DNA of 64,000 bases from Candidatus Zambryskiibacteriota bacterium (GTDB taxonomy: Bacteria; Patescibacteriota; Minisyncoccia; Phycocordibacterales; WO2-35-19). Position numbers and translations under genes: made by a program. The notes under the pieces were generated by a model that was given only the letters and a program-made list of their open reading frames with translations, was not told where the DNA came from and did no database searches. The DNA lies in contig JAFGCQ010000004.1 of the NCBI GenBank assembly GCA_016932555.1, positions 990 through 64,989 of the forward strand. The letters are read 5' to 3'. Below are positions 1 through 64,000 of the stretch, piece after piece. How positions within the stretch are numbered: position 1 is the stretch's first letter; each line of letters opens with the position of its first letter.

Positions 1-875
1 AAAGCGGTAAATTCATCAAAAATAACAGCCTTGCCTTCAGCCATAGCTTTGGACAAAGGACCGTAAATCTCTACAGTTTCAATAGTTCCACCTTTAGCTG
101 GACGGATACCGGTTTTACCCCAAACATTTGACTCTTTGGTTTGGGGACTACAATAAACCATTTCTGGATCTCTAGCAGTGAAATCTCCGGCCACAAGACG
201 AGCTAAAGAAGTTTTACCAGTCCCTGTCGGTCCATGCAAAAATATCGGTTTGCCAGTAAGCATCCTTTCACCGACAGCGTCAGCATTATTTTTAACACTA
301 GGAGTCATACAAATGTGTCCCGTTTCTGAAAGTTCCTCTTTATATTTTATAAGTTCTGTTTCTCTTAAAACTAGCGGATCCATTTCTGACATTTTCCCCT
401 CACTTGTCTTAATCTCACTATTAGCCATTTTTATAACATTTTCGTTTCTTTTCTTAGTAGAAAACGAAACTGTCGGATCCAAAATTTCAAATTGACGACG
501 CATTCTAAATCTTTTTAATTCATCAATATTTTTTATTTCCTTCAAAACTGGATCAATTTCTGGTTCTGTTTTCAATATCTCTTCATAATCAATGTTTGCC
601 CTATTACCCAAAATTTCGGATTCGTATTCTGTTTTTTGCTTTTTCAAGGTTTCTTTAGCTTCACCGAAACTTTCGTAATCTTCTATTTTAAATTCCCTTG
701 CTTTCGCATTTATTTCTTCCATTGGTTCTTTGTAAAACTTCTCAAAAATTGCACCATTAGAACTTTTGAGATCCGTAATGGCTTTCCTTAATTCTTTTCT
801 CTGTTCAGAAATTTCGTGAAAATTAAGAGATTTTTCACTTTCGTTTGGTAGTGTTGAATTAGGTATTTTTTCCAT
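1..875 (-). CDS. AAA+ ATPase, N-terminal part. The gene starts at 875 and runs off the window start. It has a coiled-coil/K/E-rich N-terminus followed by a P-loop.
   Basis: Minus-strand translation from ATG (rc of 873-875) is open to position 1. It contains the Walker A motif LHGPTGTGKTSLARL and a Walker B-like motif AVIFDEF. It is absent from the ORF track because it is truncated. Confidence 0.6.
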   Translation of the reverse strand, partial: MEKIPNSTLPNESEKSLNFHEISEQRKELRKAITDLKSSNGAIFEKFYKEPMEEINAKAREFKIEDYESFGEAKETLKKQKTEYESEILGNRANIDYEEILKTEPEIDPVLKEIKNIDELKRFRMRRQFEILDPTVSFSTKKRNENVIKMANSEIKTSEGKMSEMDPLVLRETELIKYKEELSETGHICMTPSVKNNADAVGERMLTGKPIFLHGPTGTGKTSLARLVAGDFTARDPEMVYCSPQTKESNVWGKTGIRPAKGGTIETVEIYGPLSKAMAEGKAVIFDEFTA

Positions 876-904
876 AGCGATATTTTATCACAAATTTAAA
901 ATCT

Positions 905-979
905 TGGAGCCGTTGGTGAGAATTGAACTCACGACCTACTCCTTACCATGGAGTTGCTCTGCCCCTGAGCTACAACGGC
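905..979 (-). tRNA. tRNA-Thr (anticodon GGT)
   Basis: Cloverleaf on the minus strand: acceptor GCCGTTG/CAACGGC, D stem GCTC/GAGC, anticodon stem ACTCC/GGAGT with loop ATGGTAA, T arm GTGAG-TTCAATT-CTCAC, 3' CCA encoded. Confidence 0.8.
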
Positions 980-1001
980 TTATTTATTTTTATATCATAT
1001 T

Positions 1002-1928
1002 TTATTGAATCTTGCAGACTCTTTGAAGTTCCGCTAGATCTTCTGGGGTGAGATTCAGAGAAGTTTGATTATCGCCGCTTGATAGATAATACATAATCGA
1101 ATCTGGATTATCGACATGCTCTAAACCTAGGGCGTGACCAAATTCGTGTGTTAGAGCTAATATCAAGTCTTTTTTATTGCCATATTGATAAACATTTATC
1201 TCTTGACCATTATATTCGGCTTGGTTGAACTCTAGCCCTCTATCGTATCGTTTATTATAATCTCTGGCTATTTGATTGTATTCAGATGCTTTATTGTTGC
1301 GAGTCTTTAAAAGTGTATTTAATTCAACACCCATTTGGTTTACAGCAGAAGCTTCGGTGTTTAATCTTAAAGCTTCAGAGTTTAAATAATGTCTTTCTGC
1401 TTCCAAAGATTCAAATATGGCTTGTAAGGCACCTGCCTGCGCAGGCAGGCCGCCTCTACTATTCCAATCTTGGACTTCGGCTTCATAAGCTGCTTTGCGA
1501 CTTTGAAATATAGCTAAAGCTTTTTCATAAGCGGAAACTCGGCTTTCATATTGGTTTTTAAAACTATTGAATTCCTGATCCAATTTTTTAAAAACTTCTT
1601 CAATAGCTGAAAGACCAAATTCAGTTCTCTGTTTTTGCAAGGTAGCCAGCTGTCTTTCATCGTAAACTAAATTAACCTTAAAATCGGCTCCCTCTTCGTA
1701 AGAAAAAACATTTTTATTCAAGGCCCTCTCCCAAACTTCCTCGGCTTCAAACAAATAAATTTTAAATTCAGCTTCAGTAATACCAAACTCTGTGTCAAAT
1801 CGACCAATTTCGTATTTAAGAGCCCGATCGCAAGGGTTTAAAGTCTTTTCATAAACAAAGTAGCCTGAAGCGCCGATGAGCGCCAAAAGCGCTATTATCG
1901 CCAAGCCATTTCCCAGTTTTTTTAGCAT
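1002..1928 (-). CDS. Membrane-anchored metzincin (matrixin/M10-like) zinc metalloprotease
   Basis: HEFGHALGLEH (HEXXHXXGXXH) followed by a Met-turn SIMYY. N-terminal TM helix, then coiled-coil-rich region. Confidence 0.7.
   Translation of the reverse strand: MLKKLGNGLAIIALLALIGASGYFVYEKTLNPCDRALKYEIGRFDTEFGITEAEFKIYLFEAEEVWERALNKNVFSYEEGADFKVNLVYDERQLATLQKQRTEFGLSAIEEVFKKLDQEFNSFKNQYESRVSAYEKALAIFQSRKAAYEAEVQDWNSRGGLPAQAGALQAIFESLEAERHYLNSEALRLNTEASAVNQMGVELNTLLKTRNNKASEYNQIARDYNKRYDRGLEFNQAEYNGQEINVYQYGNKKDLILALTHEFGHALGLEHVDNPDSIMYYLSSGDNQTSLNLTPEDLAELQRVCKIQ
1432..1449. repeat. GC-rich perfect palindrome CCTGCCTGCGCAGGCAGG, copy 1. It lies in-frame inside the metzincin gene and encodes LPAQAG.
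   Basis: 18-mer identical to 61389-61406. With flanks it forms a 20-nt identity, GGCCTGCCTGCGCAGGCAGG, on the coding strand. It is GC-rich in an AT-rich gene. Confidence 0.85.
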
Positions 1929-2000
1929 AAATTAAATATATCATAAAAAAGCCGCCCCAATAAAAATAATTATCAAGGCAGCTCGCTTTTAAAAATAAAA

Positions 2001-2396
2001 CTAATGCACCTCTTTGGAAAAAACAAAGGACATAAAGAAATCTTGCTGCTCTTTTCTCGCTAGAGCATCTTTGATTGCTGGCCTTAGTATCTCAGACAAG
2101 GCTTCAGCCGCTTCAATAGTAAGTAATAATTTAATTCTTCTTTTACCGCCGCGCCTCACAAGTTCCAATTGCATAGGCTCAAGCTTGCCGTTTTTTACAT
2201 CTTGCGGTCCAATTTTTTGCTGGAAGACAAGTATTAAATCACTTGAATAAACTCCAGCTGGAAATACAGATACTTGTCGGCCACCACCAAGAAATCTGCA
2301 ATAAGCCATAGGTTTTTTGAGCATGTTGAAACAGTTAAAGAATGTTTTGAGCATAAAGACCTCCTTCTGCCTTAGATAATACCCAAAATTTCGCAA
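2001..2396 (-). CDS. hypothetical protein
   Basis: 131-aa ORF with no recognisable motif. The start may be an internal Met. Confidence 0.3.
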   Translation of the reverse strand: MRNFGYYLRQKEVFMLKTFFNCFNMLKKPMAYCRFLGGGRQVSVFPAGVYSSDLILVFQQKIGPQDVKNGKLEPMQLELVRRGGKRRIKLLLTIEAAEALSEILRPAIKDALARKEQQDFFMSFVFSKEVH

Positions 2397-2415
2397 AAAA
2401 CAATCTCCAACAAAG

Positions 2416-2448
2416 AAAAAAGGAGGAGGGCTCCCCTTCTCCTTTTTG
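2416..2448. terminator. Bidirectional Rho-independent terminator-like hairpin
   Basis: AAAAAGGAG...CTCCTTTTT stem with a GC-rich loop. It is flanked by A and T runs on both strands. Confidence 0.5.
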
Positions 2449-2646
2449 AGTGTGGTCTAATATTTTTTACCTTGACACAGACTACTTGTCCTGAGTTGAG
2501 CCGAAGGAGTGGTTTACTATGAGCCTGTCGAATAGACGATGCCCGCCACGTGATAAATTGTGTAGCAATTTATTTTACGTGGTTAGAACTGCAATTATGA
2601 GTAACCACACGCATTTTCCTGAAATAATTTATGCTAAAATAACTTC

Positions 2647-3129
2647 ATGAAGAAAATCAATATTTATATTGATGGAAATAATCTTTATCGCAGTGCCAAA
2701 GAACTCGGATTTGAAATTGATTATAAAAAATTTAGAGGCTGGCTTCGCCAAAAATACAATCCGCAATTTGTTTATCTTTTCATAGGTCTCGTTCCAGAAA
2801 GGGCAAAATTCTATGAATATTTGCAAAAATCAGGGTTTATTTTGGTTTTCAAACAAACCGTATCGGTTGGAGAAAAAATAAAGGGAAATTGCGATGCAGA
2901 ATTAGTGTTAAAAACCACTTCTGATTTTTATACCAAAGCTTTTGATTCCTGTATTTTAATAACAGGAGATGGGGATTTCGGCTGTTTGGTAGAATTCTTG
3001 CAAGAAAATAAATCGATGAATCGTGTTATAGCTCCCGATGAAAATAAATGCTCTTTTTTATTAAGAAATAAAAATGTTGAGATAACATTCTTAAACGACC
3101 ACTACCACAAGTTTTCTAAAAAGATATAA
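2647..3129 (+). CDS. NYN-domain (LabA-like / DUF88) predicted nuclease
   Basis: IYIDGNNLY ... NCDAELVLK ... ITGDGDFGCLVEFL pattern typical of NYN/LabA domains. Confidence 0.6.
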   Translation: MKKINIYIDGNNLYRSAKELGFEIDYKKFRGWLRQKYNPQFVYLFIGLVPERAKFYEYLQKSGFILVFKQTVSVGEKIKGNCDAELVLKTTSDFYTKAFDSCILITGDGDFGCLVEFLQENKSMNRVIAPDENKCSFLLRNKNVEITFLNDHYHKFSKKI

Positions 3130-3258
3130 AAGAAAAAGCCCCCGGTGCAGACGAATCTACACAAGGGTCTTTTTCATAGTGATACCTAGAGTATATACCT
3201 AAAAAAATATCTGTCAAGCAAAGTTGTGGATGATGTTAGAACTGATATATTAAAAAGA

Positions 3259-3293
3259 AAAAGCCCGTTGATATTATCTCTGGGCTTTGTTTA
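3259..3293. terminator. Rho-independent terminator-like hairpin (AAAAGCCC-loop-GGGCTTTGTTT)
   Basis: GC stem flanked by A/T runs, between the convergent NYN gene and ORF 3334-3705. Confidence 0.5.
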
Positions 3294-3333
3294 CCGAGAA
3301 GAGTTTTTAACCCAATCCTCCTCGCCCTTAACT

Positions 3334-3705
3334 TCATGCAGGGCTTTGAACACTGAGTGTTGAGTATATGTTTTCCAGAGATATTCGGTTTTCTATCCCT
3401 GCTGCACCAGGAGCATCTGCACTTCCACGAATTTCAGGATGCTGATAATGCCAGTTGCGAGTCCATTCTTTGTCAGTCTCAACAATAACTGCATCAACTG
3501 GTATTCCATGTTCTTTAGCAAAGACAAAAATACTCGCTACAGCAATCTGACCGTTCAAACAGAATGCTTTATTTCCCAAGTATTCAATAACCTGTTCAGC
3601 GTTATTGTTCAGATTCTGGCGCAAATAAAAATAAGAGTATTTTGGTGAAATATTCGTTGGCGCGACCGATGGGATTTGGTCAGGAATATCCCACCCTTCA
3701 GTCAA
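3334..3705 (-). CDS. Hypothetical protein, GC-richer than its surroundings. Possibly horizontally acquired or a gene remnant.
   Basis: 123-aa ORF with local GC near 50 percent against about 33 percent background. Its 5' end overlaps a partial duplicate of the tRNA-Asp 3' end. No recognisable family. Confidence 0.35.
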   Translation of the reverse strand: MTEGWDIPDQIPSVAPTNISPKYSYFYLRQNLNNNAEQVIEYLGNKAFCLNGQIAVASIFVFAKEHGIPVDAVIVETDKEWTRNWHYQHPEIRGSADAPGAAGIENRISLENIYSTLSVQSPA

Positions 3706-3862
3706 GGGCGGGATTTCACGACCCTGGCTCGCCTGTTTTGATTGCTATCAAAACATAGCTGTGCCTTTCAAGTCACCAACGCAAGCCAGAGCAGTCTGGC
3801 TTGCTTCTGTTCCGAGCATAGACACAAAAATCACTAGCAGAAACTAGTGATTTTTGGTCTTG

Positions 3863-3937
3863 CGCGACCGATGGGACTTGAACCCACAACCTCCCGCGTG
3901 ACAGGCGGGTGCTCTAACCAAGTTGAGCTACGATCGC
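3863..3937 (-). tRNA. tRNA-Asp (anticodon GTC)
   Basis: Acceptor GCGATCG/CGGTCGC, D arm GCTC..GAGC, anticodon stem CCCGC/GCGGG with loop CTGTCAC, T arm GTGGG-TTCAAGT-CCCAT. CCA is not encoded. Two hairpins follow on the minus strand. Confidence 0.8.
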
Positions 3938-4052
3938 ATTTTTATATATTTTTCAAAAATCTCTCTTTTCCTTTTTAGAAATAATTTTGAAAAACCTATC
4001 CTATTATACATAAAATCATAGAGTTTTAAAGACCCTATGCTATAATTTAAAC

Positions 4053-4256
4053 ATGCAACCAGAAGAACAAAATAAAATAGCCGAACTAGAGGCTAAGATT
4101 GACGCAATTTATAAGTCAGTCGAGAAAACTCGTAAAATAATGCTTTGGACGAGCATAATTACTGCAGCAGTCATCATTTTGCCACTAATCGGGCTCTTAT
4201 TCGTGATACCTTCGTTTATAGATTCTTACACTACTGCTCTAGACGGCCTTCTGTAA
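4053..4256 (+). CDS. Small membrane protein (one TM helix), hypothetical
   Basis: 67-aa ORF with a C-terminal hydrophobic helix. A TATAAT box ends only 6-7 nt upstream of the ATG, suggesting a leaderless transcript. Confidence 0.4.
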   Translation: MQPEEQNKIAELEAKIDAIYKSVEKTRKIMLWTSIITAAVIILPLIGLLFVIPSFIDSYTTALDGLL

Positions 4257-4467
4257 GCTTATTCCTCATTTCTATAATCATAGTAGTAAACCAAGTTAAG
4301 AAAGAAGCCAGGCCAACAACAAAAAAAGTTAGAACATATTGCATGATAGTGTTTGGCCCTTGAGATGACTGCTCCATAGGGCCCCAAATAGCTATGAGCA
4401 TGAGAATAGCGGTAATCACCATGCAGGAAAGGAATATTCTTAATGTGGCTTTTTGTAATTTGCGCAT
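4231..4467 (-). CDS. Small membrane protein (two TM helices), hypothetical
   Basis: 78-aa ORF, convergent with 4053-4256 and overlapping its end. Confidence 0.35.
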   Translation of the reverse strand: MRKLQKATLRIFLSCMVITAILMLIAIWGPMEQSSQGPNTIMQYVLTFFVVGLASFLTWFTTMIIEMRNKLTEGRLEQ

Positions 4468-4542
4468 ATTTTATTAAATTATTTTTAATGGCTTGTCATG
4501 TGGGACGTGAATTTGCGAAGTGAATTTTTACGTTCTTTACGT

Positions 4543-4618
4543 GGTGCCGACGATTGGACTCGAACCAATGACCTGGCGCTTATGAAACACCCGCTCTAAC
4601 CACCTGAGCTACGTCGGC
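4543..4618 (-). tRNA. tRNA with CAT anticodon. Elongator Met or Ile2-lysidine type, not initiator.
   Basis: Acceptor GCCGACG/CGTCGGC, D arm GCTC-AGGTGGTT-AGAGC, anticodon loop TTCATAA, T arm ATTGG-TTCGAGT-CCAAT, CCA encoded. No GGG/CCC in the anticodon stem, so not initiator. Confidence 0.75.
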
Positions 4619-4716
4619 AATATATCCTTAAATTATCCACATTTTTGGTCATTTTGCAAAGCTTTGTTTCTTAATTTTTTTATGGTAAACTGCAATTTAC
4701 AGATTGGTTTTGTTAT

Positions 4717-4787
4717 TGCGGGGTAGAGTAATAGTAACTCGCAAGGCTCATAACCTTGAAATTTTGGTGCAAATCCAAACTCCGCAA
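4717..4787 (+). tRNA. Second CAT-anticodon tRNA or tRNA-like. Atypical T-loop TGCAAAT. Possibly tRNA-Ile2 or Met, or a pseudo-tRNA.
   Basis: Cloverleaf: acceptor TGCGGGG/CTCCGCA (7 bp, one GU), D stem GAGT/ACTC, anticodon stem CAAGG/CCTTG with loop CTCATAA, T stem TTTGG/CCAAA. Position 55 is G, which is unusual. A terminator hairpin follows at about 4836-4865. Confidence 0.5.
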
Positions 4788-4922
4788 CCGCGTAAAAGAA
4801 TTGCTGCGCAATTCTCACGCGGCTGCGCCAGCAAGCCGAGTGAACAAAAACACCCATGTTGGGTGTTTTTGTTTTAAGCGAGCCACGTTATGAGCGATAG
4901 CAAATTTTACATGGCCATGATT

Positions 4923-5597
4923 TTAAATAAGATAAAACTCTTTAAAGACCGCTTCATAGAGGGAGATGATGCGGCGAATTTCACGCTGATTGACCAAAAA
5001 ATCGTTGCCTTCGTGAGCAATCTTATTGCGCGCTTTATGAGCTTCCCAGGCTAAGTCTATGGTTACAAAATCGCTTTTTTCTACAACTTTCATTTTGTCT
5101 GCCATTGTGTCACCTGGCAGTTTAAGTTTTTCCAAGAGTTCATCAAGCATGATATCAGCTTCTATGATAGCAAGTCTCCAATCTGAAGAGTTTTCTGATT
5201 CTGAAAGTTTTACAATTCTTTCCCATTTTTCATTTTTTTTATCTTTACTTGAACTTTCCATTGGAATATTTGCTAGCATATCTGATGGATAAACTTTAGC
5301 TCTTTCTTCCCGTGAGATTCGATTCCATTTCTGGGTGAATACATAAGCAGCAAACATAGCAAAAAGAGCAATAATTAAACTAAGGATTTTCCACCAAAAA
5401 GCAGTGGATTTAAAGAAAGCTATTATACCAACTAGTTTAATACCATAAAAAGAAATTTCTCCAGAAATAAAATAATTTATGATATTTGGCACTATAGCGC
5501 CGACAATAGCGGTCAAAAATAAAAGTACTACCGTCATTTCTACAGCATCAAAATTCCAACCCTCTAACCAACTCTCTGATTCTTTGTCATTATTCAT
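4923..5597 (-). CDS. Membrane-anchored protein with a C-terminal DUF4145/HEPN-like domain
   Basis: Three N-terminal TM helices. The C-terminal region GDTMADKMKVV...LAWEAHKARNKIAHEGNDF fits the DUF4145/HEPN Rx4H signature. Confidence 0.5.
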   Translation of the reverse strand: MNNDKESESWLEGWNFDAVEMTVVLLFLTAIVGAIVPNIINYFISGEISFYGIKLVGIIAFFKSTAFWWKILSLIIALFAMFAAYVFTQKWNRISREERAKVYPSDMLANIPMESSSKDKKNEKWERIVKLSESENSSDWRLAIIEADIMLDELLEKLKLPGDTMADKMKVVEKSDFVTIDLAWEAHKARNKIAHEGNDFLVNQREIRRIISLYEAVFKEFYLI

Positions 5598-5609
5598 ATT
5601 TTAAAATTA

Positions 5610-7079
5610 TTAAGTTGTCTCTCCCAGAAAATTTTTGCCAATTTCGAATAAAACATTTTCATTGCCATGAGCAGACATAAGTTGTATGCCAATCGGCAGA
5701 TCTTTGTCATTTATTTTAGCAAATCCAGACGGGATCGAAATAGCGGGTATGCCGGCGATATTAGCTGTAACCGTAAAAATATCAGCCAGATAATTTTCTA
5801 AGGGGCTAGTTTTTTCTCCTATCTTCCAGGCTGGTGTCGGAGCCGTCGGAGTTAAAACTACATTTACTTCATTAAAAGCTTTATTGAATTCATTCTTAAT
5901 AACTTCTCTAGCTGCCATAGCTTTGCCATAATAAGCGTCATAATAGCCGGCTGAGAGCACGTAGGTGCCAAGTATAATCCGCCTTCGTACTTCCGGACCT
6001 AAGCCTTCACCCCTAGTTTTTTTGTAAACTTCCATCAGATTACTTGTCCTGAGCGGAGTCGAAGGGTTGCCGTCCAAAGATAAACCGTATTTGATACCAT
6101 CATATCTGGCCATATTTGATGAGACTTCTGCCGGCATAATTATGTAATAAATAGTGAGTGATTTGTCTATATTTGGTAGTTTAATATCTTTAATTTCAAA
6201 ACCCAAATTTTTTAATTTTTCTACTGATTCTTCAAAATTTTCTTTCACTTCTCTCGAAATACCATCCTGCTCAAGTAAATGATAAGGCACGCCGATTCTT
6301 AAATCCCGAGATGAATCTTGGAGTGACCCGACCGATTTGCCGTCATGGCGGACAGGAATATGCGAAGTGCTATCATACTTGTCCTGACCTTTTATAACAT
6401 TAAAAATTATTTCAGCATCAGCAACTGATTTAGTGATAGGTCCTATTACATCAAGAGATGACCCCATGGCCATAAGGCCATAGCGAGATACGCTGCCGTA
6501 AGTTGGCTTCAACCCTACACAGCCACAAAAGCTGGCTGGTTCCCTGATTGAACCACCCGTATCCGATCCTAAGGCTCCTAGAGCCATATTAGCCGCTACA
6601 GCGGCCGCAGAGCCACCAGAAGAGCCACCAGCTACTTTTTCCGGATCATGGGGATTTCTGGTCACTCCAAACGCTGAATTCTCGGTAGAGCCACCCATAG
6701 CGAATTCATCCATATTGGTTCTGCCTATAAATATTCCATTTTGTTCAAGAATTTTCTTCGCTGCAGTAGCTGTGTATGTCGCTTTGTAATTTTCTAAAAT
6801 CTTAGAAGCAGCGCTGGCCTTCTTGCCTTTTATTAAAATATTATCCTTTATAGCTAAAGGTATACCGGTTAAATCTTTGGAATCGCCTTGATCAATGATT
6901 TTTTGAGCCAATTTGGCTTGCTCTAAAATATCATCATAAACTTCCAAATAAATATTAAGTTCTTTATTTTTATCTTCAATCTGCAGAAGGGCACCTTCTG
7001 TAAGTTCTTTAGCCGAAATCTCTTTGCTATCTAGCAATTTTCTCGCTTCTTTAATTGTCAAATCTTCTATTTGTGTCAT
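5610..7079 (-). CDS. gatA: Asp-tRNA(Asn)/Glu-tRNA(Gln) amidotransferase subunit A
   Basis: Amidase signature GGSSGGSAAAVAANMALGALGSDTGGSIREPASFCG. 489 aa. Confidence 0.9.
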   Translation of the reverse strand: MTQIEDLTIKEARKLLDSKEISAKELTEGALLQIEDKNKELNIYLEVYDDILEQAKLAQKIIDQGDSKDLTGIPLAIKDNILIKGKKASAASKILENYKATYTATAAKKILEQNGIFIGRTNMDEFAMGGSTENSAFGVTRNPHDPEKVAGGSSGGSAAAVAANMALGALGSDTGGSIREPASFCGCVGLKPTYGSVSRYGLMAMGSSLDVIGPITKSVADAEIIFNVIKGQDKYDSTSHIPVRHDGKSVGSLQDSSRDLRIGVPYHLLEQDGISREVKENFEESVEKLKNLGFEIKDIKLPNIDKSLTIYYIIMPAEVSSNMARYDGIKYGLSLDGNPSTPLRTSNLMEVYKKTRGEGLGPEVRRRIILGTYVLSAGYYDAYYGKAMAAREVIKNEFNKAFNEVNVVLTPTAPTPAWKIGEKTSPLENYLADIFTVTANIAGIPAISIPSGFAKINDKDLPIGIQLMSAHGNENVLFEIGKNFLGETT

Positions 7080-7107
7080 TCGTTTTTTATTTGTAATTAG
7101 TGTCGTG

Positions 7108-7395
7108 TTAAAGTATTTTTTTGACTTTCAAATAATCGCCTTCTCTCTCCGGAAATTCTCCAATGAGCTCTTCTCTACTATCAGGCTTCTCCGGATCAGA
7201 TTCGTCTTCACGCATTACATTTCGAATTTGATTTTCATCAAATTCGTCCCGCGAAGCTTTAGTGAAGTGGGAAATCTGGCCTATATAATCCAAAATGTCA
7301 TCAATTTCGGTACTGAGTTTCTCTATTTCTTTTTCGGTCATCTCTATCCTCGCCAAATCGGCCAGCTTTTTTATGTCTTCTTTAGAAATGCTCAT
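7108..7395 (-). CDS. gatC: Asp-tRNA(Asn)/Glu-tRNA(Gln) amidotransferase subunit C
   Basis: 95-aa GatC-like protein immediately upstream of gatA. Confidence 0.8.
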   Translation of the reverse strand: MSISKEDIKKLADLARIEMTEKEIEKLSTEIDDILDYIGQISHFTKASRDEFDENQIRNVMREDESDPEKPDSREELIGEFPEREGDYLKVKKIL

Positions 7396-7415
7396 ATTTG
7401 GATTATAGCATTTTC

Positions 7416-10052
<2,637 letters not shown>

Positions 10053-10065
<13 letters not shown>

Positions 10066-10628
10066 TTTATTAGATAAGTTTTTAACATAACATTCCTAGT
10101 TTCAGAGCCTTTAGTGTAATAAACCCATACTGTGACTTCTATTTCTCTCCCATTGGGTAATTCTTCAATTTGAATTTTTCTATTAAAAGTGGTACTGTTC
10201 CCACCTAAGGATTGACTATAAATAAATTGGGCATTTTGTTGTAAATTTGGGCAATTTCCGGCTGGGCAAAGTACTAAATCCAATGTCCCATTAGAATTTA
10301 CATTAGCTCGGCAAAATTGACCCGTAGAACAATCAGCAGCTCCCGTTATTCCATCCAGCCAATTGCCTCCTCCACCATTTATTATTTTAAGTTGATTTGA
10401 ATCTCTTATGTTCCTCACTATCTCCATACCTTCTTGAGCTAAATAAAAAGCGGTAATTTCATCTTTAGCTATAATATTTTGGGACAAGCTCTGCCTGACT
10501 GCTCCAAAAACTGCAGTGATGGCGAGAGTGACAGCTAATATAGCCACTATGGCTTCAAGCACTGTAAAACCACCCTGCGGATTTATATTGAATATTGAAT
10601 ATTGAATATTGAATATTTTTTTAATCAT
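10053..10628 (-). CDS. Type IV minor pilin (prepilin-type N-terminal cleavage/methylation domain)
   Basis: GGFTVLEAIVAILAV prepilin motif. A 7-bp tandem repeat lies in its leader-peptide coding region. Confidence 0.7.
10585..10616. repeat. Heptanucleotide tandem repeat (ATATTGA/TATTGAA) x about 4.5, inside the 5' coding region of the minor pilin gene
   Basis: The + strand reads atattgaatattgaatattgaatattgaatatt. It encodes IFNIQYSIFNI of the prepilin leader. The unit length is not a multiple of 3. Confidence 0.85.
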
Positions 10629-10632
10629 AATT

Positions 10633-11268
10633 TTATAAATCCAAAGTTCTCCTAGAAGCTACAGTCTGCAATGAAAATTCGGTTTTAGTGGTTGCATCTT
10701 CTCCGACATGGCCTTTTACGACAATGAGTACGTATGGTTGAATATCATCACCAGGATTACTACCATAAACATAAAATTTTAAATCATCAATGATGGCTTC
10801 TTGTGAAGTAATTCTTTCAAAATCTCCTCCATTGTAAGATTTTTCAATAGAATGTTTAATATCATTAAATTTATATTGTACTCTGACATTATTTGTTAAA
10901 TCGGTATCATAAAAAGTCACTGACAGCGTCCCACTTCCATCATTGTTAATATTGCAATCGCCCACATCAGGATCCGGACTGAGAGCACAATCATAATTTT
11001 TGCCAAACTTTATAATCCTGGCCATGTCTTCAACTACAATATTTAAATTGTCCACTACTGTCTTAGATGTCCTAGACTTTCGGTTAGCATCAATGATACT
11101 AATAATAGATCCAGCAGAAATAGCCACTACTAAAAGAAATAAAGTAATAGCTACCGTCATCTCTATCAGAGTAAAGCCCGCCCGCTTCGCAGGAATTTTC
11201 AATTTCCGATTTCCAATTTTCAATTTATTTCTCATAATTTTATTGTACTGAGACTTGACCGCTAGCAT
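10633..11268 (-). CDS. Type IV minor pilin (prepilin-type)
   Basis: KRAGFTLIEMTVAITLFLLVV motif. Confidence 0.7.
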   Translation of the reverse strand: MLAVKSQYNKIMRNKLKIGNRKLKIPAKRAGFTLIEMTVAITLFLLVVAISAGSIISIIDANRKSRTSKTVVDNLNIVVEDMARIIKFGKNYDCALSPDPDVGDCNINNDGSGTLSVTFYDTDLTNNVRVQYKFNDIKHSIEKSYNGGDFERITSQEAIIDDLKFYVYGSNPGDDIQPYVLIVVKGHVGEDATTKTEFSLQTVASRRTLDL

Positions 11269-11860
11269 CTACCGTTATGAGAGAAGTTTTACTCCCACCT
11301 GCAGATTGCAAAGTAATTTTTACTGGTGGAAAATCTTTATCAATTCCTCCAACATTGGTTAAAAGAATTTTTGCTGCAGTATCAGGCCTAAAAAACCGAA
11401 TATCTGCTTGAAACAAAGATCCACCGCCTTCAAAACACCAATTTTTTACAGAACCACAAACGTCCTTAATTGTTATTCCCTTATCAAATTTTGTTGTTTC
11501 GATTTCTTCCCCTGCATCATATTTTTCATTATGATTTTTATCTGCATAAAAAATATATTTATCAGATAAACCTTGTCTCATATAAATCCCATACCCCACA
11601 TTAAAAATATCCCCCGCCACACCTAGTTGGCCTTTTACGCCTAAACTATAAATTTGAGCTTGGCGAATCATTAAAGCTAATTCATAAGCTTCGGTATTTA
11701 CAGCCAACTGTTCATCCCATTGCCTTTGTTGCATCACAAAAACAGTTATAATAATCATCGCTATAGATATAGAGACCAAAAGTTCTATCAGAGTAAAACC
11801 TCCACTTCGCTGAAGCTTCACAGGATAAGCTATTTTTAATTTTAAATTTTTAAAAAACAT
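11240..11860 (-). CDS. Type IV minor pilin (prepilin-type)
   Basis: SGGFTLIELLVSISIAMIIITV motif. Confidence 0.7.
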   Translation of the reverse strand: MFFKNLKLKIAYPVKLQRSGGFTLIELLVSISIAMIIITVFVMQQRQWDEQLAVNTEAYELALMIRQAQIYSLGVKGQLGVAGDIFNVGYGIYMRQGLSDKYIFYADKNHNEKYDAGEEIETTKFDKGITIKDVCGSVKNWCFEGGGSLFQADIRFFRPDTAAKILLTNVGGIDKDFPPVKITLQSAGGSKTSLITVDASGQVSVQ

Positions 11861-12722
11861 TTAAGAGAAATTTAATCTGAAAAATATCCAGATTTAATAA
11901 AAAGCTCAAAATAATTCCCAAAGAAAGGAAAGGGCCGAAGGGAATTTCAGATTTAATTGTAAAATTATTACTGAAAAGGGGCAAGTTTATATGTGATTTA
12001 ATTTTCTTAATTAATAAAACTAAAACTGAAAAAACCGCTCCTATCCAAAAAGCCAAAATTATCGCCGATAATCCCATCGCCGGCCCCAAGAAAAAACCTA
12101 AAACCGCTATGTATTTAACATCACCAAAACCGAACCAACGTCCTTTGGATATGAGAAATATTAACAGAAATGGGAGAGCCAGAATAATGCCCGTTACTAA
12201 ATTAAACAAGATTGCAGGCAAGCTTAGAGCTAAAAGCTTAAAGCTTAGAGCAAAAACAAAAAAGGCGATAAGAAAAGCGTCGGGGATAATAAAATGTTTG
12301 AGATCGTAAATAGAAATAAGTAAAATAATCGAAAATAAAGCCGTAATCAAAAGAAAACTAATTCCCATCTCTAAGCTCCAAGCTCTAAGCTCTAAGCTTA
12401 AAAAACCTGTCTCAAACGCCACTAAGACAACTAGAATACCCATGATTATCTCTATAATTATTGCCGATATTGGTATTTTAGCTTGACAGTATCGACATCT
12501 ACCTTTCAAAAATAAAAAAGAAAAAATGGGAAACAAATCTTTATTTTTAAGTTTAGTATTGCAAGAAAAACAAATTGAACGGCCCTTAAAAAAAGGTAAA
12601 CCCGTATTATACCGATCTGCTATAACACCCACAAAACTTCCTAAAGCAGTTCCAAATAGAAATATGACAACATCCCACAAATATAACATTTTTTTATAAT
12701 CATACCATCTCGGCTCTCTCAA
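11850..12722 (-). CDS. pilD: Prepilin peptidase (A24 family)
   Basis: CRYC zinc-binding motif, GFGDVKY active-site region, multiple TM helices. 290 aa. Confidence 0.85.
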   Translation of the reverse strand: MREPRWYDYKKMLYLWDVVIFLFGTALGSFVGVIADRYNTGLPFFKGRSICFSCNTKLKNKDLFPIFSFLFLKGRCRYCQAKIPISAIIIEIIMGILVVLVAFETGFLSLELRAWSLEMGISFLLITALFSIILLISIYDLKHFIIPDAFLIAFFVFALSFKLLALSLPAILFNLVTGIILALPFLLIFLISKGRWFGFGDVKYIAVLGFFLGPAMGLSAIILAFWIGAVFSVLVLLIKKIKSHINLPLFSNNFTIKSEIPFGPFLSLGIILSFLLNLDIFQIKFLLNVF

Positions 12723-12840
12723 ATCTATATGTCAAAGGCAATCTTTAAAATGCTTTGATAATTTTAATTCTTCTTTTATAACACAAAACCCCGCGTATGC
12801 GGAGTTTTGTACCCAAATTTTCTAAATAATTATGTAGTGA

Positions 12841-13302
12841 TTATGGATTGTTACAAGTAACATCACCATCGGGCTGGATAGCGTCTTGCTGTTTTGATGC
12901 TCCACTGCTATCTATGCACCAATACTTGCCACTCTGAGAAAGCAAGTTAGCCGATACTGCATAAGCGGGGGCTGCAGTGGTAACACATTTAAGTGTTACA
13001 CCGGTTGGGAACGAGTCTGTTCTTGTATAAGGGGTCAGAACCGCATCGGCAAACATAGCAAGAGCTGGCGCGCCGTCATTACATGCAGGATCATTTCCTG
13101 CAGCACCATAATTCCCATTAGTATCGTAATAAAGTTCTGCAGCTGCTCTTATACCAGAAAGCTGGGCTTTGACTTTAGCATCATTACCTCTACTTCGAGC
13201 AGTATTAAGTGAAGCTAAAACAACTGAGGAAAGAATACCAATAATAGCGATAACAACTAGAAGTTCGATAAGCGTAAAACCTTTATTTTTTAATTTAGAC
13301 AT
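12841..13302 (-). CDS. pilA: Type IV major pilin (PilA-like)
   Basis: KGFTLIELLVVIAIIGILSSVVLASLNTAR N-terminus and C-terminal Cys pair. A terminator-like hairpin lies downstream at about 12783-12806. Confidence 0.85.
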   Translation of the reverse strand: MSKLKNKGFTLIELLVVIAIIGILSSVVLASLNTARSRGNDAKVKAQLSGIRAAAELYYDTNGNYGAAGNDPACNDGAPALAMFADAVLTPYTRTDSFPTGVTLKCVTTAAPAYAVSANLLSQSGKYWCIDSSGASKQQDAIQPDGDVTCNNP

Positions 13303-13325
13303 AATTTTAAAAATAAACTAATTAA

Positions 13326-13343
13326 TTCTCTCTCGAGAGAGAA
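13326..13343. promoter_or_regulatory. Perfect 18-bp palindrome TTCTCTCTCGAGAGAGAA between the two tandem pilin genes. Hairpin terminator or operator.
   Basis: The sequence is exactly self-complementary. It lies about 23 nt upstream of the pilA start and downstream of the second pilin gene. Confidence 0.5.
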
Positions 13344-13431
13344 GCTTGTGTATTATCGACCAATCAAGCTTTACTTATATTATATAAAACTCTCATATTT
13401 TGTTAAATAATATGTGGATAACACTAATAAT

Positions 13432-13878
13432 TTAAGGACAAGAAGTGACAGGACCTCCTATTTCTTCACTTATTACTCTAGAAGCACCTCGGTTATCAAC
13501 ACAATAATACTCATTACCAGAATATAGAGTAGCTTTTACAGCGTAATCAACACTATTGGCTCTACATCTTATTTCTGTAAAATCAGGTAGATTGCCAGCA
13601 GCAATTAAAATACCGGGTTTACCATTATTTGGATCAAAATCATTAAATATACCCTGACTACAATTGTTTGCATCGCTGTAGTTACCATTATTAGCATAAT
13701 ACATACTAGCCGCTGTTCGAAATTGGCTTAGTTGGCTTTTTATTTGAGTATCATAAGCTCTTTCTCTTGATTTGGAAAGACTATTTAAAATAACTGAAGC
13801 AATGATGCCTATGATAGTTATAGATATCAGTAATTCAATTAAAGAAAAACCCTCTGAAAAATTTGAATTTTTAAACAT
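13432..13878 (-). CDS. Type IV pilin paralog (PilA-like)
   Basis: EGFSLIELLISITIIGIIASVILNSLSKSR N-terminus and C-terminal cysteines. Confidence 0.8.
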   Translation of the reverse strand: MFKNSNFSEGFSLIELLISITIIGIIASVILNSLSKSRERAYDTQIKSQLSQFRTAASMYYANNGNYSDANNCSQGIFNDFDPNNGKPGILIAAGNLPDFTEIRCRANSVDYAVKATLYSGNEYYCVDNRGASRVISEEIGGPVTSCP

Positions 13879-13885
13879 ATTTTTA

Positions 13886-15094
13886 TCATATACCCGAAGC
13901 GATATTGTAAATCGGCATAAGCACCGAGGCTAACAAAACACCGACTCCAACGCCAAGCATCACGATCATTATCGGCTCAATCATACTTACCAAAGTATCA
14001 ACTGCTGCCATAACTTCTCTCTGATAGAATTTGGACATAGTTTTCATAATATTTCCCAACTCCCCAGTTTCTTCACCCACTTTTATCATTTGAGTAAGTA
14101 TATTGGGAATTTCTTCATTATCTTTCAAAGAAGCGGAAAGGGGTTGCCCGCCTCTTATTTTAATTTCTGCTTCTTCTAATATTTCTTTATATACTTCATT
14201 ATCTATAACTGAAGCAGTAACTTGAATGGCTTTTAACATTGGAATACCCGAAAGCACCATGGTGCTTAAGTTATCAGAAAAACGTGATAAATAAAGTTTG
14301 CGATATAAGTCGCCGACATAGGGTATGTAAAGTCTAGCGTTTGATATCCATCTCTTGCCCTCCTTAGTAGTACCATACCAAAACAGACCGCCAATTAAAG
14401 CAATTAGTCCAAAAACCATATACATCCAATAAGCGACAAAAAAATCACTTACCCAAAATACAATTTGAGTATAAAACGGCACTTCTTGAGCCGATTCTTT
14501 GATTATCAGGCCAATTTTCGGCACTATCACTGTAAACATGATGACCATAACTGCGATAAAGGTAAAGATAATAAAAGCCGGATATATGAGAGCATGTTTA
14601 GCTTTAGAACTAACTTCATAAGTACGATCTAAGTAATCAGCCAAGAATGAAAAAACTTGATCGAGATGTCCTGATTCTTCTCCTGATTTGACCATATTAA
14701 TATAGAAATTGGAGAAAACTTCGGGATGTTTAGAGAGAGCACCTGATATTGAAGATCCTGATTGTAAGTCATCAACTATTTGCAGTAAATGTTTTTTCAA
14801 AGCTGGATTTTCACTTTCGGTACCAAGTAATTTAAAAACTTTCAGAGCAGAAACCTGAGCCTCAAAAAGAGTGGACATCTGGCGAGATAATATGACAATT
14901 TCTCTATTGGAAACTTTGTTAAAAAAGGGAATTCTTTTGAGAATATCGCCATCACCTTCTTCTATTGGCTTTATTGAAGAAATAATTAAGCCTCTGTTTT
15001 GCAATGCAGAGATAGCGGCTTCCATACTGAAAGCTTCTACTTCACCTTCTTGTTTGATACCATTTCTATTAATTGTTTTATACGAAAAAAGCAT
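13886..15094 (-). CDS. pilC: Type IV pilus assembly inner-membrane platform protein (GspF/PilC family)
   Basis: 402 aa with two GspF repeats and three TM segments. Confidence 0.85.
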   Translation of the reverse strand: MLFSYKTINRNGIKQEGEVEAFSMEAAISALQNRGLIISSIKPIEEGDGDILKRIPFFNKVSNREIVILSRQMSTLFEAQVSALKVFKLLGTESENPALKKHLLQIVDDLQSGSSISGALSKHPEVFSNFYINMVKSGEESGHLDQVFSFLADYLDRTYEVSSKAKHALIYPAFIIFTFIAVMVIMFTVIVPKIGLIIKESAQEVPFYTQIVFWVSDFFVAYWMYMVFGLIALIGGLFWYGTTKEGKRWISNARLYIPYVGDLYRKLYLSRFSDNLSTMVLSGIPMLKAIQVTASVIDNEVYKEILEEAEIKIRGGQPLSASLKDNEEIPNILTQMIKVGEETGELGNIMKTMSKFYQREVMAAVDTLVSMIEPIMIVMLGVGVGVLLASVLMPIYNIASGI

Positions 15095-15097
15095 AGA

Positions 15098-16147
15098 TTA
15101 CAACATCTTTTCCAAAACATTTGGATTACTTGAGTAAAGGAAAGCGTTTTCTACACTGATATCTCCTTTATTTACCAGATTTACTAAACATCTATTAAAA
15201 TCAATCATACCCTCTTCCGAGCTAGTTTCTATCACAGTGTTTATCTCATGAGTTCTTTTATCTCGAACAAGATTTGCCACTGCTGTGTTGTTTATAAGAA
15301 GCTCATAGGCTGGTATTAAGCCCCCAGATATTCTTGGGATCAATCTTTGAGAAAAAATTCCAGATAAGGAGCTAGCTAATTGCAAGCGAATTTGGTTTTG
15401 TTGTTTAGAATCAAATGAGTCAATGATACGATCAACTGTTTGAGCGGCGTTATTAGTGTGTAGAGTCGAAAATACTAGGTGTCCAGTCTCAGCTGCTGAA
15501 ACTGCGGTAGCCATAGTTTCAGCGTCCCTCATTTCACCAACCATAATAACATTTACATCTGCCCTAAAAGAATCTCTAAGAGCCAAATTAAACCCTGGGG
15601 TATCTATACCGATTTCTCTTTGGTGAATAATAGACTTCTTAGGTGTAAATAAGTATTCTATTGGATCTTCTATGGTAATTATATTTTCCAATCTTTCGCC
15701 ATTTATAAGTTCAATTAAAGAAGCTAAGGTGGTAGATTTACCATGACCTGTAGGACCAACTACTAAAAAGAAACCTGATTTTAATCTAGCGAAGTTTTCT
15801 AAAGCTTTGGGTAGATTCAAATCAGATATAGAGAGTATTTCTTTGGGAATATGGCGAAGGCTTAAACAAATTCTTTTTTGTTCAACATAAACATGCACTC
15901 GAAATCTTTCTTTATTGTGTTCATAGGATACGTCAGCACTTTTCCTTTCCAGAAAAGATTTTTTCTTGGATTCTGAAAGTATTTTATCTAAAATGCTCTC
16001 TATGATTTCTCTAGAGAATTTTTCAATTTTGGAAATGGGCATTAAATGGCTGGCCACTCTAATATAGGGAATTCGACCTTCAGAAATGTGCAAATCAGAA
16101 GCTCCTTCTTTAACTAAAATTTCAATTAAATTGTCTAAATAATTCAT
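15098..16147 (-). CDS. pilT: Twitching-motility / pilus retraction ATPase
   Basis: Walker A GPTGHGKSTTLASLIE and the PilT-type Asp box. 349 aa. Confidence 0.85.
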   Translation of the reverse strand: MNYLDNLIEILVKEGASDLHISEGRIPYIRVASHLMPISKIEKFSREIIESILDKILSESKKKSFLERKSADVSYEHNKERFRVHVYVEQKRICLSLRHIPKEILSISDLNLPKALENFARLKSGFFLVVGPTGHGKSTTLASLIELINGERLENIITIEDPIEYLFTPKKSIIHQREIGIDTPGFNLALRDSFRADVNVIMVGEMRDAETMATAVSAAETGHLVFSTLHTNNAAQTVDRIIDSFDSKQQNQIRLQLASSLSGIFSQRLIPRISGGLIPAYELLINNTAVANLVRDKRTHEINTVIETSSEEGMIDFNRCLVNLVNKGDISVENAFLYSSNPNVLEKML

Positions 16148-16149
16148 AA

Positions 16150-16548
16150 TTAATTTTTTGAATTTTTAATAATTCTCATAGTTTCTTCGACTACTTCAAG
16201 GGGCGTAGCAGCGGATTTAATAATATAAGCAGCAACACCTAATTCTTTAGATATATTAATGTCTTCTTCATTGTTTTGGTTAGTGAGCATTACTATCGGA
16301 ATACCCTCTCCCAACTTCTCTTTTCTCATCTTTTTTAGAGCCTCTATACCGCTCATATCAGACATAACTATATCTAAAAGGATAAGATCGGCTTGCAATC
16401 CTGATTTAAGTTTTTCTATGAAAGAAGTTCCCGAGTTGCAAGCCTCAACTTCAACACCAGAGTTATTAAACTTAGTAACATACATATTAACCAAAAAATC
16501 ATCGTCATCAACTAATATTATTTTGTATTTTTTCTCTTCATTAGTCAT
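16150..16548 (-). CDS. CheY-like receiver-domain response regulator (PilH/PilG-like), embedded in the pilus cluster
   Basis: ILVDDDDF...DLILLDIVMSDMSG...K pattern. 132 aa with no output domain. Confidence 0.7.
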   Translation of the reverse strand: MTNEEKKYKIILVDDDDFLVNMYVTKFNNSGVEVEACNSGTSFIEKLKSGLQADLILLDIVMSDMSGIEALKKMRKEKLGEGIPIVMLTNQNNEEDINISKELGVAAYIIKSAATPLEVVEETMRIIKNSKN

Positions 16549-16596
16549 ATTTTTATATTGTTTATATTATATATTGAACTCATAAATACCACCATC

Positions 16597-18360
16597 TTAA
16601 AAGGTGTTAAATTCTTCGTAAGGGATAATTTTTTCAAAGGATTTTATCAAAGCATCATCTTTCATAGTCATCATACCTCTTTCTCTGGCATATTTCCAAA
16701 TAGATTGCTCTGTAGGATTTTTGAGAATTATCTCCTGCAAGCCCTTATCAACCTTCAATACTTCCATAATAGCAGCGCGGCCCTTTATACCACTTGGACA
16801 ATTAGGTGCTGGTGATATTTTATAAACTTCTTTACCAAAATTTATCTCCCCTCTAAATTGTTCCGGTAAATCTAAAAATTGTTTTTCTATTCTCATTCGT
16901 AAACTTTCATCTATTGGCATAGCTTCGCCAGCCCCCGGTGCTAAAGTCCTAGCTAACCTTTGGGCAATGGCCAAAATCAAAGTCGGAGCAATAAGATAAG
17001 GATCAACCCCCATATCAACCAAACGAGGAATAACTCCAATGGCATTATTGGTGTGAATAGTAGAAAACACCAAATGACCAGTTAAGGCTGCCTGAATAGC
17101 TAATTGGGCGGTTTCTTTGTCTCGAATCTCACCGACCATTATAATATCGGGGTCTTGCCTTAGAGTAGTGCGTAACCCTGAAGCAAAAGTATAACCAATT
17201 TCAGGCATTACTTGAGATTGACTCATACCTTCCATGTTATACTCCACTGGATCTTCAAGAGAAAGAACGTTTTTATGCTCTTTATCAACTTCATTCATCA
17301 TAGAATAAAGAGTGGTAGATTTACCACTACCGGTAGGACCAGATATTAAAATCAAACCATAATGCCTTTTTATGGCTTCTGTGATGTAATCTACATTTCT
17401 TTTGCTTAATCCTAAATCAATCAATTTACGAATACCCTTTTCCTGATCTAAAATACGGATAACTACCTTTTCACCAAAAGAAGTGGGAAAAGTAGAAACT
17501 CTGAAATCAATTTTCTTTTCATTTAATTTGGCACTAAATCTACCATCTTGAGGTTTTCTCTTTTCATCAAGGCGCATATTAGATATTATTTTAATCCTAG
17601 CTACTACTGCACTGTGGATTTTTGTCGGCAAGACAATACTAGTGTTCAAAATTCCATCTATTCTGAAACGCACTTTTACATTTACTGAGGTTGGTTCTAT
17701 GTGAATATCAGAAGCTAAACCGTCAATTGCATACCTCAAGATATTAGCTACTATTTTGGTAACTGGAGCATTTTCGATAACTCTGGTGCCTTTTTCTTTC
17801 TTAACAGTTAAATCAGTTTCGTTATCTTCTTCAATTTTAGTAAGTTTTTCTTGTTTTTCTTCAGATTTATTTTTATCTTTAGAATCAGAAGAAAATTCCA
17901 TCTCCAGTTCTGTCAGAGCTTTAGTCACTTCACCAGTAAGACCCTTATAAAGTTTAAGAACATCTTCAAAATCTTTTCTGGATATAAGAAAAGCTTTAAA
18001 AGGCATGTTTGCCTTAGAAGAAATAAAACTTAAAGCATCTCGAGCTAAAATATTATCAGGATCAACTATACCAACTTCCAAAACACCATCTTTGACAGCT
18101 AAGGGTACAAATTGGTAGTAAGCGGCAGATTCTTCTGCAATATAATCTAAAACTTTTTGATCTATTGAGGCTATTTCAACTTTTTTAACAGGGACAGTAT
18201 AATATTCTGATTTAGCCCTTAGAATATCTTCTTCGCTTATACCAAAAGAGACTAAAGCATCTTCAACATCTTCTTCTGAGTCGCTTTTCTTAATTTTTAT
18301 AGAAGAAAGATCTTTGGTCTCAATAACACCTTGTTTTACAAGAACATCTAATATACTCAT
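16597..18360 (-). CDS. pilB: Type IV pilus assembly ATPase (GspE/PilB family)
   Basis: N-terminal GSPII domain, Walker A GPTGSGKSTTLYSMMNEV, tetracysteine motif region. 587 aa. Confidence 0.9.
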   Translation of the reverse strand: MSILDVLVKQGVIETKDLSSIKIKKSDSEEDVEDALVSFGISEEDILRAKSEYYTVPVKKVEIASIDQKVLDYIAEESAAYYQFVPLAVKDGVLEVGIVDPDNILARDALSFISSKANMPFKAFLISRKDFEDVLKLYKGLTGEVTKALTELEMEFSSDSKDKNKSEEKQEKLTKIEEDNETDLTVKKEKGTRVIENAPVTKIVANILRYAIDGLASDIHIEPTSVNVKVRFRIDGILNTSIVLPTKIHSAVVARIKIISNMRLDEKRKPQDGRFSAKLNEKKIDFRVSTFPTSFGEKVVIRILDQEKGIRKLIDLGLSKRNVDYITEAIKRHYGLILISGPTGSGKSTTLYSMMNEVDKEHKNVLSLEDPVEYNMEGMSQSQVMPEIGYTFASGLRTTLRQDPDIIMVGEIRDKETAQLAIQAALTGHLVFSTIHTNNAIGVIPRLVDMGVDPYLIAPTLILAIAQRLARTLAPGAGEAMPIDESLRMRIEKQFLDLPEQFRGEINFGKEVYKISPAPNCPSGIKGRAAIMEVLKVDKGLQEIILKNPTEQSIWKYARERGMMTMKDDALIKSFEKIIPYEEFNTF

Positions 18361-18372
18361 AACAAAATGCGA

Positions 18373-18666
18373 CTAAAAATTAGAAAATGGGTTATCGCGA
18401 CCGACTGGTATTGATATTAGGGGGGTAGCTATACTTTTTAGCGATTCAAATTTTTCATTTATTATTATATCCATATCAAAACTTACCACTTCAATTTGAT
18501 CTAATAAACTTTCCATTCTTTGGCTAGCTGTAACATTTTCATCAATAAGCAACGCCTCCTCTTGATCAGGCATATACATTACTTTATAAGCAATAACAAG
18601 AAGTCCGATGAGAATTATCAGCATAATCTGTGTTCGTATTTTGCTTTTTGCTTTTTGGTCAGCCAT
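18373..18666 (-). CDS. Small pilus-cluster membrane protein (PilP-like?), hypothetical
   Basis: 97 aa with an N-terminal TM helix, lying between pilB and the PilO-like gene. Confidence 0.35.
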   Translation of the reverse strand: MADQKAKSKIRTQIMLIILIGLLVIAYKVMYMPDQEEALLIDENVTASQRMESLLDQIEVVSFDMDIIINEKFESLKSIATPLISIPVGRDNPFSNF

Positions 18667-18689
18667 TATCTTAATTTTTTAACAAATAA

Positions 18690-19235
18690 TTAATCAAACC
18701 AATAAGTTTCAAACTCCACGTCGTATGAATTTATGCCTTTGTTTGTAGTATTTAATTTCATGGATTTTATATCTAGTAACCTCAAACTTTTTTCAAGATC
18801 CAAGATGAAATAATTGAAATTCTGATGAGAAGTGTCAAAAGAAAAACCGATAATTGCAGATTTATAATTGTTTTGAACTATTGATTCATCCTCAGAATTC
18901 AGATTTTGAGATGTTTGAACTTCTATTAAACTTATCCCCCCTATTGATATACCGTACCTAGCTGCCACATCGGCGATTTGAGAAACCAGTCTCACAAAAT
19001 CTAAAGATTTTGGCAAAATAGTGTCTATTTTTTCCTTATCTTCATTTGATATTTTATTTAATTCGTCCAATAATTCCTGTTTTTTAATTTCAATATTTTG
19101 GGCCACACTTAGAGAATTTTCATAATCTTGCTTATCTTCTAAAGTCGCAAAAACATCTTGAACTGTCGGATAAGCAAAAAGATACCCAATGATTATGGCA
19201 AGCAGTATAAGTCCAAATTTAAAAACATTACTCAT
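18690..19235 (-). CDS. PilO-like pilus assembly protein
   Basis: N-terminal TM helix, coiled-coil segment, position in the pilMNO block. Confidence 0.5.
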   Translation of the reverse strand: MSNVFKFGLILLAIIIGYLFAYPTVQDVFATLEDKQDYENSLSVAQNIEIKKQELLDELNKISNEDKEKIDTILPKSLDFVRLVSQIADVAARYGISIGGISLIEVQTSQNLNSEDESIVQNNYKSAIIGFSFDTSHQNFNYFILDLEKSLRLLDIKSMKLNTTNKGINSYDVEFETYWFD

Positions 19236-19250
19236 AAATAAACTGATGTT

Positions 19251-19823
19251 TTATGGCGAATAAATGGCAATTTCCGGATCAACTTCAATCTTTAAAGAAA
19301 AAGATACTCTACCTTTATCGGTTAAATTCAAGTTAGAAAAAGTTACTGATCTGAAAAATTCGTTTTTATTAAAAATATCTTCCTGTAAAGCCAAAGTGGC
19401 ATAGCTTGAAGATTCACCTTCCAGATCAGCAGTTAAGCCCCCCTGCTCAGACATATTATAACTGAAGTTATCAAACCAAACACGACTAACTGTTGTGGAG
19501 GAGAGATTCTCCAAAAAATTTGATACTACTTTATGTTTGTTAATCAAAGTTTTAGTTAAATCTAATTTTCTATCAAAAGCCAGTATTTCGTTAATAATTT
19601 CTTTATCCATGTTTTTCTCAACTTCAGCTAACTGGGCCTGCAAATCTCGAATTTCTTTATCTAAAGTAAATTTATAGAAATAAACAAATCCAGAGACAAT
19701 GAGAGTCGACAAAAATAAAGCTACTGATAAAACACCTAAAAAACCAGTACCTTTTTTCTTATAGGTCTTTTCAGTATTTACTGAACCCTTGGGTATAAAT
19801 GATGATCTAAACTCGGGTGCCAT
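19251..19823 (-). CDS. PilN-like pilus assembly protein
   Basis: Short cytoplasmic N-terminus, TM helix, coiled coil. Immediately downstream of pilM. Confidence 0.55.
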   Translation of the reverse strand: MAPEFRSSFIPKGSVNTEKTYKKKGTGFLGVLSVALFLSTLIVSGFVYFYKFTLDKEIRDLQAQLAEVEKNMDKEIINEILAFDRKLDLTKTLINKHKVVSNFLENLSSTTVSRVWFDNFSYNMSEQGGLTADLEGESSSYATLALQEDIFNKNEFFRSVTFSNLNLTDKGRVSFSLKIEVDPEIAIYSP

Positions 19824-19888
19824 ATTGTTTTAATTATACTCTATCTAAATATAAGAATAAAAATAAAATTGTTAATTACTTTTCATTT

Positions 19889-20992
19889 TTAAATCTCCTG
19901 TAAACACCGAAGTGCTGATCCAGTAGCCACAGTAAATTCTGGTCCAGTTTCTTTGAGAATATTTTCTAAAAATGCAGGCACTTCGACATTTTCAAAAGGA
20001 TTGCCAGAAATAACTTCTACTTTAAAATTTTCTGCTGCTAAATTTCTAAAACCCTTTAAAGCTGAACCGCCACCAATTAGAAATATACTTTTGATGTTTT
20101 GTTTATTTCTTTTTTGGAAATCAAACAAAAATCTGTTAGCTTCAGAAAAAATGCTGCCAGCTACGAGAGAGACTGATTCTGACAAGTCGATGCCATCTTT
20201 GGTTTTATTCATTCCAATAGATCTTTTTGCTATCTCCGCATCTTCCAATGAGACATTTAAGGTTCTGGCAATATTAGCCGTAATATCCTGAGAACCTCTA
20301 TTTATGATATGAGAATTATAAACTAAACCTCTATCTATAATGTAAAGTTTAGTAGTAGAAGCACCCATATCAAGTATCATGATTGGACCTTTAATTCCTT
20401 CCAAAACTGATCTCATAGAAGCAAAAACTTCTATCTCAAAAAATTTAGGGTCAAGGCTTGTTCTTTCCGATATTTCTTTATATTGATCAATAATATTGTT
20501 ATGGATAGCCACTAAAAGAATATCTACTGTTTTAATACTCTCTTCACCTTTAATTAGAGGTTTTCTTTCAGTATCTTTTCTAGGAATAATAGACCAATCT
20601 AAAGTCACCTCAGAAATAGGTACCGGAATATATTTTCTAGCTTCCATTTTAACCATATTATCCATTTCCTCTTCTTCAATTTCAGGAGTTTCCACCACAG
20701 ATAAAAGAGAGGCTTTAAATGGAATAGCTAAACCACAAGTGCGAGTAGTTAATGCTACTTCTTTTTCAGTTAATAAATCATTCATCGCTTGAACTAATTT
20801 CTCGGTTGACAAATTAACAGATTGGCCAACTGAAGCCCCTCCATAGGGACCTAAAGATAGCTCTCCATAAGTTTCAAGTATTGCTTTGTCTCCTTTTTTC
20901 TTAAGTTGAACTATCTTAATTGAAGAAGAACCAATATCAATACCTAAAGCGTTAACAACTTTTCTTTTAAAAAGATTGGAAAAAAAACCCAT
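19889..20992 (-). CDS. pilM: Type IV pilus assembly ATPase-like protein PilM (actin fold)
   Basis: ALGIDIGSSSIKIVQL actin-like phosphate-1 motif. 367 aa. Confidence 0.8.
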   Translation of the reverse strand: MGFFSNLFKRKVVNALGIDIGSSSIKIVQLKKKGDKAILETYGELSLGPYGGASVGQSVNLSTEKLVQAMNDLLTEKEVALTTRTCGLAIPFKASLLSVVETPEIEEEEMDNMVKMEARKYIPVPISEVTLDWSIIPRKDTERKPLIKGEESIKTVDILLVAIHNNIIDQYKEISERTSLDPKFFEIEVFASMRSVLEGIKGPIMILDMGASTTKLYIIDRGLVYNSHIINRGSQDITANIARTLNVSLEDAEIAKRSIGMNKTKDGIDLSESVSLVAGSIFSEANRFLFDFQKRNKQNIKSIFLIGGGSALKGFRNLAAENFKVEVISGNPFENVEVPAFLENILKETGPEFTVATGSALRCLQEI

Positions 20993-21037
20993 ATATTAAA
21001 AAGTTATAAAGTTTTTAAACTTGCGTAAGACATTTTT

Positions 21038-21727
21038 TTGCCTTTTACTAATAATATCATAATGTCTTTATTTAAATTAGTAAATAACTGGATAAAGAAA
21101 ACTAGAGAGTTAATTTTTGATATCATTGCGCCCCATAATCAAAATATTCACAAACTTTTACAGCTTCCTCCAGAAACAATGAGAGATCTTCTGCCAAAAT
21201 CGGCAGTTTTTATGAAAGATGTTTTTGTACTCTTTGATTATCAAAACAAATTGGTCAGATTAATCATCAAAGCTATCAAATATAAAAATAACAATAATTT
21301 ACGTAGACGCATTGCTGGTATTTTATATGAAGAAATAATGGTTATGGCTTCTGATACTTCATTATTTGAAAATTCAAAAATTGTCCTTTTGCCTATGCCA
21401 ATGAGTAAATTAGAAAAAAGAAAAAAAAATTTCAATCAATGTGAAGAGCTTTGTAAAGAAATCAAAAAATTAGATAACCAAAATATAGAAATTTCTTTTA
21501 ATACTCTTAAAAAAATCAGAGAAACTAAAAGACAAACCGAGCTTAGCCGTTCTGAAAGAGAAAAAAATGTTAAAAATAGCATGAAAGCTACTCTTCAACA
21601 AGATCAGAGTCGCGTAGTTATCGTCTTAGATGATGTCTACACGACTGGTGCCTCTTTCAAAGAAGCTCGCCGAGCTCTTCTTTCTGCCGGTGCTCAGAGG
21701 ATAATTGGCCTTTTTATCGCCCATTAA
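21038..21727 (+). CDS. ComF-family phosphoribosyltransferase-domain protein (competence protein ComFC-like)
   Basis: C-terminal PRTase motif VVIVLDDVYTTGASFKEARRALLSAGA. Divergent from pilM. Confidence 0.55.
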   Translation: MPFTNNIIMSLFKLVNNWIKKTRELIFDIIAPHNQNIHKLLQLPPETMRDLLPKSAVFMKDVFVLFDYQNKLVRLIIKAIKYKNNNNLRRRIAGILYEEIMVMASDTSLFENSKIVLLPMPMSKLEKRKKNFNQCEELCKEIKKLDNQNIEISFNTLKKIRETKRQTELSRSEREKNVKNSMKATLQQDQSRVVIVLDDVYTTGASFKEARRALLSAGAQRIIGLFIAH

Positions 21728-22314
21728 TCTCTTTCGTAAATTCCTGTAAGACCACCGGAAGCGATAAGATGATTTCTTATAAATCCTTCGAGTTCATCGT
21801 TATTTGTCTCTACTGGCAAATCAAGTTTAGTATCTAAAGCATAAAATTTAAATAAATAATGATGACTACCCGATGGCGGACATGGCCCGCCATAACCAGA
21901 ATTACCGAAGCTGGTTTGACCTTCTATTGCGCCTTTGGGTACATTGCCTTCGGTTATTTTATTTATATTTGGATCAATATTCCAGACAGTCCAATGCACC
22001 CAAACACCCGATGGGGCATCAGGATCGTCAGCAATAAGAGCCAAACTTTTAGCTTCAGGTGGTATATTTTCAATTTTAAAAGGCGGATTTATATTTTCCC
22101 CATCACAAGTATATTTGGATGGGATTTTACCACCCTCTTCAAAGGCGACGCTGGTTATTTTTAATATTTTCATATCTCCAATATTAATCATATTTTTATT
22201 AGATTCAAAACTAACAATAAAATCTGCTAAAGGTTCTGACCAATATCCTTTAGTAAAAATTAATCCTAATCCTAAAACAATAATTAATAAAAGTATTATT
22301 TGTAATTTACTCAT
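21724..22314 (-). CDS. YbhB/YbcL (PEBP, Raf-kinase-inhibitor-like) family protein with an N-terminal signal/TM
   Basis: DDPDAPSGVWVHW ... GPCPPSGSHHYLFKFYALD signature. Confidence 0.75.
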   Translation of the reverse strand: MSKLQIILLLIIVLGLGLIFTKGYWSEPLADFIVSFESNKNMINIGDMKILKITSVAFEEGGKIPSKYTCDGENINPPFKIENIPPEAKSLALIADDPDAPSGVWVHWTVWNIDPNINKITEGNVPKGAIEGQTSFGNSGYGGPCPPSGSHHYLFKFYALDTKLDLPVETNNDELEGFIRNHLIASGGLTGIYERD

Positions 22315-22319
22315 AACTC

Positions 22320-22586
22320 TTATTTTGCGATAAAATTCTTAAAATTTTCAACTATTCCCTTTTCAGATTCAAATCTGGTAATCTTAGCTTGTTTAAAATC
22401 ACGCTGCAACCAATTTAAAAATCCTTCAACCGCTTCCTTTTTACCCTCAATTTCCATATAAACTGTATTATCCGGATCATTACGAATAAAACCTTTAATA
22501 TCAAACTTCCCAGCTTTAACTTTAGCCATATAACGTAGGCCTATGCCTTGTACTTCTCCCCAAATTTTTGCATTAATATGAATCAT
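22320..22586 (-). CDS. acyP: Acylphosphatase
   Basis: VQGIGLRY motif. 88 aa. Confidence 0.7.
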   Translation of the reverse strand: MIHINAKIWGEVQGIGLRYMAKVKAGKFDIKGFIRNDPDNTVYMEIEGKKEAVEGFLNWLQRDFKQAKITRFESEKGIVENFKNFIAK

Positions 22587-22665
22587 TTTTATTGGAAGAG
22601 TTGTCTGATTTTTTAAGCTCTTTTCTTACAATAAATAATTGAAGATTTGAAACAAGCTGTTTAAA

Positions 22666-23202
22666 TTATTTCTTCTTAAATGGGAAGCCGAGAGTTTTGA
22701 GGAATTCTAGAGTGTCAGATTTATTTTTGAGATTAGTGACAATAGTAACGGCAAAGCCGAAAACATCCTTGAGATCTTCGTCGGAGGTTTCGGGGAAAAC
22801 AGTATGCTCTTTGACAGCTAAAGTGTAATTGCCCATTTCATCAACAGCCCCGGAGAAAATACCCCTGAAATCTTTGGTTCGCGGCAAAGCTATATTTAAA
22901 AGACGATCCAAAAAACTCCACATCCTTTCACCCCGAAGAGTTACTTGGACGCCAACAATATCTCCTTCCCTAGTTTTGAAAGAAGCAATTGATTTTTTAG
23001 CACCTTTTTTAATCGGTCTCTGGCCAGTAATTTTAGAGAGTCGATCTATGACCACTTCTAAACGGTTTTTATCTTTCGATGAACCGGTGCCGGAGCTTAT
23101 AACTACTTTTTCAATCTTTGGTGCTTGCATAATATTCTTTAACTTGAATGTATCTTTCAAGTTTTTGTATGATTCTTTTGTTCTATCTTTCATCATTTTC
23201 AT
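22666..23202 (-). CDS. rplE: 50S ribosomal protein L5
   Basis: L5 signature region IMQAPKIEKVVISSGTG. 178 aa. Confidence 0.9.
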   Translation of the reverse strand: MKMMKDRTKESYKNLKDTFKLKNIMQAPKIEKVVISSGTGSSKDKNRLEVVIDRLSKITGQRPIKKGAKKSIASFKTREGDIVGVQVTLRGERMWSFLDRLLNIALPRTKDFRGIFSGAVDEMGNYTLAVKEHTVFPETSDEDLKDVFGFAVTIVTNLKNKSDTLEFLKTLGFPFKKK

Positions 23203-23211
23203 GTCAGCTTT

Positions 23212-23433
23212 TTAATTTTTAATTCTTTTAACATTTGATACATGTATCGGTGCGGCTTGATCAACTATTTTACCTTTTTCGTTACTCTTTTTTCTGCGTT
23301 GATGAACTTTTTTAATATTTATTCCTTCAATTAAAACCATGTCTGATTTAGGAAAGGCGCGTAAAATTATACCAGATTTACCTTTATCCTTACCAGTTAA
23401 TACTTTTACTTTATCTCCTTTTTTTACATGCAT
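23212..23433 (-). CDS. rplX: 50S ribosomal protein L24
   Basis: KOW motif [21 protein letters not shown]. Confidence 0.9.
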
Positions 23434-23438
23434 ACTCT

Positions 23439-23537
23439 CGAATATTACGAATAAGATCGAATAATACGAATCCTATTTTTGCTATTAATTTGATTGTTCT
23501 TTATTTGTAGCATTCGATTAAATTTGTGGTTATTCGC
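23439..23537. repeat. 99-bp intergenic repeat element (CGAATA-iteron type), copy A. It fills the rplN/rplX spacer.
   Basis: 98 of 99 positions are identical to 33288-33386. It contains TCGAATA units spaced 9-10 bp apart at one end and two inverted ATTCG units at the other. Confidence 0.9.
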
Positions 23538-23914
23538 TAGATGACTTCTGAAGCTAATGAAATAATGGCCTGATGGCCGGCCTCAGCAATTTCTCGAGGA
23601 ATAGGACCAAAGATTCTTCCTGCTCTTGGAGTAATTTCACCCTTCTTCTTATCTACTACAACTAATGCATTTTCATCAAATCGGATATAAGAACCATCTT
23701 TTCTGCGTAGTGGTGTCTTTTGGCGAATTACCATTCCTAATAGTACTGCTTTTTTCTTTATTTCTTTGCGAGGTTCAGCTTTTTGAACTGAAAATTTAAC
23801 CAGCTCGCCAATTCTAGCATAGCGCTTTTTAGAAGAACCTAATATTTTAAAAACCCGGCCGATTTTAGCACCTGAATTATCTGCTATTTTAACTATAGAA
23901 TTTGGCTGAATCAT
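23537..23914 (-). CDS. rplN: 50S ribosomal protein L14
   Basis: MIQPNSIVKIADNSGAK ... 125 aa. Confidence 0.9.
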   Translation of the reverse strand: MIQPNSIVKIADNSGAKIGRVFKILGSSKKRYARIGELVKFSVQKAEPRKEIKKKAVLLGMVIRQKTPLRRKDGSYIRFDENALVVVDKKKGEITPRAGRIFGPIPREIAEAGHQAIISLASEVI

Positions 23915-23940
23915 AATTTATGTTTTTACGATTTTACTAT

Positions 23941-24231
23941 TTACTTAATTATTATAAAATGCTTATCTTTTGATATTGGTTTAACTTCCTTGATTTCAAC
24001 TTTATCACCTATTTTCTTAGTATTACCAATATCATGGGTTTTATATTTTTTATTTACTTTGTAATATTTTCTGTATTTTTTATGTTTAACAAATCTTATT
24101 ACTGAAACCGTGCAAGTATCTTTCATTTTGTCTGATACTACAATACCCTTCAAGATTCTCGATCTGATTCCATTTTTCTTCTCTTCTGTTTTTTCTATTT
24201 TTTTATCCATAATTCTTAATTCATTATTCAT
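23941..24231 (-). CDS. rpsQ: 30S ribosomal protein S17
   Basis: S17 OB-fold core with an N-terminal extension. Confidence 0.85.
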   Translation of the reverse strand: MNNELRIMDKKIEKTEEKKNGIRSRILKGIVVSDKMKDTCTVSVIRFVKHKKYRKYYKVNKKYKTHDIGNTKKIGDKVEIKEVKPISKDKHFIIIK

Positions 24232-24406
24232 TATTTATCTTCGTCAAAATTCTAGCAATTTCTTTTTTCAGATTTTTCTGCCTTTTAACATCCTTACTTT
24301 TACTACCAGCTATACCAAATCTTATATCACGCAAGGCTAGCTTTTTTTCATCAAGCTCTTTTTGTAAATCTTGTGTGATATTTTTTTTTGGTTTTTCTTT
24401 TTTCAT
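24224..24406 (-). CDS. rpmC: 50S ribosomal protein L29
   Basis: 60-aa L29-like protein. Confidence 0.8.
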   Translation of the reverse strand: MKKEKPKKNITQDLQKELDEKKLALRDIRFGIAGSKSKDVKRQKNLKKEIARILTKINNE

Positions 24407-24413
24407 AATCGTC

Positions 24414-24434
24414 TTTTATTCGTATTATTCGATC
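24414..24434. repeat. Partial inverted copy of the CGAATA repeat (ttattcgtattattcgatcat) in the rplP/rpmC spacer
   Basis: Reverse complement of atgatcgaataatacgaataa. It matches the iteron end of the 99-bp repeat. Confidence 0.7.
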
Positions 24435-24444
24435 ATATTCACAG

Positions 24445-24864
24445 TTATTGGCGAGTAACTATTTTAGTTTTTACTGGCATTTTACAGCCACCTTTACGCA
24501 AAGATTCTCGGGCAATAATTTCCGAAGTGCTTTCAGCTTCAAAAAGAACTTGACCCGGTAAAATTCTTACTTGGTAACCTTCAATATCTCCTTTACCTTT
24601 ACCCATTTTCACTTCCGCCGGCTTTTTAGTAAAAGGCATATCTGGGAAAATACGGACCCAAACTCGGCCAGTTTTACCAAGATTTCGGCTAATAATTTTT
24701 CTAGCAGCTTCTATTTGATTAGAAGTAACTCGACCGGCAGAAATAGCTTTAAGACCATGTGAACCGAAAGAAATTTCTATCCCGCGAGTAGCTGGGCTTA
24801 TCTTGTTTGGATTTTTGCGCATTATATGCCATTTCCGATATTTAACTTTTTTAGGGAATAACAT
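24445..24864 (-). CDS. rplP: 50S ribosomal protein L16
   Basis: 139 aa, L16 pattern. Confidence 0.9.
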   Translation of the reverse strand: MLFPKKVKYRKWHIMRKNPNKISPATRGIEISFGSHGLKAISAGRVTSNQIEAARKIISRNLGKTGRVWVRIFPDMPFTKKPAEVKMGKGKGDIEGYQVRILPGQVLFEAESTSEIIARESLRKGGCKMPVKTKIVTRQ

Positions 24865-24895
24865 GATTTTAGGTTAATTGGTCAATTAAAATAAT

Positions 24896-25558
24896 TTATC
24901 CTTGCTTAGTAAAAATCTCACCCTTATAAATCCAAACCTTGATGCCAACTTTGCCGAGAGGCAATTTTGCTTCATAAAAAGCGTAATCAATGTCTGCCCG
25001 CAAAGTTTGCAAAGGAATTTGCCCAACCTTTTTACTCTCTACTCTAGCCATATTAGATCCTCCTAAGATACCAGAAAGAGTAATTTTCACACCTTTAACA
25101 TCACGGTTAGCAAAAGCTTTATCAATAATTGTTTTCATCACCCTACGAAAAGGCATCCTTTTTTCTAATCCTTCAGCTACCATCTGGGCAGCAATCATTG
25201 CACTAGACTCGGGTGACTTAACTTCTTTAATATCAATTTTTAATTCTTCGTTTAGATTAAATTTTTTGCGTTTTATAAAAACTAATATATCGCTTCTAAG
25301 TTTCTCCAACCCTTCACCATTGCGTCCAATAATAAAGCCGGGTCTAGATGATTCAATAATTATTCTAAAAGTTTTCACGCTTCTTTCTATTTCAATAGAA
25401 TTAACAAAAGATCCTTTCAAGCGTTTATATAAATATTCGTAAATTAAAACATCGCTTTTTAAATTTTCTTTATATTTATCTTTTACATCAAACCAGCGAG
25501 ACTTCCAATCACGAATGATGCCCAATCTATGAGAATATGGATGTACGGTGTGAGTCAT
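24896..25558 (-). CDS. rpsC: 30S ribosomal protein S3
   Basis: 220 aa with KH domain and S3 C-terminal domain. Confidence 0.9.
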   Translation of the reverse strand: MTHTVHPYSHRLGIIRDWKSRWFDVKDKYKENLKSDVLIYEYLYKRLKGSFVNSIEIERSVKTFRIIIESSRPGFIIGRNGEGLEKLRSDILVFIKRKKFNLNEELKIDIKEVKSPESSAMIAAQMVAEGLEKRMPFRRVMKTIIDKAFANRDVKGVKITLSGILGGSNMARVESKKVGQIPLQTLRADIDYAFYEAKLPLGKVGIKVWIYKGEIFTKQG

Positions 25559-25565
25559 AATAATA

Positions 25566-25913
25566 TTAGCTTTTAGTTTTTAATTCATCTGATAAAACAA
25601 GCTTAATTTTTGAGGTTCTTTTTTTGATGGGATGAGCAGCTCCATGAGCTACTGGGCGGCGCCTAAAAAGAGTTTGGCCTTTATTTACAGTGATCGATTT
25701 AATTTTCAAATTATCGGTTTCAATACCAATGTTTTTAGCATTAGCTAGAGCCGAATTTAAAAGCTTTTGCAAGGGGCCAGTGGTTTTTTTGGTAATAAAA
25801 TTTAGTCGATTTCTGGCTTCCTTTACTGACTTGCCTCGAATAGCATCTGCTACTAAACGGACTTTCCGAGGAGATTGGCGATAATTATTAAGCTGTGCTG
25901 CAACTTCAACCAT
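25566..25913 (-). CDS. rplV: 50S ribosomal protein L22
   Basis: KVRLVADAIRGKSVKEA motif. 115 aa. Confidence 0.9.
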   Translation of the reverse strand: MVEVAAQLNNYRQSPRKVRLVADAIRGKSVKEARNRLNFITKKTTGPLQKLLNSALANAKNIGIETDNLKIKSITVNKGQTLFRRRPVAHGAAHPIKKRTSKIKLVLSDELKTKS

Positions 25914-25918
25914 ATTTT

Positions 25919-26266
25919 TTATTTACCGCTAGTGTTTTCTGCAGCAGTTTTAGCAGCTTTAGCTTGATTTATTTCTTCTTCTTTCTTTTTAGCTTCAAGT
26001 TCTTTTTGCATCTTACCACCATGTTTGATGAATTTGCGGGTGGGAGAAAATTCGCCCAAGCGGTGTCCGACCATATCTTCACTGACTAAAACTTCGATGT
26101 GATCTTTCCCATTATGAACTCCAAAAGTAAAACCGACCATTTCTGGAGAAATTACACAAGATCTAGACCATGTTTTAATAACCTCGGTATCTTCCGGTTT
26201 TTTCCCTTCAATTTTTTTAAGAACCCTTACATCTACGTAAGGTCCTTTTTTTAGCGATCGAGACAT
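25919..26266 (-). CDS. rpsS: 30S ribosomal protein S19, with a K/E-rich C-terminal extension
   Basis: [12 protein letters not shown] ... HNGK ... GHRLGEF. The start is chosen at the internal Met matching the conserved S19 N-terminus. Confidence 0.85.
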
Positions 26267-26343
26267 TTTTTCAATATTAAACCCGCCTGGCGGGAATAGG
26301 TTATATACTAACAAATTAGGCCTCAAAGTCAATCCTTTTCTTA

Positions 26344-28023
26344 CTACATCTTATCAGGAACTTTGATAGCAAGGAGATTGAGACCAAATTTTAGAATGTT
26401 ATGAGTAGCTCGAGTGAGAGCGATTTTATAAGGCGAAGATAGGTCTTTTTCGTTTACTATCCTTTCTTTACCGTAAAAACTGTTAAAAGCTCCTGCTAAT
26501 TCGGTGAGATAAGTCACAATGTAATGTGGCGCATACTCCTCACCCGCCCTTTTGACTACTTCTGGAAATCGATAAATATATCTCTCAAGTTCAGTAATCT
26601 CAAAATCTTCCGGCCTTTTAGTTTTGGAATTTAAGAATTTGAATATTGTTTTGAAATTTGGATTTTGAAATTTGGATTTTTCAAGCACGGAGTTGGCTCG
26701 AACCGCTGTGTATTGTAAATACGGCCCTGAATCACCTTCAAAAGAAATGGATTTGTCAAAATCAAAAATAATGTCCCCGCCAATGGCTTGTTTCAGTATT
26801 GAATATTTAATAGCGCCAATTGCCACTATTTCGGAAATTTGCTTCTTTTCTTCTGGAGAAAGCTCTCTGTCCTTTAATTTTTCTTCCACTTTCATCTTTA
26901 TTTGATTAATTAAACTTTCAGCCATAATCACTTCTCCTGTCCTCGAAGACATCTTGCCGCCAGGTAAGCGCAACATACCGTGAGAGAGATGTAGCAGCTT
27001 GCCTTTAAGCTCAGGGAAAACTTCACCAATTGCTACCTCAACAACATCAAAAAAAGAATCTTGTTCATTGGCAGTAATGGTGATTGATTTATCATATATG
27101 TATTTCTCCTTTTTGAGCTTAGCGAGCCCTATTTCTTTAGCTTCGTAAGTGGGAATACCATCTGTATTTACAAAAACTCGAGTATGGGTCTTGGGCTTGA
27201 AATTTTCGCCGCGAAAAATTACCGCTCCATTCGATTTTTCAAATATTTTTTTTACCCCGTCATCTACATTAGCAGATTCTTCGGGGGACATGTTTTTTTC
27301 TACAATTTTTTTGCCCACTTGCCCAGCCTCACTTTCATAAAAATGAAAATCAAATTTACTACCTAACTGCTCATAAATTTTTTCAAAAGAATTCAGAGAG
27401 AACTTTTTACCCTCTTCATATAATTTATTTATTTTCGGATCAGATTTTTCGTAAATTTTTTTATTTATTTCTTTTATTTCCTCTTTATGATTCTCGTAAT
27501 TTATGCCGCCATAAACATAAGCTCCGCTCCAATCCAGCTCTGGTTTTTGAATTTTGCCCCAAATAGTCTTGGCCACATGAAGTCCCATGTCGCCGTGATA
27601 ACTTACTGGTATAGTTTTTGCTCCACTGACCTCTAAAATGCGTGTTATTGATTCACCAATAGCATTGTTCATTAAATGGCCGATATGAAATTCTTTGAAC
27701 GGATTAGGTGCTGTGTGGTCAATTAAAATTTTTCCTTTGCCCGATGTAGCTTTAGCGAATTTAGGTCCTTCTTTATTTATTTCGTTAACAGAGTCAGTAA
27801 AAAATTCTTTAGACAAATAAAAATTTATAAAGCCACCGACCCATTTCACTTTCTCTATTTCCGGAATTTTATGGTAAGAGAGCGGTTTACCGATTTCCTC
27901 AGCTTTATCTCCTGCAAAAAATGAAAAATCGCCATTTTGTAAATCCTTGGGATGCATTAGGATGATCTCTTCCATTTTAAGTTCTTTTTTAATCCAATCC
28001 TTTATCTTTTTTTGAATTTCCAT
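26344..28023 (-). CDS. argS: Arginine--tRNA ligase
   Basis: Class I HIGH motif (FHIGH), anticodon-binding DALR-like C-terminus. 559 aa. Confidence 0.85.
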
Positions 28024-28145
28024 ACTTTTATATTACCAATTTTTGATTCTAAAATCTTGTCTCATTATAGTTGACTAATTGTTATTAATATGGAGAATAC
28101 TATACGGAATAGATATTTGAAATAGGATATTTGAAAGGAGAAAAA

Positions 28146-29099
28146 ATGACAATAATCAAATATAAACCTTATCAAGAAAGATTGCTGGATTGGCAATATC
28201 AAAATTTGCTTAGATTTATTCGATGTTCATCTGAAACTTATCTTGCTAAAAATCCATATCAGGATAGAGGTCGTTGGACAAATTTAGAAACACCAAGAAT
28301 GGTTTTTAAATTTGAAAACGGTTTTCCTATAATTACTGAAAGAAAAATTTCTTTCTGGAAAACTGCCATTACAGAAATTATTCTTTTTTTAAACGGCGCC
28401 CGCAAATTTGAGGATATGTTAAAAGCCGGGTGCGGTTGGTGGGCTGAATGGACCTCATTGGAAAAATGTAAAGATTTGGGTCTTCAAGTTGGAGATTTGG
28501 GTCCGGGATCATATGGTCCAATTCTTCATAATTTACCAAATTTCGTATGGGATCAGCAACCATATGGTTGTTCAAGTTATAAAAATCAACCTTTCAATCA
28601 AATAGAACATCTGATTCAATCTCTCAAAGATGGGCCTGGACTTAATACCCATGTGATATCTACTTGGTATCCGCCGTTTGATATGCAACACAGCAAATTA
28701 CAGCGCCAAGTTTCGGTAGCGCCCTGCCATGGCACCAAAATGCAATTTACAGTAATCAATGGCAAAAAGCTTGTCTATACCATGACTCAGCGCTCTGGTG
28801 ATGTGCCGGTTGGTGTTGTCTCAAATATCATTCAGCATGCAGCACTTTGTATTATGGTAGCTCATGTCTGTAGATACGAGCCTTACAAATACATTCATGT
28901 CGTTGATGACGCTCAGATATACGAAAATCAAATAGAAAAAGTTGATGAGCTTTTAGACAGAATACCCTTTCGTTTACCCACTCTTCAACTCACCAAAGAG
29001 GGCCAAGAAATCAAAAATATTTTTGATTTCAAGGCCGATCACTTTGAACTTTCTGATTATGAATGTCATCCAGCTATGAAAATTCCAACTACACTTTAG
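28146..29099 (+). CDS. thyA: Thymidylate synthase (ThyA family)
   Basis: Active-site PCHG and the conserved Asn in SNIIQHAAL (dUMP-type). The start is set at the second ATG, which is preceded by AAAGGAG. Confidence 0.75.
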   Translation: MTIIKYKPYQERLLDWQYQNLLRFIRCSSETYLAKNPYQDRGRWTNLETPRMVFKFENGFPIITERKISFWKTAITEIILFLNGARKFEDMLKAGCGWWAEWTSLEKCKDLGLQVGDLGPGSYGPILHNLPNFVWDQQPYGCSSYKNQPFNQIEHLIQSLKDGPGLNTHVISTWYPPFDMQHSKLQRQVSVAPCHGTKMQFTVINGKKLVYTMTQRSGDVPVGVVSNIIQHAALCIMVAHVCRYEPYKYIHVVDDAQIYENQIEKVDELLDRIPFRLPTLQLTKEGQEIKNIFDFKADHFELSDYECHPAMKIPTTL

Positions 29100-29110
29100 A
29101 AAGGAAAGAT

Positions 29111-29692
29111 ATGTTATTGGGAAAAACTATCTCAATTATCTTTACCGCTCCCGTTTATGCTAAAAATAATCGTCTGATTATTGGCAATGGTAAATTTATT
29201 CCTTGGTTAGGTAAAGTTTCTTCAGATTTAAAGAGATTTAAAAAACTTACCTTAAATCAAACTGTGATTATGGGACGCAAAACCTGGGACTCTTTGGAAC
29301 ACAAACCTTTGCCAGATAGACAAAACATAATTCTTAGCAGAAACCCAGATATAATCTTCGAACCAAGCGATATTCCACTCAAAGATTGGACTTTTCTAGA
29401 AATAGGAGTGACCAAATCTTTTGAAAGTGCTATTTTAATGGCAAAATCTCAAACAGTATGGATAATAGGCGGTGCTGAAATTTACAAATTAGCTTTGCCT
29501 TATGTTGATTATATTCACAGAACTCTTATTTCTGGAAGATTTGATGGAGACATCTTCTTTCCAGAATATAACCTAAATGAATGGAGAAAAGATAAAGAAA
29601 AATCTATCTTTTTAAAAGCCAAAGAATTAGAAAATACGATGGATGAATATGATTCTTTTTATGAAGTTTTTGAAAGAAAGGAGGTGATATGA
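29111..29692 (+). CDS. folA: Dihydrofolate reductase
   Basis: IGNGKFIPW ... VIMGRKTWDSL ... WIIGGAEIY. The start is set at the ATG preceded by GAAAGGAAAG. Confidence 0.8.
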   Translation: MLLGKTISIIFTAPVYAKNNRLIIGNGKFIPWLGKVSSDLKRFKKLTLNQTVIMGRKTWDSLEHKPLPDRQNIILSRNPDIIFEPSDIPLKDWTFLEIGVTKSFESAILMAKSQTVWIIGGAEIYKLALPYVDYIHRTLISGRFDGDIFFPEYNLNEWRKDKEKSIFLKAKELENTMDEYDSFYEVFERKEVI

Positions 29693-30174
29693 CAGAAAAA
29701 AAAATAATGGAAATGATTCATGCCAGAGTCGATGCCCAGCGTAAAAAAATGGAAGAATGCATTCGTCTTGGTATATGTCCACTTTGTTGGGAAAATTTAG
29801 CAAAATGGCATAATGCTCCAATATTAAGATATGGAGATTTTTGGGCCATTACAGCTAATGATCATCCTTATGAAGGTACGAAAATTCATCTCTTGGCGAT
29901 TTATAAGCATCATATAAATTCAATTGACCAAGTAGAAGTAGCTGCAGAGAATGAACTTTTCAGACTTTTTTCTCTGTTCTGTAAAAAAAATAAAATTGTT
30001 GGTGCTTCGATATTAATGCGTACAGGTGAAATGAACTACACTGGAGCAACTTTGGCACATCTTCATGCCCATTTTATTTCTGGGGTTTCTAGAGAAGAAG
30101 TAGAGAAATTTTCAGAAATCAAATATCCAAATTCATTTATCATATCGGTTCTTGGTTACAAGATTCCGAAATGA
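29689..30174 (+). CDS. HIT-family (histidine triad) hydrolase
   Basis: HLHAHFI histidine-triad motif near the C-terminus. 161 aa. Confidence 0.7.
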   Translation: MTEKKIMEMIHARVDAQRKKMEECIRLGICPLCWENLAKWHNAPILRYGDFWAITANDHPYEGTKIHLLAIYKHHINSIDQVEVAAENELFRLFSLFCKKNKIVGASILMRTGEMNYTGATLAHLHAHFISGVSREEVEKFSEIKYPNSFIISVLGYKIPK

Positions 30175-30180
30175 AAATTA

Positions 30181-30211
30181 CCCCGCACTTTTTATAAAAG
30201 TGCGGGGCTTT
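30181..30211. terminator. Strong bidirectional Rho-independent terminator (CCCCGCACTTTT-loop-AAAAGTGCGGGG)
   Basis: 11-12-bp GC-rich stem between the convergent HIT and deaminase genes, followed by a T run. Confidence 0.7.
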
Positions 30212-31060
30212 TTATTTTTTCACTTTTAATATTTTGACTTCAGCAGCTTTTAAAGTCTCGAAGCCTTTAAGCACACTGTAGCCCTGATTAAAGATTAATC
30301 TTTTGATTTGGCATTTAGCTAACATACGAGCACAATCAGCACAAGGAAAATCTGTGACGTAAACTGTTGCACCCTTAAGAGAAATACCCTCGCGAGCACA
30401 GGTTGCAATGATTCCTTTTTCGGCGTGAAGTGATAGATAAATTTCAGATCCAGCTATATCGCCTGCATCAAAATTTATCCGCGGATCACTAAAAATTGCG
30501 GTTTCGTATTCGTTTGGATAATGCTTATTGTAGGCACAGGCAATCATCTTCCCGTCACGAAAAGCCAGAGCTCCAATTTGTCGCCACCAATCTGGTGATT
30601 TTTTACCGAGGTTAAAAGCTGCTATCATACGAAGAGTGTCGATTTCTTCGTAAGTTATCTCCATATCCGGCATAATTGGTTCTTGCCTTTTGACTGCAGT
30701 CATATCCCACCTAGCCCAGATCGGCTCAAATTTCACCTCACAATCACAATTTTTGAGATATTTCTCGGCAAAAACATGAGAAATATCCTCATCCGGCATT
30801 AAACAATCCTCTTCTATAGATATAGAATCTTCCAGAAAAAAAATTTTGACGGAGTTTTTTATAGACGGATTTCTTTTAAGACCGGAAATTATAGTGTAGA
30901 CATCAACTGCAGGCAAAGCGCAGATATTCCTTTTTAATCTGGGAATAAGAGCTTCTGCCAAATCTTGAGATATAAGATGCAAGTGAAAGGGCTCGTGGTC
31001 CTTAAGCCAAAGAAGATATTGCCGATTTATAACCGGCATATAGGCAATGAGATTATTCAT
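30212..31060 (-). CDS. dCMP/cytidine deaminase-domain protein with an unrecognised N-terminal domain of about 135 aa
   Basis: C-terminal HAEKG ... PCADC zinc-binding deaminase motifs. The N-terminal half matches nothing I recognise. Confidence 0.65.
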   Translation of the reverse strand: MNNLIAYMPVINRQYLLWLKDHEPFHLHLISQDLAEALIPRLKRNICALPAVDVYTIISGLKRNPSIKNSVKIFFLEDSISIEEDCLMPDEDISHVFAEKYLKNCDCEVKFEPIWARWDMTAVKRQEPIMPDMEITYEEIDTLRMIAAFNLGKKSPDWWRQIGALAFRDGKMIACAYNKHYPNEYETAIFSDPRINFDAGDIAGSEIYLSLHAEKGIIATCAREGISLKGATVYVTDFPCADCARMLAKCQIKRLIFNQGYSVLKGFETLKAAEVKILKVKK

Positions 31061-31646
31061 TTTTCACCCCGATTTCTTTCAGATGGTCATTGATAGTTTT
31101 TTGAATTTTTTCAGGTAAACCTTCAACTCCATCCGACATGAGTCGAAGAGTTTTGGCAGTAGTCGAAGTAGCTGCTTTAGCTTCCAGATGTTTTATTTCT
31201 CCGCAAAAAGCGCTCAGTTCTTTTTTGTCTTGATCTGTAAAAGAACTGGTGGTTTTAGACATAATAAGCACATCAGGTCGAACTAGTTTGATAAGATCAT
31301 ACTTATCTTGATCTGTATCTCTGCGAGTAATGACATTTACCGAAGAGAGCATCGAAAGAACTTCTATTCTTTCTTCAAAAATATCAAAAGGTCTCTTGGG
31401 GCCTTTCATTTTTCTGGTTAATTCATCAGAGTCAACTCCAACAATAAGTATATCCCCGTATGATCTGGCTTCGGCTAGATAGCGACCATGACCAACATGG
31501 AACATATCCCAAACACCTTGAGTTAAAGCGATTCTCCAACCACCTTCTTTGAGTTGTTGGACAATATTTTTTAAATCCTCAAAATTAGGTATGTATTTAT
31601 CATCTAAACGATTTTCACCCTGCAGAATACTCTTCAATGTAGACAT
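31053..31646 (-). CDS. Cytidylyl/adenylyltransferase-fold protein (HIGH-motif nucleotidyltransferase, RfaE-domain-II / TagD-like)
   Basis: GVWDMFHVGHGRYLAEAR..GDILIVGVDSD. The start is set at the internal ATG preceded by AAAGGAGG. Confidence 0.6.
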   Translation of the reverse strand: MSTLKSILQGENRLDDKYIPNFEDLKNIVQQLKEGGWRIALTQGVWDMFHVGHGRYLAEARSYGDILIVGVDSDELTRKMKGPKRPFDIFEERIEVLSMLSSVNVITRRDTDQDKYDLIKLVRPDVLIMSKTTSSFTDQDKKELSAFCGEIKHLEAKAATSTTAKTLRLMSDGVEGLPEKIQKTINDHLKEIGVKNE

Positions 31647-31806
31647 AACTCCTCCTTTCAAATCAAAGATTATTTCAAAATAACTCCTATCCAGTTTTCT
31701 ATCATAAACACAATTAAAAGACAAACCCCGATTGCAAATCTGCAATCGGAGTTATTTTAGAGTCTTGTTACTACCCTAAGTTCTTTAAGGTGGTGAACTG
31801 GGTTGT

Positions 31807-32142
31807 CTATAGTTTTTTATCTTTTAACATTTTCGCCACTGCTATCAGTAAAATTTTTTCATCATCGTCAAATTGGCTATATCTCTCTTTGATTGTTTCT
31901 TCAATAGCAGTTGAGAGAGAAATAGGTTCATCACTCATGAGTTCTGTCAGATCACCCTCAATAATATTAATCTTATTGCAATTACCAAGTTGGCAAAATT
32001 TTTCAGGACGAAGATTAAATTGCCCCTCAGGATTACCGTAAGGACAATTTGAACCATCTACCCAACACTTTTGCTGTTCGTTACACTTGAGTTGTTGAAC
32101 AAAACTCAAAGACAATAAATGTTCCTTAATACTTGATTCCAT
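31807..32142 (-). CDS. Small cysteine-rich protein, hypothetical. It occupies the position normally held by rplA after rplK.
   Basis: 111 aa with six Cys (CxxxxxC ... CxxxxC). GGAGG RBS upstream. Confidence 0.4.
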   Translation of the reverse strand: MESSIKEHLLSLSFVQQLKCNEQQKCWVDGSNCPYGNPEGQFNLRPEKFCQLGNCNKINIIEGDLTELMSDEPISLSTAIEETIKERYSQFDDDEKILLIAVAKMLKDKKL

Positions 32143-32306
32143 GAGAAACCTCCAATGAAAATAAAGATCAAAATTCCTTTTAAATTTTTAGCATACTACC
32201 CAAAAAACAAAAAGACTTGTAGAAAAGTCTTTTTGTTTTGTAATTTATTTTTGTTTTTCCCCTCTCCTGCATCTAGAGGAGGGCAACTTGTGAAGCAAGT
32301 GGGAGG

Positions 32307-32726
32307 TTATCGCACTTCCACTCCCATACTCCTACATTGTCCAGCAATGATCTCTATGGCAGCATCGATGTTATTAGCGTTAAGATCTGGCATTTTAATT
32401 TGAGCTATTTCTTCAAGTTGTTTTCTGGTGATAGTGCCCACCTTTTGAGCTGGCGTTTTGCCAGCACCCTTTTCCAGACCTAAAGCTTTTTTAATAAGAC
32501 TTGAAGCTGGTGGAGTTTTTAATATGAAATCAAAAGTTCGATCTTCATAAACATTAAGTTCAGCCGGAACTAGACCTTCCATATTTTTGGTAGCTTCATT
32601 AAATTTAGTGATAAATTCACCGATATTGATACCAGCCGGACCCAAAGCTGTACCCACCGGCGGAGCCGGCGTAGCTTTTTTTGCTTCTATTACCAACTTT
32701 ATTTTTTTAACTACTTTCTTTGCCAT
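32307..32726 (-). CDS. rplK: 50S ribosomal protein L11
   Basis: [17 protein letters not shown]11 signature. Confidence 0.9.
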
Positions 32727-32736
32727 AATTGTTAAT

Positions 32737-33282
32737 TTATATCTTCTTTACCTGCAAAAAGTCAAGCTCTACTGGAGTTTCGCGACCAAACATTGGGACC
32801 AAAACTTTAACCTTACCTTGTTCTTCATTAACTTCACCCACCTTGCCTTCCAAATCTTTAAAGGGTCCATCTATAATCCTTACTGATTCATCAAGAGAAA
32901 GATCAATATTATGTTTTACTTTATCAGAATGCATCCTGTTAAATAGCTCCTCTATTTCTTTTTTATCCAAAGGTACCGGAAAAACTCCAGCGCCAACAAA
33001 TCCTGTTACTCGAGGAGTGTTTCGAACCACATACCAAGAATCATCAGTTACAATCATATCTACCAGTACATAACCTGGATAAATTTTTTCTTCCTCTTCA
33101 ACTCGTTTATTACCCTTTATCTTGATCTTTTTTTCAGTTGGGACAATAACATCAAAAATTTTATCCTCCATACCCAAAGATTCTATGCGCTGTTTTAGAT
33201 TTCTCATTACAGCATTTTCATAACCAGAATAAGTATGAACAGCATACCAATTTCTTTCGCTTCTTATTTGTTGTTTGCTCAT
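32737..33282 (-). CDS. nusG: Transcription termination/antitermination factor NusG
   Basis: NGN domain [12 protein letters not shown] and C-terminal KOW. Confidence 0.9.
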
Positions 33283-33287
33283 ATGAT

Positions 33288-33386
33288 CGAATATTACGAA
33301 TAAGATCGAATGATACGAATCCTATTTTTGCTATTAATTTGATTGTTCTTTATTTGTAGCATTCGATTAAATTTGTGGTTATTCGC
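33288..33386. repeat. 99-bp intergenic repeat element (CGAATA-iteron type), copy B. It fills the secE/nusG spacer.
   Basis: 98 of 99 positions are identical to 23439-23537. Confidence 0.9.
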
Positions 33387-33389
33387 AGA

Positions 33390-33566
33390 TTAAATAAAGA
33401 AACTAAGAATTTTAGAAAATATAAAATCAAAAAAACCTAAAAATATAGACACCAAAATAGATATTACAACCACTACTATTGAAAAAATTATAGACTGTTT
33501 TCTAGTAGGCCAGTTAACATGAGAAAGTTCGTTTTTAGTTTCTTTTATGTAATTTGTTAAAGACAT
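33390..33566 (-). CDS. secE: Preprotein translocase subunit SecE (58 aa; below the ORF-track length cutoff)
   Basis: Minus-strand ORF MSLTNYIKETKNELSHVNWPTRKQSIIFSIVVVVISILVSIFLGFFDFIFSKILSFFI with a single TM helix. Conserved position upstream of nusG. TTGACA-17-TATTAT promoter upstream. Confidence 0.7.
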   Translation of the reverse strand: MSLTNYIKETKNELSHVNWPTRKQSIIFSIVVVVISILVSIFLGFFDFIFSKILSFFI

Positions 33567-33706
33567 AGTATAAATTTCTAATTTTAATTAATTCTATCAA
33601 AAAACCCCGTCTGGGGTTGTTTGATTATACTTCAATAATACACAAACCACAATTCTTGTCAAATTTATATTCATGACATTTGATCTCATTCACGGTTATT
33701 CGAGAG

Positions 33707-34519
33707 TTATTTGATTTCGTAAGTAATAGTTATATTAGAAGTAATCTTGGTTTCTCCGGCAGGCAAATCAGCCGCCATCGGTACCGCAGATACAGCCATC
33801 TCTTCCACTCCACCACCTCGGCCATAAGCTTCGTAAGGATAAACTCCATTTTCATTATAGTACATAATTTTACCTAAGCGCACTCCAAGTTGGTTAGCTA
33901 GAATTTTAGCTTTTTCTTTGGCTTTTTTGATAGCCTCTTCTCTAGCTTCTGCGATATATTTATCCCTATTATCAACAGTGAATTCCATTCCGCTTATATT
34001 TGAAACACCAATATTGCCGATTTTAGTTACTAAATTGCCAGCTTTATCAGTTTCTTTAATTTTAACAGTAATAGTTTGATTAACTTCATAGCCCACTAAA
34101 ACTTGTTTGCTAGTTGGGCAAGGGTAGGTAACGCAAGCTACTCTATTCCATTCATATTTAGGATAAACATTATAACCGATAGTTTTGATATCTTTATCTT
34201 CTATCCCCTCTTCCTCAAGAATAGACAGGGCTTTATTAATTTTTTGCTCAGCTTTCTCTTGAGCACCAGCTACAGTATCACTAATCTCAACTACAGAAAA
34301 ATTAAATGTAGCGATATCAGGAATAGCATAAGCTTCACCCTCACCAGAAACTGAAATTGTAGATTGAGGATAAAATTCATCACCGATAGTTGGTATAGTC
34401 TTAAGTTCACTTATAACTTTAGTTAAGAGAAAAGCCGAAAGCAACATTAAAGAAATAGCTGCCCACTTAGAGATTCTTTTAAATCCTTCTTCACCTAAAA
34501 ACTGATTAAACATATTCAT
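33707..34519 (-). CDS. SIMPL-domain (DUF541) secreted/periplasmic protein
   Basis: N-terminal TM/signal segment, ISVSGEGEAYAIPDIATFNFSV pattern. Confidence 0.55.
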   Translation of the reverse strand: MNMFNQFLGEEGFKRISKWAAISLMLLSAFLLTKVISELKTIPTIGDEFYPQSTISVSGEGEAYAIPDIATFNFSVVEISDTVAGAQEKAEQKINKALSILEEEGIEDKDIKTIGYNVYPKYEWNRVACVTYPCPTSKQVLVGYEVNQTITVKIKETDKAGNLVTKIGNIGVSNISGMEFTVDNRDKYIAEAREEAIKKAKEKAKILANQLGVRLGKIMYYNENGVYPYEAYGRGGGVEEMAVSAVPMAADLPAGETKITSNITITYEIK

Positions 34520-34544
34520 ATTTTTATAATTAATAAATGATAAT

Positions 34545-35363
34545 TTATAGATTATAGTAGCATAAATCTGATAAATTTTGAAATAAACAAGCTATAGTTA
34601 GAGGTCCGATACCTCCCGGTACTGGTGAAATTGCTTTTAATTTATTAACTAATTCAGTAAAATCAACATCGCCCACTATTCTATCTTTCATCTTGTTTAT
34701 TCCTACATCAATAACTACCTGTTCTGGATTTATAAATTTCTCCGTTATAATACCTGCTTTACCGACAGCTGAAATTAATAAGTCGCATTTTTTTGCAATT
34801 TTTTCCGGATTTTTGGTATTGATGTCACAGCGAAAAACTTTTGCACCTCTTTTTTCAAGCTCATCAGCTATAGGTTTACCAGCTAAAATTGACTGGCCTA
34901 TAACTGCCGCTTTTTTGTCTTTAATTTCAAAATTATAAAAATTTAACAACGATATAACTGCACGTGCTGTGGCTGGAATAATTCCACTTCCTGATACTAG
35001 CCCGTCTACATCTTTTCTTTTATCAATCAAATTTATTATCTTTTCTGAATCAAAACCTTTAGACCTGCCTGCGCAAGCAGGTAATGGTAACTGTACAATA
35101 ATTCCATCTACGCTTTTATCTCCATTTAATTTTTTAATCTCTTCTATTAATTCTTTCTCAGTAATATCTTCGTTAAAATTCTTTAACAAAACTTCTACTC
35201 CGATCTCCTCTCCAAATTTGCGCTTGTTTTTAATATAAATACTTGAATCCGGCCGATCTCCAACTTGCACAATGGCTAAACAAGGCTTGCAGCCCAATTT
35301 TTTTACCCTCCTTATTAAATCTTCTTTAATTTTCTCCTTAACAGGAGCCCCATATAAAATCAT
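34545..35363 (-). CDS. folD: Bifunctional methylenetetrahydrofolate dehydrogenase/cyclohydrolase
   Basis: FolD patterns IVQVGDRPDS, LPLP, DVDG, GIGP. 272 aa. Confidence 0.85.
   Translation of the reverse strand: MILYGAPVKEKIKEDLIRRVKKLGCKPCLAIVQVGDRPDSSIYIKNKRKFGEEIGVEVLLKNFNEDITEKELIEEIKKLNGDKSVDGIIVQLPLPACAGRSKGFDSEKIINLIDKRKDVDGLVSGSGIIPATARAVISLLNFYNFEIKDKKAAVIGQSILAGKPIADELEKRGAKVFRCDINTKNPEKIAKKCDLLISAVGKAGIITEKFINPEQVVIDVGINKMKDRIVGDVDFTELVNKLKAISPVPGGIGPLTIACLFQNLSDLCYYNL
35064..35081. repeat. GC-rich palindrome CCTGCCTGCGCA(a)GCAGG, copy 2 (one mismatch). It lies in-frame inside folD and encodes PACAGR.
   Basis: 17 of 18 positions match the 1432-1449 and 61389-61406 palindrome. It sits where orthologous FolD has a shorter LPLPA-G segment. 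Confidence 0.75.
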
Positions 35364-35366
35364 GAT

Positions 35367-35963
35367 ATGATGATATATATGGATCCCAAAGAAATCAAAT
35401 GGCAGAGATTAAAGAAAATTGTTTTTATTGCTTTTTTGGTTGCTATTGTTGCCAGTCTCATTATTTATTGGGTGTATGGTGAAAATTTTGAGCTGGAAAA
35501 TTTAAAATATCATATAAGCGAATTTGGTATTTGGGCGCCTCTTATTTTTATAATTCTTTTCACTATCAGCACCATTTTCATTCCCTCCACACCATTTATG
35601 ATAATTGGTGGTATTTTGTTCGGCTTTAAATTAGGGTTTTTCTATTCTATAACTGGAGGAATGGCAAGCGCCATTATAGTTTTTTACATTGCCAGAAGTT
35701 TGGGTAAATCAAATATAGAAAAAATACTGGAAAATAAATATCTAAAACCTCTAGATAAATATAACGGCCGTTTAGAATCAGGAGGAATTTGGGATCTTAT
35801 ATTCTTAAGGCTTTTGCCGATAATGCCTTTTAATGTTTTGAATATCTTAATGGGAGTTTCTAAAATAAATTTAAGGAATTATATAATAGGAACTCTCATA
35901 GGGTTCCTGCCAAATAATGCTTTAACTATTTATCTGGGAATTTTAGCTATAAAATTATTTTGA
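35367..35963 (+). CDS. DedA/TVP38/TMEM64-family membrane protein
   Basis: Multi-TM protein with the TVP38-like loop region GGILFGFKLGFFYS. Confidence 0.6.
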   Translation: MMIYMDPKEIKWQRLKKIVFIAFLVAIVASLIIYWVYGENFELENLKYHISEFGIWAPLIFIILFTISTIFIPSTPFMIIGGILFGFKLGFFYSITGGMASAIIVFYIARSLGKSNIEKILENKYLKPLDKYNGRLESGGIWDLIFLRLLPIMPFNVLNILMGVSKINLRNYIIGTLIGFLPNNALTIYLGILAIKLF

Positions 35964-36353
35964 GTTATTACTATTTTTTCTATCTGCTTCGCCTATTACT
36001 CTCTCTATATCTTGAGCAATAGACTGCAAACTTTCATCTGACTTTATGACATAACCAACTGCACCCATAGACATTACATCACTTATCTTTTTAACGCTGG
36101 AAAGGTTTGAAGAAACCAAAATAGGCACTTTGGGCAAATCTTTTGACTCTTGAAGTTTTCTCAAGAATGCGGTGCCATCTAACTTAGGCATCATAAGATC
36201 TAGAATTATTAAATCAGGTTTTTCAGATTTAAGTTTTTCTAAGCCTACTTCTCCATCTTCCGCTACTAGTAATTCATATTTTTCCGCCGGCAAAGCTTTT
36301 TCTAAGGTTTTTGCAAAAAATTGATCGTCATCTATAACTAAAATTTTCTTCAT
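35955..36353 (-). CDS. Stand-alone receiver-domain response regulator
   Basis: ILVIDDDQFF ... DLIILDLMMPKLDG. Confidence 0.75.
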   Translation of the reverse strand: MKKILVIDDDQFFAKTLEKALPAEKYELLVAEDGEVGLEKLKSEKPDLIILDLMMPKLDGTAFLRKLQESKDLPKVPILVSSNLSSVKKISDVMSMGAVGYVIKSDESLQSIAQDIERVIGEADRKNSNNSK

Positions 36354-36389
36354 ATTGAATTATTATTTTGTAATATTTTTATATTAACA

Positions 36390-38165
36390 TTAACTGAGCG
36401 GGATAGTAAAGAAGAAGCTTGAACCTATACCTTCTCTTGAAACCACTCCAACATTGCCACTGTGAGCTTCAGCAATGCCTTTAGCAATTACCAATCCTAA
36501 TCCTGTACCTTTACTTTCATCGTCAATCTGATCCATCTTAACCTGCTTGTAGGTTTGGAATAAATCTTTTAAATGATCTTGAGAAATACCTATTCCCGTA
36601 TCTGAAACTACAACACAAAGAGACGGTTTTCTTATTCTAAAATTAGAAATTTCGGGAAAAACCTTAAATTTATCCTTGTTTATGTTTATAGAAAAATTGC
36701 TTTTAGAATCTAGAGTAAAAGCAGAAACTAAAATAGAACCACCTTGGGAAGTAAATTTCATAGCATTGGAAATAAAGTTATTCAGGATTTGTTTAACTGC
36801 TTGAGGATCGAATTTGATTATTTCTGGAATATTTTCACTAAGAGAACTTTCTAGAGACAAATTTTTACTGTTAGCTGAAATTTTAAAGAAGGTGATTCTA
36901 TTTTCTATCACATTTTTTATGTTTGCATCTTCTTTGTTTATCTCAAATTTACCGGCCTGCAATTTAGAGAGATCTAGAATATCATTGACCATCTCCAGCA
37001 TAGACGATGAGCTTTGATGAGCCATGTTCAAATATTCTTTATACTCATCAGAATCGGCTTTGATAGAACCAGCAACCATAAGTTCTATAATTTTCTTTAT
37101 GCTATCTAGAGGTGATCGGAGTTCGTGAACAATCATAGAAGTGAATTCTTCTCTGACTTTTTCAAGTTCTATGTCATGAGTAATATCATGAAAAACTACT
37201 ACTGCTCCAAGGTTTTTGTTTTTATTTTTTTCTGGAGAATGGACTACTGGATAAACGCCAATTTCAAAAAATGTATTATCAATTTCTATTCTTTTTGAAA
37301 TATAGGGCTCATTTTTAGAAATAGCTTCTTCTAAACGGCCATGAATATCAAATTTGCCCCCTAAATTATCTACAAAATCAAAAATGCTCAAAACTTTATC
37401 CTTTTCAGAATAATTAAAATTTATAATTCTCTTAACTGCCGGGTTGGCGACTACTATTCTATATTCCGGATCAACCATTAAAACTCCATCGCCCATACTT
37501 TCAACCATAGCATTCAATTTACCCTGCTCTATTTTAACTACTTCTTGCAACCTAGAAACTGCTTCTGAAGCTTGTCCTGTAATTTTGTAGAGGATAGTCA
37601 TATCTTCCTCTTTATAAAGACCGGTTTCTGTATGAGCAATAGTTAAAACACCAGCCACTTGACCACTAATAACTAATGGAATATTAAATAAGGAACCGAC
37701 TTTCTTTTTTACTTCATCTACGATAATAGCTCCCGAAATTACTTCATCAAAATCTGAAAGTTTTATATTTTTATTAGTTAAAGCAGAAAGAGAAGCCGCC
37801 ATGCTTTTTTTTATATCATTTAAAAACTTGTAGTTAACGGATTTTTCAATATGAATATTTACTTTTATCTTTTCAGGAGTAGTGACCGCATAACCCACAG
37901 CTGTGTAATCAATAAATTGAATGAGTGAGCCAGTAATAATTTGTAATATTTCTTCAACATTTAAAGAATAGCCCGCCCTTACACCTAACTCTTTAAGAAT
38001 AGACAGTTCATAAAGTCGGCGACTAGATTCTTCTCTTTCCTTAACAATAGCTTTTTTTTGGTTTATTAAATAAAAAATCAAATAAAAAACTAGGCCTAAA
38101 AGTACTAATAGGCCTACTAGACACGAAATTAGAGTGCCTGAAGAAAAAGCTAGCATTTTAGACAT
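36390..38165 (-). CDS. Sensor histidine kinase (TM + PAS/GAF-like + HisKA + HATPase_c)
   Basis: H-box MIVHELRSPL, N/G1/G2 boxes (DTGIGIS, GTGLGL). Confidence 0.85.
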   Translation of the reverse strand: MSKMLAFSSGTLISCLVGLLVLLGLVFYLIFYLINQKKAIVKEREESSRRLYELSILKELGVRAGYSLNVEEILQIITGSLIQFIDYTAVGYAVTTPEKIKVNIHIEKSVNYKFLNDIKKSMAASLSALTNKNIKLSDFDEVISGAIIVDEVKKKVGSLFNIPLVISGQVAGVLTIAHTETGLYKEEDMTILYKITGQASEAVSRLQEVVKIEQGKLNAMVESMGDGVLMVDPEYRIVVANPAVKRIINFNYSEKDKVLSIFDFVDNLGGKFDIHGRLEEAISKNEPYISKRIEIDNTFFEIGVYPVVHSPEKNKNKNLGAVVVFHDITHDIELEKVREEFTSMIVHELRSPLDSIKKIIELMVAGSIKADSDEYKEYLNMAHQSSSSMLEMVNDILDLSKLQAGKFEINKEDANIKNVIENRITFFKISANSKNLSLESSLSENIPEIIKFDPQAVKQILNNFISNAMKFTSQGGSILVSAFTLDSKSNFSININKDKFKVFPEISNFRIRKPSLCVVVSDTGIGISQDHLKDLFQTYKQVKMDQIDDESKGTGLGLVIAKGIAEAHSGNVGVVSREGIGSSFFFTIPLS

Positions 38166-38595
38166 TCATTACGCCTTTGAGTAGTTTATTAGCACCAACA
38201 ACCATAAAAATATACCCCATTGCAAAAAAGGCGGTGCTTATAATATTAAACCAGATACCAGGGAACCAAGAGTTCATGAAAACCGCAATAGTGCCTAAGA
38301 CAATAAATAACATCCCCAAGCTGATAAAATTCAAGATAGAACCAAAAAGACCTCCTTTAAGCTTTTTAACTGCCCTAAAAACCAAATAAGTAGCAATAAG
38401 ACCAATAACAACAGAAAGTAATAACGAAAGATCACTAGTAAAACGAGAAGCATAAGCGATACCATCATTAGAAATGGAAAAATTAACTTGTTGGGCTAAA
38501 ACTAATTTCGGTGAGATGATTCCTATCATACTTATCAATAAAAACTTCTTCATTTTGTTAGAAGCCTTTATTTTTTTGTTTTTTTGCTTTTTCAT
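38158..38595 (-). CDS. Membrane protein, hypothetical
   Basis: 145 aa with signal peptide and multiple TM helices. Confidence 0.4.
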   Translation of the reverse strand: MKKQKNKKIKASNKMKKFLLISMIGIISPKLVLAQQVNFSISNDGIAYASRFTSDLSLLLSVVIGLIATYLVFRAVKKLKGGLFGSILNFISLGMLFIVLGTIAVFMNSWFPGIWFNIISTAFFAMGYIFMVVGANKLLKGVMNV

Positions 38596-38647
38596 TTTTG
38601 TTTAACCCGTTAGTTTTTTAGTCTCTAACGGGATTCATATTTTTTAT

Positions 38648-38920
38648 TTACTTATTAAATTGAATTGATGGATATTTTTCAAAAATAGAGTTGACAGCAT
38701 TTCTAACAATTTCACCAGAAAGCGCTACATATTCATCTATCAATTTCTGCAATATCGCTTGTTCAGAATCGTTAATCTCAGTTACTTCTCCATCGTCAGT
38801 AACTTTTAAACCCTGAATATTTCGAGCTTTAAGTACTGCAATTTGCGGACCCAAAATAACAATTTGTTTCTTGATAATTTCAGTCAATATTTGTTTGTAA
38901 TCTACATTTTGATTATCCAT
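38648..38920 (-). CDS. hypothetical protein
   Basis: 90-aa ORF with no recognisable motif. Confidence 0.3.
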   Translation of the reverse strand: MDNQNVDYKQILTEIIKKQIVILGPQIAVLKARNIQGLKVTDDGEVTEINDSEQAILQKLIDEYVALSGEIVRNAVNSIFEKYPSIQFNK

Positions 38921-39026
38921 TCCGTTTTTAAATTAGGTGGTAATGTGTTATTTACATTATATCAAAATAATTCTCTTGCATTTTGTTGTTGTGGATTGCT
39001 CAAACAAAAATAGGGTCTATATCTTG

Positions 39027-39099
39027 GGGTGACTAGCCGGATTCGAACCGGCGAAGACGGCTCCACAAACCGTCGTGTTACCACTACACCATAGTCACC
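39027..39099 (-). tRNA. tRNA-His (anticodon GTG)
   Basis: Acceptor GGTGACT/AGTCACC, anticodon stem ACGGT/GCCGT with loop TTGTGGA, T arm GCCGG-TTCGAAT-CCGGC. No genomically encoded G-1. Confidence 0.75.
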
Positions 39100-39146
39100 A
39101 TAAAAACTTTAATATTCTGACACAAAAAACTTCAATTTGCCAGATT

Positions 39147-39797
39147 TTAAAGGTAATCCGGCGACTCTTCCGCAATACCTACTTTATGATTAGCATAGCG
39201 AGCCAAAGCGTAAAGAGCACTTGAAAGCCGATTGATATAAGCTTTAGTTTGTTTACTAATATGTTTTTTATGGTTTTCGGGCTTATTATCATTTTGGGAT
39301 ATTGGTAATTCTGGCTGTAATACTTCTTCCGATAAGGTAATTATTCTCCTTTCGGCCCTGCGAGCAATAGTGCGAGCAATATCAAAGAGAGTACTGAGCC
39401 CCGCTCCACCAAGCTGCCATTTGGTCATTTCTGCCGAACCACCAGCAATAAAAAAAGAATTTACTGGTGATAATTCTTTTTCAATTTCATCTATAATATC
39501 TTCTAGTTCTTTAACTTTTGTTTTATCAATTCTATTATTATTACCCCAAACTTCAGATTGGATTATGAAAAGATTCTTCTGCATTTCATGAACAATTTCT
39601 GCTAAAGTTCTTTTTCCCAATTTATAATCCAGATGGATAGACTGAACTTTACAAAGCCCTAAAAAAGAATTGATTTCATCTAATACACCAAGAGCTTCAG
39701 CGGTAGTTGAACTTTTAGCGATTCTTTGATCGCAACCCCAGTTCATTTTGCCATTATTCCCATTTTTTATGTAAAGCATATATTTAAATAAATCCAC
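39147..39797 (-). CDS. PduO-type ATP:cob(I)alamin adenosyltransferase-family protein
   Basis: VLDEINSFLGLC and C-terminal YINRLSSALYALARY patterns. Confidence 0.55.
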   Translation of the reverse strand: MDLFKYMLYIKNGNNGKMNWGCDQRIAKSSTTAEALGVLDEINSFLGLCKVQSIHLDYKLGKRTLAEIVHEMQKNLFIIQSEVWGNNNRIDKTKVKELEDIIDEIEKELSPVNSFFIAGGSAEMTKWQLGGAGLSTLFDIARTIARRAERRIITLSEEVLQPELPISQNDNKPENHKKHISKQTKAYINRLSSALYALARYANHKVGIAEESPDYL

Positions 39798-39841
39798 AAT
39801 TAAAAACCAGTAAGAAAATTTCTTATTAAATTTTGGAGTTA

Positions 39842-40081
39842 TTAAACTTTGTTAACTTCAGTCCCTTCCTTAACCAGATTATCTACCTTCATACCAACGA
39901 CATCACCAGCAGAAGCTTTCTCTACCGACTTGTGTTCAACCTGAAGTGAAGCTATTTCTTGCTCAAAATCAGCACCATGGCCCTCAAATTTGATTTTATC
40001 ACCAATCTTAATTGAAGCTTCAAGCTCGATAATAGCAACTCCAATATTATTAAAATAATGTATTACTTTCCCGACCTTCAT
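39842..40081 (-). CDS. Small hypothetical protein (EF-Tu domain-2-like beta-barrel?). The start is uncertain: TTG at 40081 or an in-frame ATG at 40108.
   Basis: 79-88-aa ORF. A TATAAT box sits 7 nt upstream of the TTG start. Confidence 0.35.
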   Translation of the reverse strand: MKVGKVIHYFNNIGVAIIELEASIKIGDKIKFEGHGADFEQEIASLQVEHKSVEKASAGDVVGMKVDNLVKEGTEVNKV

Positions 40082-40112
40082 AATAAGTGATTATACCACA
40101 AAAATTGCATAT

Positions 40113-40208
40113 GTGGTCTTTGTGCTCGGGACAGGACTTGCACCTGCACGTCTTACGACACACGCACCTCAAGCGTGCCTGGCTACTAAATTACAGCACC
40201 CGAGCATT
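40113..40208 (-). ncRNA. Candidate structured small RNA / 5' leader. GC-rich, with its own sigma70-like promoter.
   Basis: Minus-strand promoter TTGAAA (40242-40237), 16 nt spacer, TATACT (40220-40215). Transcript of about 95 nt enclosed by an 8-bp helix TGCTCGGG...CCCGAGCA. Internal GUAA-tetraloop hairpin with symmetric AGGUGC/AGGUGC internal loop. Confidence 0.4.
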
Positions 40209-40245
40209 CATTTTAAAGTATAGCTACTTTCCCAGGTTTTTCAAA

Positions 40246-40268
40246 TTTAAAATCACCCCTCGGGGTGA
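40246..40268 (-). terminator. Rho-independent terminator after rplS
   Basis: ATCACCCC-GA-GGGGTGAT stem followed by TTTT on the minus strand. Confidence 0.7.
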
Positions 40269-40272
40269 TCCT

Positions 40273-40752
40273 TTATTCTGATTTTTCTTCAGTTTTTTCC
40301 TCTGTTCCATTATCTGCTTTAGCAGATTCTTCAGAATCATTTACTTTTGTTTGTGTGTTTGTGTCAAATTCTTCTTCTACTTCAGGTACTTCCTTGATAT
40401 TTCTCATTTGCCTTCTAACTTCCTTGGTTGCCTTTTCGCGGATATGATAAAGCTTGGCGCGGCGGACCTTAGATCTTTTTATCACTTCTATTTTTTCAAT
40501 AGCTGGAGAATAAATTGGAAATATTCTTTCTACTCCTACTCCGCTAGCCATTTTACGAATAGTGAGAGTACCTCCAGCTTCTTTGCCATGCTTTACTGCC
40601 AAACAAAGACCTTCAAAATCTTGCAGGCGAGTTTTCGGCTTACCGGTTTTTTTATCCTTTTCAACAATTTTTTGAGTCACACAAATAGTATCTCCAGAAC
40701 GAATATCTAAGTTTTTGCGTTTCTCTATGTCTATTGGTGATATCTTGATCAT
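40273..40752 (-). CDS. rplS: 50S ribosomal protein L19, with an acidic C-terminal extension
   Basis: GDTICVTQKIVE ... RLQDFEGLCLAVKHG ... GVERIFPIYSPAIEKIEV. Unusual location directly after rplB. Confidence 0.8.
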   Translation of the reverse strand: MIKISPIDIEKRKNLDIRSGDTICVTQKIVEKDKKTGKPKTRLQDFEGLCLAVKHGKEAGGTLTIRKMASGVGVERIFPIYSPAIEKIEVIKRSKVRRAKLYHIREKATKEVRRQMRNIKEVPEVEEEFDTNTQTKVNDSEESAKADNGTEEKTEEKSE

Positions 40753-40824
40753 AATTTTTATTTTAAGTTTTCGAATTATGAATCTTGAATTATGCTTAAT
40801 TCTTAATTCATACCTCTTGCCTGA

Positions 40825-41673
40825 CTAGTGTTTCTTCCCCACTTTTCTTCGACTGACGATAAACTTCTCTGAATATTTCTTGGGCGATCTGGTTTTTTGA
40901 CCTTTGCCAGTCGGTTTACCCCATTTAGAAACAGCTCTCCTTCGGCCGCGACCCTGTCTCCCCTCACCACCACCATGCGGATGATCAACCGGATTTTGGG
41001 CGGTGCCTCTAACAGTTGGTCTTATGCCTTTCCATCGGCTTTTGCCAGCTTTACCATAATTTTCAAGTTTTTTTTCTTCATTAGAAACTTCTCCGACACT
41101 GGCCCAGCAAGTTTCTTTAACCTTTCTAACCTCAGACGATGGCATTTTGAGATCTACCATTCCAGCGTCTTTAGCAATTACTTGAACGAAATTACCAGCA
41201 CTGCGAGCAATTTTGGCTCCACTTTTGGGTTTTAGTTCAACATTATAAATAAAAGTGCCAATTGGAATATCTTTAAGCGGCATTCGATTGCCCGTTTTTA
41301 TTTCTGCTCCTTCGGCTGTTAAAAACTCCTCGTTAAGATTTATACCTTTAGGTAAAAGTATATATTTTTTTTCACCATCTCTATAAATTACAAGACCAAT
41401 AAAACCAGTGCGATTTGGGTCATATTCTATAGAAGTTACTCTGTAAGGAATACCAATTTTGTTATATTTAAAATCAACTTCTCTAAAAAGCCTTTTGTTT
41501 CCTGACCCTTTGTGGCGAGTAGTAATCCGACCAGCATTATTTCTGCCAACTGCTCTTTTGCGTCCAAAAGTTAAAGATTTTTCTGGTTTGGTTTTAGTTA
41601 GTAAAGACTTATAAAACACATTGGCCATATGCCTTCTGGATTTAGTTTTTGGTTTGTATTTTTTGATGCTCAT
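40825..41673 (-). CDS. rplB: 50S ribosomal protein L2
   Basis: 282 aa, C-terminal GGGEGR motif. Confidence 0.9.
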   Translation of the reverse strand: MSIKKYKPKTKSRRHMANVFYKSLLTKTKPEKSLTFGRKRAVGRNNAGRITTRHKGSGNKRLFREVDFKYNKIGIPYRVTSIEYDPNRTGFIGLVIYRDGEKKYILLPKGINLNEEFLTAEGAEIKTGNRMPLKDIPIGTFIYNVELKPKSGAKIARSAGNFVQVIAKDAGMVDLKMPSSEVRKVKETCWASVGEVSNEEKKLENYGKAGKSRWKGIRPTVRGTAQNPVDHPHGGGEGRQGRGRRRAVSKWGKPTGKGQKTRSPKKYSEKFIVSRRKVGKKH

Positions 41674-41711
41674 TTTATTTTCTTATTTCGTAACTCTTAA
41701 CTCGTATCCCG

Positions 41712-41999
41712 TTACTCTATCTTATCTCCTTTTTTCAGATAAACATAAGCTTTTTTCACTCCTGATTTGGTACCTTTTTTACCTCGTATAAAAACTCGCT
41801 TTGTTGGATTCTTAACAATATTAATTTTTATAGGCTTAATTTTGTAAAAAACTTCAATAGCTTTAGCAATTTGGTTTTTAGTGGCCTCTGAAGAAACCTC
41901 GAAGGTATGGGTATTCGCTTCTGCAGCTAAATTAGCCTTTTCAGTAATTCTAGGTCTTAAAATAATATTTGCGTATTTTGCTTTTAAATCTTTCATCAT
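41712..41999 (-). CDS. rplW: 50S ribosomal protein L23
   Basis: 95 aa, L23 pattern. Confidence 0.85.
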   Translation of the reverse strand: MMKDLKAKYANIILRPRITEKANLAAEANTHTFEVSSEATKNQIAKAIEVFYKIKPIKINIVKNPTKRVFIRGKKGTKSGVKKAYVYLKKGDKIE

Positions 42000-42008
42000 G
42001 TTTAAATT

Positions 42009-42677
42009 TTATTTAAGCTTTAAAGATAAAATTTCAATTGATTTTTTTGGATTAACAATAATAAGGTTCCTATATTGAAGCAAATCTAAAATATTCAAAT
42101 CTTTCACTTGTCCAATCTTCAGATTACTAAAATTACCGAAGCTCTTTAAAATATTGTTATCTTTTTCTCCCAAAATTAAAAAGCATGCATTTTTTCTTCC
42201 CTTCAACGAATCAAATCCTTTAATTTTAGTTAATGAAGTCAAGATGTTTTTAGCTTCTTTAGCTTTCGGCTCTTTAAAGACAAAATTGTCAATTAAAATA
42301 ATTTCGCCATCGCTAAGTTTTTTAGAAAGTATACTGAAAAGCGCTTTGACCTTCATTTTTTTATTTATTTTTCTAGAATAATTTTTGTCAGCTCTGGGTC
42401 CGTGAGCTACACCGCCGCCGATCCAGATAGGTGACCGGCGAGAACCATGCCTAGCTTGACCAGTACCTTTTTGTTTCCAAGGCTTCCTGCCAGTACCGGA
42501 AACTTCACCTCGAATCTTAGCGTGAGCGGTACCAGTACGTTTATTCGTCATCATGGAATCCACCATTTGACGAACCAGTCTTTCAGTTTTGGTATTCCAA
42601 GATAAACCAAAAACTTCTAGGGGAAGTTTTATTTCTCCTGTTTCTTTCCCTTCTTGATTGTAAATTTTTGCTTCCAT
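42009..42677 (-). CDS. rplD: 50S ribosomal protein L4
   Basis: 222 aa, L4 pattern. Confidence 0.9.
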   Translation of the reverse strand: MEAKIYNQEGKETGEIKLPLEVFGLSWNTKTERLVRQMVDSMMTNKRTGTAHAKIRGEVSGTGRKPWKQKGTGQARHGSRRSPIWIGGGVAHGPRADKNYSRKINKKMKVKALFSILSKKLSDGEIILIDNFVFKEPKAKEAKNILTSLTKIKGFDSLKGRKNACFLILGEKDNNILKSFGNFSNLKIGQVKDLNILDLLQYRNLIIVNPKKSIEILSLKLK

Positions 42678-42713
42678 AATTTTAATCTCGAGTTACGATA
42701 AACAAGTCAAGAG

Positions 42714-43346
42714 TTACGATTTCGAATTTCGTGTTTCGTTACTCACATTTTTTACTTCAACTAATGTTCCTCTTCTACCGGGTATTGCTCCAGAGACCAA
42801 TAAATTGTTGTTCTCCATATCAATACCTACTACTTTAAGATTTTTAACTGTTATTCTTTTACCTCCCATGCGACCAGCCATTCTAGTACCTTTAAGAACT
42901 CTTTGTACACCACCAACTCCGATAGAACCCGGTTCTCTTTCAGAATGTTTCTGGCCATGAGTACGGGGACCACCATGAAAACCATGTCTCTTCACAACCC
43001 CCTGAAAACCTTTAGCTTTAGATATGGCTGAAACAGCAACAGTATCTCCTATTTCAAAAATATCAGCTAAAATCTTTTCATTTTTTTTGAATTCTATATT
43101 TTCTACTCTAAACTCCTTAAGAACAGCTGGTTTTAATTCTCCCAAGTGGCCCTTAAGCGGTTTAGAGATTTTGTTCTCCTTGCGATAGCCGAAAGCGACT
43201 TGAACAGCATTATAGCCATCTTTTTCGTTAGTTTTGATGAAAGAGACTACATTAGGTTCCACGTTCAAAACAGTCACCGGAGTCACTCTGTTATCTTCCC
43301 CAAAGATTTGGGTCATATTTACCTTTTTGGCCAATAAAAATTTCAT
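42714..43346 (-). CDS. rplC: 50S ribosomal protein L3
   Basis: MKFLLAKKVNMTQIF conserved N-terminus. Confidence 0.9.
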   Translation of the reverse strand: MKFLLAKKVNMTQIFGEDNRVTPVTVLNVEPNVVSFIKTNEKDGYNAVQVAFGYRKENKISKPLKGHLGELKPAVLKEFRVENIEFKKNEKILADIFEIGDTVAVSAISKAKGFQGVVKRHGFHGGPRTHGQKHSEREPGSIGVGGVQRVLKGTRMAGRMGGKRITVKNLKVVGIDMENNNLLVSGAIPGRRGTLVEVKNVSNETRNSKS

Positions 43347-43365
43347 GCTACAAATTTCCACAAAT

Positions 43366-43416
43366 TAGATCGAATGATACGAATAAAGACTTTTTTATTC
43401 GCGCGAATAAAAAATG
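43366..43416. repeat. Cluster of CGAATA/TATTCG motifs, including the 16-bp perfect palindrome TTATTCGCGCGAATAA, in the rpsJ/rplC spacer. Partial member of the 99-bp repeat family.
   Basis: gatcgaatgatacgaata matches copy B of the repeat. It is followed by the palindrome and another ccgaataaa. Confidence 0.7.
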
Positions 43417-43460
43417 CCGCTCGGCTCCGAATAAATTAACAAATATTCCGTTAAATTGCA

Positions 43461-43481
43461 AGCCCCCGCCGAGGCGGGGGC
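43461..43481 (-). terminator. GC-rich hairpin (GCCCCCGCC-GAG-GCGGGGGC) between rpsJ and rplC. Terminator/attenuator-like.
   Basis: 9-bp G/C stem immediately after the rpsJ stop on the minus strand. Confidence 0.5.
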
Positions 43482-43488
43482 TTAAGAG

Positions 43489-43914
43489 TTACATTATCTT
43501 TACATCTATGTTCACCCCTGAGGGTAAAGATAGATTGGTCAGAGAGTCCATTATTTTAGGAGAAGGATTGATAATATCAATCACCCTGCGATGAATTCGC
43601 ATTTCAAACTGTTCTCTCGCATTTTTATAGATAAATGGCGAGCGATTAACGGTATATTTCTTAATTTGAGTAGGTAAAGGGATAGGCCCCACTACCTGAG
43701 CATCATAACGCAAAGCGGTATCTATAATCTGCTTTACTGAAATATCAAGCACTTTGTATTCATAAGCCATTACCCTGATACGAAGCTTAGAAATTAAGTC
43801 TTCTTTCTTTTTTTTAGAAGATTTTTTTGCAATAGTTTTCTTCTCCTTTTTATCTTTTTCTTGCCCGACTTTGTTTTTCAGGCGGGTTTCTTTTTTTAAT
43901 GTGCTCTCTGCCAT
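43489..43914 (-). CDS. rpsJ: 30S ribosomal protein S10, with a lysine-rich N-terminal extension of about 40 aa
   Basis: Core LRIRVMAYEYKVLD ... GPIPLPT ... S10 pattern. The extension is KKEKK-rich. Confidence 0.85.
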   Translation of the reverse strand: MAESTLKKETRLKNKVGQEKDKKEKKTIAKKSSKKKKEDLISKLRIRVMAYEYKVLDISVKQIIDTALRYDAQVVGPIPLPTQIKKYTVNRSPFIYKNAREQFEMRIHRRVIDIINPSPKIMDSLTNLSLPSGVNIDVKIM

Positions 43915-43928
43915 ATCAATAAATTTTA

Positions 43929-45131
43929 CTAGGCAACAATTTTGGTTACTACTCCAGCTCCAACAGTCTTGCCTCCTTCACGAATAGCAAATCTTTGCTG
44001 TTCTTCAAGGGCCACTGGAGCTACTAATTTTACTTTAAAAGTAACAGTATCACCCGGCATTACCATTTCCACTCCTTCAGCAAGAGTAACTTCACCGGTT
44101 ACATCAGTAGTCCTGATGTAAAATTGAGGTTTATAGCCAGTAAAGAATGGAGTATGTCGACCGCCTTCTTCTTTCTTTAATACATAAACTTCAGCTTCAA
44201 AATCGGTATGAGGAGTGACAGTACCCGGTTTAGCAATAACTTGGCCACGATGGACATCTTCTTTTTTGAGACCGCGTAAAAGAATACCAGCGTTGTCGCC
44301 ACATTGACCTTCTTGAAGTTGTTTATTGAACATTTCTACACCAGTAACAGTAGTTTTCTGGGCATCTTTAAGCCCAATAACTTCAACTTCCTCACCAACC
44401 TTAACAACACCTCTTTCTATCTTACCAGTAACTACAGTACCTCTGCCTTCAATAGAAAATATGTCTTCAATGGGCATAAGAAATGGTTTATCTAGATCTC
44501 TTTCAGGAGTCGGGAAGTAAGTGTCAAGGGCATTGACCAATTCCATAATTTTTTGCGCCCATTCATCACTAGCATCTTTAGCTTCTAAAGCTTTAAGGCC
44601 AGAACCTCTAATAATCGGAGTATTCTTACCATCATACTGGTTTTTGTCCAAAAGCTCTCGGATTTCTTCTTCAACTAAATCAATTAAATCAGCTTCTTGA
44701 ACCATATCACACTTGTTTAGAAAAACGATAATTTTTGGTACACCCACTTGGCGGGCCAAAAGGATATGCTCTCTGGTTTGAGGCATCACACCATCAGTAG
44801 CGGCAACTACTAGAACAGCCCCGTCCATTTGAGCCGCCCCAGTAATCATGTTTTTGATATAGTCGGCGTGTCCTGGAGCATCAACGTGAGCATAGTGTCT
44901 AGTTGGGGTCCAATATTCACTGTGGTGCAGAGCAATAGTAATACCTCTAGCTTTTTCTTCAGGAGCATTGTCAATATTACTAATATCTTCCACCCTAGCT
45001 CCATAACCCTCATCTTTTTTCATATCAAGAATCTTGAGGATAGCAGCTGTTAAGGTAGTTTTACCGTGGTCAACGTGGCCCACAGTACCAACATTTATAT
45101 GTGGTTTTGAACGATCAAATTGTTCTGCCAT
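43929..45131 (-). CDS. tuf: Elongation factor Tu
   Basis: [25 protein letters not shown] motifs. 400 aa. Confidence 0.95.
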
Positions 45132-45274
45132 AATTTTTGATTAAAATTTATTATTAATTTATTTTTTAAAATAAGCGTTAAAAACGCAACTCGCAATCCT
45201 CCCACTTTCGCGGGCAAGCGAGTCTTTTATTTCAATAAGTTAAATATTAACAAATCTACAAAACAAGTCAAATT

Positions 45275-45847
45275 TTACCAACAATTTTCCAGTGGAACGG
45301 CTTGGCAGCCAATAGGATCATTTGTTACGGCAGGATTACTAGTTATTTGCCAAGACCAAATTTCGTTAGTCGCGGGAATATATCTGTGATAATCAAAAAA
45401 TTTAGTTCCATAAGCAGGCCAACTATCTGCGACACTTTCTATTATGAACTTATAATTAAATCCATCAGAACAATATAAATAACCACTCCATTCGACAGTA
45501 ATCCCCGAGGGGTCAACTGGTAATTCTGATATGTAAGTTGGGGCAAGGTCTGGTATATAACCATTTAGTCCGCTAGTATTTTTAAAAGCATCGGGACAAA
45601 GATTACAAAAACCATACCAATCTTTGTCTGGAAGCTGACAAGCGCCAGTAAAGGGGTATGATCCATGATCTAAATGATAAAGCTCTAGAGCAGTTTGTAT
45701 TGCTAACATATCTTCTTTTCTTTTGGCATCTCTAGCGTTACCCTTAACTTCATCTAGATTTGCAATTGTAATACTGGATAAAATACCAATAATGGCAATA
45801 ACTACCAGAAGTTCCACTAATGTAAAACCCTTTTTATATTTTTTCAT
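45275..45847 (-). CDS. Type IV pilin-like protein (third pilin paralog)
   Basis: KKGFTLVELLVVIAIIGILSSITIANL N-terminus. Confidence 0.75.
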   Translation of the reverse strand: MKKYKKGFTLVELLVVIAIIGILSSITIANLDEVKGNARDAKRKEDMLAIQTALELYHLDHGSYPFTGACQLPDKDWYGFCNLCPDAFKNTSGLNGYIPDLAPTYISELPVDPSGITVEWSGYLYCSDGFNYKFIIESVADSWPAYGTKFFDYHRYIPATNEIWSWQITSNPAVTNDPIGCQAVPLENCW

Positions 45848-46119
45848 TGTTTCGGTTGAATAAAAGGCGGACCCTGATTATAAATAACTTCATATCCGGC
45901 GGGTGCTTTAATTTCTAAACTAGGACCCATAACTCTTTTTATGAAAAAAGAACCAATGAGAACTAGAGTGGCTATTAATACTAGTATTGTCAAAAATGAT
46001 TCTAAATTCAATTTAGAGAAAAAACTTCCATAATGCTTTTTTTTGATTTCTGGTTTATTTGGTCTACCGCCTATTTTTATAGCAGGATACTCAATTTTCT
46101 CTTCATTGTTATTAAACAT
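45844..46119 (-). CDS. Small membrane protein, hypothetical
   Basis: 91 aa with one TM helix. Start/stop overlap (ATGA) with the pilin gene. Confidence 0.35.
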   Translation of the reverse strand: MFNNNEEKIEYPAIKIGGRPNKPEIKKKHYGSFFSKLNLESFLTILVLIATLVLIGSFFIKRVMGPSLEIKAPAGYEVIYNQGPPFIQPKQ

Positions 46120-46154
46120 AAAATTAAGCCGCTTTTTGTAAACGATTATTTCTA

Positions 46155-46985
46155 TTAATAGCCATAAGATGTTCGCCTAAACGCTTGGTTAAATTTTACC
46201 TCTTTATTAGTTGAATCTGTTCTTAATTCCGGAGTTTTATTAATCTTTTTTATTAAACTTTCATCAGCTATTAATTTAAAAGCTGGTTTCTCGGTTTTAA
46301 TTTCAACTGCAGTTTCTGGTTTAGGATTTAATATTTCAGGCACTTTATCTTCAATTAAAGCTTCATTGGGATGAGCTTTGACCCAATCTGAAATTTTTCT
46401 GTCATTCTCTAAATCGATATCTTCTCTAGCGCTGCCGGGTTTTATTATATCCCTAGCTTTTTGCAGTAGATTATTTATTTTATCTGCATCCCTAAAAAGC
46501 TCGGATAAATCAAGTTTATTGCCTACTCTTAAAGTATCACCACCCAAACCATATTTGGCCGGATCTTGAAATAATTTGTTTGTTAGTGCCCTTAACGTGT
46601 ATGATTTTTGGGTCTCCGTTAATTCGCTAAATTTTTCAGTAAACTCATTTAAATCTTCTTTCAAAAAATTCCATACTGAGTCTCCTGACACTACCTTATG
46701 CTCAAACGAAGACTTTGGCGAAGCTTCAATTTGACTTTCTTCTAAAACAGGCTGAAAACTTTGTCTCGACAGCAATCTATTTTCCGTAAAGTTAGGTGCT
46801 TCTTTTCTTTCTTCCTGAGATTTAGAGATTTCTATACCATTTTCTAAAGTAGATTTTGGTTCAGATTCTATTTCTTCAGATATTATAGAATTTTTCTGCT
46901 CTTCTAACCATTTTTGCTTATCTTGAATGCTCCAATTCTCAAAATCTTCGGGGAATGATTTTTTATTTTGGGATACAGATTCCAT
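46155..46985 (-). CDS. Hypothetical acidic/charged protein
   Basis: 276-aa ORF with low-complexity E/K-rich sequence. Confidence 0.35.
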   Translation of the reverse strand: MESVSQNKKSFPEDFENWSIQDKQKWLEEQKNSIISEEIESEPKSTLENGIEISKSQEERKEAPNFTENRLLSRQSFQPVLEESQIEASPKSSFEHKVVSGDSVWNFLKEDLNEFTEKFSELTETQKSYTLRALTNKLFQDPAKYGLGGDTLRVGNKLDLSELFRDADKINNLLQKARDIIKPGSAREDIDLENDRKISDWVKAHPNEALIEDKVPEILNPKPETAVEIKTEKPAFKLIADESLIKKINKTPELRTDSTNKEVKFNQAFRRTSYGY

Positions 46986-47024
46986 ATTTAGATTATAAAT
47001 TAAAAAACCGATAAATTAAACTCT

Positions 47025-47052
47025 TGACTTGTTAATTACTCAGGTATATAAT
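47025..47052 (+). promoter_or_regulatory. Sigma70-type promoter (TTGACT - 16 nt - TATAAT) upstream of nusA
   Basis: Hexamers at 47025-47030 and 47047-47052. Confidence 0.6.
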
Positions 47053-47072
47053 AGTTGTAATACTGAAAGATA

Positions 47073-47105
47073 GAAATTCCGCTTAACCCGCGGAATTTTT
47101 ATTTC
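47073..47105 (+). terminator. Intrinsic terminator hairpin in the nusA leader (AAATTCCGC-TTAACC-GCGGAATTT + T run). Attenuator candidate.
   Basis: 9-bp stem followed by TTTTTATTT. It lies about 20 nt downstream of the promoter -10 and about 75 nt upstream of the nusA ATG. Confidence 0.55.
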
Positions 47106-47182
47106 AAGTTTTTATTCATATCATTCGACTTGTCCGTTCGTAGTTTTAGTGAAGTTGAATCTTATCCGTAAAATTCACAAAC

Positions 47183-48319
47183 ATGTTTGATTTGAAAGTT
47201 ATAAATTCGGTTCTAGACCAATTAGAAGAAGAGCGCGGTATACCAAAAGAGAAAGTCATCGAAGCTATCGGGGAAGCTTTAGCTTTTGCCTACAAAAAAG
47301 AGTATGGTAAACGTGGACAGATTATTCGAGCCAATTTTGACATAAAAACCGGTAGCGTAGAAATGAATCAAATTAAAATTGTAGTCGACAATTCCAAAGT
47401 TTTTATGAACAAAGAAGATCTGGAAAAAGCCATTGAAACTGCTGAAGAAGATGATGATGATCGAGTACTTTTTAATACTGAACATCATATCCTTTTGCCT
47501 GACGCTAAAAAGATCAAAAAAGATGCCGTAGTTGGAGATGAAATAATTTTCCCACTTGAATCCAAAAACGACTATGGCCGTATTGCTTCACAAACAGCTA
47601 AACAAGTTATTATTCAAAAAATTAGAGAAGCTGAAAGAAATTCGGTTCTTAAAGAATTTGGGGAAAGAGAAGGCGATATTATCACTGGCACTGTCCAGAG
47701 GATAGAAAGAGGAAATATTTTTATAGATGTTGGCCGAGCTGTCGGTATTTTGCCTTACGAAGAACAAATACCCGGAGAAAGATTCGGTCAAGGTGAAAGA
47801 ATCAGATCCTATCTCTATAAAGTAGAAGATGGCCCCAAGGGTGTAGCTCTGAGACTTTCACGTTCTCATCCGCGTTTTCTTATAAAACTCTTTGAGAATG
47901 AAGTTCCGGAACTCAGCAGTGGTGCCATTGAAATTAAATCTGTAGCCAGAGAGGCTGGTTCGAGATCTAAAGTAGCTGTAGTTTCTAACGATGATTATAT
48001 AGACCCAGTAGGATCATTAGTTGGACAAAGAGGTGTCAGGGTAGCTACAGTTACAAGTGAGCTTGGTGGTGAGAAAATTGACATTATTGAATGGTCTCCC
48101 GATTCAGCTGAGTTCATAGAAGATGCACTCTCTCCGGCTAAAATAGTTTCTATTAATATAGATGAAGAAAATAGACAAGCTAGCGTAGTGGTAGCCGAAG
48201 ATCAACAATCATTAGCTATTGGTAAAGGTGGCCAAAATGTACGCTTAGCTGCTAAATTAACTGGTTGGCGAATAGACATTAAGTCAATTGAAGGTGAAAA
48301 ATTAGAAACTGCCGTATAG
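47183..48319 (+). CDS. nusA: Transcription termination/antitermination protein NusA
   Basis: NusA N-terminal domain, S1 and two KH domains (GKGGQNVRLAAKLTGWRIDI). Confidence 0.9.
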   Translation: MFDLKVINSVLDQLEEERGIPKEKVIEAIGEALAFAYKKEYGKRGQIIRANFDIKTGSVEMNQIKIVVDNSKVFMNKEDLEKAIETAEEDDDDRVLFNTEHHILLPDAKKIKKDAVVGDEIIFPLESKNDYGRIASQTAKQVIIQKIREAERNSVLKEFGEREGDIITGTVQRIERGNIFIDVGRAVGILPYEEQIPGERFGQGERIRSYLYKVEDGPKGVALRLSRSHPRFLIKLFENEVPELSSGAIEIKSVAREAGSRSKVAVVSNDDYIDPVGSLVGQRGVRVATVTSELGGEKIDIIEWSPDSAEFIEDALSPAKIVSINIDEENRQASVVVAEDQQSLAIGKGGQNVRLAAKLTGWRIDIKSIEGEKLETAV

Positions 48320-48427
48320 TAAAAATTATTTAATAAAAGATATCAAGGTATTGGAATATTGATCTTGATTTTTTGTGATATAATAATAAGCGTAGAATTT
48401 GGAATTAATTACAAATAATTTAAAATT

Positions 48428-49150
48428 ATGAAAAATAATATATTGGTTTTTATTGCTTTTATTTGTTTATTAGTTATACCAGTTTCGTTATTAGCCGTCA
48501 CCGTTAACAGTACGGGTACTCAAAATCAAGAACAAAAAGCGCCAGCTGAATCTGTTAGTGCTATCAAAGAGCAAGAGAGAAATCAAGTTGAAGAAATGAA
48601 GAGCGAAATAGAAGGCCAAATAGAAACTATCAGAAACAGGATAGAGGCGAAAAAAGAAGAATTAAAGCAAGAAATGGAACAAAAAAGAGAGGAGATTAGA
48701 AATTCTATTGAAGATAGGAGGCAAAATATAGCTAACCAGATTCAAAGTAATCTTAATCAGTTTATAGAAAAAATTATTGAGAGATTTGATGCCGCAATAG
48801 AGCGTTTAGAAATCTTAACAATCAGAATTGAATCACGAATTGAAAAAATAGAAGCTAGGGATATTGATGTCGAAGAAGCCAAAAGTTTGTTAGATATTGC
48901 CAATGATAAAATCGATACAGCTAAAGTTAGTGTTACTATTATTGGCTCCACACTTGAAAATGACGGAGTACCGACTACAAACACCGCAAAAGCTGAATAT
49001 GAGGCGTTTAAGATCCAAATTGCCCAAGCCAAATCTGACATAAAAGCAGCCCATACGTCACTTATAGACGTAGTAAATAGTCTCAAGCCGGGTGCTAACA
49101 AATTGAGAGAATTAGAAGAAGATACTCCAAACGAGATCTCTGATGAATAA
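48428..49150 (+). CDS. Secreted coiled-coil protein, hypothetical
   Basis: Signal peptide followed by an E/K/R-rich heptad-like region. Confidence 0.4.
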   Translation: MKNNILVFIAFICLLVIPVSLLAVTVNSTGTQNQEQKAPAESVSAIKEQERNQVEEMKSEIEGQIETIRNRIEAKKEELKQEMEQKREEIRNSIEDRRQNIANQIQSNLNQFIEKIIERFDAAIERLEILTIRIESRIEKIEARDIDVEEAKSLLDIANDKIDTAKVSVTIIGSTLENDGVPTTNTAKAEYEAFKIQIAQAKSDIKAAHTSLIDVVNSLKPGANKLRELEEDTPNEISDE

Positions 49151-49188
49151 TCTTTGAAATTTATTATTTATAATTTAAAATTAAAAAT

Positions 49189-49497
49189 ATGGATACATTC
49201 AACCCAAATCAAATGCCCCCGATTCAAGATAATCCTGAAAAAAAATCGATTGGGCCGCTTATCTCTGTTATTATAATTTTAGTGCTAATTATAGTAGGAG
49301 GTTTATATTTTCTAAAAACCAGATCTGAACGCAATGTTTATATTCCAAATACAGAAGAAGGCGCTGATTCTGTAGTTGAATCCTTAAAACAGCAAGAAGA
49401 ATCTGATGAGTTAGATTCTATAGAAGCCGACCTCTTAAATACTGATCTGGATAATCTCGATCAAGACGCCGCAGCCATAGAAGCAGAGTTGGAATAA
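49189..49497 (+). CDS. Small single-TM protein with an acidic C-terminus, hypothetical
   Basis: 102-aa ORF. Confidence 0.35.
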   Translation: MDTFNPNQMPPIQDNPEKKSIGPLISVIIILVLIIVGGLYFLKTRSERNVYIPNTEEGADSVVESLKQQEESDELDSIEADLLNTDLDNLDQDAAAIEAELE

Positions 49498-49519
49498 ACA
49501 AAATAAAAAACCGAAAAAA

Positions 49520-49548
49520 CCCCGTAATTCCCGGGGTTTTTTGATTAG
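49520..49548 (+). terminator. Rho-independent terminator (AAAACCCCG-TAATTC-CGGGGTTTTTT)
   Basis: GC stem flanked by A and T tracts. Confidence 0.75.
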
Positions 49549-49588
49549 TTATCTTGATTTATAAGCATTTTTAAGTTAGACTGCTAAA

Positions 49589-50692
49589 ATGAGGTACGAG
49601 ATAAAAATAGAAAAATTGCCAAAATCTGAGGTAAAACTGGAAATATCACTTCCAGCCGAATTTTTAGATGAAGCTAGAAAAAAAGCAATAAGGAAATTTT
49701 GCGCTGAATTGGAGGTACCGGGATTCAGAAAGGGTAATGTGCCGGAAAATATCGCCATCGAAAAAGTCGGTGAAAACAAAATATTACAGGAAGCAGTGAA
49801 TATCCTCCTACAGGAACATTTTCCAAAAGTGATAGAACAGGAAAAACTTGATATAATTGGTCGACCGAATATTTCTATAACTAAGCTAGGACTCGGCAGC
49901 CCAACAGAATTTAAGGTTGAGTTCGCTACTCTGCCCGTTTTCAAATTGCCAGATTATAAAGAGATAGCAAAAAAATTAAGAATTGCGAATAACGAATCAA
50001 GAAAAGAAAAAAAGATAGAAGTCACTGATAAAGAGGTTGACGATGTACTTTTACAAATCCGGAAAAATAAGGCTCATTTTGATTGGCATAAAAGTCATCC
50101 AGAAGAGAAATCCGCCCAAGGCGGATCCGCCTTGGACGGAGGCCACAATCATCCAGAAATAAGAGATGAGGATCTGCCGCCACTGGATGATAAATTAGCA
50201 GAGGAAGCTGGTAATTTCAAAAATTTGGATGAACTTAAGGCCAAAATCAAAGAAAACATAAAATTCGAAAAAGAAAATAAAGAAACCGAAAAATTAAGAG
50301 CCGAAATTATGGAAGAATTATTAAAAGCGACCAAAATAGAAGTTCCAGATATATTAATAGAGAGCGAAATCGATAAAGCTTTAGCCCAGATGAAAGGTGA
50401 TATTGGAAGAATAGGTGTTAAATTTGAAGATTATCTAAAGCAGGTCAAAAAAACTGAAGAGGATTTGAAGAAAGAATTAAGTAGTAGCTCAGAAAAAAAA
50501 GCCGGCATCCAGCTTATCTTTAATAAAATTGCCGAAGCTGAAAAACTTGAGCCTAACAAAGAAATTTTAGAAAATGAAATTAAACACCTGATGGAGCATT
50601 ACCCCGACGCCTCCGAACAAAACGCCCGCATTTATGTTACCACCATTCTCCTAAACCAAGAAGTATTAAAACTTTTAGAAAATCAAAAATAA
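49589..50692 (+). CDS. tig: Trigger factor (short form; no recognisable PPIase domain)
   Basis: N-terminal ribosome-binding domain with GFRKGNVP motif. 367 aa. Confidence 0.8.
50116..50135. repeat. 20-bp GC-rich perfect palindrome CCAAGGCGGATCCGCCTTGG, in-frame inside tig (encodes AQGGSAL in a linker)
   Basis: The sequence is exactly self-complementary. It is GC-rich inside an AT-rich gene. Confidence 0.8.
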
Positions 50693-50696
50693 AAAT

Positions 50697-51290
50697 ATGA
50701 AAAACGAAATCAAAAATCAAATATTAGTACCGACAGTGATTGAAAAGACCCACCAGGGCGAAAGAGCTTTTGATATTTACTCAAGACTTCTTAAAGACCG
50801 CATAATCTTCCTGGGCGGGCCAATCGAAGATACTATGGCCAACCTTATTATTGCCCAGTTGCTTTTCTTGCAGTCTGAAGACTCCAAGAAAGATATTTCC
50901 ATTTACATCAACTCCCCCGGCGGCGCCGTTACTTCAACTTTAGCTATTGTGGATACTATTAAATATATTAAACCGGATGTAGCCACTTACTGTGTGGGCA
51001 TTGCTGCAAGCGGCGCCGCTTTGGTGCTTTCGGCTGGTTCTAAAGGCAAAAGATATATTCTCAAAAATGCTGAGGTGATGATACATCAGCCCATCGGTGG
51101 CGCTGAAGGTCAGGCTACTGATATTGCTATCACTGCTAAACACATTTTAAAAACCAAAGAAAACTTAAATAAAATGCTGGCTGAAAATACCGCCCAGCCG
51201 CTTAAAAAAATCGAACAGGACGCCGAGCGTGATTACTTTATGTCAGCCGAGGAGGCAAAAAAATATGGCATCGTGGACAAGATCTTATAA
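50697..51290 (+). CDS. clpP: ATP-dependent Clp protease proteolytic subunit
   Basis: Ser-His-Asp context: [16 protein letters not shown]. Confidence 0.9.
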
Positions 51291-51476
51291 AATTTGCGAA
51301 ATTTAGATAAATTTTGTATAATAGTTTTGTTAATCATTATTTAATTTAAATTTCGTAATTTCGTTTAAGAAAAAAGGGTGCTAAAAAACTAAAATGTCTT
51401 TGTTTTTCAATACAAAAGTGAAACTATTGAAATAAATTTCACCGCTCTAAATTAAAGCGGAATTACAACAAAATAT

Positions 51477-53006
51477 ATGTCATTAAAAATAGCAATGCTA
51501 CTCGCGGGGCTGGCAGCTCTTATTGGTGTAGGGTTCGGGTATTTTTTGCGATGGATTATATCCCTAGGCCAGAGAGGATCAGTAGAATTACGCATAAAGC
51601 AGATGGAACTTCATGCTCGAGAAGAAGCCAAGAGAATCACTGAAGAAGCAGAAAAAAAAGCTGAAGAGACTATCAAAGAAACCCGTAAAGAATTTAAAGA
51701 AAAAGAAGAAAAAATCAAAAAAACTGAAGATCGACTTATTAAAAAGGAAGAATTTTTAGACAAAAGACAAATTGATATCGACAAAGAAACTGAGCAAATA
51801 AAAGAAAAAATCACAGAAATAAAAACTATCAAGAACAGAGCTGAAAAATTAGAAAAAGAAAAAGAAGAAGAATTGCAAAAAATTTCAGGATTATCTGAGG
51901 AAGAAGCTAAAAAAACTTTAATCAAAGAAATGGAGAGGAAATATGAAGAGGATATAAGTGTAAGATTGCAAAAACTTGAAAACGAGAGCAATGAGAAAAT
52001 AGAAAACCGAGCTAAAGAAATACTTACCACTTCTATCCAACGCTTAGCTAACTCAGTCTCTTCAGAAGTTTTTTCCACTACAGTTACTATACCCTCAGAT
52101 GAAATTAAGGGTAAAATTATCGGTAAAGAGGGCCGAAATATCAAAGCTTTTGAAAGAGTTTCCGGTGTGGAAATCATTGTTGATGATACGCCCGGACTCA
52201 TCACCATCTCATCTTACGATTCGGTAAGAAGACAGGTCGCCAAAGTAGCTTTAGAAAATTTGATAACTGATGGTAGAATTCAACCGGTCAAAATTGAAGA
52301 AATGGTAGAAAAGGCTAAACAAGAAATTAATAAAATAATTAAAGAAAAAGGTGAACAAGCTACTTATGAATGTGGAGTATTCAATCTCGACCCTCGGATT
52401 ATTTCGATTCTAGGCAGACTGCATTTCCGTACTTCATACGGCCAAAATGTTTTACAACATTCAATTGAAATGGCTCATATTGCTAGTATGTTAGCCACCG
52501 AAATCGGCGCTAATGAAAATATTGCCAAAGCGGGTGCCCTACTTCATGATATTGGCAAAGCTGTGGATCATGAAATTTCTGGAACTCACGTAGAAATTGG
52601 CCGCCGAATTCTTCAAAAATTCGGTGCTGATGAAAGAATAATACGAGCTATGGAAGCACATCATGGCGAGCATCCTTACACTTCTTTGGAATCTTACATT
52701 GTTCAAGCCGCTGATGCTATTTCTGGTGCCAGACCTGGAGCTAGACGCGACAGTGTAGAAAATTATTTAAAGCGTTTGACTGAACTTGAAGCTATCGCCA
52801 ACAGTTTTGAAGGTGTAGATAAATCTTATGCCCTGCAGGCCGGCCGCGAAATCAGAATCTTTGTCACTCCAACTGAAGTCAATGATTTACAAGCTAAAGA
52901 TATGGCTCGTGAAATTGCAATTCGCATTGAAAATGAACTTAAATACCCAGGCGAAATTCGTGTGGTCGTCATCCGTGAATCTCGCAATATCGAATTTGCG
53001 AGATAG
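51477..53006 (+). CDS. rny: Ribonuclease Y
   Basis: N-terminal TM helix, coiled coil, KH domain (IIGKEGRNIKAFE), HD domain (LLHDIGKA). Confidence 0.9.
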   Translation: MSLKIAMLLAGLAALIGVGFGYFLRWIISLGQRGSVELRIKQMELHAREEAKRITEEAEKKAEETIKETRKEFKEKEEKIKKTEDRLIKKEEFLDKRQIDIDKETEQIKEKITEIKTIKNRAEKLEKEKEEELQKISGLSEEEAKKTLIKEMERKYEEDISVRLQKLENESNEKIENRAKEILTTSIQRLANSVSSEVFSTTVTIPSDEIKGKIIGKEGRNIKAFERVSGVEIIVDDTPGLITISSYDSVRRQVAKVALENLITDGRIQPVKIEEMVEKAKQEINKIIKEKGEQATYECGVFNLDPRIISILGRLHFRTSYGQNVLQHSIEMAHIASMLATEIGANENIAKAGALLHDIGKAVDHEISGTHVEIGRRILQKFGADERIIRAMEAHHGEHPYTSLESYIVQAADAISGARPGARRDSVENYLKRLTELEAIANSFEGVDKSYALQAGREIRIFVTPTEVNDLQAKDMAREIAIRIENELKYPGEIRVVVIRESRNIEFAR

Positions 53007-53007
53007 A

Positions 53008-53030
53008 AAAAACGCCTTTAGGCGTTTTTC
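53008..53030. terminator. Bidirectional terminator (AAAAACGCC-TTTA-GGCGTTTTT)
   Basis: Hairpin between the convergent rny and MBL genes. Confidence 0.7.
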
Positions 53031-53095
53031 TTGAAAAAATCATCAACATTTTGGACGATCGTCAAATTTGTCAATGAAAAATTATATGATAAGCT

Positions 53096-54535
53096 CTAGA
53101 GTAAATCATAAGATTTTTCCTCCTTCGGATATACTGCATCAACATTCAAATAATCTTTAATGCGCTGGACTAAGAAAAGTGAAGATTTCGGCTCGCCCAT
53201 TATAACAAATACGCGCTTAAGTTTACTCTTTTTCTCCCTCTCCTTCGCAAAGAGAGAGCTACGTGTAGTGAGGGATGAGGTCGCTACCTTTTCTACAAAC
53301 TCCAGCAAATGCTCTGAGTCTTTGTGTGATGAATAACCAGTGATATTTTCTATGGTAGCCCTGACTTTCACTGCTTCTTTTTTCTTATTACCACCAGTGT
53401 TAATAAAAACTTTTTTTACTCCATCCTGTAGTGCTCTGCCCAAAGACCCGATAGATTGATAACCCACTAGAATAATTGTCGCTTTAGGATCAGGCAAATA
53501 ATTTGCCTCATGATTTACAATTCTACCCCCTTCCGACATGCCTGAACCGGCCATGATTATTTTAGTTCCTTCAGTTTTTTCTATTTCTTTGGATTCTTCA
53601 AAATTTTTAATAATTTTTAACCCAGGAAAATTAAAAATGTTATCACCTTGTTTAATTTCTTTTTGGATTAAATCTTTGAAATCAGAGGAATATTTTTGAT
53701 AAATAGCAGTTACCTTTTCAGCTAAAGGTGAGTCCAAAAATACCGGCACTTTGGCAATTTTTCCACCCTCTATCATCTCATTAAGTTCATAGAGTAAAAC
53801 TTGAGTTCTTTCTATGGAAAAAGCCGGTATAATAATCGCACCGCCTTTCTTTATACCTTCTTCTAGAGCTCTTTTAAATTTTTTTCTTCTGTCTTTTTTG
53901 TTTTCATGATTCCTATCGCCATAGACACTTTCCATAACAAGATAATCAACTTCTTTGGGAAATTCAGTATCAGGTAAAAGTAGTGATGGTGAATTACCTA
54001 AATCTCCAGTGAATGTTATTTTTGTTTTTGAAATCGTAACACTCAAAATAGCCGAACCTAAAATATGCCCGGCATTTTGCATTTCTAAAAAACAATCATC
54101 AAAAAGTTTTATCTTCTCTCCATATTTTTTACCTTCCCAAAAAGCAAAACTTCTTTCAATATCATTTTCATTAAAAAGTTCTTGTTTAGGGTATTTTGAA
54201 CGCATAACTTTAAGCGCATCTTGAAGCATGAGCTTCGCTAATTCCATTGTTTCTTTGGTAGAAATTATTTTGCCTTTGAAACCTTCCTTCACTAATTTTG
54301 GAATTCTACCAATATGGTCCATATGGGCATGGGTGATAAGTAAGAAATTTATACCTATCGGATTGTATTTAAAGGGTTTAAAATTTTTATCCTCGGCATA
54401 TTTTGTTCCTTGAAAAAGACCGCAATCAATCAGAATTTTTCTTTGATTGCATTCTAGCATTATATTAGCACCAGTAGTAGAACCTACGCCGCCAAAAAAT
54501 CTAAGTTTTTGGTCATCATTCATATTTTTCTTCAA
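53096..54535 (-). CDS. MBL-fold beta-CASP family RNA-metabolising metallo-hydrolase (RNase J/CPSF-like)
   Basis: HAHMDHIG metal-binding motif and beta-CASP C-terminal region. 479 aa. Confidence 0.7.
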   Translation of the reverse strand: MKKNMNDDQKLRFFGGVGSTTGANIMLECNQRKILIDCGLFQGTKYAEDKNFKPFKYNPIGINFLLITHAHMDHIGRIPKLVKEGFKGKIISTKETMELAKLMLQDALKVMRSKYPKQELFNENDIERSFAFWEGKKYGEKIKLFDDCFLEMQNAGHILGSAILSVTISKTKITFTGDLGNSPSLLLPDTEFPKEVDYLVMESVYGDRNHENKKDRRKKFKRALEEGIKKGGAIIIPAFSIERTQVLLYELNEMIEGGKIAKVPVFLDSPLAEKVTAIYQKYSSDFKDLIQKEIKQGDNIFNFPGLKIIKNFEESKEIEKTEGTKIIMAGSGMSEGGRIVNHEANYLPDPKATIILVGYQSIGSLGRALQDGVKKVFINTGGNKKKEAVKVRATIENITGYSSHKDSEHLLEFVEKVATSSLTTRSSLFAKEREKKSKLKRVFVIMGEPKSSLFLVQRIKDYLNVDAVYPKEEKSYDLL

Positions 54536-54956
54536 CTTTATAATTTTCTAACTTGAATCTTTTTAACTCTTTTATATAAGCGTAAAAACACATAACAGTT
54601 GCTCCTAATACACCCATAATAAGATCCAGAACGGTATCAAAAGGATATTTAGGGCCAAGCATTACAGCTTCTCCGATTACTAATTCGTAAATTTCCCACA
54701 TTAAAGCTACAGCTACTAAACCCAAGATAGAAATTTTTAAAAATTCTATTAAATTTCTTTTTTTTGGTTTAAAAAGCTCCGTAAAGAAATATAACAAAAG
54801 AGAAAGAGCGCCTAAAGCAGTTCCAGCTAAAAAATGAACTAAGCTATCAAATTCCCAAACTGTCCAATAGAGATCATAATGATAAGCTATCTGATTTAAA
54901 ATCCCCACCAGAGCAAATAAAACAAACATTTCCCTAAAAAGCGGTTTATTTATCAT
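54516..54956 (-). CDS. Integral membrane protein, hypothetical
   Basis: 146 aa with four TM helices. Confidence 0.4.
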   Translation of the reverse strand: MINKPLFREMFVLFALVGILNQIAYHYDLYWTVWEFDSLVHFLAGTALGALSLLLYFFTELFKPKKRNLIEFLKISILGLVAVALMWEIYELVIGEAVMLGPKYPFDTVLDLIMGVLGATVMCFYAYIKELKRFKLENYKVEEKYE

Positions 54957-55194
54957 TTAATAATATAATATCATAAAAACTTAAAATCCCATTTAAAAGC
55001 GCTCGCCGCAAAGGCAAAGCGCTTTTGTAGGATTGTTTGTGATTATTCCCTAATTGCAAAAATTAAGGTGGGTGACCTCAATTGTATTGATTAGTTCTCG
55101 ATTGTTATCGAGCATCACCTCTTTACAAAGATATTGGTCTCCCTAAAAAAGTTCAAACTAGAAAATATCCAAACAATCCTACTTTAATTATACT

Positions 55195-55803
55195 CTATTC
55201 CAGTATTCCATCCAAGTTTACATCATACAAAATCTGTTCGGCAATTAAACGATAATTTACAAGCTCATTTTCCTTAAACCAAAGTTTTATCTCTTTATTT
55301 GCCTCCTCAGTCGAACCAGAAGCGTGTATCAAGTTGCGAACTGCCCGACCATCAGTGTCAGACACTATATATGAATCCAAAACAAAGTCTCCACGAATAG
55401 TGCCCACATCTGAAGTTCGGGGTTCTGTTCCACCAGTTACTTTACGCACCACTTCCACCGCGTGCGCCCCTTGCCAAACTAGCGCTACCACCGGACCTGA
55501 AGTCATATATTTAATTAAAGTTTCCAAAACTCTGTTTCCAGCTTCTATTGGGTTTTTTAAAGGGGGCTCTATGCCCTTTTTTTGATAGCTAGCGATAGCT
55601 TTTTCACCAGCTTTTTTTTGCCATTCCGGATCAACCGTGTAGTGTTTTCTTACAAAACTTGCATCAGGAACAACCATTTTTATCGCAATCATTTTTAAAC
55701 CCATCTTTTCATACCTTTTAATAATTTCGCCAATAAGGGATCTTTGTACACCATCGGGCTTTATAATTACTAGCGTTCTCTCTTTACTTGGATGATTATT
55801 CAT
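55195..55803 (-). CDS. ndk: Nucleoside-diphosphate kinase (long form, 202 aa)
   Basis: LVIIKPDGVQR, NLIHASGS (active-site His). Insertions relative to the canonical 140-aa enzyme. Confidence 0.75.
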   Translation of the reverse strand: MNNHPSKERTLVIIKPDGVQRSLIGEIIKRYEKMGLKMIAIKMVVPDASFVRKHYTVDPEWQKKAGEKAIASYQKKGIEPPLKNPIEAGNRVLETLIKYMTSGPVVALVWQGAHAVEVVRKVTGGTEPRTSDVGTIRGDFVLDSYIVSDTDGRAVRNLIHASGSTEEANKEIKLWFKENELVNYRLIAEQILYDVNLDGILE

Positions 55804-55838
55804 GATTCTAATGACTCTAAAATTTTTAATTTTTAAAA

Positions 55839-56633
55839 CTATCTTGTCAAAACTTCTATTCCATTCTTTGTAACCGCTACTGTATGCTCAAAATGAGCAG
55901 AAAGAGATTTATCACGAGTAATAAAGGTATAGCCATCAGAGAGACGCTTGATTTCACGACTACCTAAAGAAAACATCGGCTCAATAGCAATAACTAGCCC
56001 TTCTCTAAGTTCCGGCCCTTCGCCCCTCTCGGCTCGATTGGGTACATACGGTTCTTCATGGACACTATAACCTACCCCGTGACCTGACAAGCCTTCTATT
56101 ATGCCCAAATTGTATTTCATAGCCACTTGCATAATAGCCGCCCCAATATCACCTATATGGCCACCGATTTGCATAGTGTTAATGCCTTTTTCTAAAGCTT
56201 CATAAGTCGCTCTAATGAGAGTCGCGGCATCATCGCTAATTTTACCAACTGGTACAGTAATGGCTGCGTCAGTAATCATGGGTCTTACTTGTGGTGAACC
56301 AGTCAAACTATAAGTAAAACCCATATCCAAAGAAACGATATCTCCTTCAAATAAAATCCGATTGCCGTCATGATTTGGAATACCGTGAACAATTTCTTCA
56401 TTTATGGAAACACAAAGCGAGGCCGGGTAGGGTTTTGAAGCATCATCAGATTGATAGCCAAAAAAAGAGCCGACGCCACCCGCTTCATCGATAAGTTTTT
56501 CGGCGTAATCATTAAGCTCTTGAGTTTTAACCCCTGCTTTAACTTTTTGGGCCACTTTTTTTAAAATCTTCGCGTGAATCTTACCTCCTTCCCGCATCAC
56601 TGCTATTTCTTCTTCTGTTTTGTATTTGATCAT
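55839..56633 (-). CDS. map: Type I methionine aminopeptidase
   Basis: Pita-bread-fold metal ligand pattern. 264 aa. Confidence 0.85.
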   Translation of the reverse strand: MIKYKTEEEIAVMREGGKIHAKILKKVAQKVKAGVKTQELNDYAEKLIDEAGGVGSFFGYQSDDASKPYPASLCVSINEEIVHGIPNHDGNRILFEGDIVSLDMGFTYSLTGSPQVRPMITDAAITVPVGKISDDAATLIRATYEALEKGINTMQIGGHIGDIGAAIMQVAMKYNLGIIEGLSGHGVGYSVHEEPYVPNRAERGEGPELREGLVIAIEPMFSLGSREIKRLSDGYTFITRDKSLSAHFEHTVAVTKNGIEVLTR

Positions 56634-57220
56634 AATCCAATTTTGCTTATTATCTCTTTATGAACTTCATCGATTGTTTGTTCGCCGTTTATTTCTATAA
56701 ATTTATAATAGTGATTGTTTTTGAGATATTCCACAGTTGGTAAAACTTTTTCTTTAAACCAATCTAGCCTGTTTTTTATATCTTCTTCATTGTCATCAGT
56801 CCTGCCTCTATCTTTCATTAGCTTGGTAACCCATTCATTTGAAGCATTTATCGAAATAACCATTGGGTTCTCTCTTTCATAAAATTTTAAAGCATCACTC
56901 AGTATATACGCTTCACCAAGTTTACGAGGTGTACCATCAAAGAAAATAGTCACATCTGGAGAAAGCTCTTCAACCAAGCGCTTAGTCCAAATGTAGATAG
57001 GCATAAACTCAGGAACTAATTCACCCTGATCTAAAATTTTTTTGACTCTTTGGGATGTGAAAGATTGGGTTTGGGTAAGTTTTCTAAATCCTTCCCCAGT
57101 TTCTATATAGATAATTTTTTGCTCAGGATATTTTTTCTTAATTTCTTCCTGTAGGAGCTTAGCTTGGGTACCCTTACCGCAACCAGATGGCCCTAAAAAT
57201 ATGAAAGTTTGCGGTTGCAT
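56630..57220 (-). CDS. adk: Adenylate kinase
   Basis: P-loop GPSGCGKGTQ. The start is chosen at the ATG matching the conserved N-terminus (MQPQTFIFLGPSG). Confidence 0.8.
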   Translation of the reverse strand: MQPQTFIFLGPSGCGKGTQAKLLQEEIKKKYPEQKIIYIETGEGFRKLTQTQSFTSQRVKKILDQGELVPEFMPIYIWTKRLVEELSPDVTIFFDGTPRKLGEAYILSDALKFYERENPMVISINASNEWVTKLMKDRGRTDDNEEDIKNRLDWFKEKVLPTVEYLKNNHYYKFIEINGEQTIDEVHKEIISKIGL

Positions 57221-57264
57221 GAAATAAGTATAACATAAATCCCCCACTCGGGACTAGTCCTCGA

Positions 57265-57285
57265 CCTCCCCTTGATCAGGGGAGG
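57265..57285. repeat. GC-rich hairpin element hp1 (CCTCCCC-TTGATCA-GGGGAGG)
   Basis: Same stem/loop family as 57680-57702, 58407-58429 and about 32262-32287. Preceded by a GGACTAGTCC palindrome. Confidence 0.7.
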
Positions 57286-57305
57286 CAATGCGCGATAATT
57301 AGGAA

Positions 57306-57656
57306 ATGACAAGAGTTCATAATATCCGCAAACTTTCAGATCGCAGGAAAGAATTACGAAAAAACCAAACAAAAACCGAAGAAAAACTCTGGTGGTATTT
57401 GAAAGATAAGAGGCTGGGAATTAAATTCAGAAGACAGCACAGTATAGGAGGATATATTTTAGATTTTATATGCAAAGAAAAGAAATTGATTATAGAAATT
57501 GATGGTAGAGTACATTTGAAAAAAGATAATAAAGAATACGATAAAGTTAGAGACAAATATTTTGAAGAGTTAAATTATAAAGTTCTGAGATTTACGAATG
57601 ATGAGGTTGAAAATGGGGTTAAAGAGATTATTGATGTTATAAAGCGGTATCTTTAA
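57306..57656 (+). CDS. DUF559-domain endonuclease-like protein (Vsr/PD-(D/E)XK-related)
   Basis: LWWYLKDKRL ... RRQHSIGGYILDFIC ... IIEIDGRVH ... D..R...L...GYKVLRF pattern typical of DUF559. Confidence 0.65.
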   Translation: MTRVHNIRKLSDRRKELRKNQTKTEEKLWWYLKDKRLGIKFRRQHSIGGYILDFICKEKKLIIEIDGRVHLKKDNKEYDKVRDKYFEELNYKVLRFTNDEVENGVKEIIDVIKRYL

Positions 57657-57657
57657 C

Positions 57658-57702
57658 CCCCACCCCTCAATTCGTGTAGCCCTTCTCTTGATCAGGGGAG
57701 GG
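57658..57702. repeat. Left terminal inverted repeat (26 bp, CCCCACCCCTCAATTCGTGTAGCCCT) plus hairpin hp2 (CCCTTCTC-TTGATCA-GGGGAGGG)
   Basis: 25 of 26 positions match the reverse complement of 58426-58451. It begins 1 nt after the DUF559 stop codon. Confidence 0.8.
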
Positions 57703-57721
57703 AAAACCAAAATCATACAAA

Positions 57722-57748
57722 AAGAAAACCGCCATTCAGCGGTTTTCG
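57722..57748. terminator. Bidirectional terminator (AACCGC-CATTCA-GCGGTT with flanking A/T runs)
   Basis: Lies between the convergent DUF559 gene and ORF 57771-58322. Confidence 0.6.
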
Positions 57749-57770
57749 GTTGAAAATCATTGAAGAGCGA

Positions 57771-58322
57771 TTATATCAAAATCCTCCCATTATACTCATG
57801 GAACCCGATTTCTCCACTGGTAGCCGTGAAAAAAATATGCTCCATTCCAGCAAAATTTTCGAATCCGCCCCCGAGAAAAATAGTGTTTTCATACTTAAGA
57901 AGGTTTTTATCATAGTTTCCTACACGAGTATCATTATAAAAACCGTGTGTAGCTAAACCTCGTCCACCATGGAATTCACGTTGTTTGTAGGCGTAATTAA
58001 GCGCCATTTTCAAAAAACTGATCACTTCCTTAGGATAACATCCAGAATAAGACATCCACCACACGGCCATCCATCTTCCTCTGGGTCTGAACCTATAAAA
58101 GATAGTGGTTGTACCGGCGGAAAAATCTGAAAGCGGTGTCACACAATAGTGATCTACCACTTTGTAGTTACCGGATACAAAAGTGATTCTTTTGTATCCG
58201 CTAGATTCTATGACTTTAACAGAATTCTTTTTGTTTCCAGCATATCCGTCAAGCATAGCATCGAAGAATACTTTTTCTGCTTTTTGAATGATTTTCTTTC
58301 TCTGTTTGGACTCTAGTTCCAC
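57771..58322 (-). CDS. Hypothetical protein carried on a TIR-bounded cassette. GC-richer than the host genes.
   Basis: 183-aa ORF at about 42 percent GC against a background of about 33 percent. No recognisable motif. Confidence 0.45.
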   Translation of the reverse strand: MELESKQRKKIIQKAEKVFFDAMLDGYAGNKKNSVKVIESSGYKRITFVSGNYKVVDHYCVTPLSDFSAGTTTIFYRFRPRGRWMAVWWMSYSGCYPKEVISFLKMALNYAYKQREFHGGRGLATHGFYNDTRVGNYDKNLLKYENTIFLGGGFENFAGMEHIFFTATSGEIGFHEYNGRILI

Positions 58323-58406
58323 TGTTGGCTCCTTTCACCCATTAGGTCTGACTCAGGTTATACAACAATATAAAAATTAAAGCAAGAATAAAAAATACCG
58401 CGCGTT

Positions 58407-58451
58407 CCCTCCCCCGTCCAGGGGGAGGGCTACACGAAGTGAGGGGTGGGG
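58407..58451. repeat. Hairpin hp3 (CCCTCCCCC-GTCCA-GGGGGAGGG) plus right terminal inverted repeat (26 bp)
   Basis: The reverse complement of 58426-58451 is CCCCACCCCTCACTTCGTGTAGCCCT. It ends 1 nt before the secY stop codon. On the minus strand the hairpin plus a T run also serves as the secY terminator. Confidence 0.8.
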
Positions 58452-58452
58452 A

Positions 58453-59724
58453 TTAATATTCTCTTGCAGAGATTTGAGCATCAACTTTTTTAACGAGATC
58501 AAGAACCACTGAAACTACGATAAGAAGTCCTGTACCGCCTATAGCCACTGCGCTGATACCAGTAGCCGCCCTTACTATTAAAGGCAAAACAGCAATTAAT
58601 CCCAAGAAAATAGCGCCAATCATGGTTAAACGGGAAAGGATTTTGGCTATATATGAGGAAGTCGAGGAACCGGGTCGAACTCCCGGAATAAAAGCACCGC
58701 CTCTCTGTAAATTTTTGGAAAGATTCTCCGGATCAAAAGTAATAGCTGTGTAGAAATAAGTAAAAACAAAAACTAATAAGAAGTAGGCAATGCCATAAAA
58801 AATCTGGTTAGAAAGCAAAGCAAGTAGAAATTCAGAAATCTTTTGGATTATAGTATTGTCTACATTAGCTAAAAAGCGGATTATCATTTGAGGAAAAAGT
58901 AATATGGAAAGAGCAAAAATTATAGGAATCACCCCAGCTTGATTAACTCTTAAAGGTAAATAAGTGGAAACTCCACCATACATTTTATTACCTCTAACTT
59001 GTTTAGCGTAAGTTATCGGTATGGGTCTTTCTGCTTCAGTAATAACTACTACACCCCAAATCACTGCTATGGCAGCCGCCAGAAAGCCAATATACATCGG
59101 CAATTGAGATGGATCAAAAGCAAATAAAAGCTGGCTAGTCGCACTGGGTAAAATAGCAACAATGCCGGCAAAAATGATAAGCGAGACTCCGTTACCAATA
59201 CCAAATTCAGATACTAACTCACCAAGCCACATAAGAAGCATTGAACCGGCAGCAATTACTATAAGATTTGTTAGCAATTCAAAACCAGCAAGTTTACTTA
59301 AAACATTCTGATTTTGAAGAAGAATAATAAAAGCATAACCTTGCATTAAAGCTAGAGGCACAGTCAAAAATCTTGAATATTGAGAAAATTTTCTGCGTCC
59401 TAATTCACCCTCTTCTTGATACATAGCCTTGAGTTTAGGAAACATAACAGTCATAAGCTGCATAATAATAGAAGCGGTAATATATGGCGACACACCGAGC
59501 ATAATAATTGAAAGATTAGACAAACCACCACCCGAAAAGATATTTAAAAGTCCAAAGAAATCATTATCAGACATAAACTGCTCTAATTTAAAAGTATCAA
59601 TACCGGGAATTGGGATAGAGGCCATCAAACGGAAGAGAGCCAACATTACAAGGGTAAAAATTATTCTCTTTCTTAAATTTTTATCCCCTAAGACTAATTT
59701 TATTTTGTGAATAAAATTTTGCAT
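58453..59724 (-). CDS. secY: Preprotein translocase subunit SecY
   Basis: 10-TM SecY pattern. 423 aa. Confidence 0.9.
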   Translation of the reverse strand: MQNFIHKIKLVLGDKNLRKRIIFTLVMLALFRLMASIPIPGIDTFKLEQFMSDNDFFGLLNIFSGGGLSNLSIIMLGVSPYITASIIMQLMTVMFPKLKAMYQEEGELGRRKFSQYSRFLTVPLALMQGYAFIILLQNQNVLSKLAGFELLTNLIVIAAGSMLLMWLGELVSEFGIGNGVSLIIFAGIVAILPSATSQLLFAFDPSQLPMYIGFLAAAIAVIWGVVVITEAERPIPITYAKQVRGNKMYGGVSTYLPLRVNQAGVIPIIFALSILLFPQMIIRFLANVDNTIIQKISEFLLALLSNQIFYGIAYFLLVFVFTYFYTAITFDPENLSKNLQRGGAFIPGVRPGSSTSSYIAKILSRLTMIGAIFLGLIAVLPLIVRAATGISAVAIGGTGLLIVVSVVLDLVKKVDAQISAREY

Positions 59725-59729
59725 TCAAT

Positions 59730-60149
59730 TTATTTGCTTAAATTTTTGACCTTTTTTGAAGTTTCAATATTTTCAAAAATAAAGTTTTTCTTTATTTCTT
59801 TATCAGCTAAAATTTTTGCTTTCGGAATTCGGCCGTTCTTTTTATTTATAATACCTTTTTCTAACAAAACTTGATGATTTATCTTATCTCCTGCAGAAAA
59901 ATTTTTATCTAAAATGGAAAGCTTTATTGGCATAGCTTTTTCAAGTCGAGACTTAAGAAAATTTTTACCTCGACCTCTTAATTTTGGTAATTTTTTAATT
60001 ATATCACGCATTTCTGGTCTTTTTTTCCTGCCGGCCCTGGCATTTTGGCCTTTGGTGCCGCGACCAGAAGTCTTGCCGCGTTTACCCCCCCGACCAATTT
60101 TTTTGGCTTTCCGATTAGTTCTATTTTTTTTTAAATTATGGAATTGCAT
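59730..60149 (-). CDS. rplO: 50S ribosomal protein L15
   Basis: GRGGKRGKTSGRGTKGQ glycine/arginine-rich N-terminus. Confidence 0.85.
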   Translation of the reverse strand: MQFHNLKKNRTNRKAKKIGRGGKRGKTSGRGTKGQNARAGRKKRPEMRDIIKKLPKLRGRGKNFLKSRLEKAMPIKLSILDKNFSAGDKINHQVLLEKGIINKKNGRIPKAKILADKEIKKNFIFENIETSKKVKNLSK

Positions 60150-60177
60150 TGCACGAATATTACTAATAAGATTAAGT

Positions 60178-60789
60178 CTAAGAATTAATTTTTACTTTTT
60201 CTTTATTTTTCTCTTTCAGTTGTAAAAGAGCTTTTACCGCAGCTCTGGCAATATTAAGCTTGTTTTTTGATCTGGAAAGAATTTTTGAAGAAACTTCTTT
60301 TATCCCAGCCAGTTCGAGAACTACTCTCACTGCACTGCCAGCAATCACTCCTTTCCCAGGAGCAGGATTAAGAAATATTTCAGCACTAGCGTATTTGGTA
60401 TTTACCGGATGAGCAATAGAGCCTTTGTCAGTTAAAGATACTTTAATTATATGTTTTTTTGCGTCTCGGATAGCTTTTTCTATGGCAATAGGAGTATCAC
60501 CAGCTTTACCAATACCCACACCCACTCTGCCTTTTCTATCGCCAATTACTACCACAATACTAAAACTGAACCTGCGACCACCGGCAACTACTCTGGTTAC
60601 TCTTCTAATGTCTATTATTTTATTATCAAACTCTTGTTTAACCCTTGCCGGACGTCGAGAAGGTCGGCGTTCATTTTTTTGTCGAAATTTAGTTTTATTT
60701 TCATTTTTAAAATTGTTGTTTATTTTAGTTTTTTTATCAGTTTTTTCAACTTCTTTTCTATCTTCTTTTTTTATTTCTTTTTCTTCCAT
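60178..60789 (-). CDS. rpsE: 30S ribosomal protein S5, with a K/E-rich N-terminal extension. No rpmD (L30) between S5 and L15.
   Basis: RVVAGGRRFSF ... GIGKAGDTPIAIEKA S5 core. Confidence 0.9.
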   Translation of the reverse strand: MEEKEIKKEDRKEVEKTDKKTKINNNFKNENKTKFRQKNERRPSRRPARVKQEFDNKIIDIRRVTRVVAGGRRFSFSIVVVIGDRKGRVGVGIGKAGDTPIAIEKAIRDAKKHIIKVSLTDKGSIAHPVNTKYASAEIFLNPAPGKGVIAGSAVRVVLELAGIKEVSSKILSRSKNKLNIARAAVKALLQLKEKNKEKVKINS

Positions 60790-60800
60790 AATAATTTTAA

Positions 60801-61148
60801 TTAAAACTCTAAACCAGCCTTCCTGGCACCCTGGGCTAAAGCAGCAATTCTACCAGTATAAAGATAGCCCTCTCTATCAAATACTACTTTAGTGATTTTT
60901 TTGGTTTTAGCTTGTTTAGCGATTTCTGCCCCAACTTCACCTGCTTTATCTAAAACCGATTTACTTTTAATGTTTTTGCTAGAAGCAAAAGCTAAACTTA
61001 CACCTTTTTCATCATCAATAAGTTGAGCAGAAATATATTTATTCGATCTAAAAACAGAGAGTCTGGGTCTTTCTGCTACACCAAAAATTTTAGCTTTTAT
61101 ACGCTTTTTTCTCCTGTTTCTTTTTTCTGTTTTTAATTTAGTATTCAT
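60801..61148 (-). CDS. rplR: 50S ribosomal protein L18
   Basis: [19 protein letters not shown] pattern. Confidence 0.9.
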
Positions 61149-61153
61149 AACTT

Positions 61154-61705
61154 TTAAACTGTTTTCTTACCTTGTTTTCTTCTTATAATTTCATTCTCAT
61201 AACGAAAACCCTTGCCTTTATAAGGTTCCGGTTTTTTTAAGCTTCTTACTTTGGCAGTAAAAGCTCCGACTAACTCTTTATCAAAACCAAATATAGTAAT
61301 GAGATTCTTTTCAGCTTTTACTTCCAAGCCGTCAGGGATTAGAACTTCTACCGGATGGGAAAAACCCAGAGAAAGAATCAACTTATTGCCTGCCTGCGCA
61401 GGCAGGCCATTAACTTGGGATTTAAAACCTACGCCTTCTAATACTAATTTTTTTTCAAAACCATCATTAACTCCTTTTATCATGTTTTTTATATGAGAGG
61501 CATAAGTACCCCATAGAGCCTTAGTTTGATTATTTTCTTTGGGTATAGAAAGATTGATATGATTTTCTTCAATTTTAATTACTACATCATCACGAAATTT
61601 TCTTTCCAATAAACCTTTTGGACCTTTCACAAAAAAAACGTTATCTTTTAAGGAGACTTCTGTACCTGGTAGTATCTTTATTTCTTTTTTACCTATTCTT
61701 GACAT
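61154..61705 (-). CDS. rplF: 50S ribosomal protein L6
   Basis: Two L6 repeats, LSLGFSHPV. Contains an inserted LPAQAG palindrome. Confidence 0.9.
61389..61406. repeat. GC-rich perfect palindrome CCTGCCTGCGCAGGCAGG, copy 3. In-frame inside rplF, encodes LPAQAG.
   Basis: Identical to 1432-1449. The coding strand shares the 20-mer GGCCTGCCTGCGCAGGCAGG with the metzincin gene. Confidence 0.85.
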
Positions 61706-61731
61706 AATTATTTATAGTGAGCGTAGTCGAA

Positions 61732-62124
61732 CTACCAAATATTAAACAAATGTTCTCCTCCTAAATTTTCTTTTTTAGCATCAACATCGGTTCTAATACC
61801 TTCAGGAGTCGAAAAAATCGACATGCCAAAACCTTTCTTAAAAATTTTTATGTCCTTAGCTTTAGTATATAAGCGTCTTGATGGCTTAGAAATTCTTTTA
61901 ACTTCAGAGATTACCGGTTTTCCATCCTCTTGATATAATAATTCTACCTCCAGAGATTTTGTGCTGCCGCGACTTTTTTGACTTACATTACCAAGATAAT
62001 TTTTAACAGACAAAAGTTCAGCAATAGCAAGCTTTAAATTGGAAAAAGGCACGGAAACTTTTTCCTTTTTCATAATACTTGCATTCTTCACTCTTATTAT
62101 AAAATCTCCTATTGGATCGTTCAT
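61732..62124 (-). CDS. rpsH: 30S ribosomal protein S8
   Basis: MNDPIGDFIIRVKNA N-terminus. Confidence 0.9.
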   Translation of the reverse strand: MNDPIGDFIIRVKNASIMKKEKVSVPFSNLKLAIAELLSVKNYLGNVSQKSRGSTKSLEVELLYQEDGKPVISEVKRISKPSRRLYTKAKDIKIFKKGFGMSIFSTPEGIRTDVDAKKENLGGEHLFNIW

Positions 62125-62163
62125 ATATTTTCTAGGCAGTATCCTGAGCGTTAGCTGAAGGAC

Positions 62164-62349
62164 TTACCAAGAAGCTTTTTTAACTCCTGGAATTCTTCCT
62201 TCGTTAGCAAGTTCTCGAAAACAAATCCGACACAAATCAAAATCTCTCATATAACCTCTACTGCGACCACATTTAAAACAGCGTCTTACAGCTCTGGTTT
62301 TAAATTTAGGCTTTTTTTGAGCCCTTGCTATAACTGAAGTTTTTGCCAT
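62164..62349 (-). CDS. rpsN: 30S ribosomal protein S14 (type Z, zinc-ribbon)
   Basis: [20 protein letters not shown] CxxC...CxxC motif. 61 aa. Confidence 0.9.
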
Positions 62350-62364
62350 TTCTATTATTAAATC

Positions 62365-62385
62365 CGTCCGTCAGCCGACGGACGA
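62365..62385 (-). other. GC-rich hairpin (CGTCCGTC-GGCT-GACGGACG) between the RT stop and the rpsN start
   Basis: 8-bp G/C stem with a 4-nt loop, about 20 nt upstream of the rpsN ATG on the minus strand. Confidence 0.5.
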
Positions 62386-62419
62386 GACCTTCTAAAACTA
62401 ACAAATATATTAAAAAAAA

Positions 62420-63424
62420 TCAAGCGCTTTGCTGTCTTGAGATAACAACGAAGCGTTTACCGTGTCTATTTTTTGGAATGTTTCTATTTAGTTTTTGCAG
62501 TAGTTTAATTTTTAAATCTCTGGAACGGCAGTGATGTAAAAGACCGTTATAAGATGAGAAATTTTTGTCAGTCACCCTATTAAATATTCTTCTTTTAGTT
62601 TTAGTTCTCAAAACTCTATGGTACGGGAAGCAAATATAACCCAAATAATCGATGCCGCTGGCATATGTTTTAAGGATAATTTTTTCAGGGTGGATTTTTA
62701 GCTTCAAATTCTGCCAGCAAAAATCTCGAATCTTAGGTATGCAAGATTCCAGAAAATTTTTATCAGGATGCATCAAAACAAAATCATCAGTATATCTAAT
62801 ATAGCCCTTTACTTTTAAATCATGCTTCACGAACTGATCAAATTTGTTCATAAAAATATTGGCAAATATTTGAGAAGTCAGATTGCCAAGAGGTATGCCG
62901 CAATTGAAACTTTCAACAATGTCCTTGGTTAGGATGATAAGCTCTTTATCAAAAGTCTTTTCCTCTAATATCCGCAGAAGCTTATTATGATCGACAGATT
63001 CAAAAAACTTTCTTATATCCAACTTCAGCACCCAGATAGTTTTGCTGTTATTTCGGGAAATTTTGAGTCCTATTTTGTGGAGTCTTTTAACCGCAGCATG
63101 AGTGCCTTTATATTTTCTGGAAGACCAAGAGTCAAAGATAAATTTTTTATCCCACATTGGCTCTATGACTCTGATTATGGCATGGTGCAAAAGTCTGTCT
63201 CTAACGCTGGCTTTGTTAATGTGCCTCCTTTTGGGATCACTTATATAGAAAGAAAAATATCCGCCATGCCTGTAATTACCGCTTTTCAAATCCTCATGCA
63301 GTTTGAAAATGTTATCTTCCAAACCAAGCTCGAATTCCGCCACATCTTTCTTGCCTCGCTTATCCTTGCGAAACTCAGCCCAAGCGTCGAAGAGATTTTT
63401 TAATGAAATAATTTTTTCAAACAT
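62420..63424 (-). CDS. Diversity-generating retroelement (DGR) reverse transcriptase
   Basis: RT motifs: motif 4 GIPLGNLTSQIFANIFMN, which I recall as the DGR-type I/LGxxxSQ signature rather than group II intron QGxxxSP, and motif 5 YTDDFVL. About 335 aa with no maturase/endonuclease domains. The start is chosen at the second Met (MFEKIISLKNLFDAWAEF) to avoid overlap with avd. Adjacent Avd and an A-rich repeat. Confidence 0.8.
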   Translation of the reverse strand: MFEKIISLKNLFDAWAEFRKDKRGKKDVAEFELGLEDNIFKLHEDLKSGNYRHGGYFSFYISDPKRRHINKASVRDRLLHHAIIRVIEPMWDKKFIFDSWSSRKYKGTHAAVKRLHKIGLKISRNNSKTIWVLKLDIRKFFESVDHNKLLRILEEKTFDKELIILTKDIVESFNCGIPLGNLTSQIFANIFMNKFDQFVKHDLKVKGYIRYTDDFVLMHPDKNFLESCIPKIRDFCWQNLKLKIHPEKIILKTYASGIDYLGYICFPYHRVLRTKTKRRIFNRVTDKNFSSYNGLLHHCRSRDLKIKLLQKLNRNIPKNRHGKRFVVISRQQSA

Positions 63425-63808
63425 ATGAATAGAAACAACAATAATAAAACAGCGGAGCAAACACCATTCTTTCAAGCAGTTTATAAATTGTATCTATCAT
63501 GGTATGTCAGATGCGGACAACTGCCAAAGAAAGACAGGTTTACCATTGGACAGAAGACGGAAAACTTGCTTCTGGAAATTCTCCTGTTAACGGTGACTGC
63601 CTACCACACAAGCAGCTTGGATTTAAAGAGACAATCATTACTCAAAGCCAATACTACTCTTGAATGCGTTAAAATCAGCATTAGATTGGCAAAGGACATC
63701 AAAGCTCTGGAGCAGCATTGGTACATAGATTATCAGAGAAGAATCCAAGAGATGGGCAAGATGCTCGGCGGCTGGATTGCCAGCACTTACAACAAAACGG
63801 GCAAGTAA
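63425..63808 (+). CDS. avd: DGR accessory variability determinant (Avd), four-helix-bundle protein
   Basis: 127 aa. The C-terminus EMGKMLGGWIASTYNKTGK resembles the Bordetella phage Avd C-terminus (VGRILGSWIARVNRKGQAGK) as I recall it. Helical pattern matches the Avd/bAvd family. Divergent from and abutting the RT start. Confidence 0.7.
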   Translation: MNRNNNNKTAEQTPFFQAVYKLYLSWYVRCGQLPKKDRFTIGQKTENLLLEILLLTVTAYHTSSLDLKRQSLLKANTTLECVKISIRLAKDIKALEQHWYIDYQRRIQEMGKMLGGWIASTYNKTGK

Positions 63809-63835
63809 TTTGCCCGTTTTGTCTGCATGAGAGCG
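63808..63835. terminator. Hairpin (AACGGGCAA-GTAAT-TTGCCCGTT). Serves as the avd terminator and lies immediately 3' of the TR/VR-like repeat on the minus strand.
   Basis: 9-bp stem, followed by a T-rich run on the + strand. Confidence 0.55.
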
Positions 63836-64000
63836 ACTTCGGAGGGAAACGACACCGAGATTGTCATTCCGATTGTCGGGGTTATTGCCATTGACGTTCA
63901 CGCCATTACGGTCAGCATTGCCGACATACACCAGATTGCCGTCAGAGGCGAGAGTCGTTTCTGCATCACTCCATCCGGATCAAAGGCCGTAACCGGACAG
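63836..64000 (-). repeat. DGR template-repeat (TR)- or variable-repeat (VR)-like element, partial (runs off the window edge)
   Basis: The minus-strand reading is rich in AAT/AAC codons: ...SGWSDAETTLASDGNLVYVGNADRNGVNVNGNNPDNRNDNLGVVSLRS, resembling the C-type-lectin-fold VR/TR consensus (GGSW...NNPDNRNNNxGFR). An in-frame TGA upstream at 63980-63982 argues that this copy is the non-coding TR. Local GC is about 52 percent. Confidence 0.6.

Follow-up and report, generated by a model that had tools for sequence, protein, structure and literature searches.

The 18-bp palindrome CCTGCCTGCGCAGGCAGG, which is inserted in three genes of a Candidatus Zambryskibacteria MAG, most probably represents the two 9-bp termini of a mobile element in direct contact, i.e., the excision footprint or a minimal derivative of an element encoding a GIY-YIG nuclease (estimated probability roughly two in three). 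Its halves (CCTGCCTGC and GCAGGCAGG) match, base for base, the outermost 9 bp of the inverted repeats that bound this element. The original prediction of a 'tiny mobile palindromic insertion element' holds as far as mobile-DNA origin is concerned, the copies being discrete in-frame 18-bp insertions tolerated by their host proteins, but finds no support in the sense of an autonomous, self-contained element; the 18-mer corresponds to the ends of an element of 282-291 bp.

In the window (the whole 64-kb stretch of DNA analysed; GC content 35%, not about 33% as first stated), exactly three matches to CCTGCCTGCGCAGGCAGG were found at up to three mismatches, and none in 100 dinucleotide-preserving shuffles. 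As predicted, they lie at 1432-1449 and 61389-61406 (no mismatch) and at 35064-35081 (one mismatch, CAAGCAGG), and all three host ORFs are situated on the minus strand:

1002-1928, minus strand: host gene 1, Peptidase_M10-like (308 aa, secreted or membrane-anchored, metzincin-like, HExxHxxGxxH)
1432-1449, no strand assigned: copy A, perfect CCTGCCTGCGCAGGCAGG, inside the Peptidase_M10-like gene
34545-35363, minus strand: host gene 2, folD (methylene-THF dehydrogenase/cyclohydrolase)
35064-35081, no strand assigned: copy B, one mismatch (CCTGCCTGCGCAAGCAGG), inside folD
61154-61705, minus strand: host gene 3, rplF (ribosomal protein uL6)
61389-61406, no strand assigned: copy C, perfect, inside rplF

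The perfect palindrome measures 18 bp in the peptidase copy and, together with its flanks, 20 bp in rplF (61388-61407), and thus does not reach the 22 bp given earlier; the peptidase, counted among the essential or housekeeping genes at that time, is not known to be essential.

The palindrome is an exact 6-codon insertion in each of the host genes, as had been proposed for rplF and folD and as applies to the peptidase, too. Among the 120 nearest L6 orthologs, 117 lack any insert and read KSQV------xGxKL, the remaining three being the protein of the window itself, P0004, whose insert is the same, and P0090, which has another insert, of four residues. An exact 6-residue gap is present in all 18 FolD orthologs (VQLPLP------KxFD) and in all 13 peptidase homologs (RGGAx------). 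None of the sampled orthologs encodes the six residues in AT-rich codons, which would have pointed to an ancestral sequence. The peptidase insert follows WNSRGG, such that the minus strand (GG|C CTG CCT GCG CAG GCA GG|T) encodes LPAQAG and the protein reads RGG-LPAQAG-ALQ. FolD carries its insert directly after the conserved VQLPLP strand, in a frame unlike that of the other two copies (PACAGR; LPLP-ACAGRS-KGF), with a boundary ambiguous by 2 nt. In rplF, the insertion site is located between the second and third base of a Gly codon (AAT GG|C AAT; empty sites read, e.g., GTA AAT GGC AAT AAA in L153), and the insert supplies residues 101-106, in the loop that connects strands 94-99 and 108-113 of a beta-hairpin, where the AlphaFold2 model has a pLDDT below 50 at residues 101-104. 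The insert-bearing L6 and FolD proteins have been recorded twice, in the NCBI MAG and in a Logan assembly independent of it.

The same L6 loop has been struck independently at least four times, in non-sister lineages. The same DNA insert is found in rplF of a different organism (JGI sample): the window and P0004/L001 possess an identical 18-mer at the same rplF nucleotide, with flanks 72% identical and no conversion tract around the shared 18-mer, and the nearest relatives of the two (79% and 88% identity) are empty at this site. L189 has a variant with two mismatches, situated 2 nt upstream and in another frame, and L184 a variant with one mismatch within an insert of 36 bp.

Concerning the insertion boundaries, these are sharp, with a bias only at the base adjoining each end (an R|Y step; the outward base is Y in 82% of the coding and 72% of the non-coding copies), and no target duplication accompanies the 18-mer insertions; clean pairs of filled and empty sites exist for a tRNA-Gln 5' fragment and for L108 versus L115. 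Non-coding copies account for 33 of 90, and the clear coding cases are read as LPAQAG (37), PACAGR (9), or CLRRQ (2; p = 5e-10), a predominance of the LPAQAG frame from which it follows that the insert is translated. The 18-mer contains no stop codon in any frame and, because of this and its length, adds six small residues. It folds into a 7-bp hairpin with a GCGC loop (-6.5 kcal/mol as DNA, -11 kcal/mol as RNA).

The exact 18-mer occurs at no fewer than 120 loci, i.e., at least 120, of species-representative genomes, about one match being expected by chance at 40% GC. Among the matches listed, 71 are labelled CPR and 15 Bacteroidota, with others from WOR-3 and further phyla, in many unrelated genes as well as in intergenic DNA. 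A difficulty for the remnant reading is that an 18-mer identical in phyla so far apart would call for recent horizontal spread or else for termini under strong constraint.

The full-length element is 282-291 bp long, has GC-rich terminal inverted repeats of about 20 bp, and contains as its sole gene a predicted UPF0213/Slx1-like GIY-YIG nuclease. Five carriers, each with the GIY-YIG ORF, were found: L073 (291 bp), L231 (282 bp), L232 (291 bp), L233 (285 bp), and L234 (282 bp). Four of these elements are bracketed by CCTGCCTGC-GCCGCG.. and ..CGCG-GCAGGCAGG, the left end in L234 being ACTGCCTGC. All of them lie at R|Y steps without target-site duplication and thus share the boundary rules of the 18-mer. 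As all lengths are divisible by 3 and the frame is open, the host protein is translated through the element (...LPAPRP-[GIY-YIG domain]-ARQAG...). If the element is subtracted from L231, the canonical MGMT motif PCHRVIKSD-GNVGGY reappears, and homologous modules with LPAPRP and RQAG on either side are situated inside unrelated hosts (MGMT, MsrB, TrmD, HsdR, HsdS/M-like proteins, DUF899, and a methyltransferase).

Intermediates of 39 bp (CCTGCCTGC, 21 nt, GCAGGCAGG) exist in L073 and L233, and the same two loci contain end-to-end tandem junctions (GCAGGCAGG|CCTGCCTGC). Only the size classes of 18, 39, and 282-291 bp were seen, and none between; these three discrete classes indicate that the 18-mer is a discrete product and not the result of random deletion. 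The nuclease matches Pfam GIY-YIG (PF01541), and the solved structures closest to it are those of the UPF0213 proteins 1ywl and 1zg2, with a weak match to Slx1, a structure-specific nuclease. In the searchable literature, no function is assigned to UPF0213 proteins and no description of the 18-mer or of its parent element was found, so that this GIY-YIG mobile element of about 285 bp is apparently undescribed. The following weighs against a derivation of the 18-mer from this element: a full-length element with these termini has not yet been found in any contig labelled Patescibacteria, and the 64-kb window holds no GIY-YIG gene of its family. The CPR GIY-YIG genes examined (L030, L113, L041, L012, L083, L235, and L238) are free-standing relatives of about 40-57% identity, mostly beside tRNA genes, and none of the seven is bracketed by the half-sites.

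The 18-mer would accordingly derive from the element rather than the reverse, with the GIY-YIG nuclease as the probable mobilising enzyme: the 18-bp form (LPA|QAG) would be what remains once the whole interior is gone. It may be the fixed footprint of element excision by the nuclease: the inverted repeats can form a hairpin or cruciform, and the cuts would fall 9 nt inward from both of its ends. Alternatively, its hairpin (7-bp stem, GCGC loop) may be the minimum that still allows mobilisation in trans by the same nuclease. A pure footprint origin is disfavoured for the folD copy, since no full-length variant translated in the PACAGR frame occurs among 77 homologs. GIY-YIG enzymes cleave DNA by hydrolysis and are not known to transfer strands, so that the integration step is a further difficulty for this reading. 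No insertion or excision polymorphism was observed between near-identical strains. The 18-mer would outlast purifying selection where the added residues fall in a surface loop, and such tolerance may explain its presence in L6, FolD, and the peptidase of the Zambryskibacteria genome.

The original prediction had also mentioned a homing or nuclease target, and the palindrome could indeed be the landing site of a GIY-YIG cassette. The 18-mers would then be recognition or cleavage sites of the nuclease, i.e., targets instead of remnants, into whose centre a cassette of about 264-273 bp (GCCGCG...CGCG) homes, and they would owe their spread to another cause. All full-length copies fit the order half-site, cassette, half-site, the cassette has inner inverted repeats of its own, and sites of homing endonucleases often measure 14-40 bp. 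We nevertheless regard this as rather unlikely: it does not account for how dozens of unrelated genes acquired indels of exactly 18 bp, no half-site duplicated around a cassette was seen, and 9 bp of homology per side are too short for RecA-dependent homing. Furthermore, the tandem junctions in L073 and L233 fit an element inserted next to another one, at an R|Y step, and not into a centre, and canonical MGMT genes suggest empty alleles with native sequence and no 18-mer.

Less probable still is a REP-like element unrelated to the GIY-YIG gene and moved by a RAYT/IS200-type Y1 (HUH) transposase; its hairpin would leave one site and enter another as single-stranded DNA, with no duplication of the target. 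The GC-rich palindrome and the lack of duplication would agree with this, intragenic REPs are known (PMC3733652), and a Y1_Tnp gene adjoins the element-rich HsdR of L073. Moreover, the 18-mer forms part of BIME-like mosaics with other palindromic units in intergenic DNA of Bacteroidota and in some intergenic stretches of CPR genomes, in Bacteroidota sometimes preceded by GGTAGCGG, a GTAG-like tag. However, the CPR copies have neither a GTAG or CGTC tag nor another conserved flank, tblastn with E. coli RayT against 2 Mb of loci yielded only L073 (E = 0.04) and noise, and the copy number in the unbiased sample (about 1 per 200 kb) is far below that of REP families, which are species-specific, whereas the 18-mer is identical across phyla. 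The identity with the termini of the GIY-YIG element would also be left unaccounted for.

A selected DNA or RNA site (a parS-like site bound by some conserved protein, or a regulatory mRNA hairpin) that is no remnant of mobile DNA appears highly improbable. It would suit the low copy number per genome and the perfect sequence kept across very distant lineages: near ascertained copies, 85 perfect ones were counted, three with one mismatch, and none with two or three, and the 18-mer at the tRNA-Gln 5' fragment is perfect in all five MAGs, from different studies, despite differing flanks. In the unbiased sample, however, decayed copies are as many as perfect ones or more (one perfect, two with one mismatch, one with two mismatches), presence is patchy among close relatives (first 2 of 120, later 2 of 80 L6 genes, in non-sister lineages), host genes and positions share no common theme, no gene family recurs beside the 18-mers, and a binding site need not arise as an exact 18-bp indel. 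The adapter or chimera suspected earlier (or a synthetic oligonucleotide), for which the identical sequence, the blunt insertions without duplication, and the predominance of MAGs as hosts might speak, has next to no probability, because it is refuted by a reading-frame bias impossible for an artefact, by recurrence at orthologous sites in independent samples (the same rplF nucleotide, the tRNA-Gln site), and by decayed variants, of which those with one or two mismatches are still exact 18-bp inserts, and since the 18-mer also occurs in cultured isolates (Litoribacter ruber, Rosettibacter primus) and has a biological relative in the full-length element.

The remnant of a GIY-YIG element favoured here shares features with several known systems. 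P-element and hAT excision leaves footprints at the former insertion site that are, like the 18-mer, short palindromes of the outermost bases of both inverted-repeat ends and of discrete size; they are products of eukaryotic transposases with a DDE/RNase-H fold and as a rule heterogeneous, and no prokaryotic element is known that leaves a uniform, frame-preserving footprint of 18 bp. The 18-mer is also MITE-like in that a longer protein-coding element has the same termini, with a size series from 282-291 over 39 to 18 bp; MITEs, however, usually measure 50-500 bp, stand between target-site duplications, and go back to insertion sequences of the DDE type, whereas the 18-mer has no duplication, 9 bp per end, and a parent encoding a GIY-YIG nuclease.

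GIY-YIG genes are known mobile genes, and the same domain (in homing genes and the UPF0213 (YhbQ)/Slx1 branch) is the sole product of the full-length element. Homing genes of the classical GIY-YIG kind stand alone or reside in introns, with one cognate site each, whereas the element is bounded by inverted repeats and inserted as an in-frame domain in many unrelated hosts. Inteins are likewise selfish in-frame insertions that keep the host gene functional, but no Hint or splicing motifs flank the module, in which Pfam finds GIY-YIG alone. Mitochondrial GC clusters and byp elements are GC-rich mobile hairpins in AT-rich genomes; unlike byp elements, the 18-mer is translated and not bypassed, as its frame bias shows.

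The likeness to Rickettsia palindromic elements (RPEs) noted in the original prediction is borne out and extends to intragenic REPs. REPs and REPINs with RAYT (Y1) are likewise short, GC-rich, hairpin-forming palindromes without target duplication, some of them inside genes (PMC3733652), but they are imperfect, 20-40 bp long, tagged with GTAG or CGTC, present in tens to hundreds of copies, and partnered with a Y1 transposase, whereas the 18-mer is perfect, untagged, and associated with a GIY-YIG nuclease. RPEs are palindromic, dispersed in small AT-rich genomes, inserted in frame in genes including essential ones, translated, and devoid of a transposase in the repeat, all of which applies to the 18-mer; they are, however, about 100-150 bp long, restricted to Rickettsia, and CGTC-tagged (PMC3733652), whereas the 18-mer is untagged, identical across phyla, and traceable to the termini of a nuclease-encoding element.

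The pattern CCTGCCTGCGCAGGCAGG has three matches in the window at up to three mismatches, two of them perfect and one with a single mismatch, and none in 100 dinucleotide-preserving shuffles of the same sequence, which confirms the GC-rich palindrome reported for three genes; the GC content of the window is 35%, not about 33% as stated in the original prediction. All three copies of this 18-mer are situated in ORFs of the minus strand:

1002-1928, minus strand: gene for a Peptidase_M10-like protein of 308 aa; perfect 18-mer at 1432-1449, insert read as RGG LPAQAG ALQ
34545-35363, minus strand: folD; 18-mer with one mismatch at 35064-35081, insert read as LPLP ACAGRS KGF, in a frame that differs from that of LPAQAG
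61154-61705, minus strand: rplF (ribosomal protein L6); perfect 18-mer at 61389-61406, insert read as LPAQAG

As had been supposed for rplF and folD, the palindrome corresponds to six additional codons. Among the 120 nearest L6 orthologs, 117 lack the insert (KSQV------xGxKL), and almost all measure 177 aa, compared with 183 aa in the window; alignment of the window protein with solved L6 structures gives the same gap of six residues. FolD orthologs read VQLPLP------KxFD in 18 out of 18 cases, with an identical gap in E. coli FolD, and in the peptidase an exact six-residue gap follows RGG in 13 of 13 homologs. The window allele of rplF equals an empty sequence of the type found in a relative (L153, a sampled locus; GTA AAT GGC AAT AAA) plus the 18-mer, placed between GG and C. 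In an AlphaFold2 model, the six inserted residues of L6 lie where a beta-hairpin turns from strand 94-99 to strand 108-113, and their pLDDT is below 50. The insert-bearing L6 protein is also on record from an independent Logan assembly. Near the N-terminus of one FolD ortholog (P0128) stands a small insertion of 7 aa, RACLPAG, which is probably a relative of CCTGCC..GGCAGG, and one peptidase ortholog (P0241) exhibits a small insertion, SGNPPVQAG.

Recurrence in related CPR genomes was borne out by a scan with one genome per species, in which the exact 18-mer was found at no fewer than 120 loci, against a chance expectation of about one match in the whole collection at 40% GC. According to record titles, 71 loci among the matches listed belong to Patescibacteria/CPR (many classes), 15 to Bacteroidota, and 10 to "uncultured Gammaproteobacteria/Pseudomonadales", the remainder being mixed; two cultured isolates are also among the matches listed, and WOR-3 is a further phylum possessing the 18-mer. 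In 105 copies from loci of at most 52% GC, bias is confined to the base adjoining each end, a purine before and a pyrimidine after the element (R|Y), and this preference is present in coding and non-coding copies taken separately. Around the same 105 copies there was neither a further conserved flank or tag nor, as a target-site duplication would leave, any direct repeat beyond chance, and no target-site consensus longer than R|Y was found. Pairs of filled and empty sites show a clean insertion of 18 bp.

Stop codons are absent from all frames of the palindrome, and the three readings LPAQAG, PACAGR, and CLRRQ account for 37, 9, and 2 of 48 unambiguous coding cases, respectively (chi-square p = 5e-10). 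ORFs of at least 120 aa contain about 63% of the copies; long ORFs are missing around the other 33 of 90, a larger share than the 10% or so that the usual coding density of CPR would predict. The insert is therefore translated and filtered by selection. The host genes are of the common housekeeping type and include those for FtsW/RodA, topoisomerase and primase (Toprim), class I tRNA synthetases, Mur ligases, SHMT, Pol I, GatB, UvrD, TrmD, PheT, superoxide dismutase, and type I restriction subunits. Concerning Fe/Mn superoxide dismutase (SOD), copies at L081, L083, and L120 belong to different CPR lineages and occupy three different positions; 3 of about 100 sampled copies is above expectation for one gene family, and high expression or horizontal transfer of sod is a possible cause. 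In a pilin-like gene (L029:4554-5387), the element gives ...LPAQAG|WTLAELLIVVAI, such that the Gly encoded by it constitutes the -1 position of a prepilin-peptidase-type cleavage motif.

Three other ideas on the distribution of the 18-mer were discarded. A conserved neighbour gene is not apparent: when the 1621 ORFs situated up to 2.5 kb from the copies were compared all against all by BLASTP, no family recurred at more than 5 of about 100 loci; the viral contigs that would suggest a phage origin number only 25, most of which have 58-67% GC and are compatible with chance; and a telomerase-like, iterative addition of (CCTG)n at breaks would yield 1+1 or 3+3 series, none of which exists in 847 kb, where the 2+2 form occurs 108 times besides just three other forms.

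Concerning rplF, a second L6 gene (protein P0004, locus L001, from a JGI sample) possesses the identical 18-mer in the corresponding Gly codon and at the same nucleotide position. The two genes are 72% identical, their immediate flanks are unlike each other, and the nearest relatives of the two proteins (79% and 88% identity) are insert-free. An exchange of rplF segments, whether by gene conversion or by horizontal transfer, was rejected, identity being limited to the element and no conversion tract being present. A sample of 80 metagenome rplF loci (781 kb), which were picked by L6 homology and are therefore unbiased for the element, contained one perfect copy, two copies with one mismatch, and one with two, i.e., roughly one copy per 200 kb, decayed copies being as common as perfect ones; the apparent "perfect or nothing" conservation is thus partly an effect of ascertainment. 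Two of these four copies are situated in the L6 loop: L189 possesses CCTGCCCGCGCAGGCGGG 2 nt upstream of the insertion point in the window, translated as PARAGG, and L184 a one-mismatch copy inside an insert of 36 bp (SARLPAQPGVGG). Another GC palindrome, CCCCGGGG, occupies the same loop in the L6 protein P0090. It follows that this loop tolerates insertions and was hit at least four times by this family, and random insertion combined with a strong structural filter explains the shared site, for which R|Y specificity suffices. AT-coded inserts of 4 aa are found in the same loop in L208, L211, and L222.

A longer element with the same ends was found in a WOR-3 MAG (L073), whose HsdR gene contains the canonical 18-mer, an in-frame GIY-YIG domain with the borders ...GCAGGCAGG|CCTGCCTGCGCCGCGCCCCGGACAA... 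and ...TTGTCCGCGGCGCGGCAGGCAGG|C..., and a unit of 39 bp, CCTGCCTGC-GCCGCAAAGTGAAGCGGCGCG-GCAGGCAGG, which encodes LPAPQSEAARQAG. A protein search with this module and its flanks yielded 77 homologs that keep the core ..YVL.C.D.S.YIGQT...R..H.....WT.....H.E.F.SREEAV.RE..LKTGFGRKWLKRE..., with (D/N)LPAPRP before it and (A/T)RQAG behind it. The module is found in frame in such unrelated proteins as MGMT (junctions PCHRV..SD|LPAPRP...RTRQAG|G..GGY), MsrB, TrmD, HsdR, HsdS/M-like proteins, DUF899, and a methyltransferase. The module DNA inspected at four loci from different sources (L231-L234, GC 39-52%) starts with (R)CCTGCCTGC-GCCGCG.. and ends with ..CGCG-GCAGGCAGG(Y), with inverted repeats of about 17-22 bp; the left end of L234, ACTGCCTGC, is the exception and is one base off. 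Both 9-bp halves of the 18-mer are hence the termini of the element in 4 of 5 independent loci.

Lengths of the full-length elements (all multiples of three, with one open frame)
L231: 282 bp
L232: 291 bp
L233: 285 bp
L234: 282 bp
L073: 291 bp

When CCTGCCTGC...GCAGGCAGG is taken out of L231, the canonical MGMT motif KSD-GNVGGY reappears, and therefore the long element and the 18-mer share their outer boundaries, the R|Y preference, and the absence of a duplication. In L233, a second 39-bp unit directly follows the full-length element. Units bounded by the half-sites in 2 Mb of sequence measure 18 bp (about 110 units), 39 bp (2), or 282-291 bp (5), with no others. The 18-mer (LPA|QAG) thus equals the two 9-bp termini without the interior, and is a discrete product and not part of a deletion continuum.

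The nuclease matches Pfam GIY-YIG (PF01541) with E = 2e-12 to 1.5e-17, and its catalytic motifs Y-V-(Y/L)...YIGQT...R..H...E are conserved across the homologs. Among solved structures, the UPF0213 proteins EF2693 and BH0048 are closest to it and Slx1 is a weak third; this branch of the superfamily includes a structure-specific nuclease. Within the 64-kb window there is no GIY-YIG gene, no isolated half-site, and no longer element with these ends, and no full-length element with these termini was found in the CPR-labelled contigs examined, in which the GIY-YIG relatives are UPF0213 genes that are small and stand alone, for the most part next to tRNA genes.

A more far-reaching reading, to which we give slightly less than even odds (about 0.45), is that of an undescribed class of prokaryotic mobile element, in which a GIY-YIG cassette of ~285 bp leaves or propagates a spread 18-bp LPAQAG palindrome. 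The cassette, with GC-rich inverted repeats and a UPF0213/Slx1-like GIY-YIG nuclease as its sole gene, would enter R|Y steps without target duplication, and the host protein would be translated through it as an in-frame domain insertion; the stop-free palindrome would have spread across CPR and several other phyla and would now reside in ribosomal proteins, tRNA synthetases, cell-division proteins, and metabolic enzymes. While the sequence relationship, the common insertion rules, the size series, the translation of the insert, and its recurrent insertion are observations, we infer that the candidate nuclease, by its type a purely hydrolytic enzyme not known to perform strand transfer, recognises a hairpin or cruciform of the termini; on its own, the 18-mer folds as a hairpin of 7 bp closed by a GCGC loop (-6.5 kcal/mol as DNA). 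It would then be a fixed excision footprint, produced by cuts 9 nt inside each end, or the smallest derivative still mobilised in trans. The original prediction of a tiny mobile palindromic element consequently holds with respect to in-frame, dispersed, and recurrent insertion, and is modified in that the 18-mer represents the ends of a longer GIY-YIG element, as footprint or derivative.

Eukaryotic cut-and-paste elements leave palindromic footprints, to which the first option would be analogous. The 18-mer agrees with a remnant of the outermost bases in its composition (9 + 9 terminal bases) and its discrete size, and the bias towards LPAQAG would be explained, because flanked full-length modules are mostly read in the LPAP frame (18 of 21, the other 3 in CLPRR); copies in the PACAGR frame, e.g., that in folD, are unexplained by a footprint, and a site with both occupied and footprint states in close relatives was not found.

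Under an alternative reading, already considered in the form of a homing or recombination target signature, the 18-mer is the target of the nuclease and the cassette homes into its centre, which agrees with the anatomy of the full-length copies but leaves the spread of the 18-mers themselves unexplained and is contradicted by end-to-end tandem junctions. Assignment to REP/RAYT elements fails in the tests of tag, copy number, and species-specificity, and a Y1 transposase is nearby in one case only: a tblastn search of 2 Mb of loci with E. coli RayT gave one plausible match (L073, 7479-7985, minus strand; Y1_Tnp by Pfam). This IS200-like/RAYT gene adjoins the element-rich HsdR gene, the REP flanking it is of a different, GTAG type, and the association with RAYTs is weak; within the gene, an in-frame GTAG-type palindrome of 30 bp, TGTAGGGGCGAACGGCCGTTCGCCCCTACA, encodes part of NPVGANGRSPLHR. 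A conserved binding site is contradicted by the scattered presence and absence among relatives and by the decayed copies in the unbiased rplF sample. The adapter or assembly (chimera) artefact that had been feared is excluded by recurrences at orthologous sites, by mismatch variants, and by the reading-frame bias, because the latter shows translation under selection.

A further layout, in which a GIY-YIG gene is situated between a 5' fragment of a tRNA gene, in which a GC-rich palindrome separates nt 9 from nt 10, and an intact tRNA gene, is curious and probably related, and constitutes a second link between UPF0213 nucleases and palindromic inserts. Cases of tRNA-Gln with the exact 18-mer are found in five CPR lineages:

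L030:1723-2105
L041:6792-7173
L040:3540
L045:372
L113: around 728, minus strand

In these cases the 18-mer lies in the 5' fragment or decoy copy, and the intact tRNA-Gln gene follows 30-400 nt downstream. A small UPF0213-type ORF is located between fragment and tRNA-Gln in L030 and L113, and just upstream of the intact tRNA in L041. All five copies are perfect despite the divergence of the flanking fragment. A Yanofskybacteria lineage possesses tRNA-Asn instead, with palindromes other than the 18-mer (L235:1200-1811 and L237; GIY-YIG protein P0441). There, the GIY-YIG ORF overlaps with its 3' end the first nucleotides of tRNA-Asn, and two upstream copies of the 5' fragment are each broken after nt 9 by a GC-rich palindromic insert, one of which contains AGGCTGATCAGCCT.

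Other palindromes occur as well. aatccgcCCAAGGCGGATCCGCCTTGGacggagg (window 50108-50143, perfect core 50116-50135) represents a second GC-rich family and, in the trigger factor gene (49589-50692, plus strand), codes for part of the linker between Trigger_N and Trigger_C. Its relatives have the form TTCCGCC-nn-AGGCGGATCCGCCT-nn-GGCGGAA (about 34 bp); AGGCGGATCCGCCT-type units are in frame at the C-terminal ends of two CPR ORFs upstream of rplF (L157:6665 and L174:6119), taken to be ribosomal-protein genes, and are also found in L209, L023, and L012, in the last of these next to a GIY-YIG gene. CPR and Bacteroidota share a third recurrent palindrome, TCCGCCAGCTGGCGGA, situated at 40-200 bp from the 18-mer, in BIME-like intergenic mosaics of GC-rich hairpins:

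L069:2040-2095
L108:4898-4978
L115:5424-5486
L110:5737-5903
L100:7450-7668

L108 and L115, two paralogous regions within one genome, differ by exactly one 18-bp variant unit, CCTGCTTGATCAGGCAAG, and form a clean filled/empty pair. In the ribosomal-protein cluster of the window, a reverse transcriptase of 351 aa (62420-63475, minus strand) is encoded just upstream of the S14 gene and followed by the palindrome CGTCCGTCAGCCGACGGACG (hairpin at 62365-62384). It matches RVT_1 and is most like a group II intron RT/maturase, far below the family cut-off, and group II intron RNA was not found in the window at Rfam gathering scores. A DGR cruciform signal tied to this gene was rejected, no pair of template and variable repeats being present in 56-64 kb.

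If this reading of a mobile element holds, no dispersed insertion element smaller than the 18-mer would be known in bacteria, and lineages as distant as Patescibacteria, Bacteroidota, and WOR-3 would have it in common without the difference of a base; such identity across phyla speaks for either a conserved specificity of an enzyme or a large exchange of DNA between phyla in which CPR take part. Its candidate autonomous partner would be unexpected, with a GIY-YIG nuclease as sole gene between inverted repeats, and would suggest a testable, first function for the orphan UPF0213/YhbQ family. Selfish DNA would persist in essential genes of minimal genomes by being in frame, stop-free, and confined to loops, and recurrent insertions of six (or ~95) residues would occur in highly conserved proteins such as uL6. 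Such inserts would confound CPR ortholog alignments and phylogenomic marker sets, from which they could be masked after recognition, and the 18-mer could be used as a marker of past element activity.

To our knowledge, none of the catalogued classes of insertion-sequence transposases (DDE, HUH, serine, tyrosine) is a GIY-YIG nuclease, and in the literature searched for the 18-mer, its peptide, CPR palindromes, GIY-YIG in-frame elements, and UPF0213/YhbQ no description was found. The predicted likeness to Rickettsia palindromic elements extends to the in-frame insertion of a palindrome in protein genes (three in the window and 48 further clear coding cases) at a much shorter length, but not to tag and host range: Those elements measure about 100-150 bp, are restricted to Rickettsia, and bear a CGTC tag, whereas the 18-mer has 18 bp, occurs in many phyla, and lacks a tag. 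REPs and REPINs possess GTAG or CGTC at one end of an imperfect palindrome of 20-40 bp and are of high copy number, mostly extragenic, and species-specific, whereas the 18-mer is flanked by R|Y only (a GTAGCGG-like prefix precedes it in a single Sphingobacteriales MAG), is represented, when up to 2 mismatches are allowed, by 4 copies in 781 kb of unbiased CPR DNA, and is mostly intragenic and identical across phyla; intragenic REPs are on record, however (PMC3733652). Like MITEs, the 18-mer has termini identical to those of a longer coding element, with 39-bp intermediates, but it lacks the flanking target-site duplication. With GIY-YIG homing genes, the full-length element has the catalytic domain with intact motifs in common; those genes, in introns or free-standing, have a single cognate site, whereas the element is found in many unrelated hosts, and the window yielded no intron RNA family. 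Inteins exhibit Hint splicing blocks at their junctions, whereas the junctions of the module are LPAPRP and (A/T)RQAG and Pfam detects only GIY-YIG and the host domain. In its behaviour the 18-mer is thus closest to Rickettsia palindromic elements and intragenic REPs, and in its derivation to MITEs and excision footprints; its partner gene belongs among the GIY-YIG mobile genes, and the 18-mer itself is, conservatively, of an already known kind, the palindromic in-frame insertion elements.

Follow-up and report, generated by a model that had tools for sequence, protein, structure and literature searches.

Type I toxin–antitoxin (TA) systems with 3'-overlapping convergent antisense RNAs include TxpA/RatA and BsrG/SR4 of B. 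subtilis, and the type I systems SymE/SymR and RalR/RalA have nuclease toxins. In type III (ToxIN-like) systems, an endoribonuclease gene is paired with a small structured RNA able to bind and inhibit the protein. For the LabA-like NYN family NYN.COG1432, the cited passages of Matelska et al. (2017, PMC5499597) report a demonstrated nuclease function in no member; the gene neighbourhoods suggest tRNA/rRNA processing, and these passages do not mention an RNA partner. Membrane HEPN proteins were covered in the survey of Anantharaman et al. (2013, PMC3710099), which in the cited passages lists DUF4145-like HEPNs with TM and SH3 segments, and predicts that they degrade RNA on the cytoplasmic side, in association with the membrane and in response to a stimulus.

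We analysed positions 2001–5597 of the window (the whole 64-kb stretch of DNA). A preliminary description had read this block as an accessory tRNA-associated islet with HEPN and NYN proteins as abortive-infection or toxin effectors. Our comparisons favor a mosaic of core backbone, three small insertions and a self-contained NYN–RNA cassette, which is not a defence island (probability of about 0.55). The supposed islet consists for the most part of conserved chromosomal DNA of a Zambryskibacteria (Patescibacteria) genome. The features are as follows:

905–979, minus strand: tRNA-Thr (tRNA call)
2001–2354, minus strand: ORF117 (JW740_00160), hypothetical protein, annotated in the 117-aa form
2612–3254: conserved NYN+RNA cassette, ~640 bp (blastn)
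2632–2640, plus strand: extended −10 promoter, TGC TAAAAT
2647–3129, plus strand: NYN / LabA-like (COG1432-type) nuclease gene
3125–3217, minus strand: small-RNA gene convergent with NYN (promoter, alignment and covariation)
3334–3705, minus strand: orphan ORF (JW740_00170), rare protein family, strain-specific insertion
3660–3678: direct repeat matching the tRNA-Asp 3' end (3862–3880) at 18/19 positions (repeat search)
3828–3858, minus strand: terminator-like hairpin 3' of tRNA-Asp on its strand (read from sequence)
3862–3937, minus strand: tRNA-Asp (GTC) (tRNA call)
4053–4256, plus strand: mini67 (JW740_00180), small protein with one TM segment (27–60)
4231–4467, minus strand: mini78 (JW740_00185), putative coding ORF with two predicted TM segments
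4542–4618, minus strand: tRNA with CAT anticodon
4717–4789, plus strand: second CAT tRNA, opposite in strand to the first
4843–4873: perfect 14-bp inverted repeat with T/A runs on both sides (repeat search and sequence)
4923–5597, minus strand: HEPN membrane protein gene, 12 nt past the gatA stop
5610–9488, minus strand: conserved ligA-gatC-gatA, the operon carrying the HEPN gene
5610–7079, minus strand: gatA
7108–7395, minus strand: gatC
7416–9488, minus strand: ligA (all three from the ORF list and the Pfam labels of orthologs in relatives)

The NYN domain proposed in the preliminary description was confirmed in the 160-aa product of 2647–3129 by PF01936 (E 4.3e-16; score 60.2 bits, cutoff 24.2). 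Like the NYN.COG1432 proteins (PMC5499597), it is a single-domain NYN protein with conserved acidic residues. Asp9, Asp83, Glu85, Asp93, Asp108 and Asp110 each showed a conservation of 97% or more among 82 homologs, and the protein is predicted to be catalytically active. This subfamily differs from NYN.COG1432 as described in its unusual conservation (the best 120 of 992 homolog clusters share 80–93% identity, across Patescibacteria classes); its gene is also monocistronic, with an mRNA predicted to be leaderless, and always has a convergent small-RNA gene directly next to it. As compared to the relative L008, the NYN gene had a dN/dS of 0.03 and a dS of 0.64, against dS values of 1.5–2.3 for the flanking core genes. 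The extended −10 promoter ends 6 nt before the NYN ATG, which has no Shine–Dalgarno sequence; the mRNA driven by this promoter is therefore predicted to be leaderless. The same TGnTAnAAT-N6-8-start arrangement was found at most of the 78 NYN loci. Both the age and the degree of NYN conservation are unusual for toxins.

A small hairpin RNA gene faces the NYN gene. It was absent from the preliminary description and is apparently undescribed: the Rfam search for this RNA gave no match, and the Rfam scan of the region found no family besides the tRNAs. Its promoter (−35 TTGACA, 3217–3212; −10 TATACT, 3195–3190) scored 11/12, the best promoter match within 1900–5700, and places the predicted start at ~3185–3183. 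This consensus sigma-70 promoter would drive an RNA of ~60 nt, comprising a single-stranded 9-nt leader (AUCACUAUG), an 18-bp hairpin (3175–3132) with a UUCG loop, and a U-tail to ~3125. In the alignment of 40 loci, the promoter boxes were conserved and the spacer was not. RNAalifold gave compensatory changes in 8 of the 18 pairs, and none of the 500 covariation shuffles reached the observed values, on all five measures. The alignment thus establishes the structure and the promoter of a predicted transcript.

The same hairpin could be explained without a functional RNA: it would terminate NYN as a bidirectional terminator, and the facing promoter would be a transcriptional insulator/interference device or give an abortive by-product. 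The A-tract, hairpin and T-tract have the classic layout of such a terminator, and the plus-strand version still pairs in 86.8% of the cells of the alignment. The minus strand, however, pairs in 99.7%, including 93 G–U pairs that the plus strand would turn into C–A mismatches; only the minus strand has the UNCG loop (38/40 loci). By its covariation, it is the minus-strand RNA that is selected. The leader and the promoter boxes are conserved across classes far above background, and the unit outlives NYN deletion. We consider the terminator explanation improbable.

Conserved DNA around NYN extended 35 nt upstream and ~90–125 nt downstream in 42 genomes, and no conserved neighbours of the cassette were found across 42 loci. 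The cassette shares 89.8% nucleotide identity with L008, as compared with 69–72% for the flanking core genes of L008. Each of the 39 distinct NYN-seeded contexts had the RNA, as did L033, and its linkage with NYN is obligatory in this respect. From the RNA side, 92 contexts were determinable, having an intact (58), a degraded (20) or no NYN (14). L058 carries the whole unit in tandem duplicate (683 nt). On these comparisons, NYN and the RNA form an autonomous cassette. The RNA ends 3–5 nt from the NYN stop; therefore, the two genes are expected to share a bidirectional terminator and to yield transcripts with complementary 3' ends.

Most likely, the RNA would restrain the NYN nuclease in a TA-like manner, either through antisense pairing (type I logic) or through protein binding (type III logic); we hold this TA reading weakly. 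The cassette resembles type I systems in its converging protein and RNA genes with the shared terminator, in that NYN was never found without the RNA and the RNA persists beside decayed NYN genes, and in its apparently compact, mobile and autonomous nature. It differs in that a 160-aa nuclease takes the place of the small membrane peptide as the putative toxin, only the terminator hairpin overlaps, the loop has UNCG in place of a U-turn, and the conservation is far above that usual for TA loci. UNCG loops initiate antisense pairing poorly, and no leader/target covariation was found. As in type III systems, a gene for a predicted endoribonuclease is paired with a small structured RNA that could bind and inhibit the protein. 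The cassette has no tandem RNA repeats, though, the fold of its putative toxin differs, and its RNA gene is downstream and convergent rather than upstream and co-directional.

Alternatively, the small RNA may work independently in Patescibacteria, in a housekeeping or regulatory capacity and with no antidote role, NYN being an ancestral, losable partner such as an RNA-processing enzyme or RNP subunit. The RNA promoter is largely kept in the 34 of 92 contexts that lack an intact NYN (score out of 12: 9.4 where NYN is gone and 10.05 with NYN, as compared to a background of 6.7); an independent RNA function fits this finding equally well. The primary sequence is conserved beyond pairing needs, the window holds a single copy of the RNA gene, and NYN is under very strong purifying selection and diverged long ago, which is atypical of toxins. 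The alternative neighbours, HicA and Fic, lend no support to an antidote role, because both carry their own antidotes. On the other hand, independence does not account for an RNA gene that always converges on and abuts the NYN stop, or for the tandem duplication. The frequent NYN pseudogenisation would be odd for a housekeeping partner, and the RNA has no known trans target. We give an independent RNA a fairly low probability.

The HEPN gene encodes a 224-aa protein from a family of ~2,500 clusters, having full-length homologs with 53–66% identity. The family architecture is TM1, a variable outside region, TM2 and HEPN. The protein would have a cytoplasmic N-terminus, a short outside loop between the two TM helices, and a cytoplasmic HEPN domain (approximately residues 117–220) with an intact RNxxxH motif (R190-N191-x3-H195). 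The preliminary HEPN/DUF4145 call was borne out for the HEPN fold, the Rx4H motif and the membrane anchor; the Pfam DUF4145 and other HEPN models did not recognize the protein. The full-length Pfam search returned nothing at E ≤ 1, the isolated C-terminal domain matched only HEPN_RiboL-PSP (E 0.13), none of 120 homologs carried precomputed Pfam domains, and Foldseek yielded no significant match in the PDB.

[quoted passage not shown] Long relatives of 387 and 607 aa, which also follow gatA, carry SH3-type repeats that match the 'TM and SH3' architecture listed there; these SH3/GW cell-wall-binding repeats would replace the outside loop. The 224-aa protein differs in being unscored by the DUF4145 model and in having two TM helices, a short outside loop and no WP-signature TM. 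Its fixed ligA-gatCA operon in this CPR lineage is not mentioned in those passages. The logic of a membrane-anchored sensor with a cytoplasmic HEPN RNase is shared with the eukaryotic Ire1/RNase L KEN-domain and C6orf70-type RNases, as treated in the same passages. The bacterial protein has no kinase domain and no homology to these outside the HEPN fold, and activation by dimerisation would be an analogy only.

In 11/11 genomes examined (the window, L001, L003, L005, L008 and L170–L175), gatC and gatA directly precede the HEPN gene on the same strand. In L175 the gatA–HEPN gap was 147 nt; the other ten contexts had gaps of 0–50 nt. By this synteny, the HEPN gene is a core gene of the ligA-gatC-gatA operon and not accessory; it is the last gene there and would be co-transcribed. 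Most likely, its product would act at the inner membrane face as a housekeeping or envelope-signal-gated RNase, or as an RNA-binding module; it is a candidate RNase by prediction. The fixed linkage to genes of the tRNA-dependent amidotransferase suggests that its substrate is RNA related to translation, and this linkage could also be mere operon hitch-hiking. With a non-nuclease domain binding RNA, nucleotides or proteins, comparable to the HEPN-like substrate-binding domains of nucleotidyltransferases, the protein would tether GatCA to the membrane or assist it as an accessory factor. This would suit its constant place after gatC-gatA, an operon slot usual for gatB, which we did not locate in the 64-kb window. 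Nevertheless, gatB may simply lie elsewhere in the genome, the protein resembles GatB in neither sequence nor fold, and the R, N and H of RNxxxH, which mark active RNases in HEPN families (PMC3710099, cited passages), are invariant across the family. A non-nuclease HEPN is thus unlikely in our view.

The tRNA-Thr, tRNA-Asp and two CAT tRNAs of the preliminary description were all located. The tRNA-CAT/tRNA-CAT/mini67/tRNA-Asp block is common to close relatives and is ancestral in this lineage. The minus-strand tRNA-CAT and the relative position of tRNA-Asp are kept in L001, L003, L005, L008 and L172, and the plus-strand tRNA-CAT shares 94.7% nucleotide identity with L008. In relatives, mini67 lies between tRNA-CAT and tRNA-Asp, with 70% identity to the same-place ORF in L001/L002 and 61% in L008; L172 has a 68-aa ORF there. 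By position and similarity, mini67 is backbone and not accessory. Its convergent overlap with mini78 (26 nt), with predicted TM segments in both, was confirmed. The inverted repeat at 4843–4873 is likely a bidirectional terminator for the ligA-gatCA-HEPN operon and the plus-strand tRNA.

As compared to L008, only ~1.5 kb of the block, in three pieces, is strain-specific; judged by these alignments, the segments are ORF117, mini78 and the orphan ORF. None of them is conserved among relatives, and here the variable presence expected in the preliminary description was found. ORF117 is a singleton cluster, missing in L008 and every other locus, with no match in Pfam, PADLOC, NCBIfam, PHROGs or viral contigs. 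A strong AAGGAGG Shine–Dalgarno sequence lies 6 nt 5' of its ATG, and the 131-aa TTG-start version is probably too long. Mini78 is also a singleton cluster with no counterpart in any relative locus compared; in L008, mini67 and the tRNA are only 42 nt apart, with no mini78 between. The orphan ORF exists as described and has 7 rare homologs (motif RNWxYQHPxIxGxADAPGxA...NIYS), but its GC excess is only modest (41.4%, as compared with a window mean of 35.1% and 39.7% for gatA).

An accessory islet spanning the whole block could draw on the genuine HEPN fold and NYN domain, the PADLOC match, the tRNA-Asp repeat, and the DNA beyond the HEPN gene and tRNAs, whose content changes from relative to relative, with the toxin genes PemK and YafQ among it. 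Against it stand the HEPN gene fixed behind gatCA, the tRNAs and mini67 common to close relatives, and the small amount of strain-specific DNA. PADLOC found no complete system at the block, its sole match being an isolated NYN model (1.7e-11), which does not bear out the proposed defence content. The block had no match in PHROGs or viral contigs, and no integrase was found there. Synteny largely refutes the islet, which we consider very improbable. The claim survives for the three insertions; it fails for the tRNA block and for the HEPN gene, whose order is kept among relatives, an outcome that the preliminary description itself had named as contrary to it.

The proposed tRNA-linked variable spot retains some support from the PemK/YafQ-containing content, which varies among relatives, and from the tRNA-Asp repeat. 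Located 202 nt downstream of tRNA-Asp, this 19-nt copy falls within the orphan ORF, at its 5' end. It is the sole other match with at most 4 mismatches in 64 kb (~1e-4 expected by chance). As in tRNA-linked islets with att duplication, the 18/19 repeat is beside strain-specific DNA; unlike them, the locus has no integrase and only ~0.6 kb of foreign DNA left. We infer an att-like scar of site-specific integration and not an active island, with the orphan ORF insertion adjoining the repeat that the integrating element would have left.

All the features that the preliminary description had listed were recovered in or beside the 2001–5597 block: tRNA-Thr, tRNA-Asp, two CAT tRNAs, an NYN ORF, an orphan ORF, two overlapping mini ORFs and a 224-aa ORF. 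The main claim of that description turned out to be ordinary; it rightly named the domains but set them in the wrong biological frame. The window belongs to a Patescibacteria (CPR) genome and has a GC content of 35%.

Features in and beside the block (window coordinates)
905–979, minus strand: tRNA-Thr
2001–2354, minus strand: ORF117
2647–3129, plus strand: NYN gene (PF01936, LabA-like/COG1432), 160 aa
3125–3217, minus strand: predicted convergent small-RNA gene with its promoter
3334–3705, minus strand: orphan ORF, rare family with 7 homologs
3862–3937, minus strand: tRNA-Asp
4053–4256, plus strand: mini67, one TM segment by hydropathy
4231–4467, minus strand: mini78, two TM segments by hydropathy, singleton
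4542–4618, minus strand: tRNA-CAT
4717–4789, plus strand: tRNA-CAT
4923–5597, minus strand: 224-aa HEPN protein, 100% identical to JW740_00195 of a Candidatus Zambryskibacteria MAG

The product of 2647–3129 carries an NYN domain, as had been proposed. It matched PF01936 with 60.2 bits (gathering score 24.2, E = 4.3e-16) over profile positions 1–126 of 145, and the same domain was found in all 120 listed homologs. Among 82 distinct sequences, conservation of the acidic metal-binding residues D9, D83, E85, D93, D108 and D110 reaches at least 97%. We obtained ~992 homolog clusters, the best 120 of which show 80–93% identity and come from several Patescibacteria classes. No TM segment was found in the protein. 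Comparison with L008, another Zambryskibacteria and the closest of the relatives whose sequence spans the whole region, yielded a dN/dS of 0.03 for the NYN gene and a dS of 0.64, as against 1.5–2.3 for the HEPN gene, gatA and the M10 peptidase. These values point to strong purifying selection, together with either a shared ancestry younger than that of the host genomes or an additional constraint on synonymous sites. In most loci, an extended –10 box ends 6–8 nt ahead of the start codon and there is no Shine–Dalgarno sequence; the NYN mRNA is therefore predicted to be leaderless. Across 42 genome loci, L008 excepted, the gene has no conserved neighbors. The DNA similarity always continues ~55–125 nt beyond the NYN stop codon.

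This segment holds a hairpin and a minus-strand promoter pointing into it. Across the 40 aligned loci, conservation covers the TTGAC and TAnnnT boxes but not the 16–18-nt spacer between them. The conserved leader ATCACTATG begins ~7 nt past the –10 box and is followed by an 18-bp hairpin and a T-run. The conserved unit (promoter, leader, hairpin and U-tail) ends 3–20 nt from the NYN stop. In the window, the promoter reads TTGACA-16-TATACT, which is the best promoter match in 1900–5700 (11/12). RNAalifold indicated compensatory changes in 8 of the 18 hairpin pairs, and unpaired cells occurred in a single pair (2 U-U of 40). All five covariation measures exceeded 500/500 shuffles, and pairing fell to 40–66% in slid-partner controls. 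On the minus strand, 718 of 720 cells pair, including 93 G-U, as compared with 625 of 720 on the plus strand; the wobble pairs thus assign the RNA to the minus strand, on which the loop is UNCG in 38 of the 40 loci. Promoter, hairpin and terminator are conserved on this strand. The element is probably expressed as a ~60-nt species.

A tiny coding gene (MKKTLV*) was considered for the same segment and rejected, as several loci carry ACG or ATA in place of the ATG and the stop moves along with the stem covariation. Pairing between the leader and the NYN start region was dismissed as well, since leader variants showed no convincing covariation with the start codon or its context. Rfam (release 15) contained no match to the RNA: 3125–3220 and 3334–3860 were empty at E ≤ 1, and only tRNAs were returned at the gathering score. 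A search of the accessible literature retrieved no description of it.

The NYN gene and the RNA are linked asymmetrically. In the NYN-seeded genome set, the RNA was present in 39 of 39 distinct contexts and also in L033, while the L031 context was cut by a contig end. The RNA-seeded set was collected with a hairpin-only pattern and comprised at least 120 metagenomic stretches. Among the matches listed, 92 contexts were determinable, with the NYN gene intact in 58, degraded in 20 (truncated, frameshifted or a remnant, down to the last 16–34 codons) and absent in 14. Accordingly, NYN was never seen without the RNA in the sets examined, and the RNA often outlives NYN. The hairpin search left the promoter unconstrained, and its score, as mean matches among the matches listed, was 10.05 of 12 with an intact NYN, 9.6 with a degraded NYN and 9.4 with no NYN, against a random background of 6.7 of 12. 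The promoter is thus mostly kept without an intact NYN, and a few copies have decayed. We put the probability that a minus-strand RNA element under selection is coupled to NYN at about 0.9.

Two variants of the unit were observed. In the homolog context L058 (8900–9800), the whole unit stands in tandem with a 683-nt period and 99.7% identity, and each of the two copies has an intact NYN gene and an RNA gene; the duplication could be an assembly artefact. A divergent NYN subfamily, 41–48% identical to the NYN of the window (L056, L068, L076, L078, L085 and L121), keeps the same convergent RNA with the variant leader ATCACCACG, so the pairing is older than that split.

Where NYN is absent, the convergent neighbors are Fic (twice), HicA, a DUF84 NTPase, a PaaX/Cas2-like protein and, by motifs, a 2H-phosphoesterase-like ORF. 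We rejected Fic and HicA as signs of a general antitoxin role for the RNA, as HicA has an upstream HicB-like ORF and the Fic protein carries an inhibitory SxxxEN motif of its own. These neighbors thus place the RNA in regions of gene flux and indicate no more than that. Y1-transposase-like ORFs, recognized by sequence motifs only, also occur near NYN-less RNA units. Those in L116 and L134 resemble the IS200/RAYT type (MPNH.HL) and are 70 and 768 nt away from units that lack NYN or keep a remnant of it, which hints at how the neighborhood of the RNA may get reshuffled.

The layout of the cassette resembles that of 3'-overlapping type I toxin–antitoxin (TA) loci. The RNA gene is convergent, has its own promoter and terminator, and is predicted to overlap the 3' end of the NYN transcript; NYN, in the role of the toxin, was never found without the RNA in the contexts examined, and orphan RNAs are tolerated. 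However, the toxin of such loci is a small hydrophobic membrane peptide, whereas NYN is a soluble protein of 160 aa without TM segments, and the cassette therefore lacks one of the defining features. We would give slightly less than even odds to the RNA restraining NYN. The small RNA may instead be a housekeeping RNA, an explanation we keep in play in view of the UNCG loop, the extreme conservation and the promoter retained in NYN-less loci. As for the NYN-coupled element, the RNA and the ultra-conserved, predicted leaderless NYN RNase may constitute an obligate two-gene module. It would represent a new class of nuclease modules under RNA control, either a TA-like pair with NYN as the toxin or an NYN–RNA ribonucleoprotein. 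The Patescibacteria-wide RNA family, absent from Rfam (~60 nt, a UNCG-capped 18-bp hairpin, a conserved 9-nt leader and its own consensus promoter), may be new.

Patescibacteria are very small symbionts, for the most part uncultured, and have many lineage-specific genes whose function is not known; to our knowledge, very few regulatory RNAs have been described in them. A covarying, nuclease-linked RNA with its own promoter on more than 100 independent contigs would give this group a concrete RNA–protein module. The RNA is also a candidate entry for RNA family databases, which could make the annotation of CPR genomes better. A family obligately tied to a conserved NYN nuclease across Patescibacteria is apparently undescribed.

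The 224-aa protein had been described as a membrane-anchored HEPN/DUF4145 protein with an Rx4H motif. The fold, the motif and the TM segments stood, while the Pfam label DUF4145 did not. Hydropathy indicated two strong TM segments, and the fold is supported as a four-helix up-and-down bundle like that of solved HEPN domains. The Rx4-6H motif (often R-N/D/H-xxx-H) is present in its canonical RNxxxH form as R190, N191 and H195. These residues are invariant among 37 homologs, and a check of 18 diverse members of the family found RNxxAH in every one; at the level of fold and motif, the proposed membrane-anchored HEPN with Rx4H thus stands. In Pfam, the full protein returned nothing relevant at E ≤ 1 and did not reach the gathering score of PF13643 (DUF4145). 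For 19 isolated C-terminal domains, DUF4145 was not matched at E ≤ 10, and the sole Pfam match was HEPN_RiboL-PSP in one member (E = 0.13). No precomputed Pfam domain is on record for any of the 120 listed homologs. For this protein, nothing was returned by NCBIfam, by PADLOC or by searching the PDB sequences with a profile, and Foldseek gave no significant match in the PDB, three HEPN entries appearing among generic bundles.

At least 651 full-length homologs were found, mostly with 53–66% identity and none of them annotated. In every genomic context retrieved (the window and the relatives L001, L003, L005, L008, L170, L171, L172, L173, L174 and L175), gatC–gatA lies directly upstream on the same strand, preceded by ligA wherever the contig extends that far. 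The gap between gatA and the HEPN gene is 0–50 nt in ten contexts, among them the window with 12 nt, and 147 nt in L175. In most bacteria, gatB comes after gatA; no gatB was detected among the ORFs of at least 400 aa in the 64-kb window. The C-terminal-domain profile retrieved 2,503 clusters (50% identity) at E ≤ 1e-3. The HEPN domain is always C-terminal, and member lengths in the best 150 listed range from 126 to 698 aa. Long members consist of a K-rich N-terminus, TM1, SH3_3/GW/Tudor-like repeats, TM2 and HEPN, and the 607-aa and 387-aa forms likewise stand right after gatC–gatA. The positive-inside rule and the cell-wall-binding SH3/GW repeats suggest that the variable segment is outside and the HEPN domain is cytoplasmic.

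The HEPN survey lists a "TM and SH3" architecture for DUF4145-like HEPNs and predicts stimulus-dependent RNA degradation at the inner membrane (PMC3710099). The long members match this architecture, which is a likeness of layout and not of clade membership, and their layout also fits the predicted degradation. The 224-aa protein is probably a cytoplasm-facing, membrane-tethered predicted RNase that is constitutively co-expressed with gatCA, and its outside segment possibly gates it. We are highly confident that its gene is core and not accessory. Its fixed fourth position in the gatCA operon of Paceibacteria-type CPR bacteria may be new. Membrane HEPN proteins are usually read as defence toxins; if true, a gatCA-fixed HEPN would imply an RNase that is coupled to the envelope and acts on tRNA or translation. 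The invariant gatCA–HEPN linkage provides a hypothesis for a large membrane HEPN family (~2,500 clusters) and is worth following up alongside the RNA family. A joint claim, namely a new Patescibacteria-wide RNA–NYN module plus a two-TM HEPN RNase fixed as the fourth gatCA-operon gene, appears rather unlikely to us.

In L170 (3489–4951), two ORFs of 329 aa and 154 aa take the place of an intact gatA, owing to a frameshift, pseudogenization or an assembly error. Upstream of ligA, type IV pilus/type II secretion genes were seen in the window (9500–18400; T2SSF and T2SSE) and in the relatives L001, L003 and L005 (1–4100; prepilin peptidase and N_methyl pilins). This synteny marks the whole neighborhood as conserved chromosome. 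Elsewhere in the window are genes for RNase Y, a membrane-anchored protein with KH and HD domains (51477–53006, plus strand), and for a beta-CASP/RNase J-like enzyme (53096–54535, minus strand), so the organism has conventional RNA-decay enzymes besides the HEPN and NYN proteins.

The idea of an accessory defence islet found no support: most of the block is conserved backbone, PADLOC detected no system, and neither viral relatives nor PHROGs gave a signal. In L001, L003, L005, L008 and L172, the HEPN gene is again followed by tRNA-CAT (opposite strand), tRNA-CAT and tRNA-Asp in this order; one tRNA-Met is kept in L170 and L175, and none in L171 and L174. Between tRNA-CAT and tRNA-Asp, mini67 has 70% identity in L001/L002 and 61% in L008, and a 68-aa ORF takes its place in L172. 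The tRNA block and mini67, conserved in place, thus belong to the lineage backbone. PADLOC-DB v2 gave no full system, only hits to NYN (PDLC01154, 1.7e-11; HEC-09, 7.7e-6), and nothing significant for the other five ORFs. HEPN and NYN domains beside tRNA genes should not be scored as defence islands without a synteny check.

The window and L008 have in common the M10 peptidase, the NYN cassette, tRNA-Asp, mini67, both CAT tRNAs, the HEPN gene and gatA. Three segments are window-specific and absent from L008: 1930–2610 (ORF117), 3255–3860 (orphan ORF) and 4257–4540 (mini78). ORF117 (annotated as JW740_00160) is a singleton with a strong Shine–Dalgarno sequence and neither a family nor a viral match. 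Mini78 is convergent with mini67, with a 26-nt overlap. Members of the orphan-ORF family are either short or roughly 180 aa long and share the conserved motif RNWxYQHPxIxGxADAPG; their genomic contexts are unrelated to one another. We rejected a structured RNA (RNase P, tmRNA etc.) in the GC-richer 3334–3860 region: Rfam was empty at the gathering score and at E ≤ 1, ARAGORN found no tmRNA, and the ORF has protein homologs instead. We likewise discarded phages as the source of ORF117, the orphan ORF or NYN, as none had viral-contig relatives or a meaningful PHROG match.

A direct repeat of the tRNA-Asp 3' end (3660–3678 versus 3862–3880, 18/19 identical) overlaps the 5' end of the orphan ORF. 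The window contains no other match of this kind, the chance expectation being ~1e-4 per window, and the repeat bounds foreign DNA (3255–3860, absent from L008), as in tRNA-linked integrated elements. An att-like repeat of this type is the classic trace left by an element that has integrated into a tRNA gene. No ORF in 2001–5597 matched an integrase family. Just beyond the HEPN gene and tRNA block, relatives carry genes for type II toxins, namely PemK (L001, 9751–10137) and YafQ with a DUF6364 partner (L172, 6524–7058). The region downstream of the backbone is thus a recurrent landing site for TA genes, and the proposed tRNA integration hotspot is reasonable for DNA beyond the backbone genes.

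A 45-nt direct repeat with 76% identity (2463–2507 and 6021–6065; core ACTTGTCCTGAG..GAG.CGAAGG) has one copy in the intergenic DNA upstream of NYN and the other within the gatA coding sequence, translated there as ...GNPSTPLRTSNL...; the repeat may reflect chance or a fragment of gatA-like DNA. Bacterial initiator tRNAs typically have three G-C pairs in the anticodon stem; the CAT tRNA at 4717–4789 (plus strand) has an AAGG/CCUU anticodon stem instead, together with a U1-A72 end pair.

Follow-up and report, generated by a model that had tools for sequence, protein, structure and literature searches.

A perfect heptanucleotide array in a minor prepilin leader of Candidatus Zambryskibacteria is probably a stable coding microsatellite of a lineage-wide family and not an ON/OFF switch

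The pilus operon of a Zambryskibacteria genome carries a perfect heptanucleotide array, (AATATTC)x4.7, in the leader-coding part of a minor prepilin gene (positions 10585-10617, minus strand; all coordinates refer to the window, i.e., the whole 64-kb stretch of DNA that was analysed). This tract is probably a stable coding microsatellite, i.e., a self-homogenising heptanucleotide module that does not work as an ON/OFF switch, and it probably represents one copy of a family of short arrays found at tolerant sites throughout Zambryskibacteria and other Paceibacteria. A first-pass annotation of the same DNA had described it as a classic contingency locus, a reading that the sequence comparisons presented here do not support.

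The repeat itself was identified with TRF, shuffling, and direct reading of the sequence. TRF reports a period of 7 with 4.7 copies and 100% matches at 10585-10617 (plus-strand unit ATATTGA), and the 33 nt read as (AATATTC)4.7 on the coding minus strand. The first-pass annotation had rightly placed this repeat in a pilin leader, though its interval (10585-10616) was one base too short. No other perfect repeat of at least three copies with a period of 5-9 is present in the 64-kb window, and the chance expectation for even a 21-nt version of the pattern was 0.00 across 100 dinucleotide-preserving shuffles. Separately, argS of the same window contains a perfect 14-mer repeat (26649-26680). The array covers nucleotides 12-44 of ORF 10053-10628, corresponding to codons 4-15, and is translated as IFNIQYSIFNI within the 20-residue prepilin leader just ahead of the GFTVLE motif, exactly as annotated before. 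When changes in unit number were simulated, gain or loss of one or two units left products of 12-26 aa without any alternative in-frame start, while a change of three units kept the frame. That a one-unit change breaks the reading frame was thus correctly predicted, and the tract could in principle serve as a switch.

The ORF at 10053-10628 (minus strand) encodes a GspI/PilV-like minor prepilin of 191 aa according to the ORF list, sub-threshold NCBIfam matches, and an AlphaFold (AF2) model. Its N-terminus reads MIKKIFNIQYSIFNINPQG-G/FTVLEAIVAIL (the slash marks cleavage), and the leader-coding segment (10569-10628, minus strand; codons 1-20, MIKKIFNIQYSIFNINPQGG) extends to the G-1/F+1 cleavage site as delimited by homologue conservation. 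The cleavage-methylation motif with G-1, F+1, and E+5 is present (PQG-G/FTVLEAIVAILAVTLAI) and followed by a hydrophobic helix; G20, F21, T22, L24, and E25 do not vary across 42 homologues, and the MIKK start is kept in relatives as well. The product is 100% identical to the hypothetical protein JW740_00220 (P0001) of a Ca. Zambryskibacteria MAG at NCBI, beyond which the next-best homologues reach only 51-52% identity, and an exact-protein look-up found no other contig on record. Pfam gave no family at E<=0.01, and the NCBIfam matches to gspI, PilV, and ComGE remained at 16-18 bits vs cut-offs of 44-52; N_methyl is matched by several homologues and by both neighbouring genes. The AF2 model (pLDDT 84) has a "lollipop" shape composed of a helix (residues 23-85) and a beta-sheet, with a disordered leader (pLDDT <50 at residues 1-11). 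Foldseek with this model found no match in the PDB at E<=0.001, so that no finer minor-pilin type can be assigned.

The genomic context matches a prepilin-type protein, as the gene shares a same-strand cluster with pilus machinery and a prepilin peptidase. The cluster comprises PilT-like and PilC-like ORFs, two pilins, the prepilin peptidase (Pfam A24), a GspH/ComGD-like minor prepilin, a second minor prepilin, the target gene, a PilX-like gene, and ligA, a synteny that is kept in 80 genome loci. Minor prepilin gene 1 (11240-11860, minus strand, 206 aa) is assigned by Pfam N_methyl and sub-threshold NCBIfam matches to ComGD and GspH, while minor prepilin gene 2 (10633-11235, minus strand, 200 aa) matches Pfam N_methyl and TIGR02532 above cut-off. 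The prepilin peptidase PilD of the A24 family (11850-12722, minus strand; Pfam A24_N_bact and Peptidase_A24) would remove the array-encoded leader. Gene junctions are tight: the stop codon of minor prepilin gene 2 lies 4 nt ahead of the target ATG (TAAAATTATG, i.e., TAA-AATT-ATG), and the ATG of the fourth pilin-like gene overlaps the target gene's TGA (ATGA). This PilX-like gene, recognized from the ORF list and its sequence (9508-10056, minus strand; cleavage before ITLLMAV), is therefore probably translationally coupled to the target gene, and because of both junctions a frameshift in the latter would probably disturb it as well.

The target array has company in this operon. Scanning the window for imperfect arrays returned five with period 7, whereas all other periods between 4 and 14 gave none. 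Two of the five are located in minor-pilin leaders, two in pilD, and one where rpmC and rpsQ meet, so that four fall within the 2.7-kb pilus operon. The leader of minor prepilin 2 contains an imperfect array at 11194-11227 (minus strand; TRF and window scan) that encodes KLKIGNRKLKI, with period 7, 4.7 copies, and 84% matches in TRF. The weaker repeat that the first-pass annotation had noted in the next pilin gene hence exists, albeit not at 11200-11232. It belongs to the AATTTTC family in reverse orientation and has three mismatches to the ideal 33-mer, including a repaired in-frame TGA. Directly 3' of this array follows a GC-rich, terminator-like hairpin (CCTGCGAAGCGGGCGGG, 11177-11193, minus strand) that encodes PAKRAG of the same leader, and then CTTTAC; 11 out of 13 different leader motifs of this kind contain GCGAAGC, with the rare codons GCG and AAG. 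Within pilD, TRF and the window scan both detected imperfect arrays at 12220-12251 (ALSFKLLALSL) and at 12366-12403 (LSLELRAWSLE, with a would-be TAG stop changed to TGG), both on the minus strand and forming inverted partners with 87% complementarity. In the PilX-like gene, a weak period-7 tract rich in A spans 10016-10052, where orthologues carry perfect arrays. The units differ even inside the window, with AATATTC and a GAAAATT-like unit in the leaders and CTTAGAG and TAAGCTT in pilD.

As a contingency locus, the tract would gain or lose single AATATTC units by slipped-strand mispairing, which would frameshift the minor pilin and create heritable but reversible piliated and non-piliated subpopulations. 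We consider this unlikely, although the array has much of the expected architecture: its unit is not a multiple of three, the tract is perfect and sits at the very start of the coding sequence without a rescue start, similar arrays are concentrated in pilus genes of the window and of related loci (30 out of 36 perfect arrays are in pilins or pilD), and leader variants exactly three units apart exist. There is also precedent in the heptanucleotide array in the 5' coding region of neuO (PMC13001214), and the 4.7 units of the target tract exceed the minimum of three heptanucleotide units accepted for a candidate SSR in H. influenzae (PMC2651432). In the same scenario, the downstream PilX-like gene would probably be hit as well via ATGA coupling, switching would serve, e.g., phage escape or detachment, and the arrays in several pilus genes would amount to several independent switches.

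Free switching would leave around two thirds of all arrays out of frame, and neuO is indeed OFF in 65.6% of 64 genomes (PMC13001214). However, not one of 46 distinct leader arrays of at least 17 nt is out of frame; 43 share the frame of an upstream ATG, and the other three precede the start codon. Stability was assessed by comparing consensus assemblies, with polymorphism tested on sister arrays of relatives: all 19 array sites kept their length when independent assemblies of one species were compared, none of 10 protein clusters (at least 90% identity) showed a change in leader length, and no array variation was found in the P0006 locus and its neighbouring genes, where 14 contigs of one species from several samples are identical. 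The first-pass annotation had itself suggested comparing repeat numbers among related strains, which resulted in the 0/19 given above, and had reasoned that the same copy number in divergent relatives would speak against a switch; relatives of ca. 50% identity do carry similar leader arrays, usually of ca. 4.6 units and 32-33 nt. Moreover, the arrays do not exceed 4.9 units, while heptanucleotide switches reach 3-53 units in neuO (PMC13001214) and 13-38 units in the hmw tracts (PMC2651432). The arrays are not restricted to surface functions either, as five equally perfect ones lie in full-length genes of the essential NAD-dependent DNA ligase (ligA) and eight in the middle of pilD. Finally, many orthologous arrays have been eroded by substitution with the gene intact. 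Given the mostly constant copy number in divergent relatives together with the lack of any out-of-frame array among 46 and of any polymorphic site among 19, the contingency reading is disfavoured.

The lineage-wide distribution of the arrays instead points to a more general phenomenon. We performed a census of perfect repeats in 691 kb of sequence, comprising the window and 80 genome loci (the related Paceibacteria loci number 139), and found 36 repeats of at least three copies at period 7, compared to 2, 6, 2, and 1 at periods 5, 6, 8, and 9, while shuffled controls contained none at periods of 6 or above. Similarly, 45 out of 277 leader regions of distinct pilin-type genes showed period-7 self-match of at least 86%, a level absent from all 277 control windows placed in the region encoding the mature protein, and no other period reached this level in more than two leader regions. 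All 77 arrays of at least 21 nt are 21-34 nt long, which equals 3-4.9 units and never 5, with a typical module of 32-33 nt. Nearly all perfect arrays are inside ORFs (35/36), of which 22 are in leaders, eight in the middle of pilD, and five in ligA, where they occupy the HhH region and the linker preceding the BRCT domain; the remaining one is non-coding. Across related loci, perfect arrays are found in the leaders of all four minor-pilin genes, and in four consecutive genes they begin ca. 10 nt past the ATG with a near-constant size of ca. 33 nt. The unit sequences are very diverse across the family and differ even inside one genome, for which reason we rejected the idea of a uniform DNA uptake sequence.

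Several observations reveal that the arrays are nucleotide-level entities that are specific for period 7, are shared by paralogous leaders in either orientation, and are interrupted only at would-be stop codons. Homologue leaders correspond to different heptamer arrays read through all three frames, e.g., IFNFQFSIFN to (AATTTTC)n, KYEIRNTKYE to (GAAATAC)n, KLKIENWKLKI to (GAAAATT)n, IPYSIFHIPS to (ATTCCAT)n, and HTSYFILHTS to (CATACTT)n. Twelve distinct reverse-orientation arrays match the ideal (GAAAATT) 33-mer except at the would-be in-frame TGA codon, which has been repaired in seven different ways (TGG, TGT, TTA, TAT, TCT, CGG, and TTT), and three of them deviate at just the one base that avoids the stop. 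The minor prepilin 2 array of the window is part of this group. A function at the peptide level, i.e., selection of a heptad-periodic leader with repeated IFNIQYS for membrane targeting or PilD recognition, for example, could explain why an IFNxQxSIFN motif recurs in the leaders of many homologues. We nevertheless regard it as very improbable because orthologous leaders are either unrelated in sequence (KYEIRNT, KLKIENW, HTSYFIL, or KSKVKSQ) or free of repeats (MISKFKKQKG), because the leader is predicted to be disordered, and because the property that is conserved, including in reverse orientation, is the nucleotide periodicity.

The arrays are uniform internally but different across species, with AATATTC in the window, AATTTTC in L005 and many relatives, and AATTTCC in L014, which is a signature of concerted evolution. 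One and the same array can be present in several genes of a single genome, both direct and inverted (L086, L126, L071, L097, and L112). In L086, copies are found in pilD, two pilin leaders, and ligA alongside a near-perfect reverse-orientation copy in a third leader, and L126, L071, and L080 each share an array between at least two leaders. Comparison of L005 and L008, which are 94% identical, illustrates two modes of change: the orthologues of the target array differ by substitutions only, while the array of the next gene has been replaced outright, (GAAATAC)3 vs (AATTTTC)4.7.

Such wholesale replacement would also be expected of a mobile or copy-paste module, i.e., a heptamer unit of ca. 33 nt (11 codons and therefore frame-neutral) that inserts in either orientation into tolerant coding sites, akin to selfish in-frame repeats of Rickettsia; the target array would then be one such insertion. 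The presence of the 32-33 nt module in unrelated genes and both orientations of L086 fits this idea, as does a Y1 (IS200-like) transposase gene that adjoins pilD in one relative. The (AATTTTC)n repeat is further found in 30 IMG/VR contigs of unrelated composition (GC 0.21-0.63), mostly in non-coding DNA and with up to 77 nt, though these contigs bear only on the generality of heptamer arrays and on the absence of the length cap elsewhere. However, the modules have neither target-site duplications nor conserved flanks, their unit sequences are highly diverse, no mobilising enzyme is linked to them, and the Y1 transposase is present at one locus only. Furthermore, the array at ligA site 1 substitutes native residues without any change in length compared to the LigA of the window. 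We therefore judge a mobile module to be rather improbable.

It is slightly less improbable, yet still not a likely explanation, that the arrays are cis-acting nucleic acid elements, either as a platform for DNA- or RNA-binding proteins (e.g., an RHH-type repressor that recognizes heptads in tandem, or an mRNA-binding protein of the cold-shock or S1 type) or as a duplex arm that controls translation initiation of minor pilins. The constant distance to the start codon and size in four consecutive genes would suit such elements, and 2-6-copy heptamer arrays beside start codons of Beggiatoaceae have been proposed as sites of translational regulators (PMC4679880). In three loci of another clade (L079, L080, and L071), a start-proximal and a reverse-complement array in one leader form long hairpins with z-scores of -2.1 to -3.4, and the terminator-like GC hairpin after the minor prepilin 2 array could be viewed in the same light. 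By contrast, the 5' region of the target gene gives no structure signal (z = -0.39; 65 out of 200 shuffles fold as well), and its sole candidate partner array, the one of minor prepilin 2, is 609 nt away with 76% complementarity. Neither long-range pairing of these two arrays nor an invertible segment was retained as a general explanation. The relative orientation of adjacent copies changes from genome to genome, and direct partner arrays are as frequent in relatives as inverted ones, which means that complementarity is not preserved. Since units vary inside one genome (e.g., AATATTC compared to CTTAGAG and TAAGCTT in pilD), a single factor cannot bind all arrays, and those in the middle of pilD and in ligA are not close to a start. 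Scanning for promoters and terminators found nothing tied to the target array (20 promoter-like matches vs 16.2 +/- 4.4 in shuffles), and the only terminator-like site in the operon is the one after the minor prepilin 2 array (11193-11177), with none downstream of the target array.

For the stable coding microsatellite that we favour, these patterns suggest a simple scenario. Homogenisation at the DNA level, by slippage or gene conversion among units and copies, may keep the arrays perfect, and they may persist in leaders because PilD would cleave these off, leaving their sequence nearly free to vary. Frameshifting length variants would be rare and purged by selection, which would explain why the arrays stay short and in frame. 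Some observations are nevertheless in tension with this interpretation. Tolerance alone is insufficient to explain why 22 out of 36 perfect arrays are in leaders but only one in non-coding DNA, or why the period-7 arrays of the window cluster so strongly in the pilus operon. Likewise, concerted evolution implies slippage or conversion over evolutionary time, which sits uneasily with stability, and the step from ca. 1.6 units (MIKKIFNSSRG) to ca. 4.6 units (MIKKIFNFQFSIFNSSRG) must have passed through out-of-frame intermediates or else involved the duplication of an entire module. It is conceivable, though unlikely, that the ca. 33-nt module of these Paceibacteria (CPR), present in both orientations at the leader starts of four minor-pilin genes as well as in pilD and ligA, has a function of its own, perhaps as low-rate frameshift switches of piliation across the operon or as a regulatory or recombination signal that is placed in coding sequence since there is next to no intergenic DNA in these tiny genomes.

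Comparison with known systems helps to delineate what is unusual about these arrays. The opa genes of Neisseria contain CTCTT repeats in the region encoding the signal peptide, with long tracts that vary greatly between and within strains. As in opa, the repeat studied here is in the coding part of a cleaved leader, so that the mature protein is devoid of repeat residues, but no comparable variability in tract length was found in the Paceibacteria arrays. Rickettsia palindromic elements are 100-150 bp palindromes that reside in frame in coding genes, including essential ones, at tolerant sites. The Paceibacteria arrays are similarly repeated DNA in frame within genes, again including essential ones, but they are tandem heptamers of 21-34 nt and belong to another lineage. 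A similar architecture is known from neuO of E. coli K1, encoded on the CUS-3 prophage, which has an (AAGACTC)n array of 3-53 units in the 5' coding region; single cultures include tracts with one unit more and with one unit less (PMC13001214). Both are heptanucleotide arrays at the 5' end of a CDS that are read in three frames into an N-terminal peptide with a periodicity of 7 aa, and both yield a full-length product only if the number of units keeps the frame; what separates the Paceibacteria arrays from neuO is their small size, their invariable reading frame, and the lack of length polymorphism.

Short heptamer arrays close to start codons are also known from the TAACTGA repeats of Beggiatoaceae and cyanobacteria, which have 2-6 copies in Beggiatoaceae and often lie beside translation starts (PMC4679880). 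They share with the arrays described here the 7-nt unit, the small copy number, the start-proximal position, and an occasional in-frame location at the protein periphery, and one Paceibacteria leader even uses CTATCAG, which is one base off the reverse TAACTGA unit. However, TAACTGA arrays are mainly intergenic with one dominant unit per genome, while those of Paceibacteria are nearly all inside coding sequences, use many different units, do not exceed 34 nt, and are edited against stop codons. In Streptococcus gallolyticus, GCAGA repeats in a leader-peptide mini-ORF upstream of pil1 act together with a downstream terminator in transcription attenuation (PMC3894217). A short tandem repeat in a leader-peptide frame is common to both systems, and the minor prepilin 2 array is followed by a terminator-like hairpin, but the target repeat is inside the pilin's own CDS instead of a separate upstream mini-ORF and has no such hairpin behind it. 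More generally, units of seven bases prevail among the long SSRs in many prokaryotes, possibly as a footprint of the polymerase, according to the summary of Mrazek 2007 in PMC4679880 (see also PMC4692102).

Heptanucleotide SSRs and SSRs in leader-coding regions are hence known kinds of repeats. Our literature search for heptanucleotide repeats or phase variation in CPR/Patescibacteria found nothing relevant, and arrays that are capped in length, always in frame, and stop-avoiding as leaders of CPR pilins and in essential genes appear to be previously unreported. Type IV pili are regarded as key to host attachment and DNA uptake of CPR bacteria, and a real switch in their genes would therefore matter. 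Our results caution that a non-triplet repeat in a surface gene need not mean a contingency locus. Across a bacterial class, cleaved leaders and some loops of essential enzymes are three-frame translations of seven-base arrays, which makes them a clean natural example of repeat dynamics at the nucleotide level overriding protein sequence and a concrete system for asking why prokaryotic repeats favour seven-base units.

Heptanucleotide and other non-triplet repeats in the window are also found outside the minor-pilin leaders. The prepilin peptidase gene pilD (11850-12722, minus strand) carries two imperfect heptanucleotide arrays, at 12220-12250 and 12369-12399, which are mutually inverted copies (31 nt, 87% complementary, spaced by 118 nt) that flank the segment encoding ...IYDLKHFIIPD... 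on both sides. One of them contains a TAG-to-TGG "stop repair" (LSLELRAWSLE), i.e., a base change that avoids an in-frame stop codon, and both sites are occupied by perfect arrays with different units in orthologous pilD genes. At the junction of rpmC (24224-24406) and rpsQ (23941-24231), an imperfect period-7 array (ATGAATA/ATGAATT/AAGAATT...; 24205-24239, minus strand) overlaps both the L29 gene end and the S17 start as annotated, adding 28 residues (MNNELRIM...) at the N-terminus of S17, before its Pfam S17 domain. The true start of S17 is uncertain because this array offers ATGs in more than one frame. A third case is a perfect 14-nt repeat in argS (26344-28023), present in 2.3 copies at 26649-26680 on the minus strand (TCCAAATTTCAAAA on the coding strand), which encodes a peptide where the DALR anticodon-binding domain of arginyl-tRNA synthetase begins. 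This perfect repeat with a non-triplet unit lies inside an essential gene.

Among the relatives, the gene for NAD-dependent DNA ligase (ligA) has perfect heptanucleotide arrays at two fixed sites (L009:6867 and 7026, L023:6739, L027:5447, L003:6872, and L086:5712). The first site lies within the HhH region (peptide NFQFSIFNFQ) and the other in the linker preceding the BRCT domain (SKLETRNSKL, SPSQLSALSS), while ligA of the window (7416-9488) contains a decayed version of the array only. Heptamer arrays, including (AATTTTC)n, were likewise found in 30 "viral" IMG/VR contigs (L140-L169) with GC contents of 0.21-0.63. These arrays are mainly not located in long ORFs, and several exceed five units. 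Examples are an array of 77 nt at L154:5297 and several distinct heptamer arrays in L166. In five of the contigs, an array directly follows the same shared ORF end (...NAEGSVMFVTPALS*). Separately, we observed a gene for a Y1 (IS200-like, PF01797) transposase of 218 aa between a pilin gene and pilD (L170:1187-1843, minus strand), in a single species, that of homologue P0006.

The prepilin leaders themselves carry further nucleotide-level features. In a more distant clade, leaders at L079:2350-2475, L080:4490-4615 and 3180-3290, and L071:4580-4715 each have a start-proximal array (e.g., GAATTAT, with the ATG included) and, 55-70 nt downstream, a second, roughly reverse-complementary one (e.g., CATACTT). 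The two arrays form long mismatched hairpins (z -2.1 to -3.4) that, going by these predicted folds, could occlude the start codon. Another element is the motif xAK(R/Q/L) ahead of the cleavage site, encoded at 11177-11193 (minus strand) in the window and also present in leaders of L007, L009, L021, L083, L086, L099, L106, L107, and L126. It is written in the rare codons GCG for Ala (11/13 vs. 19% background) and AAG for Lys (12/13 vs. 27%), so that hairpin-forming GCGAAGC occurs in 11 of the 13 distinct leader sequences with this motif. The window copy scores as a terminator-like hairpin immediately 3' of the array in the neighbouring minor prepilin gene, and these findings suggest a second nucleotide-level module within the leaders.

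A pseudo-cleavage motif in duplicated form, ...KGFT(R/H/P)TPK(S/N/T)(L/F/W)(V/G)(S/C)G|FT..., additionally occurs in many leaders of relatives (L017, L022, L024, L027, L094, L095, L114, L117, and L120; window excluded). At the nucleotide level, the TPK...LVS peptide would correspond to ACACCAA...TTGGTGT, an inverted repeat between direct GGTTTTAC repeats, an arrangement that, judged from this back-translation, resembles an insertion with target duplication. Proteins P0059 and P0101 fall into a common 90%-identity protein cluster, yet have wholly unlike leaders (MKKLQITNYKLQVNYKQG vs. MTKKSLNLSIFKSFNSSRG), which suggests that leaders are swapped wholesale and rapidly.
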